From a virus, in the IMG/VR virus record IMGVR_UViG_3300008255_000003, positions 65,897 through 129,896 of that record: 64,000 nucleotides of DNA; one strand, 5' to 3'. This document shows, one piece after another, positions 1-64,000 of this stretch. Both the position numbers and the translations under genes were made by a program. The notes under the pieces were generated by a model. That model was not told where the DNA came from. It did no database searches and was given only the letters and a program-made list of their open reading frames with translations. Positions within the stretch are counted from its first letter, which is position 1; each line of letters opens with the position of its first letter.

Positions 1-2
1 AG

Positions 3-125
3 TCTGCGCAGATTCAAGAGCAGCTAGAAGCTAAGCTTGCGCAGCGCTTTGAACGCTCAAAGCCTAAAGAGATTGACTTGAGTATTAGCAAGGGCGAAGG
101 GCCACAGCTTTTGACTGAGGGTTGA
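3..125 (+). CDS. 3' end of a hypothetical protein truncated by the window edge
   Basis: Open frame SAQIQEQLEAKLAQRFERSKPKEIDLSISKGEGPQLLTEG ending TGA at 123-125, immediately before the GTG at 127. Confidence 0.45.
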   Translation, partial: SAQIQEQLEAKLAQRFERSKPKEIDLSISKGEGPQLLTEG

Positions 126-126
126 A

Positions 127-426
127 GTGACCAAGTTCATTAACAAGCTGCGTCAGTATTGGTGGCTACTGCTCTTGGCTATGCTAGGATTGGTGGCCGC
201 CATTTTTAGGGCTGGCAGTGACAAGACCAAGCCCAAGATTATCACCAGCGCTAAGGAAGGGTTGCAGGTGAAAGCTCTCGAAGCTGAGGTCGAGATCCTT
301 AAGGGTGAAGCTAGGGCGGTAGCTAAGACGGCACATAAGCGCGCTGAGCTTGAGCTGATTGAGAGGCAAGATGACCCGAAGGTGAGAAGGGAGCTTCTCG
401 CTGACTTTCTTGAGAGTAACCTTTGA
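127..426 (+). CDS. Small membrane-anchored protein (N-terminal TM helix plus charged helical domain; possibly lysis/spanin-related)
   Basis: Hydrophobic stretch YWWLLLLAMLGLVAAIF after a basic N-terminus; rest is charged and helical-looking; stop overlaps next start. Confidence 0.6.
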   Translation: MTKFINKLRQYWWLLLLAMLGLVAAIFRAGSDKTKPKIITSAKEGLQVKALEAEVEILKGEARAVAKTAHKRAELELIERQDDPKVRRELLADFLESNL

Positions 427-1433
427 AACAAGACGCCTACCATATCTTCTATGAGCCCACTGGACTTGGTGAACCAACGCCCCTTAGCACCGTTAGGATT
501 AACGATGTTGACGTGGTGGGCATGTCTGGTCAGCTCTCGATTCCACCTGATAAAGTCATGCAAATGTGGCTTCTTATTTCAGGTGGCGCAACCTTTAGGA
601 AGTTGGTTAGTGTTAGCAGGTTGCCGAGCGGCACAGTTAGGGCCTTTGTAAGGCTACTTGCTAACAATAATGTCATTATCCCTAGGGAGTGCGCCATGTC
701 TGACAGTGATAAGGAAATTCTGGAGGCTGAAGAGGCTGAAGAGGTTGAAGGCTCCGATGGTGTTGATGGACAGGATGACGAAGGTTTAGAAGGGCTTGAG
801 GAGTCAGAAAGCTCACCACAAGTCACGCAGCTTGAGAAGCTGAACAAGCTCCACCAGCTAGGTCTAAGTCTGCTGGAGTTGTCTGAGAGCGGTCGCGATA
901 TGGCCGCCTTCGCCGCCTATGCCCTTGATGAGTACATTGAGGAGGCTAGAGAGGCGTTTGATCGAGTCATGAGCTATGGGAGCGGCTGCGAGCCTGGAAT
1001 GACCATCTCTGAGGCTCTTGAGTATGAATCAACCGCTCAAACCATCCCCATCACCCGCGTGTTTGCGCACTTTGAAAACTTCGATCATAGCGACGCGGCA
1101 GATGTCTTTGTTGTGTCGTGCATGAATATGTTTATTGACTATCTCTCAGACTATGCCTCGGAAGGTGTCTGGGTGGTCGATCATGATGCTGAGCCTGAAG
1201 GTGACGGATCTGTTGCTTCAATGTCGCTAATGGTTGAGTCTGAGCGTGTTGAGGCGCTTGAGTGCTTACTCACAGTTGATATGGATAATATGGAGGTGGC
1301 GTTCTCGGGTGACGGCGTGAATATCGTGGTTGCCATAGATGAGGACAGGTACGGACTCATGATCACGCGCCTTATGAGTCATATCATCAGGGCGTTCTAC
1401 ACCAGCGAAGAATACGAGCACATTGAGCAGTGA
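423..1433 (+). CDS. Acidic hypothetical protein
   Basis: 336-aa ORF overlapping the upstream stop; E/D-rich linker; no family motif recognised. Confidence 0.7.
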   Translation: MKQDAYHIFYEPTGLGEPTPLSTVRINDVDVVGMSGQLSIPPDKVMQMWLLISGGATFRKLVSVSRLPSGTVRAFVRLLANNNVIIPRECAMSDSDKEILEAEEAEEVEGSDGVDGQDDEGLEGLEESESSPQVTQLEKLNKLHQLGLSLLELSESGRDMAAFAAYALDEYIEEAREAFDRVMSYGSGCEPGMTISEALEYESTAQTIPITRVFAHFENFDHSDAADVFVVSCMNMFIDYLSDYASEGVWVVDHDAEPEGDGSVASMSLMVESERVEALECLLTVDMDNMEVAFSGDGVNIVVAIDEDRYGLMITRLMSHIIRAFYTSEEYEHIEQ

Positions 1434-1464
1434 CTTGATGTGGCTAGTGGTTAAGATGAAAAGG

Positions 1465-1483
1465 ACATGCAACCGCTGCATGT
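1465..1483. repeat. Dispersed 19-bp palindrome, copy 1 (one core mismatch), intergenic
   Basis: ACATGCAACCGCTGCATGT; arms extend to GAAAAGGACATGCA/TGCATGTCCTTTTC (1458-1490). Confidence 0.85.
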
Positions 1484-1503
1484 CCTTTTCTTTGGAGGTA
1501 AGC

Positions 1504-2391
1504 ATGAGTGATGTGACTGGGTTGATGTACTTCTGCCGCGAGCTTACGATCTCTAATGGTGAACGATGTATTGCCATTGGAAACAGCGATAAGGGGATGG
1601 TGGTTATCATGCTTAAACACCTCAAAGGTGATGACATACCGCTGACTATCCTTGGGCCTGGTGTTTACATAGATAAGATCTCAAAGCGTATGCCTGCGCG
1701 ATCTCATGTTCGCAAGGTGCTATCCAGATACACAGTGATGGGGATGGCGCATAACGGACCTGTCTTCATTCGTGAGAATGGGCGCGTGCTCTATGCTATA
1801 AGGCCATTCACCATGCCCCCAGCGACGAAGCTTTATCCTGGCGACATTGTATCGGTGGGGGGTAGGAGTCTGCCGCTAGTTTACCTTGGTCAGTACAAGG
1901 GTCAGATCTATCTAGGCTCTTGGTCTGAGGTGAATGATATGGCGTTGGCTTCAAGCATGGTCGCCTATGGCACCGAGCCTTATGCAAACTCCCATCTCTA
2001 CATTTATCTCTTTGGTGGTGATGAGTCTGAGATCTCTTACATCTCACCGCGCGAGGGTAATGATCATGACGATGAGGAAGCGCGCGCCGTTCAGAGAAGA
2101 TTGGTTGCCAGGCCTGCCATTGGTTCGGTTGTGGGTATCAGGGGTTTTAAGGGGTACAAGCTCCTAGTTTCCGGCTTTAGTCAGACGGAATATGGGAACG
2201 TCGAGATGTACGTTGCGGGCCTACTAAGCCCTGATGAGCTTCCGGGTGCAAAGACACTAAGGAAGGCGATGGATACATCGTTCTGGACGCTGGTGTCTCT
2301 ACCCGTTGAACGCGTCTACAACATCAGGCCAGCCACACCAAAGACTAAGGCTGATGTGATGAGGTTGGGCGCCTTGAGGTATGTTGAATGA
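1504..2391 (+). CDS. Hypothetical protein
   Basis: Long ORF; start moved to ATG 1504 because GGAGG lies at 1494-1498. Confidence 0.7.
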   Translation: MSDVTGLMYFCRELTISNGERCIAIGNSDKGMVVIMLKHLKGDDIPLTILGPGVYIDKISKRMPARSHVRKVLSRYTVMGMAHNGPVFIRENGRVLYAIRPFTMPPATKLYPGDIVSVGGRSLPLVYLGQYKGQIYLGSWSEVNDMALASSMVAYGTEPYANSHLYIYLFGGDESEISYISPREGNDHDDEEARAVQRRLVARPAIGSVVGIRGFKGYKLLVSGFSQTEYGNVEMYVAGLLSPDELPGAKTLRKAMDTSFWTLVSLPVERVYNIRPATPKTKADVMRLGALRYVE

Positions 2392-2873
2392 AAATCATGA
2401 TGACGCTTCTCGCCTTAATCACCTTATCTTGCGCACAGGACAAGGTGGCGCTCAAACCAAAGCCAGCTATTGAGCTTAGGGAGATCTCACCGACTCCACC
2501 CGTGGCTGACGGCATGGTAAGGGCCTTGCCAGTAAAGCCTGATGCTGAGCAGGAGTGGTGTATCGGAGTCTTAAGTTTACCACCTGATGGCATCGTACTG
2601 AGTGAATCGAAGGCGCTCCAGGCTGCGAGACTTAGAGTTTATGCAGAAGAGATGAATGTTGCAGCGTCATACAACAAGACATATTGTGAGATGTGGTCTG
2701 AAGCTGCGTTGCGGCGGGTCAATGCCCTTGAGTCTAGGGAACTGGAGAGAATAGAAGATGAGCAGCGGTGGTGGAACAGACACAAGCTGAACATCACATT
2801 TATAGGCGGCCTCACCTTGGGATCTGTGATTACGATTCTGGTGGTTTATGGCGTCAATCAGGCTGGAGATTAA
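2388..2873 (+). CDS. Predicted lipoprotein with C-terminal TM helix (u-spanin-like topology)
   Basis: Signal MKIMMTLLALITLS-C with Cys15, Pro-rich linker, C-terminal hydrophobic ITFIGGLTLGSVITILVVYGV. Confidence 0.5.
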   Translation: MKIMMTLLALITLSCAQDKVALKPKPAIELREISPTPPVADGMVRALPVKPDAEQEWCIGVLSLPPDGIVLSESKALQAARLRVYAEEMNVAASYNKTYCEMWSEAALRRVNALESRELERIEDEQRWWNRHKLNITFIGGLTLGSVITILVVYGVNQAGD

Positions 2874-2874
2874 A

Positions 2875-3207
2875 ATGCCTAAAAAAAGTTTTAAGAACAA
2901 TAAGATCAGAAGGCCCTACTCAACCAACGGTGAGCTTGTAAGCTCCGAGCTTTGGAGTGCACGTCAGTCTACTCACAAGAGGTTCCTTAAGGCGTGTCAC
3001 ATGACACCTTTAAGCCCTTCTGACTGGCGAAACATCATCGCGCAATCTTTGGGCCTTCCACCGAGCAAGGCTCATGTTCGATACTTCAGCGCGGATCTTT
3101 GCAAGCAGGTTGAAGAGCTTTTGAGTCGCAAGGAAGTTGAGCTTAGGGCTCGTGGTAAATGGGGCATTGAATACAAAAGGAGGAATTGTGCGAGAAAATC
3201 TAGCTGA
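2875..3207 (+). CDS. Small basic protein resembling the C-terminal helical part of DUF3268-type phage proteins
   Basis: ARQSTHKRF...IAQSLGLPPSKAHVRYFSADLC resembles the recalled pattern R..AH..FD...LA..LG....H...F...C; ATG 2875 after GGAG. Confidence 0.45.
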   Translation: MPKKSFKNNKIRRPYSTNGELVSSELWSARQSTHKRFLKACHMTPLSPSDWRNIIAQSLGLPPSKAHVRYFSADLCKQVEELLSRKEVELRARGKWGIEYKRRNCARKSS

Positions 3208-3490
3208 CAGACTTTGTGACACCTTACATCTCGTCTATGAGAAGCACCTTAAGGGTGGTGGCTATAAGGTGCAGCACACTTGGGAGCTGAGGAGTCTTGC
3301 CTATGATGCTGTGGCTGGTGTTCCTTGGCAGCGCAAAGTGAAGTCTCCCTTCACCGCTAACGCAAGTGTAAGTATGCTTCGGGATACCATCACCAAAGTA
3401 GAGTCATACCTTGATGACCCAAGCCAGATCGATGCCCAGTTTGAGGCTTCTGAGGTCTTCTCGAAGGATGATAGAAAAAAGATCAAGTAA
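3188..3490 (+). CDS. Hypothetical protein
   Basis: GTG 3188 preceded by AGGAGG; overlaps the upstream gene. Confidence 0.6.
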   Translation: MRENLADRLCDTLHLVYEKHLKGGGYKVQHTWELRSLAYDAVAGVPWQRKVKSPFTANASVSMLRDTITKVESYLDDPSQIDAQFEASEVFSKDDRKKIK

Positions 3491-3491
3491 G

Positions 3492-3519
3492 TTGTCAACA
3501 AGTATTGATAGAAAATAAT
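3492..3519 (+). promoter_or_regulatory. Possible sigma70-like promoter
   Basis: TTGTCA-N16-AATAAT in an AT-rich intergenic gap upstream of 3584. Confidence 0.3.
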
Positions 3520-3583
3520 TTAGTGTCTATCCATAGAAGGTCGCTCATGTTGTATGAGCGGCCTTAAATTTTGGAGAAAAAAA

Positions 3584-4132
3584 ATGAACGATCGTCTCAA
3601 GCGCTTTGCGGGTTTGATCCGCGTAGTCATGTCAAGCGTGGATCCCTATTTTATGAAGCTCTCGTACAGGTACGAGGGCTTCAATGGCTTGCTTATTGAC
3701 GCATCGAAGGGCATTGACCTAAAGGTGGTCAATGAGCGTCACTTGCTGGTCGCTCAGATTGACCAGCACACGCTTGGCGTCGATGCTGTCTATCTCGCAT
3801 GGTTGGAGGCGTTAGACTTCAACAAGGATACGGTCCAAGTCAGGCAGGCGCTTGAGTGTGCGTTCTGGGCTCTTGTCCCCATGTTGGCAGGTCCAGACGT
3901 CACAGATCGGTCTATCGAGCGCGTGAGGCATAATATCTGCGCCCGAGGCCTTGGGGTGTGGCCTGACAATAGACCTACGGCTCAATCACTCCCTGGTTTT
4001 GAGATCTTTAGAGCAACGCGCGCGAGGCCTGTCCCTGAGCTGATCTATACCCCCGCCATGAGAAAGCGAGACGAAGATCTTGAGCGGGCCAGGAATGACT
4101 ACTTGCTGATCTCAAACATCTTAGATCTATGA
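3584..4132 (+). CDS. Hypothetical protein
   Basis: ATG 3584 after GGAG; followed by a strong hairpin. Confidence 0.7.
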   Translation: MNDRLKRFAGLIRVVMSSVDPYFMKLSYRYEGFNGLLIDASKGIDLKVVNERHLLVAQIDQHTLGVDAVYLAWLEALDFNKDTVQVRQALECAFWALVPMLAGPDVTDRSIERVRHNICARGLGVWPDNRPTAQSLPGFEIFRATRARPVPELIYTPAMRKRDEDLERARNDYLLISNILDL

Positions 4133-4138
4133 TGTGGT

Positions 4139-4185
4139 CGCAAAAAACCCCAACATGCAACGGTTGCATGTTGGGGTTTTTTGCG
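4139..4185. terminator. Bidirectional intrinsic terminator whose stem contains the dispersed palindrome
   Basis: Perfect 23-bp arms CGCAAAAAACCCCAACATGCAAC-G-GTTGCATGTTGGGGTTTTTTGCG between convergent genes, with A6 and T6 tracts. Confidence 0.8.
4153..4171. repeat. Dispersed 19-bp palindrome, copy 2, between convergent genes
   Basis: ACATGCAACGGTTGCATGT, consensus. Confidence 0.95.
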
Positions 4186-4202
4186 TGATCAGTAAGATGG
4201 TG

Positions 4203-4889
4203 CTACTCGCCTTTCCAGACGTCAAAATCACCTATGTCATAAGCGCTGATCTCGCTTGATACGACCTTGGCCTTAATGCGCTCAAGGACGCGCTTGATGT
4301 GTCTTGGAAAGGGCCACATAAAGACATAAGACGCTGACCAAAACTGCTTGGCGTAGAAGTCCATTCTAAACTGCTCAACTTCGCCCCCAGTTGTGTAGTA
4401 AGCGATCATGCTTTGAGTGTAAGCCCTAAGCTCCCATTTAGCCCTCATTCTTCCAATGAGGAGATAGCTAAAGTGGAACCAAAGACCATAGCGCTTCATG
4501 TCCAGGCAGTGCTGAAGCTCATGCCGAAGCATAGCGTAATAGTTTGGCATGTGCGGCTGTATGATATGGGCTGGCATATAGATGGTGTTTCCCATCGCAT
4601 TGCCGAAGTCGCTAAACTTCTTTTTGAACATCCCGAACGATAAGATCCTAAACATGAAGAACATCGCGCGCGCGAGAGTGAACGTGATCTTGTGCCAACG
4701 CTCCGCGTATTCTTGATTTTCATAGGTGGGATCTTTGATGATGATCCGTAGGCCTTCGATGTTTTGAGTATACCTTCCCAGTGCGATATAGAGCGACGCC
4801 AGATCATTAGGGATAAGATGGATTGCATCCCCCTTGCAGCCTGTATATCGCTCAAGCATCTCAGCCTTAAGCTTATTATACCTTGGCAT
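4203..4889 (-). CDS. HExxH zinc-metallopeptidase-like protein
   Basis: LRHELQHCLD (HExxH) followed by WELRAY with a candidate third-ligand Glu. Confidence 0.55.
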   Translation of the reverse strand: MPRYNKLKAEMLERYTGCKGDAIHLIPNDLASLYIALGRYTQNIEGLRIIIKDPTYENQEYAERWHKITFTLARAMFFMFRILSFGMFKKKFSDFGNAMGNTIYMPAHIIQPHMPNYYAMLRHELQHCLDMKRYGLWFHFSYLLIGRMRAKWELRAYTQSMIAYYTTGGEVEQFRMDFYAKQFWSASYVFMWPFPRHIKRVLERIKAKVVSSEISAYDIGDFDVWKGE

Positions 4890-5320
4890 TAATGCCCCCT
4901 TAAGATGGCGTTGATTTTAAGGTCTGTCGTGGCGCCAGTTGTGGTGAAGTAGATGTACTCACCATAAGACTGACTCCAGTAGATCGCAGCGCCGACCTCG
5001 CTGGTGATGTAGATGTAGTTTGAGCCGTATGAGGCCTTGGAGTGAATGATCACATCAAGCTCATCGCCGTCAGCGTCTTTTGAGACAAGGTGAAGCTCCC
5101 AGTCAGAAGCATCACCAAGATCGGCTATAAGTCTTTTAAGTTCGACGTTGCGAAGGCCTGGAATGCGCATGATTCCACCTTCCGTAGATCCAGGGATGTT
5201 GAGTGTCGCCCCATCAACAGAATCGGTGCCGTTAAAGTTTGTTTTGCTGAGGTTGTTACCAGCAGCAAGCGTCGCTCTTAGGTTGGTGATCCTTCTTTGA
5301 TTCTCAGTGATCAAGCTCAT
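4889..5320 (-). CDS. Hypothetical protein (beta-rich, possibly virion-associated)
   Basis: 143-aa ORF coupled to neighbours; G/T/S-rich. Confidence 0.6.
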   Translation of the reverse strand: MSLITENQRRITNLRATLAAGNNLSKTNFNGTDSVDGATLNIPGSTEGGIMRIPGLRNVELKRLIADLGDASDWELHLVSKDADGDELDVIIHSKASYGSNYIYITSEVGAAIYWSQSYGEYIYFTTTGATTDLKINAILRGH

Positions 5321-5321
5321 G

Positions 5322-5738
5322 TCACAGCCTCAGTCTTGTGCCTATCTGTCTTAGATAGATTTTTGTTTGTGCCCTTATTCTGAAAGGTATGGCGCCACCT
5401 GATGGGGTTGCACCTTTAGCCAGCCAGCTTAAGGCGTATACGATCAGGCTTTCATCTCTTAGCGCAAAAGCCTTCACCTTGGTTCTCCTGTCGATCGCTT
5501 CAACCAAATAACCGACCTCGCTTAGATCTTTGAAGTGAGGGTGACTCGCCCTTATCTCATCGGCGGTCATACCCTTGGAGCTTTTGCCCTTGATATAGTA
5601 ACACCCCTGCCCTGCGAGATGGACAATGAGTTGAAAGTCACGTTCCGACCAGTCCTCAGAGTTTGCGTAATGACTAGGCAGGCTTGGCAAGGCTGATAAG
5701 TCTGTATAGGTGCAACGTCTCATAGACACCCTTTTCAA
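5322..5738 (-). CDS. Hypothetical protein
   Basis: 138-aa ORF in the minus-strand cassette; true start may be the internal Met6. Confidence 0.55.
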   Translation of the reverse strand: MKRVSMRRCTYTDLSALPSLPSHYANSEDWSERDFQLIVHLAGQGCYYIKGKSSKGMTADEIRASHPHFKDLSEVGYLVEAIDRRTKVKAFALRDESLIVYALSWLAKGATPSGGAIPFRIRAQTKIYLRQIGTRLRL

Positions 5739-6057
5739 TCTCTTGGTGTTTCTTCTCAGTGTAGCCGTATGGATGCAGCGGCTCTATACCCTTACTCATT
5801 AAAGCTCTCTCTAGTGCGCCGATCATGACTGCTGGTGCTTCTATCATAGCTTTCCTTGCGCCAGTAGTTAGAGCTAGAGCGATGATAGTCTGTATCCTTT
5901 GATCGTACTGAATCTGTGATGGCGGCTCCTTACTTAGGGTCATCAGGGTGACGATCTGCTGCTTCTGGGCTGCGCTCAGATCGAACACGCCAAAGGATCT
6001 CATCTGGGCTGTAAGTGTTATGGTTGACAGGTTAACGATGGTCTTGGGGTATAGCAT
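5674..6057 (-). CDS. Conserved-looking small alpha/beta phage protein
   Basis: IVNLS...GVFDL...ARKAMIEAPAVMIGALERALMSKGIEPLHPY recalls a widespread uncharacterised phage family; not verified. Confidence 0.55.
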   Translation of the reverse strand: MLYPKTIVNLSTITLTAQMRSFGVFDLSAAQKQQIVTLMTLSKEPPSQIQYDQRIQTIIALALTTGARKAMIEAPAVMIGALERALMSKGIEPLHPYGYTEKKHQEIEKGVYETLHLYRLISLAKPA

Positions 6058-6179
6058 GGTGTTGGCTTATGGGTTTTGTGTTGAGTTGTGGTTAGGCGGG
6101 ATTAAGATGGCTAAAGAGAAGGCGGTAATCCCCCGATTCAACCCTAGTGACTTTAGCCAATAACCCAAGAGGCGCACAA

Positions 6180-6704
6180 ATGGCATTTATCACACTCGCG
6201 ATCACGAACAATGAAGCCACCACGATCACTCTCGACTCGCGCTTAGGCGGAGCACAGATCGCAGCAGCGGCCACCAAGACCCTTAACATGGATGCTGCTG
6301 CCGTCTTAAACCAGAAGGCCACGCTGCTTGAGCGCTGCCTTCTGGCTGAGGTTCTGGAAAACCTCCAGAATGCCTATGATGTCACCATCGTCATTGGCAC
6401 CACATCGCTTCAGGATTCCGTCCCCAGTATCCAAGAGCAGCTTGAGAGTGCAGTTCTGCGTGCTCAGCTCAAGGGTGTCCCCATCGTTCGTGGCGGCACT
6501 GCCACGTTCGCAGCAGCAGCAACCAGCGCCGTCGTCCTCGACCCGCCCATGCCTAGCGCCAACTATCGAGTCGTGGCAACGCCAGGCTTCGCCCCAGCAT
6601 CGCTTAACCCTCCGTTCATCACGACCAAGACGGCGGCTGGCTTCACCATCGCCTTCGCAGCCGGCCAGACTGGTGATGTTGACTGGATTCTTGTGGCTGA
6701 CTGA
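6180..6704 (+). CDS. Probable abundant virion/decoration protein
   Basis: Strong C-ending codon bias like the major capsid gene; C-terminal beta domain VVLDPPMPSANYRVVATP...TKTAAGFTI...VDWILVA typical of phage virion proteins; has its own terminator. Confidence 0.5.
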   Translation: MAFITLAITNNEATTITLDSRLGGAQIAAAATKTLNMDAAAVLNQKATLLERCLLAEVLENLQNAYDVTIVIGTTSLQDSVPSIQEQLESAVLRAQLKGVPIVRGGTATFAAAATSAVVLDPPMPSANYRVVATPGFAPASLNPPFITTKTAAGFTIAFAAGQTGDVDWILVAD

Positions 6705-6725
6705 ACGCTAACAGTCTAGCCCGTT

Positions 6726-6760
6726 GAAGGGCCTGCGGCTTATGTCGCAGGCCCTTCTTT
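6726..6760 (+). terminator. Intrinsic terminator
   Basis: 12-bp stem GAAGGGCCTGCG/CGCAGGCCCTTC followed by TTT. Confidence 0.8.
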
Positions 6761-7184
6761 ATTGTAGTGCAAACGAACGAAAGCCCTAAGAGCTGTAAAC
6801 CAGTTCCCAGGGCTAACGTTCGTCCCACCATCAACACTGAGTAAGTAATTTTTACTCAAGTACATGTAAGGTAGAGAGAGAGAGAAGAAACATATGCATA
6901 CCATACTGATGTATATGAAACTTACTAAGATGACTTTGGACACACACGCTAAGAGCTAAGCTCTTTCCCTATGGGATGTCATAGCCATAGAGATGCTTGA
7001 GTGGTGGTAAGGTTGACGATACATCAACCCTAGGTTCTTATGAGTCTCCTGTTGTTCTAGTTTAAGGCCTTGTTAGAGTTTGACGGGCTCTAGTTCGGGC
7101 TCTACTTGCCGCATTGGCTTCCGATCTGGCGTTAGGATAGACCTATATATTGAGAGCGGGCAAGCGCGCAGTTAAGATTTATAG

Positions 7185-7203
7185 ACGTGCAACGGTTGCA
7201 TGT
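7185..7203. repeat. Dispersed palindrome, copy 3, intergenic
   Basis: ACGTGCAACGGTTGCATGT. Confidence 0.9.
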
Positions 7204-7225
7204 TTCATTCTTTGATGGGGTTGGG

Positions 7226-7507
7226 ATGCTGAGTATTAGTTTTGAAGGGGAAGTTGTTGAAGGTGGTGTGGATGGTCTTTATCACCTTATGACTGAGGAC
7301 ATTGAGATGACTGGTGATGTCTTTGAGTTTGGTGTGTCTTACATAGTCAACTTCAACGCCGAGGGTGTCTCTATCTATCGAATGCCAGCCGCTGCACAGT
7401 GTTTTGATAGACATCACGTCTTGAATTTGTGTAAGTTCATTAGAGGGTTATATCCTACAGAAGAGTCCACTTGGACCGACCTACCTGATACCTATAAGCC
7501 GGGATAG
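7226..7507 (+). CDS. Hypothetical protein
   Basis: The track start (7187) lies inside the palindrome; ATG 7226 after GGGG/GGG is more plausible. Confidence 0.55.
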   Translation: MLSISFEGEVVEGGVDGLYHLMTEDIEMTGDVFEFGVSYIVNFNAEGVSIYRMPAAAQCFDRHHVLNLCKFIRGLYPTEESTWTDLPDTYKPG

Positions 7508-7534
7508 TTAGCCCGCCCTTATTTGGAGCGCTTC

Positions 7535-8227
7535 ATGACCAATAATGAGTCGAGTGATTATGCGTGGGATCATTCCATGCGACTTGTCCAACTCATAAGA
7601 GATGCCGACTTGAAGTCTGCCCGCAAGTCCACGCAGACCCTATCTCAGATCATTGAGGTCCGGCACATCAATGGATATGAGTTTGATATTGGCGGGTCTA
7701 GGGATAGTGACGTGTGGAAGGTGGTGATCACTAAGACAACCGCCGAGTGCAACTGCCCTAGCCGCCTCAATAGGCACACGGTGTGTAAGCACATTGTCGC
7801 AGCCGCAGCGCACCTACTCTCAAAGCATGAGTCAACCAAGGACTACTCACCGACACAGTGGGTTGCTTATGCGATAGGGAGGCACACATCAAGACAGGCA
7901 GCTTTCTACAACTACCGACCTAACGTCACCCCTGAAGTCGCTGAGGCCTTCGGTGTGGGCTTTGAGGAGTCCACCGTAGCTCATCGTAAGGTCTTGGGTT
8001 ACAGGCTCTCAGACGGGCGCCTGTGGACTGGAGCGTTGCCTTTACCCGAGCCTGGCGAGCGTTGCTTTGTGCATAAGGGCGGCAGGTCTTGGGAAGGTGA
8101 GATATTAGCCCTTGGCTATAGCGTCCCTGGTTATCTCACTGTGTTCGTGATCACAAACGAGCTTATCCCTGGATACAAAACCAAGCGCATTGTCTGCTTT
8201 GGGAATGAGCTTGAAATGATGACCTAA
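7535..8227 (+). CDS. SWIM zinc-finger protein with extra C-terminal beta-barrel-like domain
   Basis: ECNCPSRLNRHTVCKHIVA matches SWIM CxC-x(n)-CxH; ATG 7535 after GGAG. Confidence 0.75.
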   Translation: MTNNESSDYAWDHSMRLVQLIRDADLKSARKSTQTLSQIIEVRHINGYEFDIGGSRDSDVWKVVITKTTAECNCPSRLNRHTVCKHIVAAAAHLLSKHESTKDYSPTQWVAYAIGRHTSRQAAFYNYRPNVTPEVAEAFGVGFEESTVAHRKVLGYRLSDGRLWTGALPLPEPGERCFVHKGGRSWEGEILALGYSVPGYLTVFVITNELIPGYKTKRIVCFGNELEMMT

Positions 8228-8228
8228 A

Positions 8229-8247
8229 ACATGCAACGGTTGCATGT
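8229..8247. repeat. Dispersed palindrome, copy 4, 1 nt after a stop codon
   Basis: ACATGCAACGGTTGCATGT. Confidence 0.95.
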
Positions 8248-8323
8248 CTGTTCTTAGAAGACTTGAGCCTTAGACACGCAAAGCTGATGTTCGGCTTTGC
8301 GTTTGGAAACAAACCCTTAATCA

Positions 8324-8815
8324 ATGGATAGCATCATGCCTATTACGCGAAGCGAGTACACTAAGCAACTACCAAGCCAGCCAGTCACGCATCGTGGCGA
8401 ACCCATCAACGGTCATGAGCTTGTTGATGAGGTGGACTACATGATCAACGCAAGTCGATCTGGCTTGCTTGATTGGGTTGGCCCTTATCCTTCAAACGTT
8501 GGCTTCACTTACACAATGACTAACGAGAAGGATCGCAAGGGCATTGGCTCCATTGTAATGTCATTCAACATCGCCACCCGCAAGTACACCTTAAGCGCCA
8601 CTGATGTTGAGCATGGCCTGCGTTTGGCTGAGAGTGAGCGCTTCACAGCAGACCTTGACACCAATCTAATCAACTTCATTGCCAAGTGCTGTGACGCCTA
8701 TGATCGCAAGCGCAGGTTAACTAGGCGTGCAACCCTTACGCTTGAGAAAATTGAGGCGGTGGTAAGGTCAGAGGTGTTCTCAATCACCGATGAGCTGAGA
8801 TACCTTAAGGATTGA
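8324..8815 (+). CDS. Hypothetical protein
   Basis: 163-aa ORF abutting the next gene. Confidence 0.65.
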   Translation: MDSIMPITRSEYTKQLPSQPVTHRGEPINGHELVDEVDYMINASRSGLLDWVGPYPSNVGFTYTMTNEKDRKGIGSIVMSFNIATRKYTLSATDVEHGLRLAESERFTADLDTNLINFIAKCCDAYDRKRRLTRRATLTLEKIEAVVRSEVFSITDELRYLKD

Positions 8816-9361
8816 ATGCTGAGAGATGCCACAGCTCTCGCTGGAGCAAGCGCACTCCCATCACAGAAGGCTCAGGGAGTCGCGCTTGTTGGTGGTGAAG
8901 TTAAGCCTGGTGGCGCTTGCGTCCTTGGCGTTGAGGAGATTGAGCGCGTTGAAGCTCTTGTGGATCAAGATGCCAGTGAGCGAGAGGCTTACAGGAAGCG
9001 CAGCAATGATCGGCATGATGCAGGGAAGATCGCCTCAGTCATTGAGAGTCTTGAAGCGTCTAAGGCGACTGGTGGTAAAGATGAATTGTGGATGCTGAAG
9101 CGTGACGGCACGCCTACGTACCATCATGCGCATGTGGGCCTGTTTGATGGCCCTGTGGGTGTCAAGACTACTGGTGAAGTTGACTCAAGTGGAGGCAGCG
9201 CGTCGATGTGGAGTCGCGACGAGTCTGATGAGGATCATCCCGATGATGCGTTTCATGGTGATGTCACCCCTAATGATTTACATCCTGGCAGGTTTATCCT
9301 TGGCAGCCTAGATCACCTACGGATGCCGGAATTCCTTAAAGACAATGATGATGAGGAGTAA
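8816..9361 (+). CDS. Hypothetical acidic protein
   Basis: 181-aa ORF followed by a hairpin and T-run. Confidence 0.6.
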   Translation: MLRDATALAGASALPSQKAQGVALVGGEVKPGGACVLGVEEIERVEALVDQDASEREAYRKRSNDRHDAGKIASVIESLEASKATGGKDELWMLKRDGTPTYHHAHVGLFDGPVGVKTTGEVDSSGGSASMWSRDESDEDHPDDAFHGDVTPNDLHPGRFILGSLDHLRMPEFLKDNDDEE

Positions 9362-9376
9362 TCAGTAAAGACTAAC

Positions 9377-9398
9377 GGCGCCTTAATTGGCGCCTTTT
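9377..9398 (+). terminator. Possible intrinsic terminator
   Basis: GGCGCC-TTAATT-GGCGCC followed by TTTT. Confidence 0.5.
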
Positions 9399-9414
9399 AT
9401 TATGAGGTGTTGCA

Positions 9415-10263
9415 ATGATTGGAAGTGCATGGCCAGGCGATCGATTCTGGCGTAAGAGTGTCGAGACTGGCCTGCAAGATGTAGCCAGGCCTACACCATT
9501 CTATCCATACTATGAGCGAACGCTTTATGGCCCTGGTCGCGCTGCGGATCTTCTGTCTTGGATAAGCTGGCTTTATGGCTTGCGTACTCACTTGGATGAC
9601 ATCTTCAATATTGGCTATATGTGGGTTGAGTCGTGGCCTGATGATGATCGTCTTCATGAGATGGATCTCTTGGCTATACTGAGCCTTGAGAAGTCAACCT
9701 CGGGCATCAGACTTAAACACTCTTCAATCATCCATAGATACGCCTTGGCGCTTGCTTCTGAGCTTAGGTCATCATTCACCAAGATCCCTGCCCTGTCTGT
9801 GTCCGGCTGGCGAGGTCTTTATGATGACCCCGAGTCTATCGACTACTATTACAACTATGCTGAGGTTCTTGGCGCGCTTGCGGCGGCCCCATTCTTAGGT
9901 GAGGAGAATCTTCACGGAGCCTGTCCTCAAGGTGGTTTTGATACGATCGCGGAGCACTTTTTCAACACGCTCAATCTCAAGGTGAAGACTTATCCGGCAG
10001 ACTTTAAAGATCCGCTCGGCCCTACAAAAAGAAACAGGCAGATGCTCGCTGATAGTCAGTGTTTTGTGGCGCTTTGGAATGGTGACATGAAGTCGTCTGG
10101 CACGCTTAACTTCATCAAGGGCGCGCACGAAGATCCTGACTGGATTGTCTGGTCAGTACCATCCCCTCACGATCAGATCTTTGGTCGCGTCTACGGCTTG
10201 AGGCTTGGTTGGTTTTATGCTCAGTGTCTACACCATGACAAAGCTGCGTTAGAGGCTCCATAA
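9415..10263 (+). CDS. SLOG-superfamily (YspA/DUF2493-like) domain protein with unknown N-terminal domain
   Basis: GACPQGGFDTIAE...YPADF...GPTKRNRQML...FVALWNGDMKSSGT matches the G.A.G.D...A / PADW...G..RN..M / WDG.S.GT pattern of small SLOG proteins. Confidence 0.65.
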   Translation: MIGSAWPGDRFWRKSVETGLQDVARPTPFYPYYERTLYGPGRAADLLSWISWLYGLRTHLDDIFNIGYMWVESWPDDDRLHEMDLLAILSLEKSTSGIRLKHSSIIHRYALALASELRSSFTKIPALSVSGWRGLYDDPESIDYYYNYAEVLGALAAAPFLGEENLHGACPQGGFDTIAEHFFNTLNLKVKTYPADFKDPLGPTKRNRQMLADSQCFVALWNGDMKSSGTLNFIKGAHEDPDWIVWSVPSPHDQIFGRVYGLRLGWFYAQCLHHDKAALEAP

Positions 10264-10475
10264 TGTCAGCGCGTAAGGACAGAGTGAGGGTTGACCTTAA
10301 GGGTGATACGGCCAAGCGCTTGAGAGCTTTAGCTGCTGAGCGTGGAGTTACTCTGGTGTCATTGGTGGAGTCAGCTATTCTTAGTGTGTATGGTCGCCCT
10401 GCGACTTGCGATGATGCCAACCAAGCCCAAGTTGACCTTGAGCTTTATATTCAGGAGATCTTAGATGTCGATTGA
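10263..10475 (+). CDS. Ribbon-helix-helix (CopG/Arc-like) DNA-binding protein
   Basis: RVRVDL (alternating beta strand), then TAKRLRALAAERGVTLVSLVESAI (helix-G-helix). Confidence 0.65.
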   Translation: MSARKDRVRVDLKGDTAKRLRALAAERGVTLVSLVESAILSVYGRPATCDDANQAQVDLELYIQEILDVD

Positions 10476-10812
10476 TGTTTCAGGTTCGCAAGGTGTCAAG
10501 CTCAAGCCCTCTCGCTTCGACGGCGTGATTGACTTCACGAACGGGGCGGACACCGATCTTTACGTCGGAAGTCTTGCTGAGGGCTCCTACTTCATAGGCC
10601 TTGATAATGCAGATGGTGCTTCGGCAGCTCTTGTTGAGCTTGCTGAGTCTTCTAGCTTGGATGGCCCTTGGAGTGAGATCCTTGCATCGACCGCCATTGC
10701 CGTTGACGGCGTGATCACGAATAAGGGTGTCAAGTATGGCACTTTCATTCGCATCAGGGTCACGGGTGATGGCGGCGATGGCAGTCTTAGGATCACTGCT
10801 TGCACTCAGTGA
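10465..10812 (+). CDS. Small beta-sandwich-like protein, possibly virion-associated
   Basis: G/D/S-rich, ends FIRIRVTG; overlaps the RHH gene. Confidence 0.5.
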   Translation: MSIDVSGSQGVKLKPSRFDGVIDFTNGADTDLYVGSLAEGSYFIGLDNADGASAALVELAESSSLDGPWSEILASTAIAVDGVITNKGVKYGTFIRIRVTGDGGDGSLRITACTQ

Positions 10813-10987
10813 GCAGTGTTGTTATAAACACTCTAGGCGGGTGCCTTACCATCATCCAACCCGCTCGCGGCCAAATACTGCCGTCTGAACTTAAGGCTAG
10901 GTTCTCCAAAGCTTATAGGATGTAGCCTTTAATAAAGGCGAGTGGTGCCCCAGGCTTCGTGCGCCATAACCAAGTTGGTTTCCAACA

Positions 10988-11227
10988 ATGAAGTCAAAAA
11001 AATCCAAGTCTTTTCCACCTCAAGTGTTGACTGAGGTGGTTGGTGAACGTTTCGACCTAATATATTGCCCGTTGCTTATGAAGCAGCGGCCTTCTCTTAT
11101 GTGTGCTGAGACTTGCGCATGTAGCGCATGGTCACACACCAAAAGAGACATCATGAGAAGTAAATGCGGCCCATATAAGGCCCATTTGGGGAGTGGCGTT
11201 TATGATCAAAAGCAAGGTGAGGATTAG
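10988..11227 (+). CDS. Small Cys-containing hypothetical protein
   Basis: 79 aa with CP...CAETCAC...C. Confidence 0.5.
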   Translation: MKSKKSKSFPPQVLTEVVGERFDLIYCPLLMKQRPSLMCAETCACSAWSHTKRDIMRSKCGPYKAHLGSGVYDQKQGED

Positions 11228-11624
11228 CTGCGGCCATGTTGTGCTTGTGCCTCGCAGGTTAATCCCTGGCGAGCCCGCCACAGTCAATGTTAATACAAGC
11301 CAGTGTCTCAGATGCAGGCACCAGTGTGTTACTGACGGCGGCCACAAGCCAAGGTCTAGGAATGGCAGCCCATCCTCACCCCATGCAACCGTTGCATGTC
11401 AAGGTGTCGTCTTTGAGACGAGCGAGACATACGATCGCATTGTCAGGTTGGTCGGCATCAAGCTAGATCAGCGCGGCATTAAATATGATGACTTGAGGCT
11501 TGTAGATCAGCATGTCTGGATGGCATCATTATCAGGTGAAGATGTTGCCATGATTCTGCTCAAGGGTGCACCTGCCGAGCTGCTGAAGGGCCAAAAGATT
11601 CCTGTTCTGTTCCTTGGGATATAA
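11202..11624 (+). CDS. Hypothetical protein with CxxH/CxxC motifs
   Basis: SCGH and CLRC motifs; ATG 11202 after GGGGAG; contains palindrome copy 5. Confidence 0.55.
   Translation: MIKSKVRISCGHVVLVPRRLIPGEPATVNVNTSQCLRCRHQCVTDGGHKPRSRNGSPSSPHATVACQGVVFETSETYDRIVRLVGIKLDQRGIKYDDLRLVDQHVWMASLSGEDVAMILLKGAPAELLKGQKIPVLFLGI
11381..11399. repeat. Dispersed palindrome, copy 5, inside a CDS (read as HATVAC)
   Basis: CCATGCAACCGTTGCATGT. Confidence 0.9.
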
Positions 11625-11654
11625 TGCCGCGTTGGAAAATTTGGAGAAAAATCA

Positions 11655-11882
11655 ATGCTCACTCGAATGCAAACCATCCTTCTTGATAAGATCTCACGCA
11701 AGCACACCTGGCATAAGATGAGTGATGTTGGGGATGAGATAACCGCGCGCGCACTTGCGAAAGTCGGTATGCTTAAAATGGATGAGCATCAGAAGGTGCT
11801 CTATGTGGCAGATCTTGAGTGTGCCGAGCCGTCACCTAGTGACGTGGCGGACCTCCAAGCGCTCTCAGATCTGGACTTCTAA
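11655..11882 (+). CDS. Hypothetical protein
   Basis: ATG after GGAG; ends SDLDF. Confidence 0.55.
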   Translation: MLTRMQTILLDKISRKHTWHKMSDVGDEITARALAKVGMLKMDEHQKVLYVADLECAEPSPSDVADLQALSDLDF

Positions 11883-11894
11883 ACACAACGTGCA

Positions 11895-12098
11895 ATGGAG
11901 AATGTCGTGAACAAGGGTAATCAAAGGACGCTGCTGGTTGAGGATATGGTTAACCAGGCTGGTCAGCGTCGCCAAGACGCAGTGGTGACTGAGGAAGAAG
12001 CCGAAGCTGAGCGACTCAAGCTTGAGCAGGCTCAGAAGCCAAAGCAAGCCAAGGGTGACTGGGCGCCACCGACCACGCGCACCTTACTTCAAGAATGA
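11895..12098 (+). CDS. Small hypothetical protein
   Basis: 67 aa followed directly by a terminator. Confidence 0.5.
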   Translation: MENVVNKGNQRTLLVEDMVNQAGQRRQDAVVTEEEAEAERLKLEQAQKPKQAKGDWAPPTTRTLLQE

Positions 12099-12104
12099 CA
12101 AACC

Positions 12105-12135
12105 AACCCGCCTCAACGTTTTGAGGCGGGTTTTT
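12105..12135 (+). terminator. Intrinsic terminator
   Basis: 12-bp stem AACCCGCCTCAA/TTGAGGCGGGTT followed by TTT. Confidence 0.75.
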
Positions 12136-12144
12136 GGCGGTGAT

Positions 12145-12786
12145 ATGCGCAAGTTTGGCGACCAATGGATTCATAGTGTTCAGGGGTGTACCAGTTGCGT
12201 GCTTGGCAAGCCTTATAACGAGATCATCGAAAGCCGCATAGCGGTGATGTCTCGTCATGGTTTAGCGGCTCAGCGCGCAGTGGGTCATGGCGCCTTGGAG
12301 TCTAAGATTATGGTGCTCGCATCCAATGAGCTAACGTCTTTCAATCCGTTCCAGCTTGAGAGGTTGGCCGGAGAGCTTAATCTTGGTTTTCCCTATTATC
12401 TCACCTATGCCGTAAAGTGCGGCCTGAGTTATAAGCTTAGGGATCGGCGGACGGCGATGGCGTGTATCCACCACCATCTCGACTTTGAATTAGAGGCCTT
12501 ACATCCTTGGGTGATATGGTCTTTTGGCAATATGGCGGCCTTATCTTACGATATGCTTTTCGACTACAAGCCCAAGGTTAAGCCTGGTGATTACTTTGAG
12601 GTTGAGACGCCCCCCTGGTGGTCGTTTGATAAGGTCAAGGTTTTGCACAGTGGCGCCTCAGTGCTTGAGGGTAGCGCACTTGCGGCTGACGCTGAGGATC
12701 TTATGATTGAGGAGCTTCTCAAAATCAAAGGTTGGATGTCTGAGCTTAGAGCTTCCGGCAGGCTTGTGGAGGTAGAGGATGACTAG
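12145..12786 (+). CDS. Hypothetical protein
   Basis: Start placed at ATG 12145, downstream of the terminator; overlaps the next gene. Confidence 0.65.
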   Translation: MRKFGDQWIHSVQGCTSCVLGKPYNEIIESRIAVMSRHGLAAQRAVGHGALESKIMVLASNELTSFNPFQLERLAGELNLGFPYYLTYAVKCGLSYKLRDRRTAMACIHHHLDFELEALHPWVIWSFGNMAALSYDMLFDYKPKVKPGDYFEVETPPWWSFDKVKVLHSGASVLEGSALAADAEDLMIEELLKIKGWMSELRASGRLVEVEDD

Positions 12787-13054
12787 CAGGGGCTCACGAG
12801 ATGATAGCTACCTTTATCATCAGAGCGTTCAGTTCATGGTGACAGAATCTCAAGCTAAGCGCATGAGCCTATTTGTCACCATATCGAGCTTCTTTCTTAT
12901 GCTGAGGTGGATTCCAGGCTTTACTTGGATAGGCCTGAAGCTGTTTGCGATCGCCTTGCGACCCGTGGGCGGAAAGATCCCAGTCAGGCGCACCAAAGAG
13001 CTTAACCGCGATTTCCTGGAAACTGAGATCGATGACACATCAGATCCATTTTAA
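12779..13054 (+). CDS. Small membrane protein
   Basis: Hydrophobic LFVTISSFFLMLRWIPGFTWIGLKLFAIAL; ends DDTSDPF. Confidence 0.55.
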   Translation: MTSRGSRDDSYLYHQSVQFMVTESQAKRMSLFVTISSFFLMLRWIPGFTWIGLKLFAIALRPVGGKIPVRRTKELNRDFLETEIDDTSDPF

Positions 13055-13239
13055 GTAAATATGTATTGACACATAAAATGCGCGGCAGCGCTCGACTGAG
13101 TGAGGATTAGTGATGATCATTGCATTCCCCTTGTTCGGCGTCCAATGAAGTCAGGTTAACAGCCTGACCTCTTAAGTACATCCTAATCATTTTAAATATA
13201 GGCGCGGCCCAAATATACATCCTGAAAGCAATCCCCTAC

Positions 13240-13488
13240 ATGGGGAGGATCAGGCTGGTCGCGGACCCATTCTACATCAAGGGGGTCTGCTGGAACGAAC
13301 AGGGGACGCAGTATAAGGTTGCATTTGATCTTCGCGGATCTAAGGCAACATGCGAGTGTCCCTGGTATACAAAGCATCGCAGCCCTTGCAAGCATCTAGT
13401 CGCGCTTGCTATGACGTACATTCAAGAGGACGCGCGTTGTACTGACAACGCGCGTCAGGTTGAGAGTGGTCAGGCCAAGACGGCCTAA
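13240..13488 (+). CDS. Stand-alone SWIM zinc-finger protein
   Basis: ATCECPWYTKHRSPCKHLVA (CxC-x(n)-CxH); directly upstream of the SNF2 gene. Confidence 0.75.
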   Translation: MGRIRLVADPFYIKGVCWNEQGTQYKVAFDLRGSKATCECPWYTKHRSPCKHLVALAMTYIQEDARCTDNARQVESGQAKTA

Positions 13489-13501
13489 CTAAACAAAGCA
13501 G

Positions 13502-13520
13502 ACATGCAACCGTTGCATGT
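13502..13520. repeat. Dispersed palindrome, copy 6, upstream of SNF2
   Basis: G-ACATGCAACCGTTGCATGT-C. Confidence 0.95.
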
Positions 13521-13538
13521 CCTCACTTAAGCTTGAGC

Positions 13539-16448
13539 ATGAACATGATAAAAGAGTCTTTAGGGCTCGTTGCGGCTATTCTTGGTCATTATGACAAGAG
13601 GTGGCTTGAGGCATCTTGGATGTCTTGGTTGGACCTTGAGGGGGTCGGGTTCCCTGAAGGTCTTGAACACGCCAGGAAAATATCTGCCAAGACGACTGAA
13701 GCCCCGCCGATGGATGTTGAGTATCACAAGGTTCCGTTTTGGCGACTCAAGGGGGAGTCTGATGTTGGCCTTGTTATCAGCCGCCACTTGGGCACTGAGG
13801 ACATAGAGCCCACGCCCTACCTTACGGCAAGCTTCGGCGCCAACGGCCCTTGGTCTAAGATCAGGGTTCCAGCTACTGCAATGGAGCACTCTTTCTTCTC
13901 AAGCAAGATCACCATCGCACTCATAAGCTCAAACTTCTTTAAAAGTGACCACAGCTACAACCTGTCTACGTTGACTCAGTATGAGCTGATGAGGTTTATT
14001 ATCCCGTCTGCCTCATTTGAGGTGAGGGTGTATAAGGCGATAGACATCTCAGATAGGGACGCACCGAGCTATACGGAGGCATACAGCTCGGTGCTTCATA
14101 TCCCTGCCAACTGTGATCTCGATCAGCACATCTACGAGATGTCAAGAAACCAGTCTCTCCTCTACCACCTTAAGTATAGAGATGGTGAAAACGCGCCTAT
14201 AGAGTCGAGCGATGTCAAAGTCCTTAGAGTTGTAGATCTGCCCAAGGATGTTGACGATCTTAGTGGTGGGCTCTCTATACATGCGGCGCCCCAAGATTTC
14301 AGGATCAGGGGTGAAGACTTTGACGCTCCAGTCCCCAAGATGATTGATGAGTTAATGGGCAACATGCACCAGTCATTCAAGAACGATTACTCTAATAGCC
14401 GCATGGAGTGGAATCTAAGGGCTAGGAATGTGATCAAATCTGACTTCATCTCAATGGGCTCGGTGCTTTCATCATTCAGGCGTTGCGGCTTTGATATGAC
14501 ACCAAGCGCTCAAGTTAGGAATCGCTGCCTTAAGCTAAGGAGTCTGTCTAAGATTCATGACATCCCATTTGAGCGTAATGTTATCGTTGATGATGGTGAT
14601 GATGGTGATGACAGCGATGGAAGGTGGGATGAGCTTTACAGTGACGAAGGCATCAGGACCACCGAGCTTTACAAGCATTATAAGGCTCAATTCTATCGCA
14701 ACGTGCCAGAGCGCTTGAGGGGTTGGCCCTTCCAGAATGACGACGTGATCAGGGCTATGACTAAGCCAAGCGTCGCCTACGCTGCGCAACAGGGTCTTGG
14801 TAAGACGCGCTTCATCTTGATGTACATCTTCGCGCGCGGTGGGAATCGTAACCTTGTGGTCCTGGAGCCTACACTGGTTGACGAGTTCATCTCGCAAGCC
14901 AGGGAGCTTGGCGTTTCTGGTGAGATCCATGTCATAGATAGCCCCGAGGCGCTCAAGTTCAGCCTCATGCGCAGGATCAATATCATCACCTATACAAGGC
15001 TGTGGCGCGGCATCGGTGATAAGTGTAGGCCTAGGTCGGAGAAGAGGTTTGTTGTCACCTATAACAACAAAGAGACGGTTTACAAGAAGCGCTGCCCCAA
15101 GAAATGGCAAAGCTACATCACCGAAGAAAGCTCGGTTGAGGTGCCAGGTCCACCCTGCAAATCCTACGCTCACGTTCTTAGGAGGTATCAGTTCAACTCA
15201 ATCTTGGCTGATGAGGCTCACAAGCTGGCTGCGGGTAAGACAACCAATCAAGGCGAGGCCATGTTCAACTTGAGGGCCAAACACTTCGTCTGCACCACAG
15301 GAACGATCATCAGGAGCTACGTTCGTCAGATATACCCCATCCTTTGCCGGACCCTTGGTGAGAGCACGATCTATAACGAGTATGGCTATCGCTATGCCGC
15401 GATGTCTGTGGATGGTGATGGTCTGGTCGCTGCAACTCGCAAGTTTAGCTCCCTGTTCATCAACGCAGATCAGAAGTCTGAGCAGTTTGAAGACACGCTC
15501 GCGAAGGGGATGCGTTCTCGTGAGCGTCCCCATGTCAACGCTGATGCCATTGAGGAGTGGCATGGGATGACTTCACGATTCATCATACGCCGTCGAAGGA
15601 TTGAGCCTGGCGTTGCTGAGTTCGTGAAGGTTCCTGATGGTGAGCTGAGCGAGGTCTACTCCGGCATGGATAAGACTCACGCATCGGTTTATCGCTGGTG
15701 GCTTGATAGCTTTGCGTCTTGGTTTGAAGATGCACTTGAGAAAGAGCGAATTGAGAGCATCCCTGTCAATAGCGCCGAGGTGCTTGTTCAGCTCACTAAA
15801 CTTCGTCTCGTCTCAACCATCCCACAGCACAAGTCAGCTCAGATCCCTGGCGTCATTGAGTATTCAGGCGGCCTAACATCAAAGCAGCTCAAGCTCATTG
15901 AGATGGTGTCAGCTCAAATCGAGGATGGCCAGAAAGTGATTGTCTTTAGTGAGCACCCGGAGTTCGTCCAGCTCATGAGTCAGCAGTTTGACGATCATGG
16001 TGTGGAGAACGTGGGCATCTTCGGTGGCGTGACTATTGATGAGCGAAACAAGCGCATCAGGCTGTTCAGGTCGTCAGAAGACGTGTCGCTGTTGATCGCC
16101 ACTCGTGGTGTGGCAGCTAAGGGCTTCAACCTTCCCCAGGGCGACAGTGTTCACAGCATTGACTGGTGCTGGACGCCTTCAGATATGGAGCAGGCCGAAG
16201 CTCGTATTCTGAGGCCGTCTTGGATGACTGCTGAGCGTGTTGCCACGGGTCAGAAGCCTCAGCTTTATCGGCACGTCCTCAGCGGCTCTATTGACGAGTA
16301 CATGCGTCAGTTAATCCTTGCCAAGGCTGACGGATATGGTGAGGCTATTGACCACAACTCAGCCCAGCACAGTGATGAGGCTTGGCAGACCGTTCGGGAG
16401 TTCGCAGAGAACATGCTCCGCGATCTTGGCTATTTGGAGGTAGGGTAA
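13539..16448 (+). CDS. SNF2-family (SF2) helicase/ATPase with a long unknown N-terminal region
   Basis: QGLGKT (I), LADEAH (II), TTGT (III), KVIVFS (IV), ATRGVAAKGFNL (V), WTPSDMEQAEARILR (VI). Confidence 0.9.
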   Translation: MNMIKESLGLVAAILGHYDKRWLEASWMSWLDLEGVGFPEGLEHARKISAKTTEAPPMDVEYHKVPFWRLKGESDVGLVISRHLGTEDIEPTPYLTASFGANGPWSKIRVPATAMEHSFFSSKITIALISSNFFKSDHSYNLSTLTQYELMRFIIPSASFEVRVYKAIDISDRDAPSYTEAYSSVLHIPANCDLDQHIYEMSRNQSLLYHLKYRDGENAPIESSDVKVLRVVDLPKDVDDLSGGLSIHAAPQDFRIRGEDFDAPVPKMIDELMGNMHQSFKNDYSNSRMEWNLRARNVIKSDFISMGSVLSSFRRCGFDMTPSAQVRNRCLKLRSLSKIHDIPFERNVIVDDGDDGDDSDGRWDELYSDEGIRTTELYKHYKAQFYRNVPERLRGWPFQNDDVIRAMTKPSVAYAAQQGLGKTRFILMYIFARGGNRNLVVLEPTLVDEFISQARELGVSGEIHVIDSPEALKFSLMRRINIITYTRLWRGIGDKCRPRSEKRFVVTYNNKETVYKKRCPKKWQSYITEESSVEVPGPPCKSYAHVLRRYQFNSILADEAHKLAAGKTTNQGEAMFNLRAKHFVCTTGTIIRSYVRQIYPILCRTLGESTIYNEYGYRYAAMSVDGDGLVAATRKFSSLFINADQKSEQFEDTLAKGMRSRERPHVNADAIEEWHGMTSRFIIRRRRIEPGVAEFVKVPDGELSEVYSGMDKTHASVYRWWLDSFASWFEDALEKERIESIPVNSAEVLVQLTKLRLVSTIPQHKSAQIPGVIEYSGGLTSKQLKLIEMVSAQIEDGQKVIVFSEHPEFVQLMSQQFDDHGVENVGIFGGVTIDERNKRIRLFRSSEDVSLLIATRGVAAKGFNLPQGDSVHSIDWCWTPSDMEQAEARILRPSWMTAERVATGQKPQLYRHVLSGSIDEYMRQLILAKADGYGEAIDHNSAQHSDEAWQTVREFAENMLRDLGYLEVG

Positions 16449-17797
16449 TGGAAGTTATCTTTGATGAGTCTGACGATAGCTTTGCGCTTCTCGTGAATCG
16501 AAACATGGGGAAGCTGTTGCGCGTTCGTGGGTATAGAATGGGTGGTGATGAAGCTGAGGATAGATCTGGCTATGAGTCGATCATCGTGAAGCCTTACTCC
16601 CTGTATCTTTTTCAGGACAATCAGATCGTGGTTAACATGAATAGCAAGGGCGCCAAAGTGGCTTATGCTGTCATACCTTCGGTCGGTGATGAACAGTGGT
16701 GGCGCGAGGCTGAGGGCACCACTTATGATGTCTACACGTCAAGGGGGTGGTCTGTACTTAGACATCGAACGGTTGTCCCGGTATCACCAAACATAAGGTT
16801 TTCTAAGCTAAATCAAAATGCAAGTAATTGGACGGTCTACCCTGTCCATAGTGCTAAAATGGCAGTCGCGTTAGCAGTCTTGGATTATTGTGGGCACTCC
16901 CAGTTGTTGCCACATCAGATACTCAACCCTGAATGGGATGAGTTTGATGAGGAATCTCTAAGAGGAGAAAGGTCTTGGTGTATCCCGATACATGATCAAT
17001 GCGGCAGAAAGCCACCTATTTACGCGGTCTGTCGCACGTTCTTGTCTGGTCTTTCGACTGTTAAGGACATTCAGGTCACAAAGCACATCCCTAAAGGTGG
17101 TGGGCTTGTGATGGCCAGTATCCTCAAGCAGAAGCAATTTCCAGCACCAAGCCTGATCCTCCCACAAGGGAGGTCCACGATGCGTCACTTTCGTGTATCA
17201 CAGACGTTCAATTCGGCCCGCTTATCTTTGGAAACTCAGGTGGTGCGGGATCACGGCTATCAAGACATCGAGGGGAAGGTTTTTAGCTATCTGTCAAGGG
17301 ACTGGACCGTCATCAGGGCGGCAGGCAGTGTTAGTGACAGGCAGGGTGAGCTGTTCCTTGTGAAGTCTAATGATGGCGTCTGGGCGGGCGCCACACAGGC
17401 CCTGGTTGACCGTATGCTGTATGGCGCTAAGCTTACTGATGAAGTTGTCTGGCACCCTGTTCGCTGCACCTATGGGGATCTGATGGGCCAAACGCGACTT
17501 ACTTGGTGCGACCTTATCGAGGCTTCTGCACTCAGCCAGTATCGCACCCTTGCATCTGATGAGCTTGCGATGCACTATCATGATGGCAAGGACATGGTTG
17601 CCGTCTACGTCAAGCTCAGTGGGATCAATGGTTCTAAGGGCTGGCATCTCGATCGCAAGGTGGAGCGTTCTGCATGGGATCTGGAGCAAGAGGACAAGGT
17701 GATGTTGGCAATGCTGTTAGACCAGTCAGCCCGCCAGTCAAAAAAGGAGCAGCAAGAGCTTGTGGAGCAGTTAGACTGGCTGCTGGACTTGGATTAA
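16448..17797 (+). CDS. Hypothetical protein
   Basis: ATG overlapping the SNF2 stop (TAATG); 449 aa; no motif recognised. Confidence 0.7.
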   Translation: MEVIFDESDDSFALLVNRNMGKLLRVRGYRMGGDEAEDRSGYESIIVKPYSLYLFQDNQIVVNMNSKGAKVAYAVIPSVGDEQWWREAEGTTYDVYTSRGWSVLRHRTVVPVSPNIRFSKLNQNASNWTVYPVHSAKMAVALAVLDYCGHSQLLPHQILNPEWDEFDEESLRGERSWCIPIHDQCGRKPPIYAVCRTFLSGLSTVKDIQVTKHIPKGGGLVMASILKQKQFPAPSLILPQGRSTMRHFRVSQTFNSARLSLETQVVRDHGYQDIEGKVFSYLSRDWTVIRAAGSVSDRQGELFLVKSNDGVWAGATQALVDRMLYGAKLTDEVVWHPVRCTYGDLMGQTRLTWCDLIEASALSQYRTLASDELAMHYHDGKDMVAVYVKLSGINGSKGWHLDRKVERSAWDLEQEDKVMLAMLLDQSARQSKKEQQELVEQLDWLLDLD

Positions 17798-18108
17798 CTG
17801 GTGTACCTGAGCGCCTAGCCGCTTGGCGCGATCTCGGCTTTGATGCGGTCCGCCCACCTGTTGCAGGGGAGTGGGTGGACCTACCATCAGGGGTTAGGGT
17901 TGTGGTGCGCGAGGTCTACCGATATGATGACCTCAGACCATACGCTGATGGGGATGTATTCTCTGCGTGTATGCGCTCTCATCTCGGTGTTAATTGGAAG
18001 AAATTACTGGCTGTCGTGATCGTTAACTCGGACAGTCTTGGAGATTACTATGCGTGGGAATTGGCTTACCCGTACCTCATCAGTGCGCCGCCTGATTGGT
18101 GGTCGTGA
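17674..18108 (+). CDS. Hypothetical protein (start uncertain, probably near 17790)
   Basis: Fills the gap between neighbours; the first ~40 codons overlap the upstream gene. Confidence 0.4.
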   Translation: MGSGARGQGDVGNAVRPVSPPVKKGAARACGAVRLAAGLGLTGVPERLAAWRDLGFDAVRPPVAGEWVDLPSGVRVVVREVYRYDDLRPYADGDVFSACMRSHLGVNWKKLLAVVIVNSDSLGDYYAWELAYPYLISAPPDWWS

Positions 18109-18118
18109 ACGATCGGTG

Positions 18119-19018
18119 ATGGTGTCTGTAGGAGCTGAAGCTGCTGTGTTGCTGCTTTGGATTTTGGAAGTTTCAGAACACACCCTTCATGGTGATAAGA
18201 TCCTGTCTGAGCTTAGGCCGGATCTTGATGTTTATCTTGGCCTCGCCGGAAACTCACAGAGCCTTGTTGGTGTGCTTTGTGCTGAGGGCTGGCTGGTTGA
18301 GACTGAGTGGCCTAACTTTGTTGAGGTCGGGCAGCTCATGGATGACGGCATGGTGAGGATTCACTTTGACTGCGTGTTCACAACATCAGTCATGGAAGCC
18401 CAGGCCAAGGCCAAGCGTGATAAGATCCTCGCTGATCGCACGCAACGGTTGCATGTTAAAAGCTCAGATAGTGAGGCGAAGACTGATCAGGCCAGTGTTG
18501 AAGAGCCTAGGTCTGCTGCTGTTTCTGACCTTATTGATGCGATCACTGCCAAGTCTGACAAGGTGGCCAGTGAGAGCATTGAACGGCGCCGCAAGCGCGC
18601 TGCTGAGAAGCCACCAAAGCCTAAAGCTGAGCCTAGAAAGACATCGGCAACTGTCTTTGCAGAATGGAAGGTGCTTTATTCTGCCCAATATGGAGAGCAG
18701 CCGGAGTCAATGTTTAATGGTGGTAAGCTTTCTGCCGAGGGTGGCCGTATGAGTACGGTTGTCAAGAAAGCTGGCAGTGTTGATGCGGCTCTTGCGTTCA
18801 TCCGAGAGGTCATGGGAAGGCATGGCGATTACGCCAAGCTCTATCGACATGCTGGCGTGTTTGATGGTGCGTTTCTCTTGAGGATAGTTGGCGAAGTGAC
18901 ATTTGCTCAGTCCCGCGACCTTGATCCCATCAAACACATACAGTCAATCAAGTCGTCTCCCAACGCATCAGGCGCGAAGGATAAGGCTAAGGGTGCTGAG
19001 TTTAAGGATGACTTCTAG
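18119..19018 (+). CDS. Putative replication initiator-like protein
   Basis: Directly before the DnaC-like and DnaB genes; N-terminal winged-helix-like region and basic linker; assignment is by gene order. Confidence 0.45.
   Translation: MVSVGAEAAVLLLWILEVSEHTLHGDKILSELRPDLDVYLGLAGNSQSLVGVLCAEGWLVETEWPNFVEVGQLMDDGMVRIHFDCVFTTSVMEAQAKAKRDKILADRTQRLHVKSSDSEAKTDQASVEEPRSAAVSDLIDAITAKSDKVASESIERRRKRAAEKPPKPKAEPRKTSATVFAEWKVLYSAQYGEQPESMFNGGKLSAEGGRMSTVVKKAGSVDAALAFIREVMGRHGDYAKLYRHAGVFDGAFLLRIVGEVTFAQSRDLDPIKHIQSIKSSPNASGAKDKAKGAEFKDDF
18438..18456. repeat. Dispersed palindrome, copy 7 (one core mismatch), inside a CDS (TQRLHV)
   Basis: GCACGCAACGGTTGCATGT. Confidence 0.8.
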
Positions 19019-19021
19019 GAG

Positions 19022-19699
19022 ATGAATATGATTTATCGACCCTGGATGCCTAACCCGCGCGAGCTGGGAGAGGCAGATATGCAGGATATGCTGTTACCTA
19101 GGCGTTACTGGGTGACTGACCCGAGCTTGTTTCCCGATGGTGCCGTTGAGACTACTAGCGGCGTCAATAACCTCAACCGTGGCAGGAGCGCTAAGGCGGT
19201 GCTTGAGTCCTACATCTCAAAGCTTGAGATGGCGCGCCTCAACGGCCTTAACCTTTGGCTTGCTGGAAGGAATGGCGTTGGCAAGACAGCGGCAGCCGCC
19301 CACCTGCTAAAGCTCTTTAGGTCGCACGGTCAGACGTGTCACTATGTCCACGCTGAGACTTATCGATCTATCAACTTTAGAGATCGTGAGATACCAGACC
19401 AAGGCTTGCTATCTGCAATCTGCATGACGTCTGATGTCCTGATGATTGATGAGGTAGGCAAAGAGGCTCCTGACAATAGCGGCTTCTTTGCATCGCGGCT
19501 TGAGTACCTCCTGCGAGAGCGCTATGCAAATGGTGCTGTAACTATCGTAACCGCCAACTTTGGGGTCCATAGGATCTGTGAGGTCTATCCAGACAAGATG
19601 AGCCTCGCGCACCTCCTGAGTCAGTCTTATGGTCAGGTAGCTTGCAATGGCAGGGATCTTCGGGAATCCATCGATCGAGTGGGGTTTGATACAATATGA
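19022..19699 (+). CDS. dnaC: DnaC/IstB-like AAA+ ATPase (helicase loader)
   Basis: Walker A GRNGVGKT, Walker B VLMIDEVGKE, LLRERY...TIVTAN; adjacent to DnaB. Confidence 0.8.
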   Translation: MNMIYRPWMPNPRELGEADMQDMLLPRRYWVTDPSLFPDGAVETTSGVNNLNRGRSAKAVLESYISKLEMARLNGLNLWLAGRNGVGKTAAAAHLLKLFRSHGQTCHYVHAETYRSINFRDREIPDQGLLSAICMTSDVLMIDEVGKEAPDNSGFFASRLEYLLRERYANGAVTIVTANFGVHRICEVYPDKMSLAHLLSQSYGQVACNGRDLRESIDRVGFDTI

Positions 19700-21024
19700 G
19701 TAGTGATAAGGTCAGGGTTCCTACACTTGGTGAGATCGTTCTTAGGATGGCATTGTTTGAACGCAAGGCCGTCTATCCTATCTGGGATTTAGGTCTTAGG
19801 ATTGAGCACTTCGATCCTACGGTGCAGGCCGCATTCAAGTTCATTGAAAAGTATCGATCTAACAATGAAGGCAAGCTGCCTGGCGATGCCATTCTTGCTA
19901 GTGAGATGGGTTGGGGTGACTATCCAAGCGTGCGCGACTTTAGAGAAGAGGCCACCTTTACCTATTTCGCAGAGATGATGCGCAGGAACGCGCTCTATGA
20001 GATCTTTAGGCGAAGGATGTCTGAGGTTGAATCAATGCTGCGCCAAGGGCCTGACGAGGTAGACAAGGCTCTTGAGACGTGGCTTGATCTACCTGATGAC
20101 ATCGTTGGCCTTCGGGGTGGCGTGGGCTCTCTTGTGGTGCCTGTCAACTCTCTATATAAGGACATGATGGGCAGTTACGATCGATACAAGGCTGGCGAGG
20201 TCGGCATTGATCTTTACTGGAAAACCCTTACTGATGAGGCGCTCTTGCAGCCTGGCCAGAATGCTTGGATTGTTGGTCGCCCAGGAACAGGCAAGACGTG
20301 GCTCATGCTTATGCTCGCTGAACACATGGTGGATCAGGGCCTCAAGGTCTTATTCGTCTCACCAGAGGTTAGGGGGGTTTCTTTCGCTGAGCGCCATGTA
20401 GCTCGCGCGCTCAAGCTCAATTACCTTAAGCTTATTCAGGGTAAGCTTGACCCGCTCCAAGAGCAGTTATTGCGCAACCATGTTGAGAAGGTGTCGCTTA
20501 GTCCTAATGAAGGTGTCCGTGTTGCATCGTCAGACTTTCAACCTTCGCGTGAGAAAGTTGAGGCCATGATTGAGCGTGAAGATCCTGATGTGATCTTTCT
20601 CGACTCAGTTTACCTCTACGGCAAAGGTCGCTCTCGCGGTGACGTTCTGGCGTCTGTGGCGCCTTGGATTGTGCAGTTGTGCTCTTGGGGCAGGCAGCGC
20701 AATGTGTTTGCCACTGCGCAGCTCAACCGCGACGCTGGCGATGAGTCTTCCGTTACTGGAGATAACATCTACGGCACTGATGCAATCTTGCAGGATGCAG
20801 ACGTCATCCTTGGCATGATACAAAGTGAGCAGATGCGCAAAGATCACCAGATGCTCATAAAGTTCCTGAAGCGAAGGCGCTCCACCTATAAGATTAATGA
20901 GTTCATGATCGAATGGGATATGGCGCGCATGTCTTTCGAGGAGATCATCAGGGCACCAAGGGTTACTCAGCCTAACTTTGCCAACGCAGCCACACCAGGC
21001 TTTGACACTTCTGTCCCATTTTAA
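19696..21024 (+). CDS. dnaB: DnaB-like replicative helicase (SF4)
   Basis: GRPGTGKT, FVSPE, VIFLDSVYL, TAQLNR, ILQDAD. Confidence 0.9.
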   Translation: MSSDKVRVPTLGEIVLRMALFERKAVYPIWDLGLRIEHFDPTVQAAFKFIEKYRSNNEGKLPGDAILASEMGWGDYPSVRDFREEATFTYFAEMMRRNALYEIFRRRMSEVESMLRQGPDEVDKALETWLDLPDDIVGLRGGVGSLVVPVNSLYKDMMGSYDRYKAGEVGIDLYWKTLTDEALLQPGQNAWIVGRPGTGKTWLMLMLAEHMVDQGLKVLFVSPEVRGVSFAERHVARALKLNYLKLIQGKLDPLQEQLLRNHVEKVSLSPNEGVRVASSDFQPSREKVEAMIEREDPDVIFLDSVYLYGKGRSRGDVLASVAPWIVQLCSWGRQRNVFATAQLNRDAGDESSVTGDNIYGTDAILQDADVILGMIQSEQMRKDHQMLIKFLKRRRSTYKINEFMIEWDMARMSFEEIIRAPRVTQPNFANAATPGFDTSVPF

Positions 21025-21054
21025 GACCGCCCACCAGGGGCTTAAGGAGGTAAA

Positions 21055-21378
21055 ATGCTAGAGTTGAAAGTTATGAGGGTCACTAATGAGCTAAAGTCGC
21101 GAGGCTTTGAGACGAAGATTGATGATGAGGTTGAAGGCGGCTTCGGCGTCTTCATCCTTAATATTCTCATGGTGCATGTGGTTCTGGATGAGTCGGACTT
21201 AGATAAGACTGACATGGAGATCTGTGACAGCATCGCCGCCTCAGTGAGGTCATACATTCACGGTGATGAGAATGATGATCTTGAGGGTAAGGCGCGGATC
21301 GATCCAAAGCTAGGGGCACGCCTTCGTCAGCTAGAGGGCGATCTTTACACCAAACGTCTCCTCAAGGCCGGGGTCTAA
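21055..21378 (+). CDS. Hypothetical protein
   Basis: Strong RBS AAGGAGG. Confidence 0.65.
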   Translation: MLELKVMRVTNELKSRGFETKIDDEVEGGFGVFILNILMVHVVLDESDLDKTDMEICDSIAASVRSYIHGDENDDLEGKARIDPKLGARLRQLEGDLYTKRLLKAGV

Positions 21379-21379
21379 G

Positions 21380-22069
21380 ATGCTCTCAGGTAAAGAGATT
21401 AGGCAGGCTATTGAGGATGGTGTCATCATCTTCAGGAAGAATGTGGACGGCGAGCTTGTGGACTGCGAGGGTGTTGATCTCAACTCAGTCGGCCCAAACT
21501 CGCTTGATGTGCGACTTTCAGATGAGCTGAAGGTGCATGTTGATAACGTTGGAAACGTTTTGTCGTTCAGGGATTGCGGCAAGGTCGTTCTTGGTCAGGT
21601 ATCACCAGGCATTGCTAACGACAATCTACGGTCTGGATTCAAAGAGGATGGCTGTCTCTTTGACCCTGGAAAGAAAGTTAAACCTGCCGAGGCCGCCGTT
21701 AAGATCCCACCTTCTGGACTGCTTTTGATCCCAGGTGTTTGTTATTTGGGTTTAACGGTAGAGGTGGTGGGGTCTAATGATCTGGTTCCAGTCATGCACG
21801 GCAGGTCTTCTCTTGGCCGCACGTTCTTTGAGCCCCATTGCGTCGCAGGCTTTGGCGACCTTGGGTTTGTAAACCAGTGGACGCTTGAGATCATGGCCAG
21901 GCTTCCCATAGTGGTATATCCAGGGATGCGCGTTGCGCAGTTGGCGTTCTATCGAGTAGGAGATCTTCGCGGTAACGATAGCTATGCAGATCGTCCTACC
22001 AGTAAATATGCGAAGACTGTTGGCGCCACATCATCGCTCTTACATCGTGATGGCGAGTTCTCAGAATAG
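21380..22069 (+). CDS. dcd: dCTP deaminase
   Basis: PNSLDVRL, GRSSLGR, AGFGDLGF...TLE, YPGMRVAQLAF, C-terminal KY. Confidence 0.9.
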   Translation: MLSGKEIRQAIEDGVIIFRKNVDGELVDCEGVDLNSVGPNSLDVRLSDELKVHVDNVGNVLSFRDCGKVVLGQVSPGIANDNLRSGFKEDGCLFDPGKKVKPAEAAVKIPPSGLLLIPGVCYLGLTVEVVGSNDLVPVMHGRSSLGRTFFEPHCVAGFGDLGFVNQWTLEIMARLPIVVYPGMRVAQLAFYRVGDLRGNDSYADRPTSKYAKTVGATSSLLHRDGEFSE

Positions 22070-22070
22070 C

Positions 22071-22089
22071 GCTTGCAACGGTTGCATGT
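22071..22089. repeat. Dispersed palindrome, copy 8, just after the dcd stop
   Basis: GCTTGCAACGGTTGCATGT. Confidence 0.9.
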
Positions 22090-22146
22090 CTGATCTTAAT
22101 ATCCTTGCGTGGCCTTGTCGGGTCACGCTTTTCTATTGGAGTTAAT

Positions 22147-22530
22147 ATGCGTTTTCTTGGTGGTACGATCCTGCCCTTGCAGGAGGGCGACTTTATGATT
22201 AGGAGCACTGATGATCCTAATCCAGAATATCTGCGTGTCGTTGAGATTGTGAGTGTTGAGGATGGTGAGATAGAGATCGAGGCCATTGACAGTAAGGGCG
22301 AACGCGTATCGTTCTACTGCCTGGTTAGTCGAGTGGCCGATCTCGTCATGATAAGGCATGAGGACGCATCGAGCGTACACAACCTTGAGCTTAGGTGCCG
22401 TGAGGTTATGCTCTTGTGTGAGCTTGAGCGTTGTCAGTCTAACGTGCTCAAGCTTGAGATCATGAGGGCTCTTGGTGCGTTGAGGTCTGTGATGACCAAG
22501 TTGGGCATGCGGCGCTCTGAGGTGGGTTGA
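22147..22530 (+). CDS. Hypothetical protein
   Basis: ATG 22147 after GGAG. Confidence 0.6.
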   Translation: MRFLGGTILPLQEGDFMIRSTDDPNPEYLRVVEIVSVEDGEIEIEAIDSKGERVSFYCLVSRVADLVMIRHEDASSVHNLELRCREVMLLCELERCQSNVLKLEIMRALGALRSVMTKLGMRRSEVG

Positions 22531-23717
22531 TGGATACGGGTAAGGTCATTGATGTGTTGAGGCTCCTTGGATGCACCGACATTGACAGCCGCCCATCATC
22601 ATCAGGATGGCTCAAAGCGAGCTGTCCTTTTGCTCGGTGGAATCATTCTGGAGGCACTGACTCAAGCCCTTCATTTGCCGTCAATGTCACTGGTGAGCGC
22701 GTAGGCTACTGCTGCTTCTCTTGCCATGAGAAGGGCGGCTCTCTAAGGGGTCTTACGAACAAGATTGCCAAGCGAACAGCCGTTCCTTGGGATGTCCAAA
22801 TGCTTGTGCAGCAGATTGAGGGTAGCTACAGTCCAAAGCCGTTACAGTCAGACCCGGCCAAGGTTGGCTATGACATCAAGATGCCGATCTTTAGCTCTGC
22901 TGATGAGTCTGATCTTTTCCAGCCGTCAATCTTTGGTGAGTCTGAACCTGCAACGGTTGCATGTCTTGAGGAGTCAGACCTTGCCAGTTATAGCAACACC
23001 ATACCTGATTACCTTGTAAGGCGTGGATTTGAGGTTGCTGAGCTTAAGCGCTGGGGCATCATGACTGATAGTTACAATCCAAGGTTTGAACGCGCGGTGT
23101 TTCCTGTAAGGGATGCTCAAGGCAGGCTTCTGGCCTACTCAAAGCGAGCGACATGGGATAAACCGATCTGTCAGAATTGCGGCTATTCATCACCGCCTGA
23201 TGAGAAGTTGATGTTGATGACTCCCACGGACGCTAAGCGTGTGTCATGTAGGTGGGGTCAAAGACACTGCCCGTCATGCAACCGATGGGTTTGGCCTAAA
23301 TATCAACATTCCAAGGGTTACAAGCGTAACAACTATCTCTACGGTGAGCATCTTATTGACCCTGCGCTTCGAGCGGGTGTATTGGTTGAGGGTAATCTTG
23401 ATCCGATAAAGCTCAGTCAGTATGGCGTGAAGAACGCTGTGGCCAGTTTGGGGTCAATGCTTGGCACGGGTTGGGGCGACAAGTCTTCACCTGGCGAGCA
23501 ACTTTGGAAGTTAAATCAGCACTTCGATCTAGTCTATGCCGTCGCTGATGGTGATGTGGCTGGTAAGGACTGGCTGTCAACGTTGACCAAATTTTTCGCC
23601 GGAAAACCACAGCTTTTGACTGTGATCCCGATAGAATTAGGTCGTGGTAAAGACCCTGGCGATTTGGAAAAACATGATGTAGATTATTTGTTCAGTGGAA
23701 CGAAAGTTCTAAAATAA
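22530..23717 (+). CDS. dnaG: DnaG-type DNA primase
   Basis: CHC2-type finger CPFARWNH...CFSC; TOPRIM LVEGNLD and VADGDVAG; KDPGDL. Confidence 0.85.
   Translation: MDTGKVIDVLRLLGCTDIDSRPSSSGWLKASCPFARWNHSGGTDSSPSFAVNVTGERVGYCCFSCHEKGGSLRGLTNKIAKRTAVPWDVQMLVQQIEGSYSPKPLQSDPAKVGYDIKMPIFSSADESDLFQPSIFGESEPATVACLEESDLASYSNTIPDYLVRRGFEVAELKRWGIMTDSYNPRFERAVFPVRDAQGRLLAYSKRATWDKPICQNCGYSSPPDEKLMLMTPTDAKRVSCRWGQRHCPSCNRWVWPKYQHSKGYKRNNYLYGEHLIDPALRAGVLVEGNLDPIKLSQYGVKNAVASLGSMLGTGWGDKSSPGEQLWKLNQHFDLVYAVADGDVAGKDWLSTLTKFFAGKPQLLTVIPIELGRGKDPGDLEKHDVDYLFSGTKVLK
22946..22964. repeat. Dispersed palindrome, copy 9, inside the primase linker (PATVAC)
   Basis: ACCTGCAACGGTTGCATGT. Confidence 0.9.
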
Positions 23718-23780
23718 CTCAGGTGAGTTTTTGGAACAGAAAGGATGCGATATCAGCATCCCACAATGGAAAGGTGGACT

Positions 23781-24743
23781 ATGAGTTGGGTCAATCGCGA
23801 AGCCCCACCGTCTGTGAATACAGGCTTTGATCGCTGGGGTATCTGGTCTTGGTATATTGGCGGCAAAGACGCCAGGGTGCCCAAGAAGATCATGTTTGTG
23901 TCTGAAGAGCCCGTGCAGATCGAGATGCACAGCTTCAAGGCTGGCAAGTCATACGGCAAGATGACATGCCCAGTCAGGTATGGTGTGGATAAAGAGTGTC
24001 CGCTGTGCACCGATCCTGATAGCTCTCGCCAGGGGTCATATTACTGTTACACGGTGATTGATCTGGATGGCTATGAAAGGGATGGCGTTCACCAAATGAA
24101 GCTCATGCCGTTCCTGGCCTACCAGAAGACGCGGGCGCTTATCGACCTTGAGGCCGCGAAGTTTAGCAAGCCCTCCATTCAAGGCGCAGTCTTTGAGGTT
24201 GTCAGGCTTGTTGATGGCAAGAAGGGTTCATCTCAAGGTGATGTCTGGAAATACCTTGGTCATGATGACGTCGCGCAGTTCTCGGCCAAGTATACTGAGA
24301 GCCTTAAGAGTAGCTTGTCATACTTCCCAGAAGAGTATGGCATGATTCATCCTAAGACGGGCGCACTGGTGGCCAGGCCGATTGATTTTACAAAGCTGCT
24401 TGAGCCTATGAAGGCGGAGCATATGCGTCAGTACCTCGCCATGAAGGGCTGGGTGTCACCAGACCAGCGCCGCCCACAAGCCCAGGCGTGGGGTCAGCCT
24501 CAGCCAGCTTATGGTCAGCCTGCCTACGCCCCACCCGCCTATGCTCAGCCAGCTTATGGTCAGCCTGCCTACGCCCCACCCGCCTATGCTCAGCCACAGG
24601 CACCTGCTTACGCCCAACAACAAGCCCCCACTTACGCCCCACCTCAAGCGCCACCTCATGCGCCTAATCACAATGCTGGTTATGGCCCTCCCAGCGCCCA
24701 TCCTAGCAAGGTGGCGTTTGATGATGAGGACATTCCGTTCTAG
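23781..24743 (+). CDS. ssb: Single-stranded DNA-binding protein (T4 gp32-like) with a Q/P/A/Y-rich linker
   Basis: H...TCP...CPLC zinc signature, YCYTVIDL, and SSB-type acidic tail FDDEDIPF. Confidence 0.75.
   Translation: MSWVNREAPPSVNTGFDRWGIWSWYIGGKDARVPKKIMFVSEEPVQIEMHSFKAGKSYGKMTCPVRYGVDKECPLCTDPDSSRQGSYYCYTVIDLDGYERDGVHQMKLMPFLAYQKTRALIDLEAAKFSKPSIQGAVFEVVRLVDGKKGSSQGDVWKYLGHDDVAQFSAKYTESLKSSLSYFPEEYGMIHPKTGALVARPIDFTKLLEPMKAEHMRQYLAMKGWVSPDQRRPQAQAWGQPQPAYGQPAYAPPAYAQPAYGQPAYAPPAYAQPQAPAYAQQQAPTYAPPQAPPHAPNHNAGYGPPSAHPSKVAFDDEDIPF
24501..24596 (+). repeat. Perfect 45-bp tandem duplication encoding QPAYGQPAYAPPAYA x2
   Basis: 24501-24545 is identical to 24546-24590, plus a partial third copy. 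Confidence 0.95.
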
Positions 24744-24767
24744 GGTTAAGCTCGCTGGCTAACGTAT

Positions 24768-24793
24768 GGGCCACCTTGTGAGGGTGGCCCTTT
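24768..24793 (+). terminator. Intrinsic terminator after ssb
   Basis: GGGCCACC/GGTGGCCC stem followed by TTT. Confidence 0.7.
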
Positions 24794-24821
24794 ATCTTGG
24801 ACTTTTAGACTAGGTATAACG

Positions 24822-25448
24822 ATGAGTTATCCAATTCATGATTGGTGGCCTGACGAGCATAAAGAGCGTGTCAAGGCTTACAATGAGGCAGTCGAGCGCA
24901 ATACAGCACTAGCTGACAATATCAGGATCAACCCTAACGTTGTCTATGCCCAGCACTCGCCTGAGATCAGGGCGTCAGGCAATATCCTTATCAGTCAAAA
25001 GAACATGCTGGCTGGCATTGAGACTGTTAGGCTTGGTTATGGTGTTGTGCTTAAGGTTGGTGATCGCGTCCAGTCTAGGCTAGGGATAAAGGCTGGTGAT
25101 GTGCTCGTGTATAGCGCCATGTTCGGGATGAGATTCTTCGGCAGGTTCTCGTCATACAAGGGCCTTGGTTGGCATGAGCACGAGAGTGATGAGCATCGCA
25201 TCTTCACCTGCTTTACTCGCAAAGAAGGTAAGAAGCTCCACATCTATGACGCCGAAGCTCTTGGGCTCTGGTCCTCCAGTAATGGCGAGACAGCCAAACT
25301 TAAGTCCCCCCTAGATCTTGGTGGTGTCATGTATCGCCAAGGTCAAGAGGTCTTGATCGTCGATGATCACTACCTGAACGGCAATAAGGTTATGGTTTCT
25401 TTGGACGGCCAAAGTGCTTGGCTATCCAGAGAGGCCTTGGCGATCTAA
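24822..25448 (+). CDS. GroES-like co-chaperonin domain protein
   Basis: IRINPNVVY...ASGNILI...GVVLKVG...IKAGDVLVYSAMFG parallels GroES P..D.V...T.GGI.L...G.V.AVG...VK.GD.V.Y..Y.G. Confidence 0.5.
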   Translation: MSYPIHDWWPDEHKERVKAYNEAVERNTALADNIRINPNVVYAQHSPEIRASGNILISQKNMLAGIETVRLGYGVVLKVGDRVQSRLGIKAGDVLVYSAMFGMRFFGRFSSYKGLGWHEHESDEHRIFTCFTRKEGKKLHIYDAEALGLWSSSNGETAKLKSPLDLGGVMYRQGQEVLIVDDHYLNGNKVMVSLDGQSAWLSREALAI

Positions 25449-25480
25449 CGCAACGCAAGTCCCCTTAGTTGGAGAATGAG

Positions 25481-26788
25481 ATGCCCTTGAAAAGACTTAA
25501 TAAGAGCACGCTCTATGGTGAGAGTTTGCATCCTGATGTGGCTGCAACGCTAGGTGCTAAGATGAGCCGTGCTTACGATCTCATGGCAAAATGGGATGAC
25601 ATTGTAGACAAGTCACCACCCGAGCCTTGGGATGTTAACGATCTGCCGCCTCCAGTTAAAAGCTTCGTGAGCACAAACCTTGGCAGCTATGGTCACGCAT
25701 CTATTGCTGAAATGGCGCATATCTTTGTGGCCGTTAATGACATCGGCTGGCCTGCTTCATGGTTGATGCTGGATACGCCGCTCTTTGTTGGCCAGGAGAA
25801 CAGCTCGCGAGTTATCGATCAGACTAACTTGGGTTCCCAAGGTCCGTGTCGCTTTGCACCTCAGCAGGCCCTTGATCTTCATGATGAGTGGATGGAGCTT
25901 TACAACTCCACTGAAGGCGCAGGCGTTAAAGGTGCTTATAAGTTTGATGACAGGCGCTTTGTCTTGCCAGGCACGGCTAAGACTGGCGTTGTGCTCGCAG
26001 GGATGACAACTCGCGCAGCTTCGCGCCACCTCCAGCGACTGTCTGGTCTTGGGGGTTGGATTAAAGAGATGACTGCTGACTTTAAGGATGGCATCAAAGC
26101 CTGCGCCCCTAACGTGGCGGCAGCGCTAGACATCGACAAAGACCGTAACTCAAGCTCTTCATTCTTAAAGAATGGGCCAGGCATCATCACGGTGCGTCAG
26201 GATCGCATCAACGCCCCATGTGAGATTTACGACCGAGAGAGCCATACATATCTTGAGCACCTTGTGAGTATTGAGCTTAGGGATGATGATGGTTCTGATG
26301 AGCTTGACTACATCAGCGCTGGCGCTGACCACAGAAATGGCCGTGGTGACTATCTCGATGAGGCGTACCACCACGGACCAGACTTCAAGCTGAAGCAGAT
26401 GTTGAGCGTGGGAACAGCTCGGGATGAGCATCGCCACCGCCCAATGATGCCCTATAAGCTTGATGTTGTGATCGATCGCCAAACCGATCTTCTCGCCAAG
26501 ATCCCATACTGCCCGATAGAGATCCCTGACGACTTGTGGAGGCGTACTAGTGAGGCGTTCCATGACATCTATCGAAGCGGTGATAGATGGGGTGCGCTTT
26601 ATGCCCTGCCCTTCTGTGCGATGCTCAACATGACCTCAGTGTCAAAGCTTCCAGACATCGTTTACAAGCTTGAGCTTAGGGCATACGCTAAGGGCGCTCA
26701 CTGGGAGTATCGTGATCAGAACATGGCACTACTTGAGCAACTTAGGGAGATCTTATCGGATGAGTTCATAGAGCTTGAGCAGATCTAA
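25481..26788 (+). CDS. thyX: Tandem-domain ThyX/Thy1-like flavin-dependent thymidylate synthase
   Basis: YGHASIAE, QENSSR, RFVLP, RDEHRHR, ALYALP, ELR...AHWEYR. Confidence 0.7.
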   Translation: MPLKRLNKSTLYGESLHPDVAATLGAKMSRAYDLMAKWDDIVDKSPPEPWDVNDLPPPVKSFVSTNLGSYGHASIAEMAHIFVAVNDIGWPASWLMLDTPLFVGQENSSRVIDQTNLGSQGPCRFAPQQALDLHDEWMELYNSTEGAGVKGAYKFDDRRFVLPGTAKTGVVLAGMTTRAASRHLQRLSGLGGWIKEMTADFKDGIKACAPNVAAALDIDKDRNSSSSFLKNGPGIITVRQDRINAPCEIYDRESHTYLEHLVSIELRDDDGSDELDYISAGADHRNGRGDYLDEAYHHGPDFKLKQMLSVGTARDEHRHRPMMPYKLDVVIDRQTDLLAKIPYCPIEIPDDLWRRTSEAFHDIYRSGDRWGALYALPFCAMLNMTSVSKLPDIVYKLELRAYAKGAHWEYRDQNMALLEQLREILSDEFIELEQI

Positions 26789-26807
26789 ACGTGCAACGGT
26801 TGCATGT
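26789..26807. repeat. Dispersed palindrome, copy 10, abutting the thyX stop
   Basis: ACGTGCAACGGTTGCATGT. Confidence 0.9.
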
Positions 26808-26812
26808 CATAC

Positions 26813-26838
26813 GCTGGAGGCTTACACCTCCAGCTTTT
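26813..26838 (+). terminator. Intrinsic terminator just after palindrome copy 10
   Basis: GCTGGAGG/CCTCCAGC followed by TTTT. Confidence 0.65.
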
Positions 26839-26854
26839 CTTTGGAGCCTATGTC

Positions 26855-28429
26855 ATGACAGAAGACTTTAGACCATTTCTTAAAGAGGCTTGGGCACAAC
26901 GTGTTGTTATAGATGGCATGGCGTGGATACCTCGCCACATCTTAAGCGACATAGCACTCGCGGCCATAAAAACCCAACTCACCGTGTCGATCAAGGTTAG
27001 AGAAGGTAGGAAGACGCGAACAAATAAGGTCGAGATGTATATCATCGAAGACTTCTGGGTTGGTGTCCCGAGGGCTTACTTTGAGCGCACATCGAGAAGC
27101 AAGCTCCCGGTTGAACACCTCGTGAGCGCTGCCGAGAGTGAGCGCATCAAGACTTGCGGCATTGAGCCTAGAGATGACATGCAGATCGACGCTGTAAATG
27201 TAATTACGGAGAGGCTTAAATCCAGGGAGGTGACGCAAGTGATCATTTGCGCTGCCACTGGTGTTGGTAAGACTATCCTGAGCCTTGTGATTGCGAGCAA
27301 ACTAGGTCTTAAGACGTTGATCGTGGCACCTCTAACCAACCTGCTTGACCAGTGGGAAACAAGGATAAGTAGCACGGTAAACGATGAAGACCCTAGCGCC
27401 CCTTGCGTTCTGCCAGACGCTAAGGTTGGTCGTTTTAGTGGTGACAGGCGCGAGTACGGCGCCAACTATGATGTTGTGCTTGCGACAACCCAGACGCTTT
27501 GTCGCTGTGATCCTTCTGACCCTATATTTCAGTGGCCAGGCCTCTTGATTGTTGATGAGGTTCACTTCATGGGTGCTGCCCAGTGGTGTACAATTAATCA
27601 CCGATTCAACGCGACAAAGCGCCTTGGTCTGACAGCTACACCAAGGCGCGCTGACGGGGGAGAGCGGCTGTTCTTTGAGCATCTTGGCGCGGTAGGTTGG
27701 CGCGGCGCTAAGCCTATGATGGGTTTGGATATACGAAGGATAGATACGGGCTGCGACTATAATGACAGCCTTATGATCAATAAGGTTGAGGGTATGATCT
27801 CAAGAGATCTTAACCGCTCAATCATTATAGCTGATGAGATATGCAAAGCCTTGGTTGCTGGCCGCAAGCCGCTTGTCCTATCAAAGCAGATCAATCACCT
27901 TGCCGTCATTTGCAGCATTGTATCTCACCGCCTCGGTGATGCTTACACCTATGGAACATGCTGCGGCAGGTGGCCTGTGAATCCGGTAGACGCCTCAAAG
28001 TATCACCTTGATAAGAAGGCATGGCGTAAGCTTTATAAGAAGCGTGGTAAGTGGGCATTGCCTGAAGGTGCCAACCCTGATGACTATGACATCAAGTTGA
28101 ATTCGGATGGTAATATTGAATCAATTGAGCCATCATATATAAAGATAACTAAGGAAGTGTTTGAAAGCTCCAAGTCTGACAGCATAATTTTTGCCACATA
28201 TTCAATGGTAGCTGTGGGCTTCGATGTCACGTCATTAGATACATTGTTTGTCACCATGCCCATGTCTGATATGGAGCAATCGGTGGGCCGCATCCTCAGA
28301 AAGAACAAAGAAAAGATGAAACCGCTCGTCGTTCACTTTGTAGATAACTACAAGATGTCTTACATCTTCTGGGGTAAAGCTTCCAAAACTTATGACTTGC
28401 TAAGTGAGCTAGGATCGGGCGAAGATTAA
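26855..28429 (+). CDS. SF2 DExH helicase (UvsW/D10-like)
   Basis: ATGVGKT, IVDEVH, GLTATP, IFATY...GFD, EQSVGRILR; ATG 26855 after GGAG. Confidence 0.9.
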   Translation: MTEDFRPFLKEAWAQRVVIDGMAWIPRHILSDIALAAIKTQLTVSIKVREGRKTRTNKVEMYIIEDFWVGVPRAYFERTSRSKLPVEHLVSAAESERIKTCGIEPRDDMQIDAVNVITERLKSREVTQVIICAATGVGKTILSLVIASKLGLKTLIVAPLTNLLDQWETRISSTVNDEDPSAPCVLPDAKVGRFSGDRREYGANYDVVLATTQTLCRCDPSDPIFQWPGLLIVDEVHFMGAAQWCTINHRFNATKRLGLTATPRRADGGERLFFEHLGAVGWRGAKPMMGLDIRRIDTGCDYNDSLMINKVEGMISRDLNRSIIIADEICKALVAGRKPLVLSKQINHLAVICSIVSHRLGDAYTYGTCCGRWPVNPVDASKYHLDKKAWRKLYKKRGKWALPEGANPDDYDIKLNSDGNIESIEPSYIKITKEVFESSKSDSIIFATYSMVAVGFDVTSLDTLFVTMPMSDMEQSVGRILRKNKEKMKPLVVHFVDNYKMSYIFWGKASKTYDLLSELGSGED

Positions 28430-28435
28430 CTAACG

Positions 28436-28454
28436 ACATGCAACGGTTGCATGT
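28436..28454. repeat. Dispersed palindrome, copy 11, between the helicase and recA
   Basis: G-ACATGCAACGGTTGCATGT-C. Confidence 0.95.
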
Positions 28455-28473
28455 CTAACTTTGGAGATAGTGA

Positions 28474-29946
28474 ATGGCGACTAAGAAGGCTAAGAAGTCT
28501 GCTGATAGCGTGACGCGACAAGAGCGTCACAGTGTCTTCCGTAACCAGGCACAGAAAGAGTTCGGCCCTCATTCCATCCAGCGCGCTAGCGAGGTTCGAC
28601 CTAGGCGCTCGGTGTCTAGCGGGTCATGGCAGCTCGATAACTGCCTTGGTGGCGGCTTTACGCTTGGCACAATGAAGCTGCTATGGGGCTGGGAGCACTG
28701 TGGTAAAACGACGATAGCGCTCAAGGCTGCGTCTGAGATTCATCAGATCTGCTCGTCATGCCATACCTATATCAATGAGACACCGCTCTTCAATCCCCAC
28801 GAGTTTACTGGTGACTGGGATACTGGCTACTGGTCGATCGAGAACCTTGATACTGATGCGAAGGCGGAGGCCGCGTATTGGAATCAGGGCAAACAGCAGT
28901 GCATGGCTTGCGGCTCCCCATATCATAAAGAGGACAGGCCGTGCTCTCACTCTAGTGAGATGGGTGAAGATGACGATGAGATTGATGACTTCATCTGTGG
29001 TGACTGTGGCACCGCTGCAATGGTTGTCGATCTCCATCCCGATGATGATTACTACTCTCCAATGCCAAGGTCTGGGAACACGGCATCATGCGAGTGTGGT
29101 AAGTGCGTTCCCACCATTGTGATGTGGGTTGATCTTGAGGGCAAAGGCGACGTGAAGTGGGCTGAGTCTCTTGGTGTCGATCTGGAGCGCCTGGATTATG
29201 TCAGGGCAAACTACACCGAGGCGGCATTTGACATTATCAAGGGCGCAATCAAGGGCGGTCTTGTTGATGCGATTATCGTTGACTCTTTAGCTGGAGCCAC
29301 GCCAGCCGTAGAGCTTGAGAAGAGCTATGGCGAGAATACGATGGGCTTAGCAGCGCGCCTTGTTAATCGTATGACTCGCGAGATGCCTACGATCATCACT
29401 CAGTCTTATGAGGAGCATGGTATTGAGCCTACGGTCTTTCTGTTGAACCAGGTACGCAATAAGATCGGTGGATATGGCGGTCACACGCTCTATGGTGGTG
29501 AGGGTCAGAAGTTCGCCTGTGATCAGATCATTAAGCTTACCTCGGCAAAAGGTGAGATTGATGAGGTCGTTACTGGAGCTAAGACTCGCAACGAGAGCAT
29601 AGGCTTAAGCTCCACCGTCGCGCTGAAGTTTATGATCGATAAGAACGGCAAGGCCCCGACTCGCAACATGTCTGGTCAATGCACACTCGTGACAGTGGAC
29701 ACGCATGGGCTAAAGAAGGGCACCTTTGATGACATCGACCTTCTGACTAATGATGCGTCGAAGATGGGTATTATCTCTTCTGAGGACGGTTGGAAGATAC
29801 AAGGCTGGCCAGTCAAGTATCGGATCAAAGCCGATCTTATGACTGAGCTTAGCAGCAACCGCGCGCTGAAAAGGTTGGTGCAAGGCATGATCTGCGACTC
29901 ACTGATGAGCAACTTCGATGAGATCACCAAGATGTTGTCGAGCTAG
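28474..29946 (+). CDS. recA: RecA/UvsX-like recombinase with a large Cys-rich insertion
   Basis: SSGSWQLDNCLGGG, GWEHCGKTT, WVDLEG, LGVDLERL, IIVDSLAG, NQVRNKIG, GGEGQKF. Confidence 0.85.
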   Translation: MATKKAKKSADSVTRQERHSVFRNQAQKEFGPHSIQRASEVRPRRSVSSGSWQLDNCLGGGFTLGTMKLLWGWEHCGKTTIALKAASEIHQICSSCHTYINETPLFNPHEFTGDWDTGYWSIENLDTDAKAEAAYWNQGKQQCMACGSPYHKEDRPCSHSSEMGEDDDEIDDFICGDCGTAAMVVDLHPDDDYYSPMPRSGNTASCECGKCVPTIVMWVDLEGKGDVKWAESLGVDLERLDYVRANYTEAAFDIIKGAIKGGLVDAIIVDSLAGATPAVELEKSYGENTMGLAARLVNRMTREMPTIITQSYEEHGIEPTVFLLNQVRNKIGGYGGHTLYGGEGQKFACDQIIKLTSAKGEIDEVVTGAKTRNESIGLSSTVALKFMIDKNGKAPTRNMSGQCTLVTVDTHGLKKGTFDDIDLLTNDASKMGIISSEDGWKIQGWPVKYRIKADLMTELSSNRALKRLVQGMICDSLMSNFDEITKMLSS

Positions 29947-29954
29947 TTAGATGT

Positions 29955-29987
29955 AGCAGGCCAGCCAATGAAGCTGGCCTGCTTTTT
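29955..29987 (+). terminator. Intrinsic terminator
   Basis: 11-bp stem AGCAGGCCAGC/GCTGGCCTGCT followed by TTTT. Confidence 0.75.
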
Positions 29988-29997
29988 GGAGGTAGTT

Positions 29998-30420
29998 ATG
30001 AGGCACGTTAAACCCGGCAAGTCGGCCAAGGGCGACAGCCCTATCGGTCGAAAGAAAAGCAGCGCCAAAGTGAGGCGATCTTTATCCATCAAGCAAGAGG
30101 ATAGGATTGCACACAAGGGCGGTGGCAGAAGGGTTCCTGGCAGTGGTGCATTTGGAGGTAATCTCAACGGCGACGTAAGCCTTGATGATTGGCTTATTGA
30201 GGCTAAGAGGACTGAGAATAAGTCGTTTAGCATCAATGGTGCTGTCATCCATAAGGCTTATGCTGAAGCGGTCATGGCTAATAAGAAATTCGCCATGTCT
30301 ATAGAAATAGCTGGGATGGATAGCAGTCTTTTCCCGTCTCGCTTTATGCTTGTCCTTGAGGATGACTTCTTCGCTGCAATGAATGGTGTTAGTGATGACG
30401 ATGACGATGACGGTGATTAG
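29998..30420 (+). CDS. PD-(D/E)xK Holliday-junction resolvase-like nuclease (Hjc-type)
   Basis: QEDRIA...RVPGSGA...GDV...LIEAK. Confidence 0.75.
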   Translation: MRHVKPGKSAKGDSPIGRKKSSAKVRRSLSIKQEDRIAHKGGGRRVPGSGAFGGNLNGDVSLDDWLIEAKRTENKSFSINGAVIHKAYAEAVMANKKFAMSIEIAGMDSSLFPSRFMLVLEDDFFAAMNGVSDDDDDDGD

Positions 30421-30913
30421 AGCCCCATCCCCATTCAACAACTCACCAAGAGATCATTGGCTATGGTTGGATGAGTCGAAGCGTCTTTACTTGAGGGCTG
30501 AGTTCATCGAGTGGCTCAATAGAATCCCGGCGCCCCAACACCGTGTGGGCGCTGTTGGTTATTACACTCAGGTCGCGTTTCTTTTAAGGCGTGTTCTTGA
30601 CTACTGTGATGATAAGTGTGTTTGTCCTGCGCTGGTGATTCTTTACCTTTGGCCTTATAACTCTAGGGCTGACGATGTTTTCTTCGGAGTCTACTCCACC
30701 ATCATAGAGATCTCGGAGCTTAACAGGCTTAGGCGCTGGCTTAATGCTGTTGGTGATGATGTTGATCTTTCTGGAGAGCGGAAAAATCTTTTCATAATTG
30801 AGTCTGGAGCATCGACAACTCACGGGTTGCTTGATGCGATCCATCAGAAGCTTAACTGGATTGGCCTTGCTGATCTGTGGCAGGAGGAGAGTGATGAGCG
30901 ACTGGATTGGTAA
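30383..30913 (+). CDS. Hypothetical protein (start uncertain)
   Basis: Overlaps both neighbours in an operon-like arrangement. Confidence 0.6.
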   Translation: MVLVMTMTMTVIRAPSPFNNSPRDHWLWLDESKRLYLRAEFIEWLNRIPAPQHRVGAVGYYTQVAFLLRRVLDYCDDKCVCPALVILYLWPYNSRADDVFFGVYSTIIEISELNRLRRWLNAVGDDVDLSGERKNLFIIESGASTTHGLLDAIHQKLNWIGLADLWQEESDERLDW

Positions 30914-31778
30914 GCCTGGTGAAAACGTGTCTCTTGCTAGTCTTCTGGCAAGCGAGGGTGACTCATGCAGGGACATCGCACCATACGGACCTGATAGCCC
31001 CATCAGGGGACACGCTATCGCTTCGACATGCACCATGCTTGAGGGCCTTTGTCTTAAGCATGGCATTGTCAGGCAAAGCTCCACGGTATCGCCCCATCTG
31101 AGGATGATCTTTCTTTTGGGCACTGGCATACATCAGGCCATGCAGGATTCAATTCTTGCGCCCTATCTGGTGGGCGCTTGGAGGTGTCGGGGCTGCTCCA
31201 AGCAATATAATCCACCCAAGGGGCAACTCATGAGGCGCCCTTCAAAATGCACGAAGTCAAGCTGTGCGAATAGTAACTACAGCGAAGACGTAAAGAGTGA
31301 CTGGCACCTTCCCGGTTTCGCTTATATTGAGCCTGTTCTTAATAGCGAGAAGCCTTATGTCCAGGGCCACGCTGACGGTGTGATGTGTATTTCAGATCTC
31401 GACAAGGCCACCATCCCTGAAGGCGATGAAGGCCTTGAGGTGATTGAGATCAAGTCCACATCATCACCTGACGCGATCATCCCCTTAAGCCCCGACCACG
31501 AGACTCAGTTAAACATCTATATGGGCTTAATGGGAATCCATAAGGGCAGAGTCATATATGTGCGCAAGACCGGCACACACTTACATGGCATCTTGAGCGA
31601 ACATATCGTGAGGTTTGACGCCGAGGCTTATGGTCGCAACATGCAACGGTTGCAGGCCATAGAAGATGCTGTCGAGGCTGATGATCTTAGTGTCCTTGAA
31701 AGGTCTTGCAGCAAGGCGGACTGCGCCCGATCGAAGAAATGCCCGGTCAGCGATCTTTGCTGGCAGATCGGAAAATAA
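30894..31778 (+). CDS. Cas4/RecB-like PD-(D/E)xK exonuclease
   Basis: LGTGIH, GHADG, IEIKS, QLNIYM, C-terminal C...C....C.....C cluster. Confidence 0.8.
   Translation: MSDWIGKPGENVSLASLLASEGDSCRDIAPYGPDSPIRGHAIASTCTMLEGLCLKHGIVRQSSTVSPHLRMIFLLGTGIHQAMQDSILAPYLVGAWRCRGCSKQYNPPKGQLMRRPSKCTKSSCANSNYSEDVKSDWHLPGFAYIEPVLNSEKPYVQGHADGVMCISDLDKATIPEGDEGLEVIEIKSTSSPDAIIPLSPDHETQLNIYMGLMGIHKGRVIYVRKTGTHLHGILSEHIVRFDAEAYGRNMQRLQAIEDAVEADDLSVLERSCSKADCARSKKCPVSDLCWQIGK
31639..31657. repeat. Dispersed palindrome, copy 12, inside a CDS (MQRLQA)
   Basis: ACATGCAACGGTTGCAGGC. Confidence 0.85.
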
Positions 31779-31799
31779 TGATTTTGTCTAAAAATTCTA

Positions 31800-31828
31800 T
31801 TGACGTTTAAGTCTTCAATGTTGATAGT
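31800..31828 (+). promoter_or_regulatory. Possible sigma70-like promoter
   Basis: TTGACG-N17-GATAGT in the AT-rich gap before the RuvC-like gene. Confidence 0.4.
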
Positions 31829-31872
31829 CAGATCATCCAGCGAGTGGGTTGGATGATCATTTTGGAGATTAA

Positions 31873-32583
31873 ATGCAGAGCGAGATCTGGGCTTGTGATC
31901 ATAGCGGCATAGGCGTGTCTGTCCCTAGTCTGGACTGCGCCAAATGCTGGGATGCTTATAACAAGGCTAAAGGTCTGCCCTCATTTAATAGGCTTGATGC
32001 AAAGCGCTTTAAATGGCGCTCTAAATCAGGCTCAAAGATGGTCAATGTCTATGAGAAGTCGGGCGAGATCGCTTGGCATCTCAAGGGCTTGAAAGCGGTT
32101 AGGGTTGATATGGTCAATGTGTCTGATCAGTCTGTCATGGGCATAGATCTATCGCTTACATCAACCGGGCTAGCGTTCGTTGAGATCGTCAATGATGAGC
32201 TTAGGTATGCCGTCTGCTCATACGGCATTCAGTACGGCAAGAAGGCATCATCAGCACTTAAGATGCGAAGGCTGCACGTCATAGCATCGTGGGTGGCTTC
32301 TTTTGGCCACATGGCCAGAGAGATCGTCATTGAAGATCACGCGCCTTCTCGGGCGGCTTTTGGTGGCCTCCATCTAGCTGAGCTTCATGGTGCGGTTAAA
32401 TTCGCACTCCTTGATCTTGGCTATGACTGCGGCTTGGTTGGCGTCAAAGAGGCGCGAGCAAAAGTTGTCCTTAATGGCGCTTGTCCTAAAGATGATGTGA
32501 CCAGTATCATCGCTGACCACGGATTCAGATTTGATAACGATGACGAGAGTGACGCGATAGTGATTGCACTATCCATGATTTAA
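31873..32583 (+). CDS. ruvC: RuvC-like Holliday-junction resolvase with N-terminal extension
   Basis: MGIDLSLTSTG, IVIED, LAELHGAVK, DDESDAIVIA. Confidence 0.8.
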   Translation: MQSEIWACDHSGIGVSVPSLDCAKCWDAYNKAKGLPSFNRLDAKRFKWRSKSGSKMVNVYEKSGEIAWHLKGLKAVRVDMVNVSDQSVMGIDLSLTSTGLAFVEIVNDELRYAVCSYGIQYGKKASSALKMRRLHVIASWVASFGHMAREIVIEDHAPSRAAFGGLHLAELHGAVKFALLDLGYDCGLVGVKEARAKVVLNGACPKDDVTSIIADHGFRFDNDDESDAIVIALSMI

Positions 32584-32584
32584 G

Positions 32585-32603
32585 GCGTGCAACGGTTGCA
32601 TGT
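32585..32603. repeat. Dispersed palindrome, copy 13, directly upstream of the H1-like gene
   Basis: GCGTGCAACGGTTGCATGT. Confidence 0.9.
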
Positions 32604-32626
32604 CTGTCCAAACAAAAGGGGACGCG

Positions 32627-33616
32627 ATGTCTGAGAACACTGAGAACACTGAGAACACTGAGAGCAAGCCCAAGGCGACTCCCAAGCCCAAGGCGACTCC
32701 CAAGCCCAAGGCAGAGGCCAAGGCTAAGGCGGCTCCAAAGGCCAAGGCGGAGCCTAAAGCCAAGGCAGCCCCAAAAGCCAAGGCAGAGCCAAAGGCCAAG
32801 GCGGAGCCTAAAGAGGACAAGGCCAAGTCTGCTGAGGAGCAGAAAGGCCTTGAGGCCCAAGCTCAGGCCACAGCAGAGCGCGTGCGTGAAGTCCTGCTCA
32901 AGGATGGTGTCCTCTTCTGGGATCTAGCCCGAGAGCTGCACCGTATGCGCGAGGGCGGGCTCTATGCTTACATCGCCAACCCTGAGACCGGACTCCCCTT
33001 CGGCTCGATGAAGGATTATATCGCTGTCGAGGTCGCAGGATCTGAGCGCAAGGCGCGCATGGCGATGACCCTGTGGGATGCGATCTACATCCGATATGGG
33101 GAGGGCATGTTTGAGGCTGTCAAGCATCTTGGGCCGTCTAAGGTTGATCTGATTAAGGATCTTCTGGATGACCCTACTGCGGCAGCAGAGTGGATCGAGA
33201 AGGCTGGCACATTAACCAGAGCGCAGCTTGCTGAGATGGTGCGCCTCTACCTCAACCCAGGCGATGCTGGCGATGAGTCTTCCCCCGATGGTCCGACAAC
33301 TCAGACCGTTCGTAAGACGGTCGATCTTCTGCCCGAGCAGGAGAACATCTGGAACGAGGCCCTCAAGGCTGCCCAGCGCCTATACAAGACTGACAATCTG
33401 TCCAACGCTGTCGTCAACATCCTTGCCGACTTCACTGTGTCTAACAGTGACCTTGATGGCGAGAAGAACCTTGAGTCGCTCGTTCGCCGCATGGAGACGA
33501 TTCACAATGTGCAAATCGTCGTCATCGACCTTGAGGCAGCCAGCCCGTTCATCATGGGTCGCGAGCATTTAGCTACGCTTAAGGACATCCAGGCCGAGAA
33601 GGCCAAGTCGGCCTAA
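32627..33616 (+). CDS. Histone-H1-like (Lys/Ala/Pro repeat) putative DNA-binding protein
   Basis: KPKATPKPKATPKPKAEAKAKAAPKAKAEP... N-terminus; helical core FWDLARELHRMREGGLY...FGSMKDYI; strong C/G-ending codon bias; RBS AAGGGG. Confidence 0.6.
   Translation: MSENTENTENTESKPKATPKPKATPKPKAEAKAKAAPKAKAEPKAKAAPKAKAEPKAKAEPKEDKAKSAEEQKGLEAQAQATAERVREVLLKDGVLFWDLARELHRMREGGLYAYIANPETGLPFGSMKDYIAVEVAGSERKARMAMTLWDAIYIRYGEGMFEAVKHLGPSKVDLIKDLLDDPTAAAEWIEKAGTLTRAQLAEMVRLYLNPGDAGDESSPDGPTTQTVRKTVDLLPEQENIWNEALKAAQRLYKTDNLSNAVVNILADFTVSNSDLDGEKNLESLVRRMETIHNVQIVVIDLEAASPFIMGREHLATLKDIQAEKAKSA
32632..32712 (+). repeat. Coding tandem repeats (9 bp x3 encoding ENT; 18 bp x2 encoding KPKATP)
   Basis: TGAGAACAC at 32632, 32641, 32650; AAGCCCAAGGCGACTCCC at 32666 and 32684. 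Confidence 0.9.
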
Positions 33617-33629
33617 GCGCATACAGTCC

Positions 33630-33667
33630 AAAAAAGGCGCATTGTGATTACACAATGCGCCTTTTTT
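33630..33667. terminator. Intrinsic terminator (bidirectional architecture)
   Basis: Perfect 17-bp arms AAAAAAGGCGCATTGTG/CACAATGCGCCTTTTTT; TATAAT follows at 33673-33678. Confidence 0.85.
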
Positions 33668-33705
33668 GTGTCTATAATCAGGCCGTATTAGTTTTGGAGT
33701 ACACC

Positions 33706-34428
33706 ATGCCAAGAAAGAGACTTTCTCCAGTAGAAAGAATAAGAGCGCTCCCATTTGCCGATCAGATCGATCGACTGTTCATGAATGGGGTTAAGTACGA
33801 TGAGGTTGTCGATCTTATCAGGGGTAAGCATGGGCTTCATAAGAACGTAGCATCAGCTACTGTCAAAGACTGGCTTAAGAAATACTGGGCGATTCGTAAG
33901 GTAGAGCTTGGGATTGAGAGTAAGAAAGCAGTCGGGGTTACTAAGAGCATCGTAAAACAAGCTGAGGAGTTCTCTATCATTGATGAGCTGACTTGGCTTT
34001 ATGGGATTCAAAAGGCTAGGGTTACTAGAGCTTATGAGGTTGAGCTTAAGAACAAGACTCACGATCCCAACCTAGTCAAAGAAATTGCGATGGCGGCCAA
34101 CCTTATCAAGCAAAGCGCAGACATCCATAATAAGTTGAACATCCTGACAAGAGAGCTGATAGGTCATCCCACCCTTAATCATAGGCCCATAGACATTAAG
34201 CCTGGCGATGATGATCAGGAGTCAGACGATAATGTCCCGGCAGATAGGCGTCTAGCTGCCTTTATCGGTGAGGAGCTTTCGACCAACCCCAGACAAAGGC
34301 AACGGATCGCGGAGTTCTTACAGGTGCTCAATCAGCACGGCGGCGTCATTCCAGAAGATCTAACTAAGGCGTCAGATGACGATATAGAAGATGCGCTCAT
34401 TTATGAGCCGCTTAGTGAAGAGGAGTGA
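33706..34428 (+). CDS. Probable terminase small subunit
   Basis: N-terminal HTH-like RIRALPFADQIDRLF...YDEVVDLI...SATVKDWL, then coiled coil; directly upstream of the large subunit. Confidence 0.55.
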   Translation: MPRKRLSPVERIRALPFADQIDRLFMNGVKYDEVVDLIRGKHGLHKNVASATVKDWLKKYWAIRKVELGIESKKAVGVTKSIVKQAEEFSIIDELTWLYGIQKARVTRAYEVELKNKTHDPNLVKEIAMAANLIKQSADIHNKLNILTRELIGHPTLNHRPIDIKPGDDDQESDDNVPADRRLAAFIGEELSTNPRQRQRIAEFLQVLNQHGGVIPEDLTKASDDDIEDALIYEPLSEEE

Positions 34429-34429
34429 G

Positions 34430-36475
34430 ATGGCGACGATATTTGACGGATTGAGGGCGAAGACAACACTTAGTGATAAGGAGCTGCTGGAAAGGCTGAG
34501 CAGTCTCTGGAACGTCATGAGCCCTGAAGAGCAAGCGGTGGTGCTTGATGTTGTAGGTCAAGGCGGCTCAACAGACGGCATCCTTGACTCTCTTACTGAG
34601 ACTCATTACTGGCATAAGCCGTTAAGTATGGCTGAGTTCCTTGAAGACACCTCAGTTGCAGGTCCGGGCGTTGAGAGCATGTTCCCCCAGTTGAAGAAAG
34701 ATCTTATCACCATAGTCAGCGGCGGCTACACGGAGGCCGTGCTCACTGGTGGCATTGGATGGGGTAAGAGCTGGTCGGCAAACTACGGCCTGATGTATTT
34801 CATGCACCGTATCATGTGCCTTCGTGAGCCCCAGGAGTCTATGGGCCTTGCTGGTAACTCTGCTCTAATTGTGGCCATGCTTTCCACAAATAGAGAGCAG
34901 GCCCAGAACACCATCCTTAAGGATCTTGGCCGATTCATTGAGCAGTCAGATTTTTTCAAGCAGGTAGGCTTTAAGATCACAAAGAAGATGATCACCATCG
35001 GCAAGTGCATTGAAGTCCACCCATCAGCCGCCAATAACGGCAACCTAATCGGCACCAACGTCATCATGGGGATGCTCGATGAGGCTAACTTTGGTGTTAA
35101 CGCAAAGCAGGTCAAGCGCACTAACTCTATCAATGAGACTGGCCAGCACCTTACGGCTGCCGAGAAGGTTTACAACAGCCTGATGGCTCGTATTAAGTCG
35201 CGCTTCATGGATAAGGGGCACTTGCCTGGGGTGTTCTTTGTGGTGTCATCGAAGAATACTGAGCATGACTTCACGACAAGGCGTATAGCTGAGGCTCAGA
35301 AGGATAGGACGATCTTCGTGGCCGATTATCCAGAATGGGGAACCAAGCCTAAGAAGTTCAGGACTAAGGAGACTTTCCGGGTTTTCTTTGGTGGCCAGTC
35401 TGCTCAGTCAAGAATATTGAAGCAAGGTGAAGATCCTCCTGACATTGAGGATGAGTTCGCGCGCGTGGTCGAGATCCCGGTTGATTATCGTAAAGAGTTT
35501 GAAGACGACATTGTAACGGCCCTTCGTGATATTGCTGGCGTCGCAGTCCCTAAGATCACGCTCTATTTCACCAATAGAAAGTCGATCATCAAGTCAGCTA
35601 TGGGCAGGAATGAGAGTGTCCTTATTAATGGTGGTTGGATCTGGCCATGTGTCGCGGATCAGGTTCCTCTTGATTGGACTAAGCTGGTTAAGAAACACAC
35701 CAAGAATATAGGTGGAGAGCTGTTGAGTTTCGAGGGGCCTATTACAAACCCAGGCACACCGAGACACATTCACCTAGACCTTTCATCAGCACACTGTCTC
35801 ACTGGTTTTACGATGGCTCATACGGTGAGATGGGTCGATCGGCCTTATGTTGATGGTCAGTCTGGGGATGGTGTTGTGAGGACAATGCGTGTGCCATTGA
35901 TCTATGTCGATGCTATTTTTGGCATAGCAGCACCACCTAATGGGGAGATCAACTTACCCACCGTTGCCAGGATCATCCTTGCGCTTAGAGAGCGGGGCTA
36001 CACCATAGGTCATGTGTCTGCCGATCAGTGGCAGAGTAAGTATCTACTCCAAATGCTTAGCGGCACAGGCATATCGACGTCTGAGGTGTCGATGGACACA
36101 ACCACCCTGCCTTATGATGGACTTAAGGATCTCTTTAACGATGGCCGCATATCATGCCCAATGCCTTTGATCCTAAAGTCTGAGCTTTTTGGCCTTGAGC
36201 GTGACAACCTTAATAACAAAGTGCAGAAAGGATCACTCACATCTAAGGATGTTTCAGATTCTTTAGCGGGTGTTTGTCACACGTTAGTAAACAAGCCTTC
36301 TTACGCGATGTTCGACCTCGGTGATGCTGATAGTCTAAGCGGGATGTCAGCACCTTCTGTGAACCTTGAACGCTTTGATGAGGCGGGATTATCATCGTCT
36401 GGTAATGTAGGTCGTGATAACAACGAACGTAGTGCAGAAGCCGTGGTAAGTCGCGGGTTCTTTCACGATCTTTGA
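34430..36475 (+). CDS. terL: Terminase large subunit
   Basis: Walker A GGIGWGKS, Walker B GMLDE, coupling motif VSS, nuclease HLDLS, ADQWQS, KDVSDSLAG. Confidence 0.9.
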   Translation: MATIFDGLRAKTTLSDKELLERLSSLWNVMSPEEQAVVLDVVGQGGSTDGILDSLTETHYWHKPLSMAEFLEDTSVAGPGVESMFPQLKKDLITIVSGGYTEAVLTGGIGWGKSWSANYGLMYFMHRIMCLREPQESMGLAGNSALIVAMLSTNREQAQNTILKDLGRFIEQSDFFKQVGFKITKKMITIGKCIEVHPSAANNGNLIGTNVIMGMLDEANFGVNAKQVKRTNSINETGQHLTAAEKVYNSLMARIKSRFMDKGHLPGVFFVVSSKNTEHDFTTRRIAEAQKDRTIFVADYPEWGTKPKKFRTKETFRVFFGGQSAQSRILKQGEDPPDIEDEFARVVEIPVDYRKEFEDDIVTALRDIAGVAVPKITLYFTNRKSIIKSAMGRNESVLINGGWIWPCVADQVPLDWTKLVKKHTKNIGGELLSFEGPITNPGTPRHIHLDLSSAHCLTGFTMAHTVRWVDRPYVDGQSGDGVVRTMRVPLIYVDAIFGIAAPPNGEINLPTVARIILALRERGYTIGHVSADQWQSKYLLQMLSGTGISTSEVSMDTTTLPYDGLKDLFNDGRISCPMPLILKSELFGLERDNLNNKVQKGSLTSKDVSDSLAGVCHTLVNKPSYAMFDLGDADSLSGMSAPSVNLERFDEAGLSSSGNVGRDNNERSAEAVVSRGFFHDL

Positions 36476-36490
36476 TCTTGGAGGTGAGTT

Positions 36491-38260
36491 GTGGCGCTAA
36501 GAGATGTTTGGGATAACCTCAGTGGTTTTTTCGATAAGAAAGACGATCAGCTAAGGGATATAGATCAAGAGCGCTTTGGTGATATGGGCTCTTTGAGTGG
36601 TGGCTCCTATACGTCTTGGGGTAAATACTCTAATCAGATGAATAGTCTCACCACGATGGACCATGATCTATACAGTAGGAATCTCGAATATGAGCAGATG
36701 GATGGCCACACCGACATCGCGGCAGCCTTGGACATCTATGCTGATGAGGCTACACAGCCAGACTTCTTTAGGCGCGTCCCTATCTGGGTTGAGAGCACCA
36801 ATAACAACGTTGCCAGCGAGCTTAACGCGCTGCTTCATAAGAGACTGAGGGTTAGCTCTTGGTTGTGGGAGTTGACCAGGGGCGTCTGCAAGTACGGCCA
36901 GCAGTATCAGCGGTGGTATGTTGGTGAGGATGGCATCATTGCTTCTGAGCCTGTACCAGCGCCAGCTACGCGCAAGGTATACGATCAGTATGGTCATGCT
37001 CTTGGTTATTTGGTGTCGAAGAGCGGCACAGGTGCTGTCAATGCTGATGCGTTCAGGCGTGTGATCAGGAGTCAGTCAGACTTTGCGGGCAACAATGTCA
37101 GGTCGCTCTTCTCGCGCAATAGTGAGATAGCGTTTTATGACTGGGAGCTTAGCCACTTCAAGCTTCAGGGTCGCGATCGCATGTCTGATTATGGGTGGGC
37201 TGTGACCGAGCCCGTGCGAGGTTCTTATCGTCGCCTAATAATCATGGAAGATAGCGCGTTGGTTTATAAGCTTACTCGCGCGCCTTCTAGGCTGGTGTTT
37301 TACGTTGACACTGGTGAGTTGACTGGACGTCAAGCGATGGCGCAGGTCAATGTCGTAAAGGATGCCTTGAGAACCAAGAAGCACCTATCCAAGAATCAGC
37401 CAGGCAAGATGGAGCTAACCTTTGATCCCACCTTCTTAGACGACTTCTTTCTGCCCGTGCATTCGGTTAAAGGTAGGAGCGTCGAGATCGACACCCTGCA
37501 AGGGCCGGATTACCAGGCCATGATGGATGTTGTGTACTTTAAGGATCAGGTTGGTCGCGGCTTGAAGATTCCCGACTTTGGGCGTTCTGAGAATAGTGGT
37601 GGAGGTACTGGCTTACTTTCCCAGCGCGACTTCAGGTTTGCTGCGATGATCATGCGCATTCAGCGCGCAGTGTGCGAAGGGTTCAGGTTTGCTTGTCATG
37701 TTCACCTTATCGCCCTGGGCTATGATCCTTATGACTTCGACTTTGAAATTGTGATGGCAGTGCCTTCTGCAATCCTTGAGCTTGCGAGAATGGAGGTTCT
37801 ATCTGCAAAGTCGGACATCATCTCGCGTCTTGGTGAGAATATCTCGGTCAGGTGGCTAATGGTCAACCTGCTTGGGTTGTCTGAGGATGAGGCTGTAATG
37901 CTCATGGTTCAGCGGCAAGAGGAGCTAGACTTCGTTGCTGGTGGTGAGCTTGATCGTGAGTCTGCCAGAGAGCGCATGAGTTCGCTTATGCGTGAGGGCG
38001 CTGATATGAGTGATGCGGCTGTCACTGAGAGGGCGGAGGCTCACATCAAGCTGAAGGGTAGTCGTGGAGCTAGAGGTGTAACGCTTAACGAGTTTTACGG
38101 CGGCTCTAATGATCACTCACCAAGTAAGATCCTAAAAGAGCTACAGACAAACCACCGCGATCTTCTCGCTCGACTGAACAATCTTAGCACTGTTGTGGAG
38201 TCCATCAGCTCTCACCACGGCATGTCGTCATTCGCACAGTCGCCACCGAGTCATAAGTAA
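36491..38260 (+). CDS. Portal protein (T4 gp20-like)
   Basis: AALDIYADEA, MEDSALVYKLTRAPSRLVFYVDTG, DDFFLP, IDTLQG, LKIP. Confidence 0.9.
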   Translation: MALRDVWDNLSGFFDKKDDQLRDIDQERFGDMGSLSGGSYTSWGKYSNQMNSLTTMDHDLYSRNLEYEQMDGHTDIAAALDIYADEATQPDFFRRVPIWVESTNNNVASELNALLHKRLRVSSWLWELTRGVCKYGQQYQRWYVGEDGIIASEPVPAPATRKVYDQYGHALGYLVSKSGTGAVNADAFRRVIRSQSDFAGNNVRSLFSRNSEIAFYDWELSHFKLQGRDRMSDYGWAVTEPVRGSYRRLIIMEDSALVYKLTRAPSRLVFYVDTGELTGRQAMAQVNVVKDALRTKKHLSKNQPGKMELTFDPTFLDDFFLPVHSVKGRSVEIDTLQGPDYQAMMDVVYFKDQVGRGLKIPDFGRSENSGGGTGLLSQRDFRFAAMIMRIQRAVCEGFRFACHVHLIALGYDPYDFDFEIVMAVPSAILELARMEVLSAKSDIISRLGENISVRWLMVNLLGLSEDEAVMLMVQRQEELDFVAGGELDRESARERMSSLMREGADMSDAAVTERAEAHIKLKGSRGARGVTLNEFYGGSNDHSPSKILKELQTNHRDLLARLNNLSTVVESISSHHGMSSFAQSPPSHK

Positions 38261-38278
38261 CATGCAACCGTTGCATGT
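38260..38278. repeat. Dispersed palindrome, copy 14, filling the gap between the portal stop and the next ATG
   Basis: ACATGCAACCGTTGCATGT. Confidence 0.95.
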
Positions 38279-39088
38279 ATGGAGTTAGAGATGAGGCTTT
38301 TGAATATCGAGAAGCTTGACGGTTTAACTAGCGGCTCTTTTGAATCGATCATAGCTATGATCAGGGAGTACATGGCTACATCATTGCCAGACCTCCACCT
38401 CCTATCGACCAAGGTTGACACATTCATTGCTAGTGATGGTGAGAAGATGTTTACCTATGGCTACTCTATAGGTGAGGGTGTGCTTCAGGTTGAGGCCAAG
38501 TCTGTTGACACTGTTTTCATTGAAGGCTTTGAGCTTGGCCTGCGTCAGCTTGAGGTTGAAAGAGCCTTCAACGAAGCTCTTGAGCGCTGTGACTACGATC
38601 GAACGATCGACCTGGCGTCTGATATGAAGACGATGAGGATGTATGCTGGTGATGATTTTTGGATTGATAGGGTTTTGCTTTTCTTTGAGCAGTCACCTGT
38701 CGTCAATAAGTATGATGATCTTACAGAGGCTGTCTTTAGCGCTCGTGCTGAGCGTCTAAAGGTCTTCGCAGGCAATACAAAACCATCATTTTTAACGTTA
38801 CGAGATGACGTTGTTGAGATGGTGAGTTCTGGCGAGCGCCGTGGAGCTTTAGCTTTATTGCGCGAACACTACGACTTTTTTGCAAGTAAGCTACTTGCTC
38901 AGATGTCAAATCAAGATAGGATAGCAGTGATTGAGTCGATCGGGTCGTTCGTGATCAATCTTGAGTCTTATTGGTCATTGATTAATGAGTCTAAGGCTGG
39001 TCAGGCTTTGGTTGAGATCTCAGACACCATGCAATCATTGCATGAGTCATTATCAAACACAGAGGTATCAGATGAGCGAGTTGAATGA
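38279..39088 (+). CDS. Hypothetical head-region protein
   Basis: Between portal and protease; carries hydrophobic-x-E-S motifs. Confidence 0.6.
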   Translation: MELEMRLLNIEKLDGLTSGSFESIIAMIREYMATSLPDLHLLSTKVDTFIASDGEKMFTYGYSIGEGVLQVEAKSVDTVFIEGFELGLRQLEVERAFNEALERCDYDRTIDLASDMKTMRMYAGDDFWIDRVLLFFEQSPVVNKYDDLTEAVFSARAERLKVFAGNTKPSFLTLRDDVVEMVSSGERRGALALLREHYDFFASKLLAQMSNQDRIAVIESIGSFVINLESYWSLINESKAGQALVEISDTMQSLHESLSNTEVSDERVE

Positions 39089-39647
39089 GGTCAGGAAGCG
39101 TCGCAACTACTCCAAGGGCGGCAAGCAAACCGTGGTGAAGCGCGGCACCCCAGCAGAGCGTCGTAAGTGGAAGATGGCCAGCCGTAAGCGTCGCAAGACA
39201 GCAGCCTTCAAGCAATACCAGCGCCGTCAGAAGACTGACCCGGCAGCCAAGCGCCGTGAGCGTGTGAAAGCTCGATTTGAGGGTGCTGGTAACAGCAATC
39301 CTTATCTTGAGGCTGTCATGCGTCAGCACAACCTCGCAGCCAACCTGGCTGAGAGCTTCTCACCACTGGTTGAGAGTGGTGATCTTCATGAGTCGCTCAC
39401 CGAAGCGCTTGATCGCATGAGTTCTCAACTTCTGGAGCTTGCCGAGGGCATCGCAGAGGGCGACTATACGATCGAAGAGGCTTGCTCGATGTGCGCGCAA
39501 GCAGCCAAGAACCTCGCACCAGCTATCGACATGTATCACGACCTCGCTGAGGGCGATGAGTATGACGATGAAGAGGATGATGAGGACTGGGACGAAGACG
39601 AAGATGAGGAGTGGGATGACGAAGATGACGATGATGACGATGATTGA
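39072..39647 (+). CDS. Probable prohead core protein (basic N-terminus, acidic C-terminus; T4 gp67/gp68-like position)
   Basis: R/K-rich first ~70 aa, D/E tail, LxES motifs, capsid-like codon bias. Confidence 0.55.
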   Translation: MSELNEVRKRRNYSKGGKQTVVKRGTPAERRKWKMASRKRRKTAAFKQYQRRQKTDPAAKRRERVKARFEGAGNSNPYLEAVMRQHNLAANLAESFSPLVESGDLHESLTEALDRMSSQLLELAEGIAEGDYTIEEACSMCAQAAKNLAPAIDMYHDLAEGDEYDDEEDDEDWDEDEDEEWDDEDDDDDDD

Positions 39648-39900
39648 GAATTATGTTGAGGGCCTATCTGAGTCTGAACGAAGTAGGTTCCTCAACACTC
39701 AATCATCCAGAAAGAGGACTGGTGGCAAGCGAAAACGCCGCACAGCCTATTCGTCAGGTCGTCGAGAGGCCCTTGGTATGCGAAGAAAGAAGTTTAGCAA
39801 TATCAAGAGCGACACCAAGGGCCTCACCAAGCGCCGCAAGCGGAAAGAGATTTTCGCCCAGAGTGGCATCCGTAGAAAATCAAGATTTAAGCGCTACTGA
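39640..39900 (+). CDS. Very basic small protein (probable core protein)
   Basis: 86 aa from ATG 39640, about one third Arg+Lys; fills the gap to the protease gene. Confidence 0.55.
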   Translation: MIENYVEGLSESERSRFLNTQSSRKRTGGKRKRRTAYSSGRREALGMRRKKFSNIKSDTKGLTKRRKRKEIFAQSGIRRKSRFKRY

Positions 39901-39908
39901 GGTGCTCA

Positions 39909-41810
39909 ATGTCGCAGCAAATACTTGTCGAGGCGCCCGTTGAGGAGATTAGAGTTCAGCTCGCTGAGGGTAGCACTCCAGGCCGTAAGGTGATCTTTCT
40001 TGAGGGCGCTTTCGGCGTGGTGGATAAGCTTACCGCTAACGGGCGTGTCTATTCTTCATCAATCATCCAGGCTCAGATCGATCGCCTTGGCAAGTACATG
40101 AGCCGCCGCGCATTGTTTGGTGAGGTCGATCACCCATCTACGGCTCAGGTGAGTCTGATGAATGCGGGCACGCTGATCGAGTCGCTAAGGATCGATCCAG
40201 ATGGCATTGTTCGTGGCAAGATGCGCATCCTTGATGGCGACTATGGGCCTGGTGATAAGCTTCGCTCACTTGTTGATCACGGCGTGTCTCTTGGCGTCTC
40301 GTCAAGGGGTACTGGCAGTGTTGTGAAAGATGGCTCTCGCCACATCGTTCAGTCTGACTTTTACCTGTCAGCGTTTGATGTTGTCGCGGTCCCTGCTTTT
40401 GATGGCGCCTACCCTTCCGTCCGCACCGAGTCTATAAATGGTGGTGTTGAGGATTTGAGGATCGAGGCATTCAGCTTCGATCGCATAAACAATCATGGAG
40501 ACAGTATGAGTAATCAAAACGCTCATAGCAACGTCAAGCCAGACTCTCAAAGTGAGTCAAATCGCCACCAGCAAGCACTAAGGGCTGATGAGGCGATTGA
40601 GGCAGCGCGCATGCGAGGCTATGAGGCAGGTCTTAACGAGGGCAGGTCTAAGACACTTGCTGAATCATCACAGCAAGACATGCAACGGTTGCAGGCTGAT
40701 AACAAGGTTCTGTCTGAGCAGTTGTCTGGCGCCAACATGAAGGTGGAGATCATTGAGTCTGAGCTTACCCAGATTAAGGCAAGCTCGCTCAAGGGTATGG
40801 TGGAGTCTGAGCTTCGCCGTCACCTTCCATTCGTTGTTGAGTCTGACCGCGAGGCCTTCAAGAACCTGATCCCACAATGGTCAAGCGTCACAGACTTTGA
40901 TTCTTTCAAGTCTGCTTTGGACTGTGTTGTTGAGGACTTCAAGCGCACTGACAGATACCTTGATCTTGATGAAGATGGTCTTGCCGAGAGTGTCATTAAC
41001 GCCTTGGATAATGAGGCGTACTTGAGTGAGTCGGTTGAGCTTCTTGAGTTTGCACGCGCTGCTATTGTGGATCTTAGGGAGCAGGCAGCCTACGCAGCCA
41101 ACCTCGATGAGTCGCTGGACCTTCTGTCTAATGCTCATGCTCACATCTCACTCTTGTCTGTGGAGCACCTTAAGACGCAGACGGCCCTTGATGAGGCTAT
41201 TGATCTTATCGAGTCGCTGGAGGCAGATGTTGACACTTTGAAGAAAGAGCGTCGAAGCCTTCGCAATGAGGCTAAGTCTGCACTGTCTGACCTTGAGGCT
41301 CTAAGGCTTGAGAACGAGCAGCTCATTGAGAGTTCCAAGCAGTATAAGCACATGGTGTCAGAATCTAAGCTTATGAGTGAGAGTGTCAAAGCTCTTGAGG
41401 AGAGCGCTCTTGAGTCCAAGAACCAAGCGTTAGAGCTTGAGCTTGAGAAGTACAAGGCTGTGATTGGATCTCCAAACCCGATCACCATGCTAGAGCACCT
41501 CTCTAAGGCGTCTAACGCTCAAGAGGTGCCTCTGCTTGCCGAGCAGTACCGAGGGCAAAGGACAAGGCAGCATAGCCGCCCAGGTGGGCTGACATCTACG
41601 GGTCACAGTATCCTCAATGAGGAGAACATGGGCGACCTTGGTAACGTGATGCAAGCCTTGAATAGCAGGTCGCCAAAGGCGCTGAGTGATGAGCATCAGT
41701 CAACGCTTTCTGAGGGCTTTGGCAATAATGCAAGGCTTGAAGACACCTCCAAGTATGGTGCATCGCTCAATGATCTGAGTGCTATCATGAGGCTCTCAGC
41801 CAAGAATTAG
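39909..41810 (+). CDS. Prohead protease (T4 gp21-like) fused to a coiled-coil scaffold
   Basis: ANGRVY, GEVDHP, GVSSRGTGS, FDVVAVPAFDGAY, then ~450 aa of heptad-rich sequence. Confidence 0.9.
   Translation: MSQQILVEAPVEEIRVQLAEGSTPGRKVIFLEGAFGVVDKLTANGRVYSSSIIQAQIDRLGKYMSRRALFGEVDHPSTAQVSLMNAGTLIESLRIDPDGIVRGKMRILDGDYGPGDKLRSLVDHGVSLGVSSRGTGSVVKDGSRHIVQSDFYLSAFDVVAVPAFDGAYPSVRTESINGGVEDLRIEAFSFDRINNHGDSMSNQNAHSNVKPDSQSESNRHQQALRADEAIEAARMRGYEAGLNEGRSKTLAESSQQDMQRLQADNKVLSEQLSGANMKVEIIESELTQIKASSLKGMVESELRRHLPFVVESDREAFKNLIPQWSSVTDFDSFKSALDCVVEDFKRTDRYLDLDEDGLAESVINALDNEAYLSESVELLEFARAAIVDLREQAAYAANLDESLDLLSNAHAHISLLSVEHLKTQTALDEAIDLIESLEADVDTLKKERRSLRNEAKSALSDLEALRLENEQLIESSKQYKHMVSESKLMSESVKALEESALESKNQALELELEKYKAVIGSPNPITMLEHLSKASNAQEVPLLAEQYRGQRTRQHSRPGGLTSTGHSILNEENMGDLGNVMQALNSRSPKALSDEHQSTLSEGFGNNARLEDTSKYGASLNDLSAIMRLSAKN
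40678..40696. repeat. Dispersed palindrome, copy 15, inside the scaffold (MQRLQA)
   Basis: ACATGCAACGGTTGCAGGC. Confidence 0.85.
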
Positions 41811-41913
41811 TCTCAAATAAGTGTGCAAGGTGTTTAATCACATCTTGTGCAGTTGAAAAAAGCCGATACTGTTACTTAAGACAAGCTAACTTACCTGATA
41901 GAGAGGAGATACC

Positions 41914-43458
41914 GTGCAAACTCAACATTTCAGCCCTGCAAACCAGTCGGTCCATAACCTTAGCTACCGCGACCACCTCATCCAAAGCCATGCTGAGATC
42001 CTCAATCTCGTGAAGTGGAAGGATCTTGGTCTTAGCGAGAGTGAGGAGCTTTATCGCCGTGGCGTGATGGCTCAGATCATCGAGACGGTGCTTGAGAACA
42101 GCCAGTCTGGCGCACTCAGCTCCGGCATGGTCATGGAGTCTGCTGGCACCTCGACTGCCAACCTGCAAGGCTACGCTCAGACGATCCTGCCACTGCTTCT
42201 CAACGTGTTCCCCAACCTGATCGGTCATGAGCTGTTCTCGATTCAGCCTATGAACGGCCCCCTTGGGCAGGTCTACTACTACGATTGGGTCTACGCATCC
42301 AATAAGGGATCTGTCAACGCTGGCACGAAGGTCATGGGTTCGGGTCAGACCTACGCTCACCAATACTCCTCAGAGGAGATTGACGGCGAGTCTCTTGGCG
42401 CTGGCGACGGCACCAAGTGGGGCGGCGCTGGTAGTGCGATCAACTACTCGACAGCCTACATGCCGATCTACCCCAACAACAACACTGACAACTCCAACCC
42501 ATCACCTGTTCGTCAGGTCAGCATGGTTGAGTTAAACAGCGCTGGTGCTGCTGTTCAGACTGCTGTTGATAACGGCATTGGTGGGTTCACAGGCGACGCA
42601 GCTTCTGGCTCCATCGACTACGCCACTGGTGCTATCACTGGCTTTAAATTTACCGCTGCCGTTGGTAACGGTAACATCGTCAAGGTCTTCTACTGGTACA
42701 AGTCGGAAGGCAACTCGAACATCGGTGACATCTCCTTTGAGACGCGCGCCGCTGACATCCGTGCTGAGGACCGCGAGCTTCGTGCGACGTGGACCATGAA
42801 TGCCACCGAGGATCTTCGTCGCCAGCATGGCATCGACGGTCACGCCACCATGATCGCTGGTATCTCCAGCCTGATTGGCTACGATCTTGACCGTATGATG
42901 ATCGATCGCACTCGTCGCGCAGCCGCTACGTCTGCAACCTGGGATCAGGCTGGTGCAAGCGCTGGTGAGTCTCAGATCGATTACTACGCCACGCTCGTCA
43001 CGACGATGCACCAAGTCGGCGCAACGATCCTTACAAAGACGCAGCGCTCTCGTCCTCAGTGGGCTGTCACGTCGCCTAACGTCGCTGCGATTCTTGAGCA
43101 GCTTCAGAAGCATGGCGATTACGCTCCTGCCGCACCTACGACTGAGCGCGCTGGATCGTTCGGTGGCATCTCGTCTGACCTTGGTGTCTCGCGCGTCGGT
43201 TTGATCTCCAACCGCCTCCGCCTGTACCAAGATCCTCACTTCCCAGCCAGCCAGATCCTTCTGGGATTCAAGGGCAGCAACTACCTTGAGAGTGGCGCCG
43301 TCTACGCACCATATATCGCACTCTCTATGACTCCTGCCTTCCATGACCCCAATGATGGCAAGATGAAGCGCCGCTTCACCAGCCGTGACGCCTTCAAGGT
43401 CATTCGCCCAGAATACTATGGCCTGGTGAACATCTCTAACCTCAACGCACCCGTTTGA
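41914..43458 (+). CDS. Major capsid protein (T4 gp23-like)
   Basis: FPNLIGHELFSIQPMNGPLG, RELRATWTMNATEDL, GFKGSNYLESGAVYAPYI; RBS GAGGAG; strongest codon bias in the window. Confidence 0.92.
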   Translation: MQTQHFSPANQSVHNLSYRDHLIQSHAEILNLVKWKDLGLSESEELYRRGVMAQIIETVLENSQSGALSSGMVMESAGTSTANLQGYAQTILPLLLNVFPNLIGHELFSIQPMNGPLGQVYYYDWVYASNKGSVNAGTKVMGSGQTYAHQYSSEEIDGESLGAGDGTKWGGAGSAINYSTAYMPIYPNNNTDNSNPSPVRQVSMVELNSAGAAVQTAVDNGIGGFTGDAASGSIDYATGAITGFKFTAAVGNGNIVKVFYWYKSEGNSNIGDISFETRAADIRAEDRELRATWTMNATEDLRRQHGIDGHATMIAGISSLIGYDLDRMMIDRTRRAAATSATWDQAGASAGESQIDYYATLVTTMHQVGATILTKTQRSRPQWAVTSPNVAAILEQLQKHGDYAPAAPTTERAGSFGGISSDLGVSRVGLISNRLRLYQDPHFPASQILLGFKGSNYLESGAVYAPYIALSMTPAFHDPNDGKMKRRFTSRDAFKVIRPEYYGLVNISNLNAPV

Positions 43459-43486
43459 TGGTTGAGAGTTAGGTCGGGACTGAGTT

Positions 43487-43519
43487 AAGCTTAGGGGGTC
43501 TTTCGACCCCCTAAGCTTT
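43487..43519 (+). terminator. Terminator after the major capsid gene
   Basis: 14-bp stem AAGCTTAGGGGGTC/GACCCCCTAAGCTT. Confidence 0.75.
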
Positions 43520-43542
43520 GTCATTTACAATGAGGTGAAGTC

Positions 43543-44139
43543 ATGACTCTTAAGAAGATCAGAAGGTTCAAGCTGCGCAGAGAGTTCGCTGAGAATGTGC
43601 GCAAGGGCGGAGTGTTCAACCTAGGTGGCTATCGAGTGCCAGTCTATCAAGTCACCAGGCATGATGAGATCATTGAAGGTGATCTTTACGCCTACTTAAG
43701 CCCAGACATTTTGGCGGAGATTGCACCCCGCTATGTTGATGTTGATGACTCGGGCAATGAGTCACCTGTTGACGATGTTAAGGCTTTGGAGTCCAAGGCC
43801 TCAGAGCCAGTAGTAGAGCCCAAGGTTGAGAAGGTGGTTGTTGAGGCAATCCCTACACCTCCGACGCCAGAGCCAGCCCCTGCTGATGACACTGACATTC
43901 TTGACTTCCTTGAGGATGGCGAGGATGAAGAGGATGGTGAAGATGACTCCAAGTCCTTGCAGTCTTCACATTCCTATGTCCCCTCGAACCTTGAGGAGCT
44001 TGAGAAGATGACGACTAAAGAGCTTAAGCTTCTCACGCAAGAGCTTGAGGTCTATGACAAGGTAAAGACCGCCGAGTCTGGACATCGCAGCAAAGGTGCA
44101 TATATCGAGGTCTTGTCTGACGAGCTTTTTGGCAAGTAA
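43543..44139 (+). CDS. Hypothetical protein with acidic linker and a small C-terminal helical (SAP/Rho-N-like) domain
   Basis: LEKMTTKELKLL...SKGAYIEVL pattern; tentative. Confidence 0.5.
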   Translation: MTLKKIRRFKLRREFAENVRKGGVFNLGGYRVPVYQVTRHDEIIEGDLYAYLSPDILAEIAPRYVDVDDSGNESPVDDVKALESKASEPVVEPKVEKVVVEAIPTPPTPEPAPADDTDILDFLEDGEDEEDGEDDSKSLQSSHSYVPSNLEELEKMTTKELKLLTQELEVYDKVKTAESGHRSKGAYIEVLSDELFGK

Positions 44140-44140
44140 G

Positions 44141-44159
44141 ACATGCAACCGTTGCACGT
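44141..44159. repeat. Dispersed palindrome, copy 16, 1 nt after a stop codon
   Basis: ACATGCAACCGTTGCACGT. Confidence 0.9.
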
Positions 44160-44162
44160 TTG

Positions 44163-44188
44163 AATGGGCGCTAAGGCGCCCATTTTTT
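44163..44188 (+). terminator. Intrinsic terminator just after palindrome copy 16
   Basis: AATGGGCGC/GCGCCCATT followed by TTTT. Confidence 0.75.
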
Positions 44189-44245
44189 ATGCCTTGCGAG
44201 TCTCAACGCTGCTACACTTGGCTAGTATCCATAGGAGGTTGATAT

Positions 44246-45307
44246 ATGGCCATTGTCTTTAATGCTCTTGAGCCAACGTTTGCAGATGTGGGCTCAGCTC
44301 CAGAATATAAGGTGAGCTTCATTGATGATCTCGCGGGAGGGGTGTTCATAGATCCTGACAGTGTTGATGCGCTTGAGATTGTTGACTCACTTGGCAATGT
44401 GTTGAGGACATTCTTGCCACCAGATATTGTCAATCCGTCCACCGGGATCTATACGGTACAAGATACACCTCTTGTCGATGCTGGGATCGTCTTGCTTCGC
44501 TGGACTTACACGGTGTCAGGAACGCAGATTAAGAGCGGCGTATCTTTTCAGGTCATAGGATCATCATCCTCTCTAAACGACATCAGGATTAAGAGAGACA
44601 TCTTGACCGCTCTCGGTGCTGGCGTCATGCGCGTTGAGCTTCCGGCAGGATCTTTGGACTACTGCCTTGATCATGCTAAGCGCTGGTTTGTGATGTATGC
44701 GGGGCAGACTAATGAGGTGACTATTGATCTTGTTGGTGGCCAGCAAGACTATGATGTCACCGATGATTGCCAGGCTGTTTATGAGGTGGCTTTTGAGCGC
44801 AATGTCCCCACCCCTTATGACTACGGCAACAATCAGCCCTACGGCGTCAACCCTGCGAGCCCAGGTGGTTACAGTCAGTCTTCGTTTGTCCAGACGTCAC
44901 AAGACAACGGCCCATTTAGTGCTATCGTGATGGACATAGCTTACAATGAGATGGCGACGCGCATTCTTGGTGGTGAGTGTCGCTGGACATGGCTACCATT
45001 CCAGCGAAAGCTGAGGATCTTCCCTTGTCCGGCGACAAGTTCTAAGGCCAGGGTTGAGTATGTTCCGGGCACGCTCAATCTAAGCAATCCTCACTCGTGG
45101 GAGTATCACTTCGTTCACCGTTACGCCCTTGCATTGGCTAAAGAGACGTTGGGCCGCATACGCTCAAAATACGGCTCTTACAGCATGGCTGATGGCGAGC
45201 GCAACCTAGATGGTGATACGTTGCTTGGCGAGGCTTCCGAGGCCAAGCAGGACGTCCATGATAAGCTTATGAAATACATGCCTACGGGCTGGATTATCCA
45301 GGGGTGA
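44246..45307 (+). CDS. Neck/head-completion protein (T4 gp13-like) with N-terminal Ig-like domain
   Basis: LGAGVMRVEL, YALALAKETLGRIRSKY, LDGDTLLGEA. Confidence 0.75.
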   Translation: MAIVFNALEPTFADVGSAPEYKVSFIDDLAGGVFIDPDSVDALEIVDSLGNVLRTFLPPDIVNPSTGIYTVQDTPLVDAGIVLLRWTYTVSGTQIKSGVSFQVIGSSSSLNDIRIKRDILTALGAGVMRVELPAGSLDYCLDHAKRWFVMYAGQTNEVTIDLVGGQQDYDVTDDCQAVYEVAFERNVPTPYDYGNNQPYGVNPASPGGYSQSSFVQTSQDNGPFSAIVMDIAYNEMATRILGGECRWTWLPFQRKLRIFPCPATSSKARVEYVPGTLNLSNPHSWEYHFVHRYALALAKETLGRIRSKYGSYSMADGERNLDGDTLLGEASEAKQDVHDKLMKYMPTGWIIQG

Positions 45308-45311
45308 TGCA

Positions 45312-46145
45312 ATGCTGATATTTAGACGCAAATATAACGACACGATCGACTTCATTATCGAAGGTGAGAGTGTCAAGAATTACCCACCAGACAAGATCAG
45401 GTCGTCATTCAAAGAGATTGGCCACGTCGTCGAACACATCCATTATGGATATAATGCTGATGGCAGGCGGTTGATCTCGGTGTCGTTATATAGGACGGCT
45501 AATGACCTTGAGCTACAGCTTGAAGAGCAGGGCTATCTGACGGCTGGCGAGTACGCCATTGCATCGGATGAGGTTGGTTCAACTGAGCCTAAGTCGCGCC
45601 CTGATGAGGGGTCTTACCTGATGCTTAAGAAGAAGATGTCGATCAGGTATTGGACTAAGGTGGCACCATCTCCTATGAGTCTTAATGCTGGCGACTACAT
45701 TCAAGTCATCGCGGTCTACCCAACGCAGGAGATCGTATTCAAGGTTATTGATGGTGAGTATATGGGCTCGTTTGGCTTCTTTGCTGCTCATGAGTGGCAG
45801 GACGTCTCGCAGCACCTTAAGCCCATGAAGTCTATCCCTGTTCAGGCCACGTCTAGTGAGGTGGTCAGGACGGACAATGCGACTAAGCCTACAAAGAAGC
45901 GAGAGCTTGGGGCTAAGCGTGATGAGGATGGCAACACTGATGATGCGACGCCCTATGTAAGGTCGGGCTCATTCGCTAGGATTAAGAAGGGCTTTCCATC
46001 ATTCAAGTCATTTAAGCGAGAGAAGCTTAAGGACTTTATGGCCACAGATCTTGATGATCTTGAGGCAAAGAAAAAGAAAGAGCGTAAAGACATGATGGAC
46101 CGCTATGACAATGACGGCGGTGGTGGTGGGAGGTTTGGAAGATGA
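45312..46145 (+). CDS. Hypothetical protein
   Basis: 277-aa ORF within the structural operon. Confidence 0.65.
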   Translation: MLIFRRKYNDTIDFIIEGESVKNYPPDKIRSSFKEIGHVVEHIHYGYNADGRRLISVSLYRTANDLELQLEEQGYLTAGEYAIASDEVGSTEPKSRPDEGSYLMLKKKMSIRYWTKVAPSPMSLNAGDYIQVIAVYPTQEIVFKVIDGEYMGSFGFFAAHEWQDVSQHLKPMKSIPVQATSSEVVRTDNATKPTKKRELGAKRDEDGNTDDATPYVRSGSFARIKKGFPSFKSFKREKLKDFMATDLDDLEAKKKKERKDMMDRYDNDGGGGGRFGR

Positions 46146-46675
46146 GTTGGTGTGATGCTGATGGTAATTGTAGCGTGATCGTGATGATCAGGTTGCCAGA
46201 TCAGGTTAAGTCCCCCCTTAAGGATTCATGGCCTAAAGACGACTATGATAAAGCTCACATCACGATGCTTTATCTGGGCAAACGATCGCCCGCTGACATT
46301 GAAAATGCAGTTAGGGCCTTGCGCTCTTTCAAGTGGAAGCCAATGCTGCTGACAATTCAGGGTTGGGGTGCATTCACGTCTGGCGAATCTAACGTTGCCT
46401 ACTTCTCACCGAAGGCGGCAAGATCAACGTTTAGCGGCGTCGATAGAGAGCCTGGCCTGCAAGACCTTCACTACGCCTTACTGCATCACTTCACCAAGCA
46501 TGGCTTTGAGGTGTCAAGGGAGCATGACTTTGTTCCCCATATCACCTTTGGCTATTTTGATAAAAGCGATGTCATCCCAGACCTTACAGCTAAGGTTGGC
46601 AAGATCCCTGGATTTAGAGTTGGCGAGCTTGAGCTGGTTGTCGCTGACCATATCCGTGCAAAGCTGGTGTTGTGA
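46142..46675 (+). CDS. 2H phosphoesterase (LigT/2'-5' RNA ligase-like; Acb1-type fold)
   Basis: Two HxT motifs, AHITMLYLG and PHITFGY, about 90 aa apart. Confidence 0.85.
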   Translation: MSWCDADGNCSVIVMIRLPDQVKSPLKDSWPKDDYDKAHITMLYLGKRSPADIENAVRALRSFKWKPMLLTIQGWGAFTSGESNVAYFSPKAARSTFSGVDREPGLQDLHYALLHHFTKHGFEVSREHDFVPHITFGYFDKSDVIPDLTAKVGKIPGFRVGELELVVADHIRAKLVL

Positions 46676-47319
46676 TGCCTCAGTACAGCCCTATATTCGA
46701 TGTGATACAGAACGCGCCGAAGCTTATCCAGTCGTGGCCTGAAGAGGTCCAGCTTCAGCTCTTTTGGGCCTATGAGTCCGCCTATCATGAGGGTGTATCA
46801 CCAAGGGGAGGACTCTTTAAGTCGTCGATCCCAGATGCAGATAAGGTGGTGAAGGGTGAGGGCAGATCCGACTTCGGCGTAGGGGCTGGCATAAACCCGC
46901 AATCATCACTCGCCGTAAGGTGGTGGAGGTCTTGTGTTGTAGAGGTTGACCCGGTTTATAGGAGTCCTGTTTCGTCAGAATTTGAAGCTCCAAGACCTAC
47001 AATGGGGGTGCTCAAGTATTCTGACAGTGGTGATAGGGACATCACGGCATCCCCTAACGGTCGCCAGCAATCAAAAACAGCTCGACTCTTCGTGCCTTTA
47101 TGGCATCATATCCTTAACGACTACCCTGAGCCGGTCGAGGGTGATCTTGTTGAGTTCTGGGCTAAAGACTGGCATGATCTGGGTACGTTCTATGATGTCG
47201 TAAAGGTGTCAAGGCATGGATACTTGGGGAGCAGCAACTATCACACAATGTTTCTGCTCGATTTACAATCCAAAGCTGAGTTCCTGCCGGAACGAAGGCT
47301 ATTAGGCAAGAGAGGATAA
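46672..47319 (+). CDS. Probable neck/head-closure protein (T4 gp14-like)
   Basis: VDPVY, PVEGDLVEF, FYDVVKV; gene position after gp13-like. Confidence 0.5.
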   Translation: MMPQYSPIFDVIQNAPKLIQSWPEEVQLQLFWAYESAYHEGVSPRGGLFKSSIPDADKVVKGEGRSDFGVGAGINPQSSLAVRWWRSCVVEVDPVYRSPVSSEFEAPRPTMGVLKYSDSGDRDITASPNGRQQSKTARLFVPLWHHILNDYPEPVEGDLVEFWAKDWHDLGTFYDVVKVSRHGYLGSSNYHTMFLLDLQSKAEFLPERRLLGKRG

Positions 47320-47320
47320 T

Positions 47321-47707
47321 ATGAGCGCTCGTGAAAAGATCCGTGAGTTAAAGCTCCAGCTTGAGGAGTTAGAGATCGAAAGGGATCAGTACGCTGAGGC
47401 CCTTTACATCGCTGAGTCAAAGCTGTCCCTGGTGCGTGTGATGGAGAAGATGCCTGAGTCGATCCATGAATCATTCGTGGCGTCGCTCACACCTGTCGAT
47501 GACTTTGAGTCGCATGATGATTTTGACAACTATGTCAAAAGCGCTGCGCTTGACTTCATCTCTGAGCACCAGACCTTCACGGGCGGCACTCAGATCCAAG
47601 AGTCGTTCAACCCTGCTGCAAGCATTGGTAGTATGCCAAGCTCTCTGGAGCGCTACGGCCTTGGCGGCTCGGTGCTTCAGAATATGCAGCGATACGTCGG
47701 CAAGTAA
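47321..47707 (+). CDS. Possible internal head protein
   Basis: Coiled-coil start; four hydrophobic-x-E-S motifs; followed by a terminator. Confidence 0.45.
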   Translation: MSAREKIRELKLQLEELEIERDQYAEALYIAESKLSLVRVMEKMPESIHESFVASLTPVDDFESHDDFDNYVKSAALDFISEHQTFTGGTQIQESFNPAASIGSMPSSLERYGLGGSVLQNMQRYVGK

Positions 47708-47723
47708 CACCATTGCAAGCCTT

Positions 47724-47753
47724 AAAGCCCTCTCAGTGAGAGGGCTTTTTTTT
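47724..47753 (+). terminator. Intrinsic terminator
   Basis: AAAGCCCTCTC/GAGAGGGCTTT followed by a T-run. Confidence 0.8.
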
Positions 47754-47763
47754 GGAGTTAAGC

Positions 47764-48486
47764 ATGAAGGTCATGAAGCAAGGTTTTGCTGAGGCAGCAG
47801 AGCGCATAAAGTGGTTCGCTGAAAACTTTGACAAGGTGCGCGATTACATCCTCATGAGGTGTGTTGAGGATGTGCTTAAGCAGGTTAGCGCGGCAGGAGG
47901 GGCGGCCTTTGAGGATTATGTTCACCGCGTCAGGATTGATATGGGCAGTGGTAATCTACTTTACGGCATATCGGTGGAACCAATGTCTGAAGAGTACAGT
48001 CTTGATGGTCTTGATGACTGTGTTTTGTTTGCTGTTGTAGACCCCGAACACGCCTCAAAATATGGGAAGCTTCTCCAGGGTGAACCTTGGCTGCCAGACC
48101 ACCTGCCCACCAATATAGATAAGGATCATGGCTACTTTCTTAGACGCGAGGTTAATGACTTAGAGCGTGAGACGGTGGGGGCTTCTAACAGAAGGTCACT
48201 GGGAAGGATGCAACCGTTGCATGTCCAGACCAAGATCATACTCCAGTATGACTGGCGCTATACCCTTCTGAGGGGTGAATATGGCCTTGGTGATAAGCCG
48301 TCTGCCCCCATCTGGGTGCCTGCGATAAACAAGATGTTTTCAACTTATACTGAAGACATACTCGAAAGCATTGCAGATATGTTAGTCAGTGGTAAGCTCA
48401 TGGAGGTAAACGAGAGCGTCTACGAGGATAGATCCTCGGAGTGGTACGAACAACACGCCAGCAGCATGATTGGCCTCCTAGTATAG
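47764..48486 (+). CDS. Hypothetical protein
   Basis: ATG after GGAG; contains palindrome copy 17. Confidence 0.65.
   Translation: MKVMKQGFAEAAERIKWFAENFDKVRDYILMRCVEDVLKQVSAAGGAAFEDYVHRVRIDMGSGNLLYGISVEPMSEEYSLDGLDDCVLFAVVDPEHASKYGKLLQGEPWLPDHLPTNIDKDHGYFLRREVNDLERETVGASNRRSLGRMQPLHVQTKIILQYDWRYTLLRGEYGLGDKPSAPIWVPAINKMFSTYTEDILESIADMLVSGKLMEVNESVYEDRSSEWYEQHASSMIGLLV
48206..48224. repeat. Dispersed palindrome, copy 17, inside a CDS (MQPLHV)
   Basis: GGATGCAACCGTTGCATGT. Confidence 0.9.
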
Positions 48487-48494
48487 GTGTTTCA

Positions 48495-49130
48495 ATGCAA
48501 GTCACTTACAAGATCGTTTCAGCTCAAGAGAACAACGCTTCACTGGTGAGGACGTGCATTCGTTCCATCGGTGGATCGATCAAGTCGCCAACAACGGCAA
48601 ATGGCCGCCCAGCCTTCATCGCCATCTTTGATGAATATGACGGCACACCAGGGCAGGTTCAGATGCGAATGGCTCGCCTGGGTTGCGAGGTGTCTGTCAC
48701 TCAATATGGTCGAGATGATGATGCGCTCGGAGTGCGCCACTATCACCCTAACCAAGACGGCGCACCTGCCGATATGGGTGATGGTGATGAGGTCGATATG
48801 CTCAACAGCTACTATGGGCAGCTTGAGTTCTACCTGTTAGGCCCTAACAATCTTAGGTCTGATGGTAATGTTCAGAGCGGCGCGCTCGGTTTGGAGGCCT
48901 ACGAGGACTATATTGACAGTCTCGCCAACGTCCTTATCGGTGGTGGCTACCCCGAAGAGGAGGCTTACGTCATGGTGTATGACTTTATCGCCATGAAGGT
49001 TGAGGATGGTCTTCTCGACGCGCCTCCTGAGTTTGAGGATGAGGGCATCGAAGTCCCTGATGAAGATTACTTCACCTGGCTTGCTCAAGCCCAAAGCCTT
49101 AACCTTAAAGGCATGATGTCTGAGGCCTAA
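48495..49130 (+). CDS. Hypothetical acidic protein
   Basis: ATG 48495 after AGGTG. Confidence 0.65.
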   Translation: MQVTYKIVSAQENNASLVRTCIRSIGGSIKSPTTANGRPAFIAIFDEYDGTPGQVQMRMARLGCEVSVTQYGRDDDALGVRHYHPNQDGAPADMGDGDEVDMLNSYYGQLEFYLLGPNNLRSDGNVQSGALGLEAYEDYIDSLANVLIGGGYPEEEAYVMVYDFIAMKVEDGLLDAPPEFEDEGIEVPDEDYFTWLAQAQSLNLKGMMSEA

Positions 49131-49131
49131 G

Positions 49132-49836
49132 ATGATCAATCCGGCAGACTGCAAGCGTGGCGAGCTTTGGCTTTATCATTATGATAAGGCCATGCTTGAC
49201 GTTCTGGCGACTGATTTTTTGCCGATACCAAACCCCAACAACATCCCGAGCCTCAAGGCGCCTTTTCATCAGGTGAGCATTGATGGGGTTAGGGGTGCTG
49301 GGGTTGACGATAAAGTGGTGGTCGCGTTTGGTCTGCCGGAGTCGATCTTTAGCGCTTATGTCTTGCCTGGTATTTGGATTAAGAGGACATCCAGGGTTGA
49401 GAGCGACAATAGGCGCACACCCGAGGCGGTAGGCTATCAGTATAGAATCCCTGCACCAGACGCCATCCTTCTGGGTGAGATCGACGGCAGGCCATACTAT
49501 GACCGCTATATCAAGCGACCTCATGCTGATGAGGTTGACATCAGCTACACCATTGAGGTCAGGGCTCGTGATGAGAGAACAGCTCAGCTCCTAGAGCGAT
49601 ATGTGCAGCGTCGCTGTCACTCTAGGTTTACCCTGATGGTGACTGACACGCTTGGCGCCAAGTCAGGCTTTAGTGTGTTCAGGGAATCCCATGATGAGGG
49701 TAGTGAGCTGATGGGGGTTTTGGATGCCTATTCTGGCTCTCTCTTCACCTATAAGGTTCAGGGCAGAATCGACACCTATGATGAGATTGAAACGTTTGGC
49801 GTGAGCAGCATTACAGTCAACGGGAGTACAATATGA
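49132..49836 (+). CDS. Probable tail terminator/sheath stabiliser (T4 gp15-like)
   Basis: VDISYTIEVRAR...AQLL pattern; position before the sheath gene. Confidence 0.55.
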   Translation: MINPADCKRGELWLYHYDKAMLDVLATDFLPIPNPNNIPSLKAPFHQVSIDGVRGAGVDDKVVVAFGLPESIFSAYVLPGIWIKRTSRVESDNRRTPEAVGYQYRIPAPDAILLGEIDGRPYYDRYIKRPHADEVDISYTIEVRARDERTAQLLERYVQRRCHSRFTLMVTDTLGAKSGFSVFRESHDEGSELMGVLDAYSGSLFTYKVQGRIDTYDEIETFGVSSITVNGSTI

Positions 49837-50306
49837 GTCGCGAATACTTATGGCAGGTCTTTGGCCCTAGGCCGTATCAGCTCACTCGCATGAGCGGTGA
49901 AGTGGTGTCGGCAGACTACTCAACACCACCTGATGAATATAGGAAGGATGGTCTTTTCTCAGTCGCTAAGAATAGCGGCTTCTTGAAGAGAGTCCCCAAG
50001 CCTGCCAGCCCTCAAGCGGTTGTCGATGTTGTTGAGGTGGTCGAAGATCTACCTCAGCATGATCAGGGTCAGTCTAATCCACCTGACGATGAGCAGTTTG
50101 AGGCTGAGAATCATGACGCAAGCCTCATTAATCTCTTAGGTGAGGAGATAGCTCAGATCTTAAAAGCTGGTGGCATTGAGAGCGTTGAGTCCCTTAACGC
50201 GCTCATTGGTGACAAGTCGGATGAATCTGCAATGGCTTCCTTGAATAGCATTAAGGGCATTGGTCGCGGCAGGGCGACTGCTATTATGGAAGCGATTGGT
50301 CGATAA
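49833..50306 (+). CDS. Protein with a C-terminal helix-hairpin-helix domain
   Basis: LKAGGIESVESL...LNSIKGIGRGRATAIM (hxxhxGhG HhH motif). Confidence 0.7.
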   Translation: MSREYLWQVFGPRPYQLTRMSGEVVSADYSTPPDEYRKDGLFSVAKNSGFLKRVPKPASPQAVVDVVEVVEDLPQHDQGQSNPPDDEQFEAENHDASLINLLGEEIAQILKAGGIESVESLNALIGDKSDESAMASLNSIKGIGRGRATAIMEAIGR

Positions 50307-50339
50307 TGGGCAACACTACCAGCTTTTAGGAGAATAAAG

Positions 50340-52979
50340 ATGCAGTTAACATATCCAGGCGTTTACCGCGAAGAGATCGCGCAGCGCCAACGAACAGTTG
50401 AGCAGCTCAATACGTCGATCTTTGCAATCACCGGGCAGTTTGAGCGCGGCCCCGTCGAAGATCCTCAGTTGGTGAGTAGTCCTGCTGAGTTTGAGCGTAT
50501 CTTCGGAAGCGTCAACGCCAAGAGCAGTGCCGCAACCCAAGTCCTGGCATTCTTCCTGAATGGTGGTGGCCAGGCTTACATCAACCGCGTCCTTGGTGAT
50601 GGCGCGACTAAGGCTGCCGCCTCATTCTCCAATGAGGTCCAGGGTGAGAGTGTCTCTATCGCCACTGGTGGAGGGGCAACGTCGAACATCGTCTACACGC
50701 CTTCACTGGCCGACCTTCCCATCAAACCAGGCTCGGCAGTGCTTAAGCTTGATGAGCAGGTTGATGTCGCGGCGGAGAATCTGGGTTCCTTCCTGACTGG
50801 TGTGACATCCATCACTGGCACGATCGGTTCAAGGGTTATCCTGCCTGGATCTGTCACGCTGAGCATTAATGGTAACGACTACACTGATGACGGGTCTGGG
50901 GTTATTAACGACTTCAACCCTGCACCAGTGGGTTCGATCGACTATCAGACTGGCGTACTGTCGTTTACGTCACCCGCGCTTAGTGCTGATGATGACCTCT
51001 TAGCTGCTTACACCTATTACCCTAGCACGCGAGTTCAGGGTGAGGTTATCGCTGAGGCTGTGGCCAACCAGCGCGTCTACCGTGGCAAGCTTGCCAATAC
51101 AGATCCTATTGGCGATGCGAATAACGCCTTTGTGCGCATCACTTGGACCGACACTGCCAATGCGTCAAAGGTGGCTACAGTAAACGCTCTCGGCGCGATC
51201 ACTGGTGATGGCACTGGTACGCTGGGTGCTGATGGTGTCTTCTCGCTCAACGTAGGTTCTACTGGGGTTAAGGACGGCACGAACGTCACGATCTCTTACT
51301 GGTATAAGACCTATGCCTTCAAGTCTGTTGACAATGGCTTAGGCTCGCTGACAGGTGCTTTGGGCACATTCACGATTGACTATGAGACTGGTGACATCAG
51401 CGGCACGACTGTGGCTACTGATGCTGTCGGCGCTGCCATTACTCTTGACTATGAGTATGTGTTGGCACCGTTAGAGACTAGGTATCCAGGCCTGTCTTCT
51501 AATGATGTTCGCGCCCAGCTTGTTGTTAATGAGAATGATGTTAGCTCTGCGACGGGCAAGCATGGTTCGTTTGAGCTTCTCATTCTTGAGGAGAGGTTCT
51601 CGGACGGTGCTTTCGCTTTGGTCGATACGATCGGGAACATCAATCTTGAGGACTCGCTGTCTCGTGACTACTACCCCACGCGAGTAAACGACACCTACCT
51701 TGGCTCAACACTTGCCGCGGCCAAGCTTGACTACACTGAGAAAGCGCCCAACAAGCTCAACGGCGCTGCTCTGACTGGTGAGGTTGTTGATGTGGGTGAT
51801 GGTAGTGTCAGGGCTATTGCCGGAACGCTTTACGCTTACGGCGGTCGAGGCATCATCCCTGGCACTGTCGTCATCTCTTACGTCAGTGGTGGTACTACCA
51901 TCACGGTCACTGATGATGGCCTTGGTTCGATTGTTGGTGATGATATTGATGGTTCGGCGCCTGCGACCATTGACTACGACACGGGCAGCATTCTCTTCAC
52001 ACCGTCTAGCGCCCCTGATGCGCTTAGTGACGTTGAGGCATCATATACAAGGCTGTCTGAGCTAACTTCGCTCACCGAGGACTTCAGCGGCGGCACTGAT
52101 GGCGCGGCAGTCACGAGGTCGAACATCATCAGCCCGCTTCTGCTCTCACAAGATCGCGGCATCTACGCCTTCAATAAGATTAATGAGATCCTGATCCTTG
52201 CAGCCGCAGACTTCCCAGGTGACGCCCAAGTTGACCAGGCCCTTCTCGCTTATGCTGAGAGTCGTGAAGACTCTATGGTGATTCTCACGAGTCCAGAAGG
52301 TTCAACTGTCCAGCGCGCAATCTCTTACAAGAGGAACGTCCTTGCGAGCAATAGCGCTCGTGGTGCGATGTATCACTCTTGGATCAAGATTGAAGATCCG
52401 CTGACGGGCCGTGCTGTTGACATCCCACCATTCGGTCACATCGCTGGCGTCTGGGCTAGGACTGATCGTAATCGCAATGTTGGCAAAGCACCTGCTGGTA
52501 CGACGGATGGTGTCCTTACGTTCATCCTTGGCTTCACGTCAGATCTTACTGAAGTCCAAGTTGGTCAGCTTAAGGCGGCTGGCATTAACTCGCTCTGGAA
52601 GCCCTCCACTGTCGAGCCTCGCTGCGTCTGGGGTGCTCGCACTCTCGATGTCAGTGGTGAGTTCCGATTCATCAATAAGCGCCGTACCGTGGACTTTGTG
52701 TCTGTGAGCGTCCAACGCAGTGCTTGGTGGGTTGTCTTTGAGGATAATGATGCGTCTACGCGCAACCTGATCCGCAACCAGATCTCCGGGTTCCTGCGTG
52801 GTTTGTGGAATGATCGTGTTCTTAAGGGTGACACGGCCAACGATGCGTTCTTCGTGGTGTGTGATTCAAAGAACAACCCCAACGCGGTCCAGGCTGGAGG
52901 TCAGTTCATTGTGGACTATGGCGTCAAAACTCGCGATACGGTTGAGTTTGTGAAGCTTAGGCACAGTCAGATCGTATGA
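50340..52979 (+). CDS. Contractile tail sheath protein with inserted domains
   Basis: YPGVYREE, FERGP, FFLNGG, PPFGHIAG...TD, KAPAG, VWGARTL, FINKRR, VFEDN. Confidence 0.95.
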   Translation: MQLTYPGVYREEIAQRQRTVEQLNTSIFAITGQFERGPVEDPQLVSSPAEFERIFGSVNAKSSAATQVLAFFLNGGGQAYINRVLGDGATKAAASFSNEVQGESVSIATGGGATSNIVYTPSLADLPIKPGSAVLKLDEQVDVAAENLGSFLTGVTSITGTIGSRVILPGSVTLSINGNDYTDDGSGVINDFNPAPVGSIDYQTGVLSFTSPALSADDDLLAAYTYYPSTRVQGEVIAEAVANQRVYRGKLANTDPIGDANNAFVRITWTDTANASKVATVNALGAITGDGTGTLGADGVFSLNVGSTGVKDGTNVTISYWYKTYAFKSVDNGLGSLTGALGTFTIDYETGDISGTTVATDAVGAAITLDYEYVLAPLETRYPGLSSNDVRAQLVVNENDVSSATGKHGSFELLILEERFSDGAFALVDTIGNINLEDSLSRDYYPTRVNDTYLGSTLAAAKLDYTEKAPNKLNGAALTGEVVDVGDGSVRAIAGTLYAYGGRGIIPGTVVISYVSGGTTITVTDDGLGSIVGDDIDGSAPATIDYDTGSILFTPSSAPDALSDVEASYTRLSELTSLTEDFSGGTDGAAVTRSNIISPLLLSQDRGIYAFNKINEILILAAADFPGDAQVDQALLAYAESREDSMVILTSPEGSTVQRAISYKRNVLASNSARGAMYHSWIKIEDPLTGRAVDIPPFGHIAGVWARTDRNRNVGKAPAGTTDGVLTFILGFTSDLTEVQVGQLKAAGINSLWKPSTVEPRCVWGARTLDVSGEFRFINKRRTVDFVSVSVQRSAWWVVFEDNDASTRNLIRNQISGFLRGLWNDRVLKGDTANDAFFVVCDSKNNPNAVQAGGQFIVDYGVKTRDTVEFVKLRHSQIV

Positions 52980-52982
52980 TCT

Positions 52983-53016
52983 TATGCCGCCCCGGGTAAA
53001 CATTCGGGGCGGCATA
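52983..53016 (+). terminator. Stable hairpin between sheath and tube (weak U-tract)
   Basis: 12-bp stem TATGCCGCCCCG/CGGGGCGGCATA. Confidence 0.55.
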
Positions 53017-53027
53017 CTTCTGAACGA

Positions 53028-53046
53028 ACATGCAACGGTTGCACGT
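53028..53046. repeat. Dispersed palindrome, copy 18, upstream of the tube gene
   Basis: ACATGCAACGGTTGCACGT. Confidence 0.9.
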
Positions 53047-53075
53047 TACGAGACTTTAGATAGAGGGCAAATATC

Positions 53076-53630
53076 ATGGCTAATAATGGTGTGAGGTCTA
53101 ACGCAAAAGACTTCCTTCAAAACTTCCGATTCCACGCGATAGCTGACCTTGCGGGTCCAGTTAAGACTAACCCGCTTGAGCGCCTTGATAGCAATATGCT
53201 TTGGGGTGGTGAGGCTGGGTTCTCCTCAGTCAGTATCCCAGAGATGAGCGTTAACGCGGTTGAGTATAGGGATGGTCGCAACCTATACACGGCCAAGCAG
53301 CCAGGCATCCCCACCTTCGACGCAGTGACGATGATGCGCGGCCAGATCATGCGCGGCACTCGTTTTATTGACTGGATGATGCGTTACTTCAGCGGCACGC
53401 AATATCGCGCAATGCTTTACATCTACATCTTCAATCAGATCGGCGGACCTAGCGAGGCTGGTGTCAACTACGATAACGCCCTCATGCTTAGGCTTTACAA
53501 CGCATTCCCGACCAGGGTTAAGTTGGCAGCAGATCTTGACAGCACCAGCGATGACGTCTCGGTTGAGGAGATTGAGCTTACGATTGAATACTTTGATGTT
53601 GTTGATCCAGTCAACCCAGAGATCGGATAG
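53076..53630 (+). CDS. Tail tube protein (T4 gp19-like)
   Basis: NFRF, GFSSVSIPE, EYRDG, PGIPTFDAVTMMRG, YNAFPT, LDSTSDDVSVEEIEL. Confidence 0.9.
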   Translation: MANNGVRSNAKDFLQNFRFHAIADLAGPVKTNPLERLDSNMLWGGEAGFSSVSIPEMSVNAVEYRDGRNLYTAKQPGIPTFDAVTMMRGQIMRGTRFIDWMMRYFSGTQYRAMLYIYIFNQIGGPSEAGVNYDNALMLRLYNAFPTRVKLAADLDSTSDDVSVEEIELTIEYFDVVDPVNPEIG

Positions 53631-53655
53631 ACTGGTCTAGGGTCTTTGAGGTCAA

Positions 53656-53690
53656 AAGACCCTGCTCGTGAGGGCAGGGTCTTAATTTTT
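53656..53690 (+). terminator. Terminator-like hairpin after the tube gene, with a competing upstream pairing partner
   Basis: AAGACCCTGC/GCAGGGTCTT followed by AATTTTT. Confidence 0.55.
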
Positions 53691-53699
53691 GAGGTAAGC

Positions 53700-53909
53700 A
53701 TGTCACCTATGATGGATATTATTGAGAGCTATGTTCATGAGCGAGCTAACCTCAGACTGGCGCTAGAGGATGCCTCCAGGCTTAGTGATTCCAACGCTGA
53801 GCTTACTGAGGGTGAAATACCTACAGGGACACCATCAGGCTATATAGACTGCGTTAAAGTCGCCCTCATTGGCTTTGATGTTGACGGCAAGGATGTGAGA
53901 CATGGGTAG
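53700..53909 (+). CDS. Small hypothetical protein
   Basis: ATG after GAGG. Confidence 0.5.
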   Translation: MSPMMDIIESYVHERANLRLALEDASRLSDSNAELTEGEIPTGTPSGYIDCVKVALIGFDVDGKDVRHG

Positions 53910-54588
53910 CCCGCTAGATCGCTATCAGAATTTCCAGTTCCATCTGTTCGACATCACGCCGACCCAGTACGGTACAGACGTGACACCACTATTCATCATG
54001 AGCCCGCAAGCGGCATTCAGTGAGGTGTCTGAGCCCTCTATTGAGATTGACACTGTAGAGGTTAAGTCGGGCACCAGCCATATGCCCAGAACGGTCGTCA
54101 AGGCTGCCAAGTGCGCAAACATCACCCTGTCCAAGGGGCTCTATACTGGGGATCAGGAGTTTTACGACTGGGTTATGCAGGCTGTCTCTGGTCGTGGTCA
54201 GTACCGTAGGACGCTTGGGCTTGTGCAGATTCATGGTCAGCCTCTCGTGGTCGGAGGTGCTGAAATTAATAGCCAGCGCTATCTATCCATGATGGCATTG
54301 GCTGGACTTGCGTTTTCAGCTCAAGATCTTGACTCGAATAATGGTGATCTTGCATCTCCTATCATAGAGGCTGAAGCTTTGGTTGGTGGCTTCTTTGCTG
54401 GAAGGACGGGCATACACACTCCAGCCTGTAGGATCTGGACCCTTTATGACTGCATCCCTGTAAGCTATAACGCTGGTGATGGATTCTCTGCCACGAGCGA
54501 TGATGTCACCATAGCCTCGATAGAGATTTCTGTTGATGGCTTTGATGAATACTCTTTTGGTGTTAACGGAAACTTTACAGGAGTATGA
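53902..54588 (+). CDS. Second tail-tube paralogue (tube initiator-like)
   Basis: NFQFHL, FSEVSEP, ITLSKG, FYDW, WTLYDCIPVSY, FSATSDDVTIASIEI. Confidence 0.8.
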   Translation: MGSPLDRYQNFQFHLFDITPTQYGTDVTPLFIMSPQAAFSEVSEPSIEIDTVEVKSGTSHMPRTVVKAAKCANITLSKGLYTGDQEFYDWVMQAVSGRGQYRRTLGLVQIHGQPLVVGGAEINSQRYLSMMALAGLAFSAQDLDSNNGDLASPIIEAEALVGGFFAGRTGIHTPACRIWTLYDCIPVSYNAGDGFSATSDDVTIASIEISVDGFDEYSFGVNGNFTGV

Positions 54589-54595
54589 GGTAATT

Positions 54596-54796
54596 ATGTC
54601 AGCAGGCACGACATCGGCAAACGTCGCAACCCATGCCATGCCCATCGGCACAGCAAGGGTTAGGGTGGGGTTGATGACCCCGGAAGACCTTAAAAGAGCC
54701 TTGTCTAGGAAGGTTCTTGTTAGACGGCTTAAGGTTGAGGGTGACAAGTCAAGTCTGATCGAAGTTTTAGTTCCTGCGTCATTAGTTTTTAGTTAG
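54596..54796 (+). CDS. Small hypothetical protein
   Basis: ATG after GAGG; 66 aa. Confidence 0.45.
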   Translation: MSAGTTSANVATHAMPIGTARVRVGLMTPEDLKRALSRKVLVRRLKVEGDKSSLIEVLVPASLVFS

Positions 54797-54830
54797 CGGC
54801 CCTCATGGTTTGTTGTAACCTCCAATTCAG

Positions 54831-54849
54831 ACATGCAACGGTTGCACGT
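54831..54849. repeat. Dispersed palindrome, copy 19
   Basis: G-ACATGCAACGGTTGCACGT-C. Confidence 0.9.
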
Positions 54850-54866
54850 CTGAATTGGAGGTTTGT

Positions 54867-55931
54867 ATGAGTGGAGATAATTCCAAGGCGTCACCAGACA
54901 CTGAGATCATTAGTGATGAGTCTATCGACGAGATTATCAAGAAGCAGTCTGACGAAGTTCTTAAGGATCGTCTGAGGCGACTTGCACGAGAGCCTAAAGA
55001 GCGTCAGATCATCAAGGGTTGGAACGTCACGCAAGAGATAAGGCTGCCGTGTGGCATCCTGATGCCTGACGGCAGCGTTGAGCACTCAGTCACGCTCAAG
55101 GGCGCCACGGGCAAGCTTGATCTTGTGATTGAGGGTGGCAAGTCGGACGGCGGCTCGGTTGTGGAGCGCATCCTTGAGCCTTGCATTGTTGCCATTGGTG
55201 GCAATGAGGATAGGTCATTCATCCAGCGGTGCATCAGGGAGTATCTGCTATCGTCTGACGTGATGTATCTCTTGCTTAAGTTGCGCGAGATCACGCTTGA
55301 GACTCAGTATAGTTACAGGATTGAATGCCCCAAGTGTAACCATTCTGATGACTATGTGGCCTGGTCTGAGGATCTGACTTATTACATCCCGTGCATTCCT
55401 AGCGCTGATGCGAGGAAAGACGTTGCCAATATTGACTTCAAGGGCTTAAGCGTGGTCATTGAGTGGCATTGGGCCAACCAAGGTGACTCCTCTTACCTGC
55501 GCGATCTTGCCAAGATGCTAGAGAGGCGCTCCAAGGAATCAGCTAAGCCCTCTAAGCGTAGACGACTTGAATCTGATGAGTCTCAGGATGTGGATCTCAT
55601 TACGGCATTCTTCATCATGCGTGTCGATAAGATCACTGGCCCTGACGGTAGCGTGGTGAGGTTCGGGCGATGCGCCAACACCACTGTGTCTGAGGATGGT
55701 GTGAGGACGCTATCAAATCTGGACACGATCGAATATGTGCAGACGCTGCCTTACTCGGTGCGCTCTGAGTTCGTGAGCATTGTTGAGGAGAAAGAGCCTG
55801 ATGTTGACCTTAGCTTCACCTTCTCCTGCAAAAGCTGCACTCACGGCCTGGAGGCTGATGCTTACCCTTTGGACCCGGCGACCTGGCGACCAAAAGTCAG
55901 GTCTTACAAGCCGACAGACCAGACGGCCTAG
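54867..55931 (+). CDS. Tail/baseplate-hub assembly chaperone (T4 gp26-like)
   Basis: LPCG, LLSSDVMYLLLKLREIT, CPKC and CKSC motifs; between tubes and tape measure. Confidence 0.7.
   Translation: MSGDNSKASPDTEIISDESIDEIIKKQSDEVLKDRLRRLAREPKERQIIKGWNVTQEIRLPCGILMPDGSVEHSVTLKGATGKLDLVIEGGKSDGGSVVERILEPCIVAIGGNEDRSFIQRCIREYLLSSDVMYLLLKLREITLETQYSYRIECPKCNHSDDYVAWSEDLTYYIPCIPSADARKDVANIDFKGLSVVIEWHWANQGDSSYLRDLAKMLERRSKESAKPSKRRRLESDESQDVDLITAFFIMRVDKITGPDGSVVRFGRCANTTVSEDGVRTLSNLDTIEYVQTLPYSVRSEFVSIVEEKEPDVDLSFTFSCKSCTHGLEADAYPLDPATWRPKVRSYKPTDQTA
55865..55903 (+). promoter_or_regulatory. Predicted -1 ribosomal frameshift signal
   Basis: In-frame C-CCT-TTG heptamer (X XXY YYZ), 8-nt spacer, 8-bp stem GACCTGGC/GTCAGGTC. 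Confidence 0.6.
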
Positions 55932-56314
55932 CATCAAGTGATGTCTTTAGCCGCTTCGACATCTTCAAGGCCCTTCCACAAAAGCGCAGGATCAAGCTCT
56001 GGCTCCAGGGATTTTCCCTGCAAGAGTATTGGCTGCGCTATCGCATGGAAGACCTTGGTGGTGGCCATATCTTCAAGCTGAGCTATGGCCACAAGATCCC
56101 AAGCCACTTCCTTGGGCCTTATGGGACGCATGAGAGGTGCCTTGGCCACCTTGAGCGAGCAGCTTTTATTGCTGCTAACACATCGGTCACGTTCGACCAG
56201 GCGCTTGAGATGCCGGAGAGTGTGTCAGTATTGATGCTAGAGGCCATCAATAAGAATCGTGACTTTAGTGGTGAGCTGTTGTCTACCTTACTGAGGTCAT
56301 TGCGCGGCAAGTAG
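55868..56314 (+). CDS. Frameshift extension of the tail chaperone (track ORF 56045-56314 is its 3' part)
   Basis: The -1 frame is open from 55859 to 56314; ATG 56045 has no SD; FIAANTSVTFDQALEMP resembles second-part tail chaperones. Confidence 0.6.
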   Translation, partial: FGPGDLATKSQVLQADRPDGLASSDVFSRFDIFKALPQKRRIKLWLQGFSLQEYWLRYRMEDLGGGHIFKLSYGHKIPSHFLGPYGTHERCLGHLERAAFIAANTSVTFDQALEMPESVSVLMLEAINKNRDFSGELLSTLLRSLRGK

Positions 56315-56326
56315 TTTGGAGTAAGT

Positions 56327-56677
56327 ATGCACAAGCCTTGGTCTTTTGATGCCACAGCATCTAATGGTGTGGCCTATCCATTCGTCGTCATTGCAGGACT
56401 AAAGGCGCACCCTTGTCCTGGTGATGTACTGAGACTTCTTATTGTACCTCACCCCCAGCACGCGGCCTGTCTTGAGGCCTTGGCACTTCATGGCAACGGT
56501 CGTGAGGTAGCATTGGTCTTTGGTACTAGTCTGGCTGACGCTGAGAGGTATTATTACATCGTCACGACTGCTGATGAGGATCTTGTCTATCTCATGCCTA
56601 GTGATCTTAATAACAAGGCTATGCCGCCCCCCAGCAAGTTCCTTAATGAGCCCTTCAACATTATATTGCCCTGGTGA
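56327..56677 (+). CDS. Hypothetical protein
   Basis: ATG after GGAG. Confidence 0.55.
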   Translation: MHKPWSFDATASNGVAYPFVVIAGLKAHPCPGDVLRLLIVPHPQHAACLEALALHGNGREVALVFGTSLADAERYYYIVTTADEDLVYLMPSDLNNKAMPPPSKFLNEPFNIILPW

Positions 56678-56683
56678 TAATCA

Positions 56684-59600
56684 ATGGCCACACGCAAGAA
56701 ATTCACATCTATGCTTATGGGCTTTGATCTTCAAGAATCAAAGACGGTTAAGCGACTTGAGGCGATGGCCACTTCACTCACTAAGGTAGATCTTCGCCTT
56801 GACTCCATTAAAGACTCTGGTGCCAAGGCTTTTAAATTTGTGACTGACGCGGCTTCGTTGAGGGGTGTGTCAAGGCTTGGCCAGGGGCTCAACCGCCTTG
56901 GTGATGAAGTTAACAGCACGGTAAGGCTTTCGAGTTCACTGGATAGCACCTTCGCGGCCAGCGCCAAGAGCGGTATGCAGCTTGCTGCAAGCGCAAGACT
57001 TACGGGTAAAGAGCTAAGGAAATTTGAGAAAGACACGTCTGTCTTCTACTCGCTCAATGTTGGTGCCGAAGAGGTCCAGAAGACTTGGCTTGCGCTTAAT
57101 GATGCGGGGCTAAAGGTTGAGGATCTTGGCTTTAAGAACCTCGGTGAGATGACCAAGTTTCTTCAAGTTGCAGGCATGGACGGCGAGGCGTTCGTCAAGC
57201 AAATGGAAGGCTTGGTGAATGGCTTTGGATTCAAGCCCAAGGAAGCGCGACAGCTCGCGGATGAGATCCTTTACATCGGCAGAAGCGCTGGCGTCGGTGC
57301 AAAGTTCATGTCAGCCATGCCTGAAGCATTGGCTTCATTTAACGAGGAGTTCAGGAAGGTTAACCCTAACGTCGATGCCAAGACGTTCATGCAATATAAC
57401 AGATCGATGTTCCTTCTGGCTGCCGCCGCTGAGGAAGCTGGTGCGAGCGCTGAGGATGCGATCTCTCAATCTAGGGCGCTTTTCACCACGCTATCTCAGT
57501 CTAAGGTCCAGTTCCGCGACCTAATGGTGGGTAAGGGTGGAGGCCTGCCAGAGCAGTTTAAAAATGAGTTGATGGCGCTTGGTGACTTCAACATTAGCGA
57601 CAAGCCCCTAGAGTTTATCGAGATCTTGTCGAAGAATTATGCGTCATTCAATGATGAGCAGAAGCAGTTTGCCAGTGCATGGCTGACTGAGAATATGGGC
57701 GCTGACCTTGACTGGCTTGTGAAGGGCAACTGGGACAAGGTGAGCGCGCGCATTAAGGGCGTGTCTGAGTCTATGGGTGATGCGGCTGGCGAAGCTAATC
57801 GTATGGCCAAGTTCTACCGTGACGGCCTCACAGACCAAGATCGTTATAATCGACTCAATGAGCAGCTTGAGCACTCGATGACCGGGCTATCTCGCAAGAT
57901 GGGCGTCCAGGGCGATTTGCTCAAGATGCAGGCGAGCGCGAATAAGGCAGTCATCAGCACCATGAGGACGCTGGTTAACCTTCATGACAATGGCAAGACT
58001 GAGGTTAAGCTGTTTGGCTTGAGGCTTCGGGATGCCAATGGTGAGGTTACGAAGTCTGGTGAGGCGGCAGCATTCGCCACCAAAGCATTCCTTGGTTATA
58101 AGACCGCTGGAATCAGGGGCATGACGATCGCCATAGTCAACAGTCTATCTAAGCATAAGAAATTCCAGGCCATGCTGGGCAAGGACAGCAAGAAGATCGC
58201 TGGCATTGCTGGTGAGGTCATGGCGTTAGCTCCTCAGATCCTCACCATGATTGCGACATTGAGATTGGCTGGACTTGGCTTTGGCGGCTTAGGTCCATTG
58301 ATCTTGCCTGCGATGGTCCTAGGTGGTGGGTTCCTGGCTCTTGAGAAGGGCTACAAGGGCGGCATTAAGGGGTTTCTTAAAGATGCTTCGGCGTGGACGC
58401 AGAAAGAGCTTCCGAAGCTAATCCCCAAGGTAAAGGCTGGATTGTCTGCCGCCTTTAGTAAGGCTGAGGAGTATGTTGGGCCTGTCAAAACCCTTCTCAT
58501 GACCTTGGGCAAGGTGCTGTTTGCTGAGCTGTCAAAGATTGACTTTAATGCCATCGCGGGCAAAGCGGGCGGCATTGGTAAGTCGGTGCTTGGCATGATT
58601 GAAAGTGTAGACTGGGATGCTGTGGGTAAATCTGCCGCTAATGGTCTGACGTGGGCCTTTGGCAAGGCGTTTGAGGCCGCAGAGGTTGCGGCTCCAGTCT
58701 TGGGTAATGCGGCATATAAGTTCATCAAGGCCATTCTTTCGAGCGCCTTTGACTATATGGCGAGTGATAAGTCGTCAGGCGAGAAATTCGAGGGTATCGG
58801 CAAATTCTTGGGCGGCATGTTGGCCGCAGGCATTGGTCTTAAGCTAGTGGGCGCACTCACGGGCTCAAAGCTCATTAAGGGTGTTGGCGGGGCTCTCCTG
58901 AAGCCCTTTGCTATGGTGCTTGGCGTCCTTGGTAAGGGTGGTCTTGCCAAGAGCGCGGGTCGCCTTGGCAAGCTAAGCAAATTCCTAGGCCCCATCTTTG
59001 CGATCGGGACGTTCCTATTTGAGCTTCCCACCATCATAAGCTCGATCACAGACCTTGTGAGCAAGGGGACTTCTGCCACCAATGAGGAGATTCTCGCTTC
59101 TGGTAAGCGCCTGGCGAAGAGCTTTCTAACCATCCTTGATAATCTTTTCTTTGGCATTCCTGGCATGGTGGGCGAGTACCTTGGCCTTACTCAAGGCACG
59201 CTCTCAAACTTCTACACCTTCATGGTTTTGAAGTTTGAGATGGGCATGTTGACGATAGTTAATTCGGGTAAGAATCTATGGTTATCTATGAAGATGATCT
59301 GGACTTTTATTAAAATGGCCGCCGTGTTCTCTTTTGATTTAATCAGGGTCGCGGGTCTTAAAGCCTTCGCGCTTGTTTCAGATGCGGCGCTTGGTTTTGC
59401 TGAGAATGTGGAGCGAGGCTTGAGGGTCATAGGTGGTGTTGGTGGCACCTTCCTTGGCAACTTCGTCTATGACATCAAGAGCAAGCTACTGGACGCGGAG
59501 GATCTCTTCTCTAGGTTTAAGTTTGTAGTTGTGGGCGTCTTTGCGAGCATGGCTGAGGGTATTGAGGACGGCATCATCTCGCAGCTTCAGTTGATGCGAA

Positions 59601-60289
59601 GCCTCATGATGCAAATGCCAGCCGCCATACGTTCTCGCATCCCTGGTGCGAGTGAGTTCTTGACGATGGACCTTGAGAAGTTGAGGCTCACCAAGAAACT
59701 TAACCTTGATGAGAAGTCACGAACCAAGCAAGAAGATGATCGTCAGCGCGACATACTCAAGCGCAGGACAGATCTTGAGGACTCAAGGGCTAGGTTGCTA
59801 AACAGTGTCAACGCCATGTCAAGCGCACCTACGACGTTCAGCTCTGAGCGTAAGAGGTTGAAGGCTAGCTTGGCTAGTGAGATTAGCTCTGTAGAGGCGA
59901 GCAGTAGAAAGTCGTTTAGTGGCTTTATTAATGAGGGCAAAGGTTATGCTGCCGAGCAGTCTGACAATGACGCCTTTCTGCTCAAGTCGTCCAAGGCTAA
60001 CGACGCTGAGTTTGATAAGACTTTCATGGCAAATGATCTTGCTGATAGCAATTCAGCTAAGGCTGCCAGTGCTAAGACGCCAATTCCACCAGTCCCGAAG
60101 CCAGTTGCGACCAAGCCTAAAGTGACCATTGAGGCCCCGGATCTAAGCTCTGATGAGCTGGCCAAGATTAGCTCTAAGGGCTTCAATAACATCACTGGTG
60201 GCCTTGCTTCGGTGGCAGACATCCTCAAGGGCGGCATCAAGGTGATCTTGCCACCTACGAGCAAGAGGCCAAGTGACGATGGGATCTAA
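56684..60289 (+). CDS. Tape measure protein
   Basis: 1201 aa, A/G/L/K-rich, helical, with hydrophobic segments; position after the chaperone. Confidence 0.85.
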   Translation: MATRKKFTSMLMGFDLQESKTVKRLEAMATSLTKVDLRLDSIKDSGAKAFKFVTDAASLRGVSRLGQGLNRLGDEVNSTVRLSSSLDSTFAASAKSGMQLAASARLTGKELRKFEKDTSVFYSLNVGAEEVQKTWLALNDAGLKVEDLGFKNLGEMTKFLQVAGMDGEAFVKQMEGLVNGFGFKPKEARQLADEILYIGRSAGVGAKFMSAMPEALASFNEEFRKVNPNVDAKTFMQYNRSMFLLAAAAEEAGASAEDAISQSRALFTTLSQSKVQFRDLMVGKGGGLPEQFKNELMALGDFNISDKPLEFIEILSKNYASFNDEQKQFASAWLTENMGADLDWLVKGNWDKVSARIKGVSESMGDAAGEANRMAKFYRDGLTDQDRYNRLNEQLEHSMTGLSRKMGVQGDLLKMQASANKAVISTMRTLVNLHDNGKTEVKLFGLRLRDANGEVTKSGEAAAFATKAFLGYKTAGIRGMTIAIVNSLSKHKKFQAMLGKDSKKIAGIAGEVMALAPQILTMIATLRLAGLGFGGLGPLILPAMVLGGGFLALEKGYKGGIKGFLKDASAWTQKELPKLIPKVKAGLSAAFSKAEEYVGPVKTLLMTLGKVLFAELSKIDFNAIAGKAGGIGKSVLGMIESVDWDAVGKSAANGLTWAFGKAFEAAEVAAPVLGNAAYKFIKAILSSAFDYMASDKSSGEKFEGIGKFLGGMLAAGIGLKLVGALTGSKLIKGVGGALLKPFAMVLGVLGKGGLAKSAGRLGKLSKFLGPIFAIGTFLFELPTIISSITDLVSKGTSATNEEILASGKRLAKSFLTILDNLFFGIPGMVGEYLGLTQGTLSNFYTFMVLKFEMGMLTIVNSGKNLWLSMKMIWTFIKMAAVFSFDLIRVAGLKAFALVSDAALGFAENVERGLRVIGGVGGTFLGNFVYDIKSKLLDAEDLFSRFKFVVVGVFASMAEGIEDGIISQLQLMRSLMMQMPAAIRSRIPGASEFLTMDLEKLRLTKKLNLDEKSRTKQEDDRQRDILKRRTDLEDSRARLLNSVNAMSSAPTTFSSERKRLKASLASEISSVEASSRKSFSGFINEGKGYAAEQSDNDAFLLKSSKANDAEFDKTFMANDLADSNSAKAASAKTPIPPVPKPVATKPKVTIEAPDLSSDELAKISSKGFNNITGGLASVADILKGGIKVILPPTSKRPSDDGI

Positions 60290-60320
60290 AGCCTATCCAC
60301 CATGCCATTAAGGAGTTTCG

Positions 60321-60662
60321 ATGAGTGAAGAGCAGACAGTGAAGTTTAGGCGGGCATCATTCGTTCGTAACTTGGACCTTGTAGGCTTGGATGATGCTAC
60401 GGTCTTCATGGATTACAGGCCGCCCGTCATCATCCCGCAGCCAGAAGATCGGGTGGTCTATCTTGAGAACAGGCAGTGGCCTGATGAGGTGTCACGTCAA
60501 TACCTTGGTGATGCAAACCTGTGGTGGATAATCGCAGCCGTAAACGGCATCATCGACCCTATGGTTGAGCTTTACCCCGGACGAAAGATCACCATCCCTG
60601 GCGCGCGCCGCATCAGGGCTCTCATTCAGGCTGACGGCAAGATAGGACTGGACGGCAGATGA
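60321..60662 (+). CDS. LysM-like/gp53-type baseplate protein
   Basis: VSRQYLGDANLWWIIAAVNGI.DP...L.PG..I.IP. Confidence 0.8.
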   Translation: MSEEQTVKFRRASFVRNLDLVGLDDATVFMDYRPPVIIPQPEDRVVYLENRQWPDEVSRQYLGDANLWWIIAAVNGIIDPMVELYPGRKITIPGARRIRALIQADGKIGLDGR

Positions 60663-62026
60663 ATTACAACTACAGCAACCCCACCGTTGACGTGTACTTT
60701 GAGACTAAGGGCAAGCGCCGTGTAAGCTTTACAGCTTGGGATAAGGCTTACTTCATAGGGTCAGCCGCCAGGCGCCTAGACTTCACCAAAGAGCTTACGC
60801 TGCCCATTCTGACGTCGATAGAGACTAAGGTTCTGCTGGGCACTGCCAATACGATAAACGTTGGCCTTAAGCTGCCTAAGTCTTTGTTTGAGTACATTGT
60901 GGAAGATGCGCTCGATCTCTTCCAAATAGGCTCAATGATCTTTGTGTCTTACGGATATGGCAACATGAGGACGCGGGAGTTTAGCGCTGTGGTTGGTTTT
61001 CCAACGGTGACGTTTGATGATGCCTCGGTTGTGTCGATGAGTATGGAGGGCAGTGGGGCGTTGTGGTTTGCCTCTAGAATTGAGACTGATCTAGCAAAGA
61101 AAGGTGTACGGACTGACGGTTGGACATGCCTTGAGATTCTTACTCAGATCTGTGAGTCGCACCGTTGTGAGATCTACACGCTTAACAGCGCTGGGGATGA
61201 GGTGCCGCTGCTCGGTGGGGTGGTTCCTAATGGTTATGAGAACCTAAGCTCTAAAATCAGCTATCAGCCCACGGTCGGCAAAGACTTTCAGCTCCTGAAG
61301 AATGTGATCATCCAGACCGCCAACTATAACTATTATATGTCTGGTAACAGGCTGGTGGTGTTTAATCCCAAGGTCACATCAGGCGCGCGAGCTATCCCAA
61401 CGTTTGAATATGGTGGCAGGGGGTTTGTTGAGAATGGGATCTACCCCATACAGTCAGCCTCGATCGAAAACTCTGGCGAGGCGTTCCCTATGGCCGCTCG
61501 CAAGATTAAGTCGTCAGACATCGACCCCGCATCGAAAAAGAAGAGCACCATTGAGGTCAGCAATGGCGATCCTGACATCAATCAGCCTCATAATAAGAGG
61601 TTTGGCCTGTCTGAGACGAAGAATGCTCTTGGTGACGAGATAGCCAGCGAGAAGGGGCACACTGTCTCTATGGCTGCCGATGATCCTAGGCGAAAGCAGC
61701 GTCTCGTGAGTGAGAAGCAGGAGAGTCTTGAGCTGGCAGGCCTTCAAATTACGCTTGAGGTCTTAGGGATGCCAGAGCTAACACCTGGCCAGGTCATCAG
61801 GGTTCTAGGTCTTACAAGGCTATACAACGGCAGTTATTATTTGAAGGAAGTGACACACCGCTTTGACGGGTCTGGATATAAGACCACATTGGGCGGATTC
61901 ACTGCTGGCGTTGGAGAGTCGGCTAACGCGCTACTGAGCGAGTATCAGGGCACTGGTGTTCCTGCTGATACTGGCGTTGTGCTTCCACCACAGGCTGACC
62001 GTATGACGGCCACGCCGCAGGAGTGA
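60659..62026 (+). CDS. Baseplate hub protein (gp27/late control D-like)
   Basis: VLGMPELTPGQVIRVLGL...NGSYYLKEVTHRF..SGYKT. Confidence 0.8.
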   Translation: MNYNYSNPTVDVYFETKGKRRVSFTAWDKAYFIGSAARRLDFTKELTLPILTSIETKVLLGTANTINVGLKLPKSLFEYIVEDALDLFQIGSMIFVSYGYGNMRTREFSAVVGFPTVTFDDASVVSMSMEGSGALWFASRIETDLAKKGVRTDGWTCLEILTQICESHRCEIYTLNSAGDEVPLLGGVVPNGYENLSSKISYQPTVGKDFQLLKNVIIQTANYNYYMSGNRLVVFNPKVTSGARAIPTFEYGGRGFVENGIYPIQSASIENSGEAFPMAARKIKSSDIDPASKKKSTIEVSNGDPDINQPHNKRFGLSETKNALGDEIASEKGHTVSMAADDPRRKQRLVSEKQESLELAGLQITLEVLGMPELTPGQVIRVLGLTRLYNGSYYLKEVTHRFDGSGYKTTLGGFTAGVGESANALLSEYQGTGVPADTGVVLPPQADRMTATPQE

Positions 62027-62893
62027 GTGATGTTATCAAGGTTCATAAGCAGGTTACGCGAGTATGGCCTTGAGGCTCTCGATCTCTATTATGGCATCTA
62101 TACTGGCGAGGTGTCTGACATTAACGATCCTGAAGGTCTTGGGCGCATCAGGGTTATCGTGCCGTCGATTCACAATGACGGTGATGAGCCCCTTCCTTGG
62201 GGCTTTCCTGCGTCGCAAGGATTTGTGAACAATGGCGCGGGTTATGGCACGGCGTCACTTCCGAGGGTGGGCGATAACGTCTGGGTTGTCTTTAGGTTCG
62301 GTAAGCTCCAGTCACCAGTCTACCTCAACGGTTGGTGGGCTAAGGGTGAGATGCCTGACGAGTTGAACGATCCGAAGATCCAAGGTTTTAAAACTGAGTC
62401 TGGCCACTTATCAGTCTGGCAGGATGGCGACGCCCCCTATGTCGAACACAAGCACGCGGGCGGATCTCATATCAGGATAAGCTCAGACGGCGCCATTCTT
62501 ATTGAGACTCAAGATGGTGATCTTATTGAGCTTAAGCCTGGTCAGTCTATCGAGGTCAAGACAGGTTCGGCACAGGTAAAGCTCACATCTTCGTCTATCA
62601 TATCAAAGCTAGGGTCAAGCAGCGTCAAGCTTAGCAGGACTGGTGTTGAGGTTGCTGCTACTGGGGATGTTAAGCTGAGCGCTCCAGTTGTCACCATAGA
62701 CGGCAAGGCATCAGTGAGTCTTGGTTCTGGCGCGTCTTCGCCCCTGGTCAAGGGTGATGTGCTCTATGCGTTCCTAGTTGCATGGTTTACATGGATGTCT
62801 ACACACACACATACGGCGCCTAACGTACCGCCCACCGTGCCGCCTCCAGTGCCGCCATTCTCAATCTTGTCTTTCCTGTCTAGGACCAAGTGA
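62027..62893 (+). CDS. Baseplate spike (gp5/gpV/VgrG OB-fold)
   Basis: YYGIYTGEV....DPEGLGRIRV, LPRVGDNVWVVF...P.Y..GW, beta-repeat and HTHT end motif. Confidence 0.9.
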   Translation: MMLSRFISRLREYGLEALDLYYGIYTGEVSDINDPEGLGRIRVIVPSIHNDGDEPLPWGFPASQGFVNNGAGYGTASLPRVGDNVWVVFRFGKLQSPVYLNGWWAKGEMPDELNDPKIQGFKTESGHLSVWQDGDAPYVEHKHAGGSHIRISSDGAILIETQDGDLIELKPGQSIEVKTGSAQVKLTSSSIISKLGSSSVKLSRTGVEVAATGDVKLSAPVVTIDGKASVSLGSGASSPLVKGDVLYAFLVAWFTWMSTHTHTAPNVPPTVPPPVPPFSILSFLSRTK

Positions 62894-62974
62894 AAATTAA
62901 GTGTCAGAGCGCTCATTAATATTGTATCTATGCAAGGGAGATGCGTTGTCTCCCTGTTTACATTTGGAGGCCCT

Positions 62975-63808
62975 ATGCTTAATTCGGATCACGCTTGGTT
63001 GGCATCGAAAGACGTCCCTACGTTCAGAGGGCTAGATGCGCTGGACAGCTTCAATGACGAGATGATGAATCTTGATCTTTGCGCGCAGAGTGACTACTGG
63101 CGACACGCTGATCGTTATCGCGTTTTGATGCTCAACTTTTGGAGCAATCATTACGTCAGGGTGATGGGCCAGTATAAGGTCAGGTGCAATCAGCTAGAAG
63201 CTACCCGCTGTTTCGTTGCAGGTGATGTTGTTTACCACACTAGTGAGCTGTTTAAATGGCGTTGGCCATGTGCTGAGGTTGTTGGTGATTTTCATGTCCT
63301 TGACCTCGATCGACTTAACGAGGTCAAGGTCGTCTATGGTGTGGATCCTGAGACGGCGGGCGCCATCCATCTCACTGAGAGCTTTGATGCGACAACGAGC
63401 CCATTCCCCAAATTCGGCGTCTGGTTTGTTGATGAGCTTCACCACCAGCTATGGAAAGAGCATTACAGGCTCAGTTTTCGCTATCCTGGCGGTGGTCTTG
63501 CTATTCGGTTTGAGAAGCTGGTGAGCGAGCTTGATCTTCGTCTTAAATATCTACCCCGTCTTTTGGTGTATGGATATGACCATCACAACTGCCTTCGACC
63601 TGCATTTTATGTGAATAGGGATGTACGCTTGCCGGATGTTTTGACTGCTAATTTCCTGACCACCAACTCGCTCAAATTGTCGGCCAATCCTCACACGCTT
63701 GGCGAGCTTCACAAAGCCGCGCTTAACTGGTGTGATTACCACACCCTCAAGCATTTCGACCCGCTCTACTATCAGGAGAAGCTGAGACTTTTCTTAGGCG
63801 CCTACTGA
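62975..63808 (+). CDS. Hypothetical protein
   Basis: ATG 62975 after GGAGG. Confidence 0.65.
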   Translation: MLNSDHAWLASKDVPTFRGLDALDSFNDEMMNLDLCAQSDYWRHADRYRVLMLNFWSNHYVRVMGQYKVRCNQLEATRCFVAGDVVYHTSELFKWRWPCAEVVGDFHVLDLDRLNEVKVVYGVDPETAGAIHLTESFDATTSPFPKFGVWFVDELHHQLWKEHYRLSFRYPGGGLAIRFEKLVSELDLRLKYLPRLLVYGYDHHNCLRPAFYVNRDVRLPDVLTANFLTTNSLKLSANPHTLGELHKAALNWCDYHTLKHFDPLYYQEKLRLFLGAY

Positions 63809-63845
63809 GAAGGTTGAGTTTGAGGCGCAAGAGTCTAAGATGTGG

Positions 63846-63864
63846 ACATGCAACCGTTGCATGT
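63846..63864. repeat. Dispersed palindrome, copy 20
   Basis: GG-ACATGCAACCGTTGCATGT-CC. Confidence 0.95.
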
Positions 63865-63887
63865 CCTTTAACCTTCTGAGGTGCATC

Positions 63888-64000
63888 ATGGGCGTACTTA
63901 GTTTAATTGAGAGCTATATCACTGAGGATTATATTCGTGGATCTGAGCGCTTGCTTAGGCTCTTAAAAGAGCTTGGTGCAAGTGGTGGCCAGCCATTCCC
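63888..64000 (+). CDS. 5' end of a hypothetical protein truncated by the window edge
   Basis: ATG after GAGG; MGVLSLIESYITEDYIRG... Confidence 0.5.
   Translation, partial: MGVLSLIESYITEDYIRGSERLLRLLKELGASGGQPF

Follow-up and report, generated by a model that had tools for sequence, protein, structure and literature searches.

An uncultured tailed phage, a myovirus with a genome of about 130 kb, carries 50 dispersed copies of a short palindrome, which on the sequence evidence are probably docking sites on duplex DNA for a protein with two-fold symmetry. The best explanation of the array as a whole, held tentatively, is that such duplex sites serve genome-wide transcription control; within this explanation, transcription punctuation or silencing is a possible, though somewhat doubtful, role, this functional step being purely what we infer.

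A conserved, evenly dispersed palindrome

The window analyzed here (the whole stretch of 64,000 nucleotides) spans positions 65897-129896, the second half, of a virus record that is complete at 129,896 bp and has terminal repeats. It holds 20 copies of TGCAACSGTTGCA (Table 1), 18 of them exact and two with one mismatch (core starts 1468 and 18441), against 0.11 (sd 0.35) expected from 100 dinucleotide-preserving shuffles, none of which reached 20; this enrichment refers to the window, not to the whole genome, in which we count 50 copies (40 exact, 10 with one mismatch), or about one site per 2.6 kb. Our recount bore out the original prediction in all 20 coordinates, in the numbers of exact and mismatched cores, in the central base (13 G, 7 C), in the G.U and A.C variants that it had listed, and in the division into 14 intergenic copies and six within open reading frames (11381, 18438, 22946, 31639, 40678 and 48206). 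The exact spelling is restricted to one lineage, as only chance-level single matches were found elsewhere among 2.9 million viral contigs, 185,579 genomes and 241 million metagenome records. The possibility of a host site, also raised in the prediction, is not borne out, every sampled bacterial genome having at most one chance copy of the exact 19-mer.

Table 1. Palindrome copies in the window and their surroundings
Copy	Position	Strand	Site	Surroundings
1	1465..1483	.	one core mismatch, centre C	intergenic; TAAGAT -10-like hexamer ending at 1457; flanks add 7 bp of stem (1458-1490, -21.9 kcal/mol), followed by T-rich run, GGAGG and ATG at 1504
2	4153..4171	.	centre G	convergent gene junction; flanks add 14 bp (4139-4185, -33.1 kcal/mol), A-run left, T-run right; apex of bidirectional intrinsic terminator
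3	7185..7203	.	ACGT variant	6 nt downstream of sigma70-like promoter TTGAGA-17-TAAGAT (7150-7178), hence at about +1 of the transcript; next start codon 7226
4	8229..8247	.	perfect 19-mer	1 nt past stop codon of upstream gene
5	11381..11399	.		within ORF 11202-11624, translated H-A-T-V-A-C
6	13502..13520	.	perfect 19-mer	13 nt past stop codon, upstream of 971-aa helicase gene
7	18438..18456	.	one core mismatch	within ORF 18050-19018, translated T-Q-R-L-H-V
8	22071..22089	.		1 nt past stop codon
9	22946..22964	.		within primase gene (22530-23717), translated P-A-T-V-A-C
10	26789..26807	.		immediately past stop codon; then separate ordinary terminator (26813-26834) and helicase gene
11	28436..28454	.	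perfect 19-mer	6 nt past stop codon, 19 nt upstream of ATG of UvsX-like gene; promoter-like TTGCTA-18-GAAGAT at 28397-28426
12	31639..31657	.		within ORF 30894-31778, translated M-Q-R-L-Q
13	32585..32603	.		1 nt past stop codon of RuvC-like gene, 23 nt to next start codon
14	38260..38278	.	perfect 19-mer	adjoins stop codon of portal gene, 12 nt to next start
15	40678..40696	.		within 633-aa head protease gene, residue ~259, translated M-Q-R-L-Q
16	44141..44159	.	A.C variant, weak hairpin (-3.1 kcal/mol)	1 nt past stop codon; separate ordinary terminator at 44163-44184
17	48206..48224	.		within ORF 47764-48486, translated M-Q-P-L-H-V
18	53028..53046	.		48 nt past tail sheath gene, 29 nt before tail tube gene
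19	54831..54849	.		flanks add 14 bp (54817-54863, -30.4 kcal/mol), with CCTCC pairing with GGAGG ribosome-binding site of baseplate gene starting at 54867
20	63846..63864	.	perfect 19-mer	4 nt downstream of sigma70-like promoter TTGAGT-16-TAAGAT (63814-63841), upstream of first gene of circularly joined record

Across the 50 copies, deviations affect about 1.7% of cells in the 13-bp core, TGCAAC-S-GTTGCA, versus about 18% in the outer 3 bp, a roughly tenfold difference. The central base is G in 29 copies, C in 20, A in one and T in none, and does not correspond to the direction of transcription. There are no compensatory changes within the core in any of these copies, mismatches on the sense strand show no bias towards G.U (17) over A.C (14), and isolated half-sites are not enriched (8 occurrences of ATGCAAC observed vs 11.4 expected). 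Furthermore, the innermost positions are dyad-symmetric though unable to pair in a hairpin (C-S-G in the source phage; T-CG-A and G-CG-C in its relatives). The unit read by the putative protein would be the 13-bp core, with a lesser contribution from the outer ACA/TGT bases.

About 10 copies in the whole genome are intragenic, occupying two or more reading frames, and have arms of only 5-8 bp; all QRLH, QPLH and QRLQ peptides of the proteome and six of its eight ATVA peptides are encoded by the motif. Judging from its sequence, the ribonucleotide reductase gene acquired its copy through the choice of synonymous codons and with no indel: the peptide AYATVAF encoded there is common to the closest reductases, which rules out an insertion, and another phage encodes the same reductase peptide by different codons, the motif being absent.

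Around 80% of the sites fall in the intergenic DNA that makes up 8% of the genome, often 22-34 nt upstream of a start codon, so that their placement looks more like punctuation of gene expression than like segregation. In the source phage and in one relative (G004), 36-48% of the sites lie 14-39 nt upstream of a start codon, a position also compatible with a 5'-leader RNA element. Five to seven copies are found 4-9 nt past a sigma70-like -10 hexamer, two of them at strong promoters (0.025 expected), and most copies have no promoter. Copies occupy five of nine convergent junctions in a filtered count, or number seven if junctions with short minus-strand ORFs are included. The array covers every gene module, gene interiors included, and its spacing, for which comparison with a random model had been proposed, is more even than chance: the coefficient of variation (CV) of the gaps is 0.61, versus 0.98 when sites are placed uniformly (0/5000 and 0/10000 simulations) and 0.88 when gene junctions are drawn at random (P about 0.001-0.002). 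Close pairs are in deficit, with one of 49 gaps below 700 bp; the longest gaps extend up to 9 kb, and long genes free of sites include those of the 971-aa helicase, the 879-aa sheath and a 1201-aa protein.

Hairpins, relatives and the candidate reader

Each site, being a perfect palindrome, also yields a hairpin when transcribed. The original prediction held that no hairpin can form, which is wrong here, since the 19-mer folds into 8 bp with a 3-nt loop (-7.5 kcal/mol); in extended copies the energy is -22 to -33 kcal/mol, and in a bare copy with an A.C mismatch -3.1 kcal/mol. Complementary flanks specific to the site surround 14 of the 50 copies, versus 2.3 in flank shuffles, the flank covariation score being 0.218 against 0.139 +/- 0.013 (0/500 shuffles as high), and outer positions 7-9 pair slightly above chance (P = 0.02). 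On the sense strand, T-runs come 3' of the stem; at convergent junctions, A/T runs flank it on both sides. Many of the 14 extended copies are predicted intrinsic terminators, and one is predicted to hide a ribosome-binding site. Some 30 ordinary terminators in the genome have stems unrelated to the palindrome, the sequence of which is therefore not needed for termination; six copies adjoin such a separate terminator. Hairpin use looks secondary in the source phage, because the sites of its relatives display no site-specific flank pairing, no extended stems and no U-tracts.

These distant relatives, 130-200-kb myoviruses whose capsids are 36-38% identical, bear re-spelled arrays of their own: ccT-GCAAT-CG-ATTGC-Agg in 23 and 17 copies (G004 and G005), ggC-GCAAT-CG-ATTGC-Gcc in 13 (G003) and C-GCAAG-CG-CTTGC-G in 13 (G006). 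Their common element with the source phage is a GCAA...TTGC block, the half-sites of which are 1 bp further apart in the relatives (GCAA-N4-TTGC vs GCAA-N3-TTGC). As the arrays are re-spelled around this shared block, the sites appear to coevolve with their putative reader. A spacing change of 1 bp needs an altered dimer geometry if the sites are read by a protein, and is trivial for a hairpin loop. Even spacing recurs in G004 (CV 0.51) and G003 (CV 0.40; P <= 0.002 for both) and not in G006 (CV 0.88). Orthologous site positions are rare between lineages, the density of the array being kept while positions turn over, which argues against gene-specific regulation. Such correspondences as exist include a site in G004 just upstream of the helicase orthologous to that after copy 10, one in G003 downstream of the RuvC-like ortholog (cf. 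copy 13), and one in G004 just past the sheath gene (cf. copy 18).

The sole recognizable helix-turn-helix protein of the source phage is the XRE-type P0149, whose four-gene operon begins at a divergent junction holding a copy. P0149 has no detectable conservation in the relatives; G004 encodes XRE proteins, and a site lies about 50 nt downstream of the stop codon for one of them. Six-frame translation of the genome revealed no ParB_N, HTH_ParB or KorB domain, which leaves the suggested analogies to parS, matS, SBS and NBS unsupported. Neither a Y1/RAYT transposase nor an integrase nor RNase III is encoded, and the copies have no target-site duplications or shared flanks.

Weighing the explanations

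A symmetric reader of duplex DNA is favored by the constancy of the core, the unenriched half-sites, the intragenic copies made by codon choice, the even spacing, the arrays of the relatives and the symmetry at unpairable positions. A dimeric protein reading double-stranded DNA, as originally proposed, fits best, also in view of the G/C centre and the lack of a G.U/A.C bias. Also in its favor are the promoter-adjacent copies, the dispensability of the sequence for termination and the copy at the head of the P0149 operon. Counting against the best explanation are the covarying flanks of 14/50 copies, the pairing of the outer positions, the half-site spacing that differs by 1 bp between lineages, the many sites shortly ahead of a start codon, the lack of P0149 conservation in the relatives, the rarity of orthologous site positions and the uneven G006 array. 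Stable folding, these flanks and the T-runs in the sense direction would rather be expected of a transcribed hairpin module punctuating polycistronic messages, be it as a terminator or attenuator, as a protective hairpin at transcript 5' or 3' ends, or as an operator for an RNA-binding protein or nuclease, with parallels in the stem-loops of T4-type PeSL cassettes, bacterial REP elements and T7 RNase III sites; common descent together with recombination, or else a reader that binds RNA, would then account for its unvarying sequence. The copies at convergent junctions, the stem at 54817-54863 pairing with a ribosome-binding site, the proximity to stop codons and the position before start codons all agree with this, as do the several copies at a predicted promoter +1, where a 5' hairpin would stabilize the message, and the 1-nt centre difference among lineages, equivalent to a 3-nt versus a 4-nt loop. 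However, we consider it unlikely. The stem is invariant and the loop centre variable, the reverse of usual protein-recognized RNA hairpins; CGG and CCG loops are both tolerated, yet a central A or U is not; G.U is not in excess over A.C; and many bare copies make weak hairpins yet have a perfect core. In addition, the intragenic copies, short-armed as they are, were made by codon choice, unrelated terminators abound or even stand beside a copy, the relatives lack extended stems and U-tracts while sharing symmetry at unpairable positions, and the phage has no RNase III.

Duplex sites could also act physically, as loading or nucleation points for coating, compacting, self-marking or organizing the chromosome in the manner of the ParB/parS, Noc/NBS and KorB sliding clamps, which was the original reading and which we regard as rather improbable. 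Even spacing in three genomes, synonymous-codon sites within long genes, as if coverage mattered, and the maintenance of density despite the turnover of positions are in keeping with it, and the KorB operator TTTAGCSGCTAAA (PMC11790492) is likewise built as 13 bp of palindrome around a central S. Nevertheless, none of the corresponding domains is encoded, coating needs neither the concentration of sites in intergenic DNA nor their placement so close to start and stop codons, long genes and gaps up to 9 kb are left free, and G006 is uneven. The notion of a repeat with no function for the phage, either a mobile element like REP/MITEs or a product of template-switch "palindrome perfection" or gene conversion, is disfavored and in our estimate highly improbable. 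Palindromes are prone to template-switch mutation, and the exact spelling is limited to one lineage; against this stand the missing transposase, integrase, duplications and shared flanks, the reductase copy with no indel, a sharp 13-bp conservation edge unlike conversion tracts, the even spacing with its deficit of close pairs, and the persistence of related arrays across lineages with so divergent capsids.

Known systems and the proposed mode of action

Among T4-type myoviruses, PeSL (promoter-early stem-loop) cassettes are repeated intergenic modules that occupy the gap from a stop codon to the following ribosome-binding site, their stem-loop terminating upstream transcription and sometimes overlapping a sigma70-like promoter, in one subclass just past the -10 (PMC2839356, PMC4122927). 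The approximately 14 terminator-type and 5-7 promoter-adjacent copies match this, but PeSLs are promoter-defined composites of about 100 bp with loosely conserved G/C-rich stems, concentrated in hyperplastic regions, whereas the phage palindrome is a strict 13-19 bp, mostly promoterless, and present in every module and in gene interiors. REP elements, implicated in mRNA stabilization, termination and protein (gyrase) binding and associated with RAYT transposases (PMC3733652), are likewise short extragenic palindromes just past stop codons in either orientation; they are, however, chromosomal and imperfect, while the phage-borne sites are perfect, sometimes intragenic, and lack a GTAG/CGTC tag or RAYT. 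At Cluster A mycobacteriophage stoperators, DNA-bound protein (L5 gp71) halts elongating RNA polymerase (PMC9283540, PMC6550527). These too are dozens of short sites in short intergenic gaps of all modules, some doubling as promoter operators, but they are asymmetric, monomer-read and transcription-oriented and belong to temperate phages (PMC9283540, PMC6550527), unlike the symmetric, unoriented sites of this integrase-free phage.

Cluster O mycobacteriophages, which have no integrase, carry more than 30 invariant 17-bp dyad repeats, TGTTCGG-N3-CCGAACA, many intergenic and about a third intragenic, with no meaningful orientation to transcription and absent from host and other phage genomes; a dimeric DNA-binding protein was predicted and the function left unknown (Cresawn et al. 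2015, PMC4351075). The array described here shares this dispersed, invariant, unoriented and partly intragenic character, but differs in sequence, host phylum, morphotype and a single G/C centre in place of a 3-bp variable spacer, and it adds even spacing, re-spelled arrays in relatives and terminator use, which were not reported for Cluster O (PMC4351075). The KorB operators (OB) of IncP plasmid RK2, dispersed over the replicon near or far from promoters, are read by dimeric KorB, a ParB-family CTPase clamp that silences genes globally (PMC11790492), and share the format of a 13-bp perfect palindrome with central G/C (OB core TTTAGCGGCTAAA, PMC11790492). The phage differs in lacking the ParB_N, HTH_ParB and KorB domains. 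In RK2, some 12 OB sites are spread over 60 kb; the phage has 50 on 130 kb, strongly tied to stop and start codons.

In the mechanism that we propose, a two-fold symmetric protein that recognizes the sequence, in the simplest case a homodimer, would dock on the duplex sites and block or insulate RNA polymerase coming from either direction at transcription-unit boundaries, perhaps acting like mycobacteriophage stoperators or the RK2 KorB operators. A site at the +1 of a sigma70-like promoter would serve as an operator, and about 14 copies would secondarily have been built into longer stems, as intrinsic terminators or, in one case, for hiding a ribosome-binding site. Arrays of this general type are already known in phages, and KorB-type global silencing offers, by analogy, a plausible model for the action of the one described here.

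The array in this phage and its relatives

The original prediction had listed 20 copies of the palindrome in the window, 18 of them exact, with a central G in 13 and a central C in 7, and a motif search for TGCAACSGTTGCA at no more than one mismatch recovered the same copies with the same counts, where 0.11 would be expected and where 20 were never reached in dinucleotide-preserving shuffles. The 19-mer consensus reads ACATGCAAC-S-GTTGCATGT, and the whole genome of 129.9 kb holds 50 copies (40 exact 13-bp cores and 10 with one mismatch), or about one per 2.6 kb. The record itself is a 129,896-bp IMG/VR virus with terminal repeats, rated 100% complete, whose second half is the window; it encodes the sheath, tube, baseplate, portal, capsid and terminase of a myovirus together with replication-type genes (a DnaB-like helicase, a primase, a UvsX-like recombinase, a class II ribonucleotide reductase and an RpoD-like sigma factor). 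No DNA relatives of it were found in the phage collection, every member of which has a capsid less than 32% identical to its own. Judging by protein-cluster records, there is a second contig, near-identical and 129,790 bp long. Also encoded are a RuvC-like Holliday-junction resolvase (Pfam E = 1e-4) and, somewhere among the 122 ORFs of a Pfam survey, LigT/2H-phosphoesterase-type, SWIM zinc-finger and dCTP-deaminase-like proteins.

The exact motif gave single, chance-level matches only, whether in IMG/VR, among 185,579 species genomes or on metagenome contigs, and none of them lies on related DNA. Searching IMG/VR with the single capsid protein returned no relatives, and a capsid profile search delivered a clade of contigs, the longest about 200 kb, whose capsids are no more than 39% identical. 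By capsid the nearest relative is P0002, at 65% identity. The 11-bp core of this phage occurs in none of five full records from the clade. Whole-record scans uncovered arrays of the relatives' own, few exact copies of which fall in their 20-kb capsid regions.

Palindrome arrays in the full records of distant capsid-related phages (G002-G006) and of an unrelated phage (G001)
Phage	Record length	Copies	Site
G004	133.7 kb	23	ccT-GCAAT-CG-ATTGC-Agg, centre CG, TG or CA
G005	100.4 kb	17	identical to G004
G003	129.6 kb	13	ggC-GCAAT-CG-ATTGC-Gcc
G006	199.6 kb	13	C-GCAAG-CG-CTTGC-G
G002	126.3 kb	0	no array
G001 (unrelated)	197.7 kb	0	no array

Common to the lineages is a GCAA...TTGC block; the base next to it and the outer arms vary from lineage to lineage and yet are always self-complementary. 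This self-complementarity extends to the innermost positions, which cannot pair in a hairpin (T-CG-A and G-CG-C in the relatives, C-S-G here). The sites of G004 (CV 0.51) and G003 (CV 0.40) are evenly spaced, with P <= 0.002 under both the uniform and the gene-junction null models, whereas the G006 array is not (CV 0.88). Orthologous site positions are rare between lineages, the exceptions being a site before the helicase and one after the sheath gene, both shared with G004, and one after the RuvC-like gene, shared with G003. The array type is clade-wide, real and strongly non-random, and it is old, with a spelling that shifts between lineages around the fixed GCAA/TTGC block.

Several further features of these genomes deserve mention. 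The central CG of G004 has become TG or CA in 9 of the 23 sites, with no other change at that position; judged from sequence, deamination of methylated CpG would leave such a pattern, and the sites may be linked to the DNA methyltransferases that these phages carry, two of which are encoded here. G006 contains AAGCCAACGAGCAAGCT-type words 24-32 times and GAAAACTC-N3-GAGTTTTC about 10 times, and G003 contains GATTATGCTGTAA about 13 times; these additional repeats, non-palindromic or otherwise different, could represent promoters of the phages or a second family of sites. The sigma factor of our phage, encoded outside the window, is a full-length, primary-type protein of 578 amino acids with regions 1.2, 2, 3 and 4, whose best matches are the RpoD proteins of Bradymonas, Myxococcota and Desulfobacterota (42-45% identity). 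It was not detected in G002, G003, G004 or G006, and its affinity may be a clue to the host lineage.

A core probably read as duplex sequence

The 13-bp core is near-invariant, with a rate of deviation about one tenth of that in the three outer bases at either end. At these outer positions Watson-Crick pairs are in only slight excess (109 vs 101 by chance, P = 0.02). Counted on the sense strand over the copies, G.U and A.C mismatches number 17 vs 14, with no strand bias. Of the 50 copies, 49 have G or C at the centre and none has T; in sense orientation the centre is G in 25 and C in 15, a difference that is not significant, so the centre base is independent of gene direction. A centre restricted to G or C is what would be expected of a two-fold symmetric reader that needs a G:C pair, and it is odd for an RNA loop. 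The isolated half-site 7-mer is not enriched (8 observed vs 11.4 expected), which implies that the unit needs both halves; on the same ground a DNA-uptake-like or Chi-like word present as an inverted pair was rejected.

About 10 of the 50 copies are intragenic. Their translations are ATVA and MQ(R/P)L(H/Q), with TCNGC as a third in a single short ORF that may be spurious, and because they are read in at least two frames, a peptide repeat can be discarded. The motif encodes all QRLH, QPLH and QRLQ peptides of the proteome and six of its eight ATVA peptides. The ribonucleotide reductase gene contains one of these copies within a conserved stretch that aligns to homologues without a gap, which dismisses insertion of a mobile element there. 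The peptide of this copy, AYATVAF, is common to the nearest reductases, and a different, 198-kb phage with no motif anywhere in its genome spells it by other codons; the reductase site has thus been written here by synonymous codon choice. The reductase is a class II, B12-dependent enzyme with a TSCPD domain, and its closest homologues (71-77% identical over the 101-residue segment searched) reside on large uncultured contigs, some of them with inteins; these contigs could be nearer relatives than those found through the capsid.

Gene junctions, terminators and hairpins

By crude gene calls, about 80% of the copies are intergenic vs about 8% of the genome. In a filtered junction count, copies occupy 27 of 138 co-directional, 5 of 9 convergent and 2 of 9 divergent junctions, and the convergent ones hold 7 copies once junctions with short minus-strand ORFs are included. 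Around 40% of the gaps of at least 15 nt are occupied. Many copies begin 0-2 nt past a stop codon, and 18 have a start codon 16-39 nt beyond the motif centre, an arrangement for which 6% would be expected at random; in G004, 11 of the 23 sites lie 14-33 nt upstream of a start codon. The spacing is more even than chance: the CV of 0.61 compares with 0.98 for uniform placement (0/5000 and 0/10000 simulations) and 0.88 for random choice of gene junctions (P about 0.001-0.002), and only 1 of 49 intervals between copies is shorter than 700 bp.

A sigma70-like promoter stands 4-9 nt upstream of 5-7 of the 50 copies, and top-scoring copy-adjacent promoters number 2 vs 0.025 expected. The motif as such is not a phage-specific promoter, since copies are found at convergent junctions, right before terminators and at terminator apexes; nor is there any sigma54-type spacing around it. 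A second, unrelated 13-bp inverted repeat, ATTTTCTGTCAAT-N5-ATTGACAGAAAAT, carries TTGACA on both strands and may be a bidirectional promoter or operator region; it is separated by about 25 nt from the copy at the divergent junction where the operon of an XRE helix-turn-helix gene begins.

The original prediction had held a hairpin to be impossible for want of more than a 1-nt loop. In fact, the 19-mer folds into an 8-bp stem with a 3-nt loop at -7.5 kcal/mol, so that this argument does not exclude a hairpin. Moreover, at least three contiguous extra base pairs, different in sequence each time, adjoin the 19-mer in 14 of the 50 copies, as against 2.3 in flank shuffles (maximum 9 in 5000), and the covariation score of 0.218 vs 0.139 +/- 0.013 was reached by 0/500 shuffles. 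Folding energies of the extended copies range from -22 to -33 kcal/mol, and behind many of them come T-runs; at convergent junctions A-runs and T-runs flank them on both sides, which makes them bidirectional intrinsic terminators. About 14 copies have, like intrinsic terminators, a stable G+C-containing hairpin with a U-tract directly behind it, and the bare and intragenic copies do not. Since some 30 ordinary terminators of this genome have stems that bear no relation to the motif, and since six motif copies lie within 15 nt of such a separate terminator, termination neither needs nor explains the conserved sequence. One copy is embedded in a hairpin with perfect 23-bp arms (-30.4 kcal/mol), which pairs CCTCC with the GGAGG ribosome-binding site of a baseplate-like gene and is a candidate translational control element on the strength of this pairing. 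No Rfam family matched the window at gathering thresholds. The relatives' sites are devoid of site-specific flank pairing and T-runs, and the terminator and hairpin extensions are thus peculiar to this phage.

Coordinates of features associated with the array in this phage (sequence pieces L019 and L020 lie outside the window)
Feature	Window	Genome	Sequence piece
Sigma70-like promoter TTGAGA-17-TAAGAT before a copy	7150-7178		
Sigma70-like promoter TTGAGT-16-TAAGAT before a copy	63814-63841		
Terminator-type copy	4139-4185		
Terminator-type copy		60992-61024	
Terminator-type copy		65458-65494	
Hairpin around a copy, candidate translational control element	54817-54863		
Start of the baseplate-like gene	54867		
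RuvC-like resolvase gene	31873-32580		
XRE helix-turn-helix protein P0149 (minus strand)		21703-22020	
Second inverted repeat		23667-23701	L019:5667-5701
DNA methyltransferase			L019:7064-8038
DNA methyltransferase			L019:15405-16346
Sigma factor (minus strand)		36010-37746	L019:18013-19746
Ribonucleotide reductase, class II		52614-55367	L020:16614-19364

Known systems, the reader and competing explanations

A literature search found the 13-mer in no paper. The closest published description of such arrays is that of the Cluster O mycobacteriophages, whose 17-bp dyad repeat occurs in 34 unoriented copies, a third of them intragenic, and for which a dimeric binder was predicted and the function left unexplained (PMC4351075). 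Our array falls within this class, which is descriptive and does not imply homology, by its tens of near-invariant copies, its lack of orientation with respect to transcription, its intragenic minority and a sequence with no more than single, chance-level matches in the viral, bacterial and metagenome collections searched. With just four single matches of the exact 19-mer in the 185,579 species genomes, a host chromosomal repeat was likewise set aside. In the KorB operators of RK2, a global silencer reads 13-bp palindromes whose centre is G/C (PMC11790492); the present site has the same palindrome format (13 bp, central S) and would likewise be bound by a dimer. However, in ParB/parS, Noc/NBS and KorB/OB, where a dimer binds perfect palindromes of 13-16 bp as duplex, a ParB-family reader (with a ParB_N CTPase domain and/or a ParB or KorB helix-turn-helix domain) is encoded with the sites, and here the six-frame translation contains no match to ParB_N, HTH_ParB or KorB (PF02195, PF17762, PF08535) even at E <= 0.1 to 1, which leaves the chromosome-segregation analogies of the original prediction without support. 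Stoperators of Cluster A mycobacteriophages are asymmetric sites of 13-14 bp oriented with transcription, whereas this perfect palindrome has a centre independent of gene direction. Their reader is the immunity repressor of a temperate phage; in this phage one XRE protein was found, and no integrase or ParB. By analogy, KorB operators and stoperators would nonetheless serve as the best working models, even though the array belongs to neither class. REP/RAYT elements require a Y1 transposase and carry a GTAG or CGTC tag on an imperfect extragenic palindrome; membership is excluded by the missing PF01797 match, the variable untagged flanks and the intragenic copies. The PeSL cassettes of T4-type phages (PMC2839356) resemble the terminator-type copies and those next to promoters, but they do not match the strict core found genome-wide and partly inside genes, as conservation stops here at 19-21 bp and promoter-like sequence lies upstream of so few copies.

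To look for the reader, 40 proteins were scanned against PHROGs and about 150 of the approximately 160 called ORFs against Pfam, ten annotated core genes being covered by PHROGs only. Among the ORFs scanned with Pfam the sole recognisable DNA binders are the sigma factor and the XRE protein, whose four-gene operon starts at the copy-bearing divergent junction; this bears also on the matS/MatP and SBS/SlmA systems named in the original prediction, whose readers would be MatP and the TetR-type SlmA. Two proteins of XRE type are encoded by G004, and a site follows the stop codon of one of them at about 50 nt; no orthology is detectable between these proteins and P0149. RNase III, RAYT and integrase are not encoded. 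Presence/absence profiling over five genomes delivered no reader candidate, because the contigs are incomplete and identities low; the sole small conserved uncharacterised protein, of 151 amino acids, has a membrane/holin-type look from its sequence.

We consider it probable that a two-fold symmetric protein reads the sites on duplex DNA, a reading that would leave the original prediction of a DNA site largely right while its dismissal of the hairpin and its segregation analogies were mistaken. Favouring such a reader are an invariant stem around a variable centre that is only ever G or C, symmetry at unpairable positions, sites made by codon choice, the lack of half-site enrichment and of strand bias, the replicated even spacing and the relatives without hairpin extensions. 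That the primary role is instead that of an RNA module is unlikely: it would agree with the covarying flanks and U-tracts of this phage, with sites set tightly just upstream of ribosome-binding sites and with a half-site spacing that differs by 1 bp between this phage and its relatives, but the same unpairable symmetry and extension-free relatives speak against it. The hairpin uses we rather read as co-option, in that a site already able to form an 8-bp hairpin would be the easiest seed for a terminator or an RBS-masking stem in a compact gap. That the array is a selfish or neutral repeat we regard as very improbable.

As to what a duplex-reading protein might do, transcription punctuation or silencing is a tentative proposal: placement at boundaries and sites at promoter +1 suggest a bound protein that, in the manner of stoperators or KorB, could serve as a roadblock in both directions or as an operator. 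Organising or coating of the chromosome seems rather doubtful, even if the even spacing, the intragenic fill-in and the positional turnover suggest chromosome coverage, by which the bound protein could coat or mark the DNA. It is also conceivable, though we would not think it likely, that in the arrays one sees half of an undescribed system acting genome-wide in large uncultured phages, in which a non-ParB-like reader of no known family, co-evolving with its palindrome, loads at evenly spaced sites to coat, silence or mark the whole chromosome. With sites wired into terminators and RBSs, one protein-DNA interaction could then gate transcription and, via the transcribed hairpin, translation.

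Taken together, dispersed invariant palindromes are already known in a few cultured phages, such as those of Cluster O, as an unexplained kind of feature, to which these findings add new constraints: re-spelling between lineages around GCAA/TTGC, even spacing in three genomes, sites written in synonymous codons and symmetry of unpairable bases, which together point to a symmetric DNA reader over RNA structure. The case also shows how terminators and translational hairpins can be built around such a site. Once found, the reader would make plain by what principle large phages control or organise a genome as a whole, and would give a compact, orthogonal protein-operator pair.
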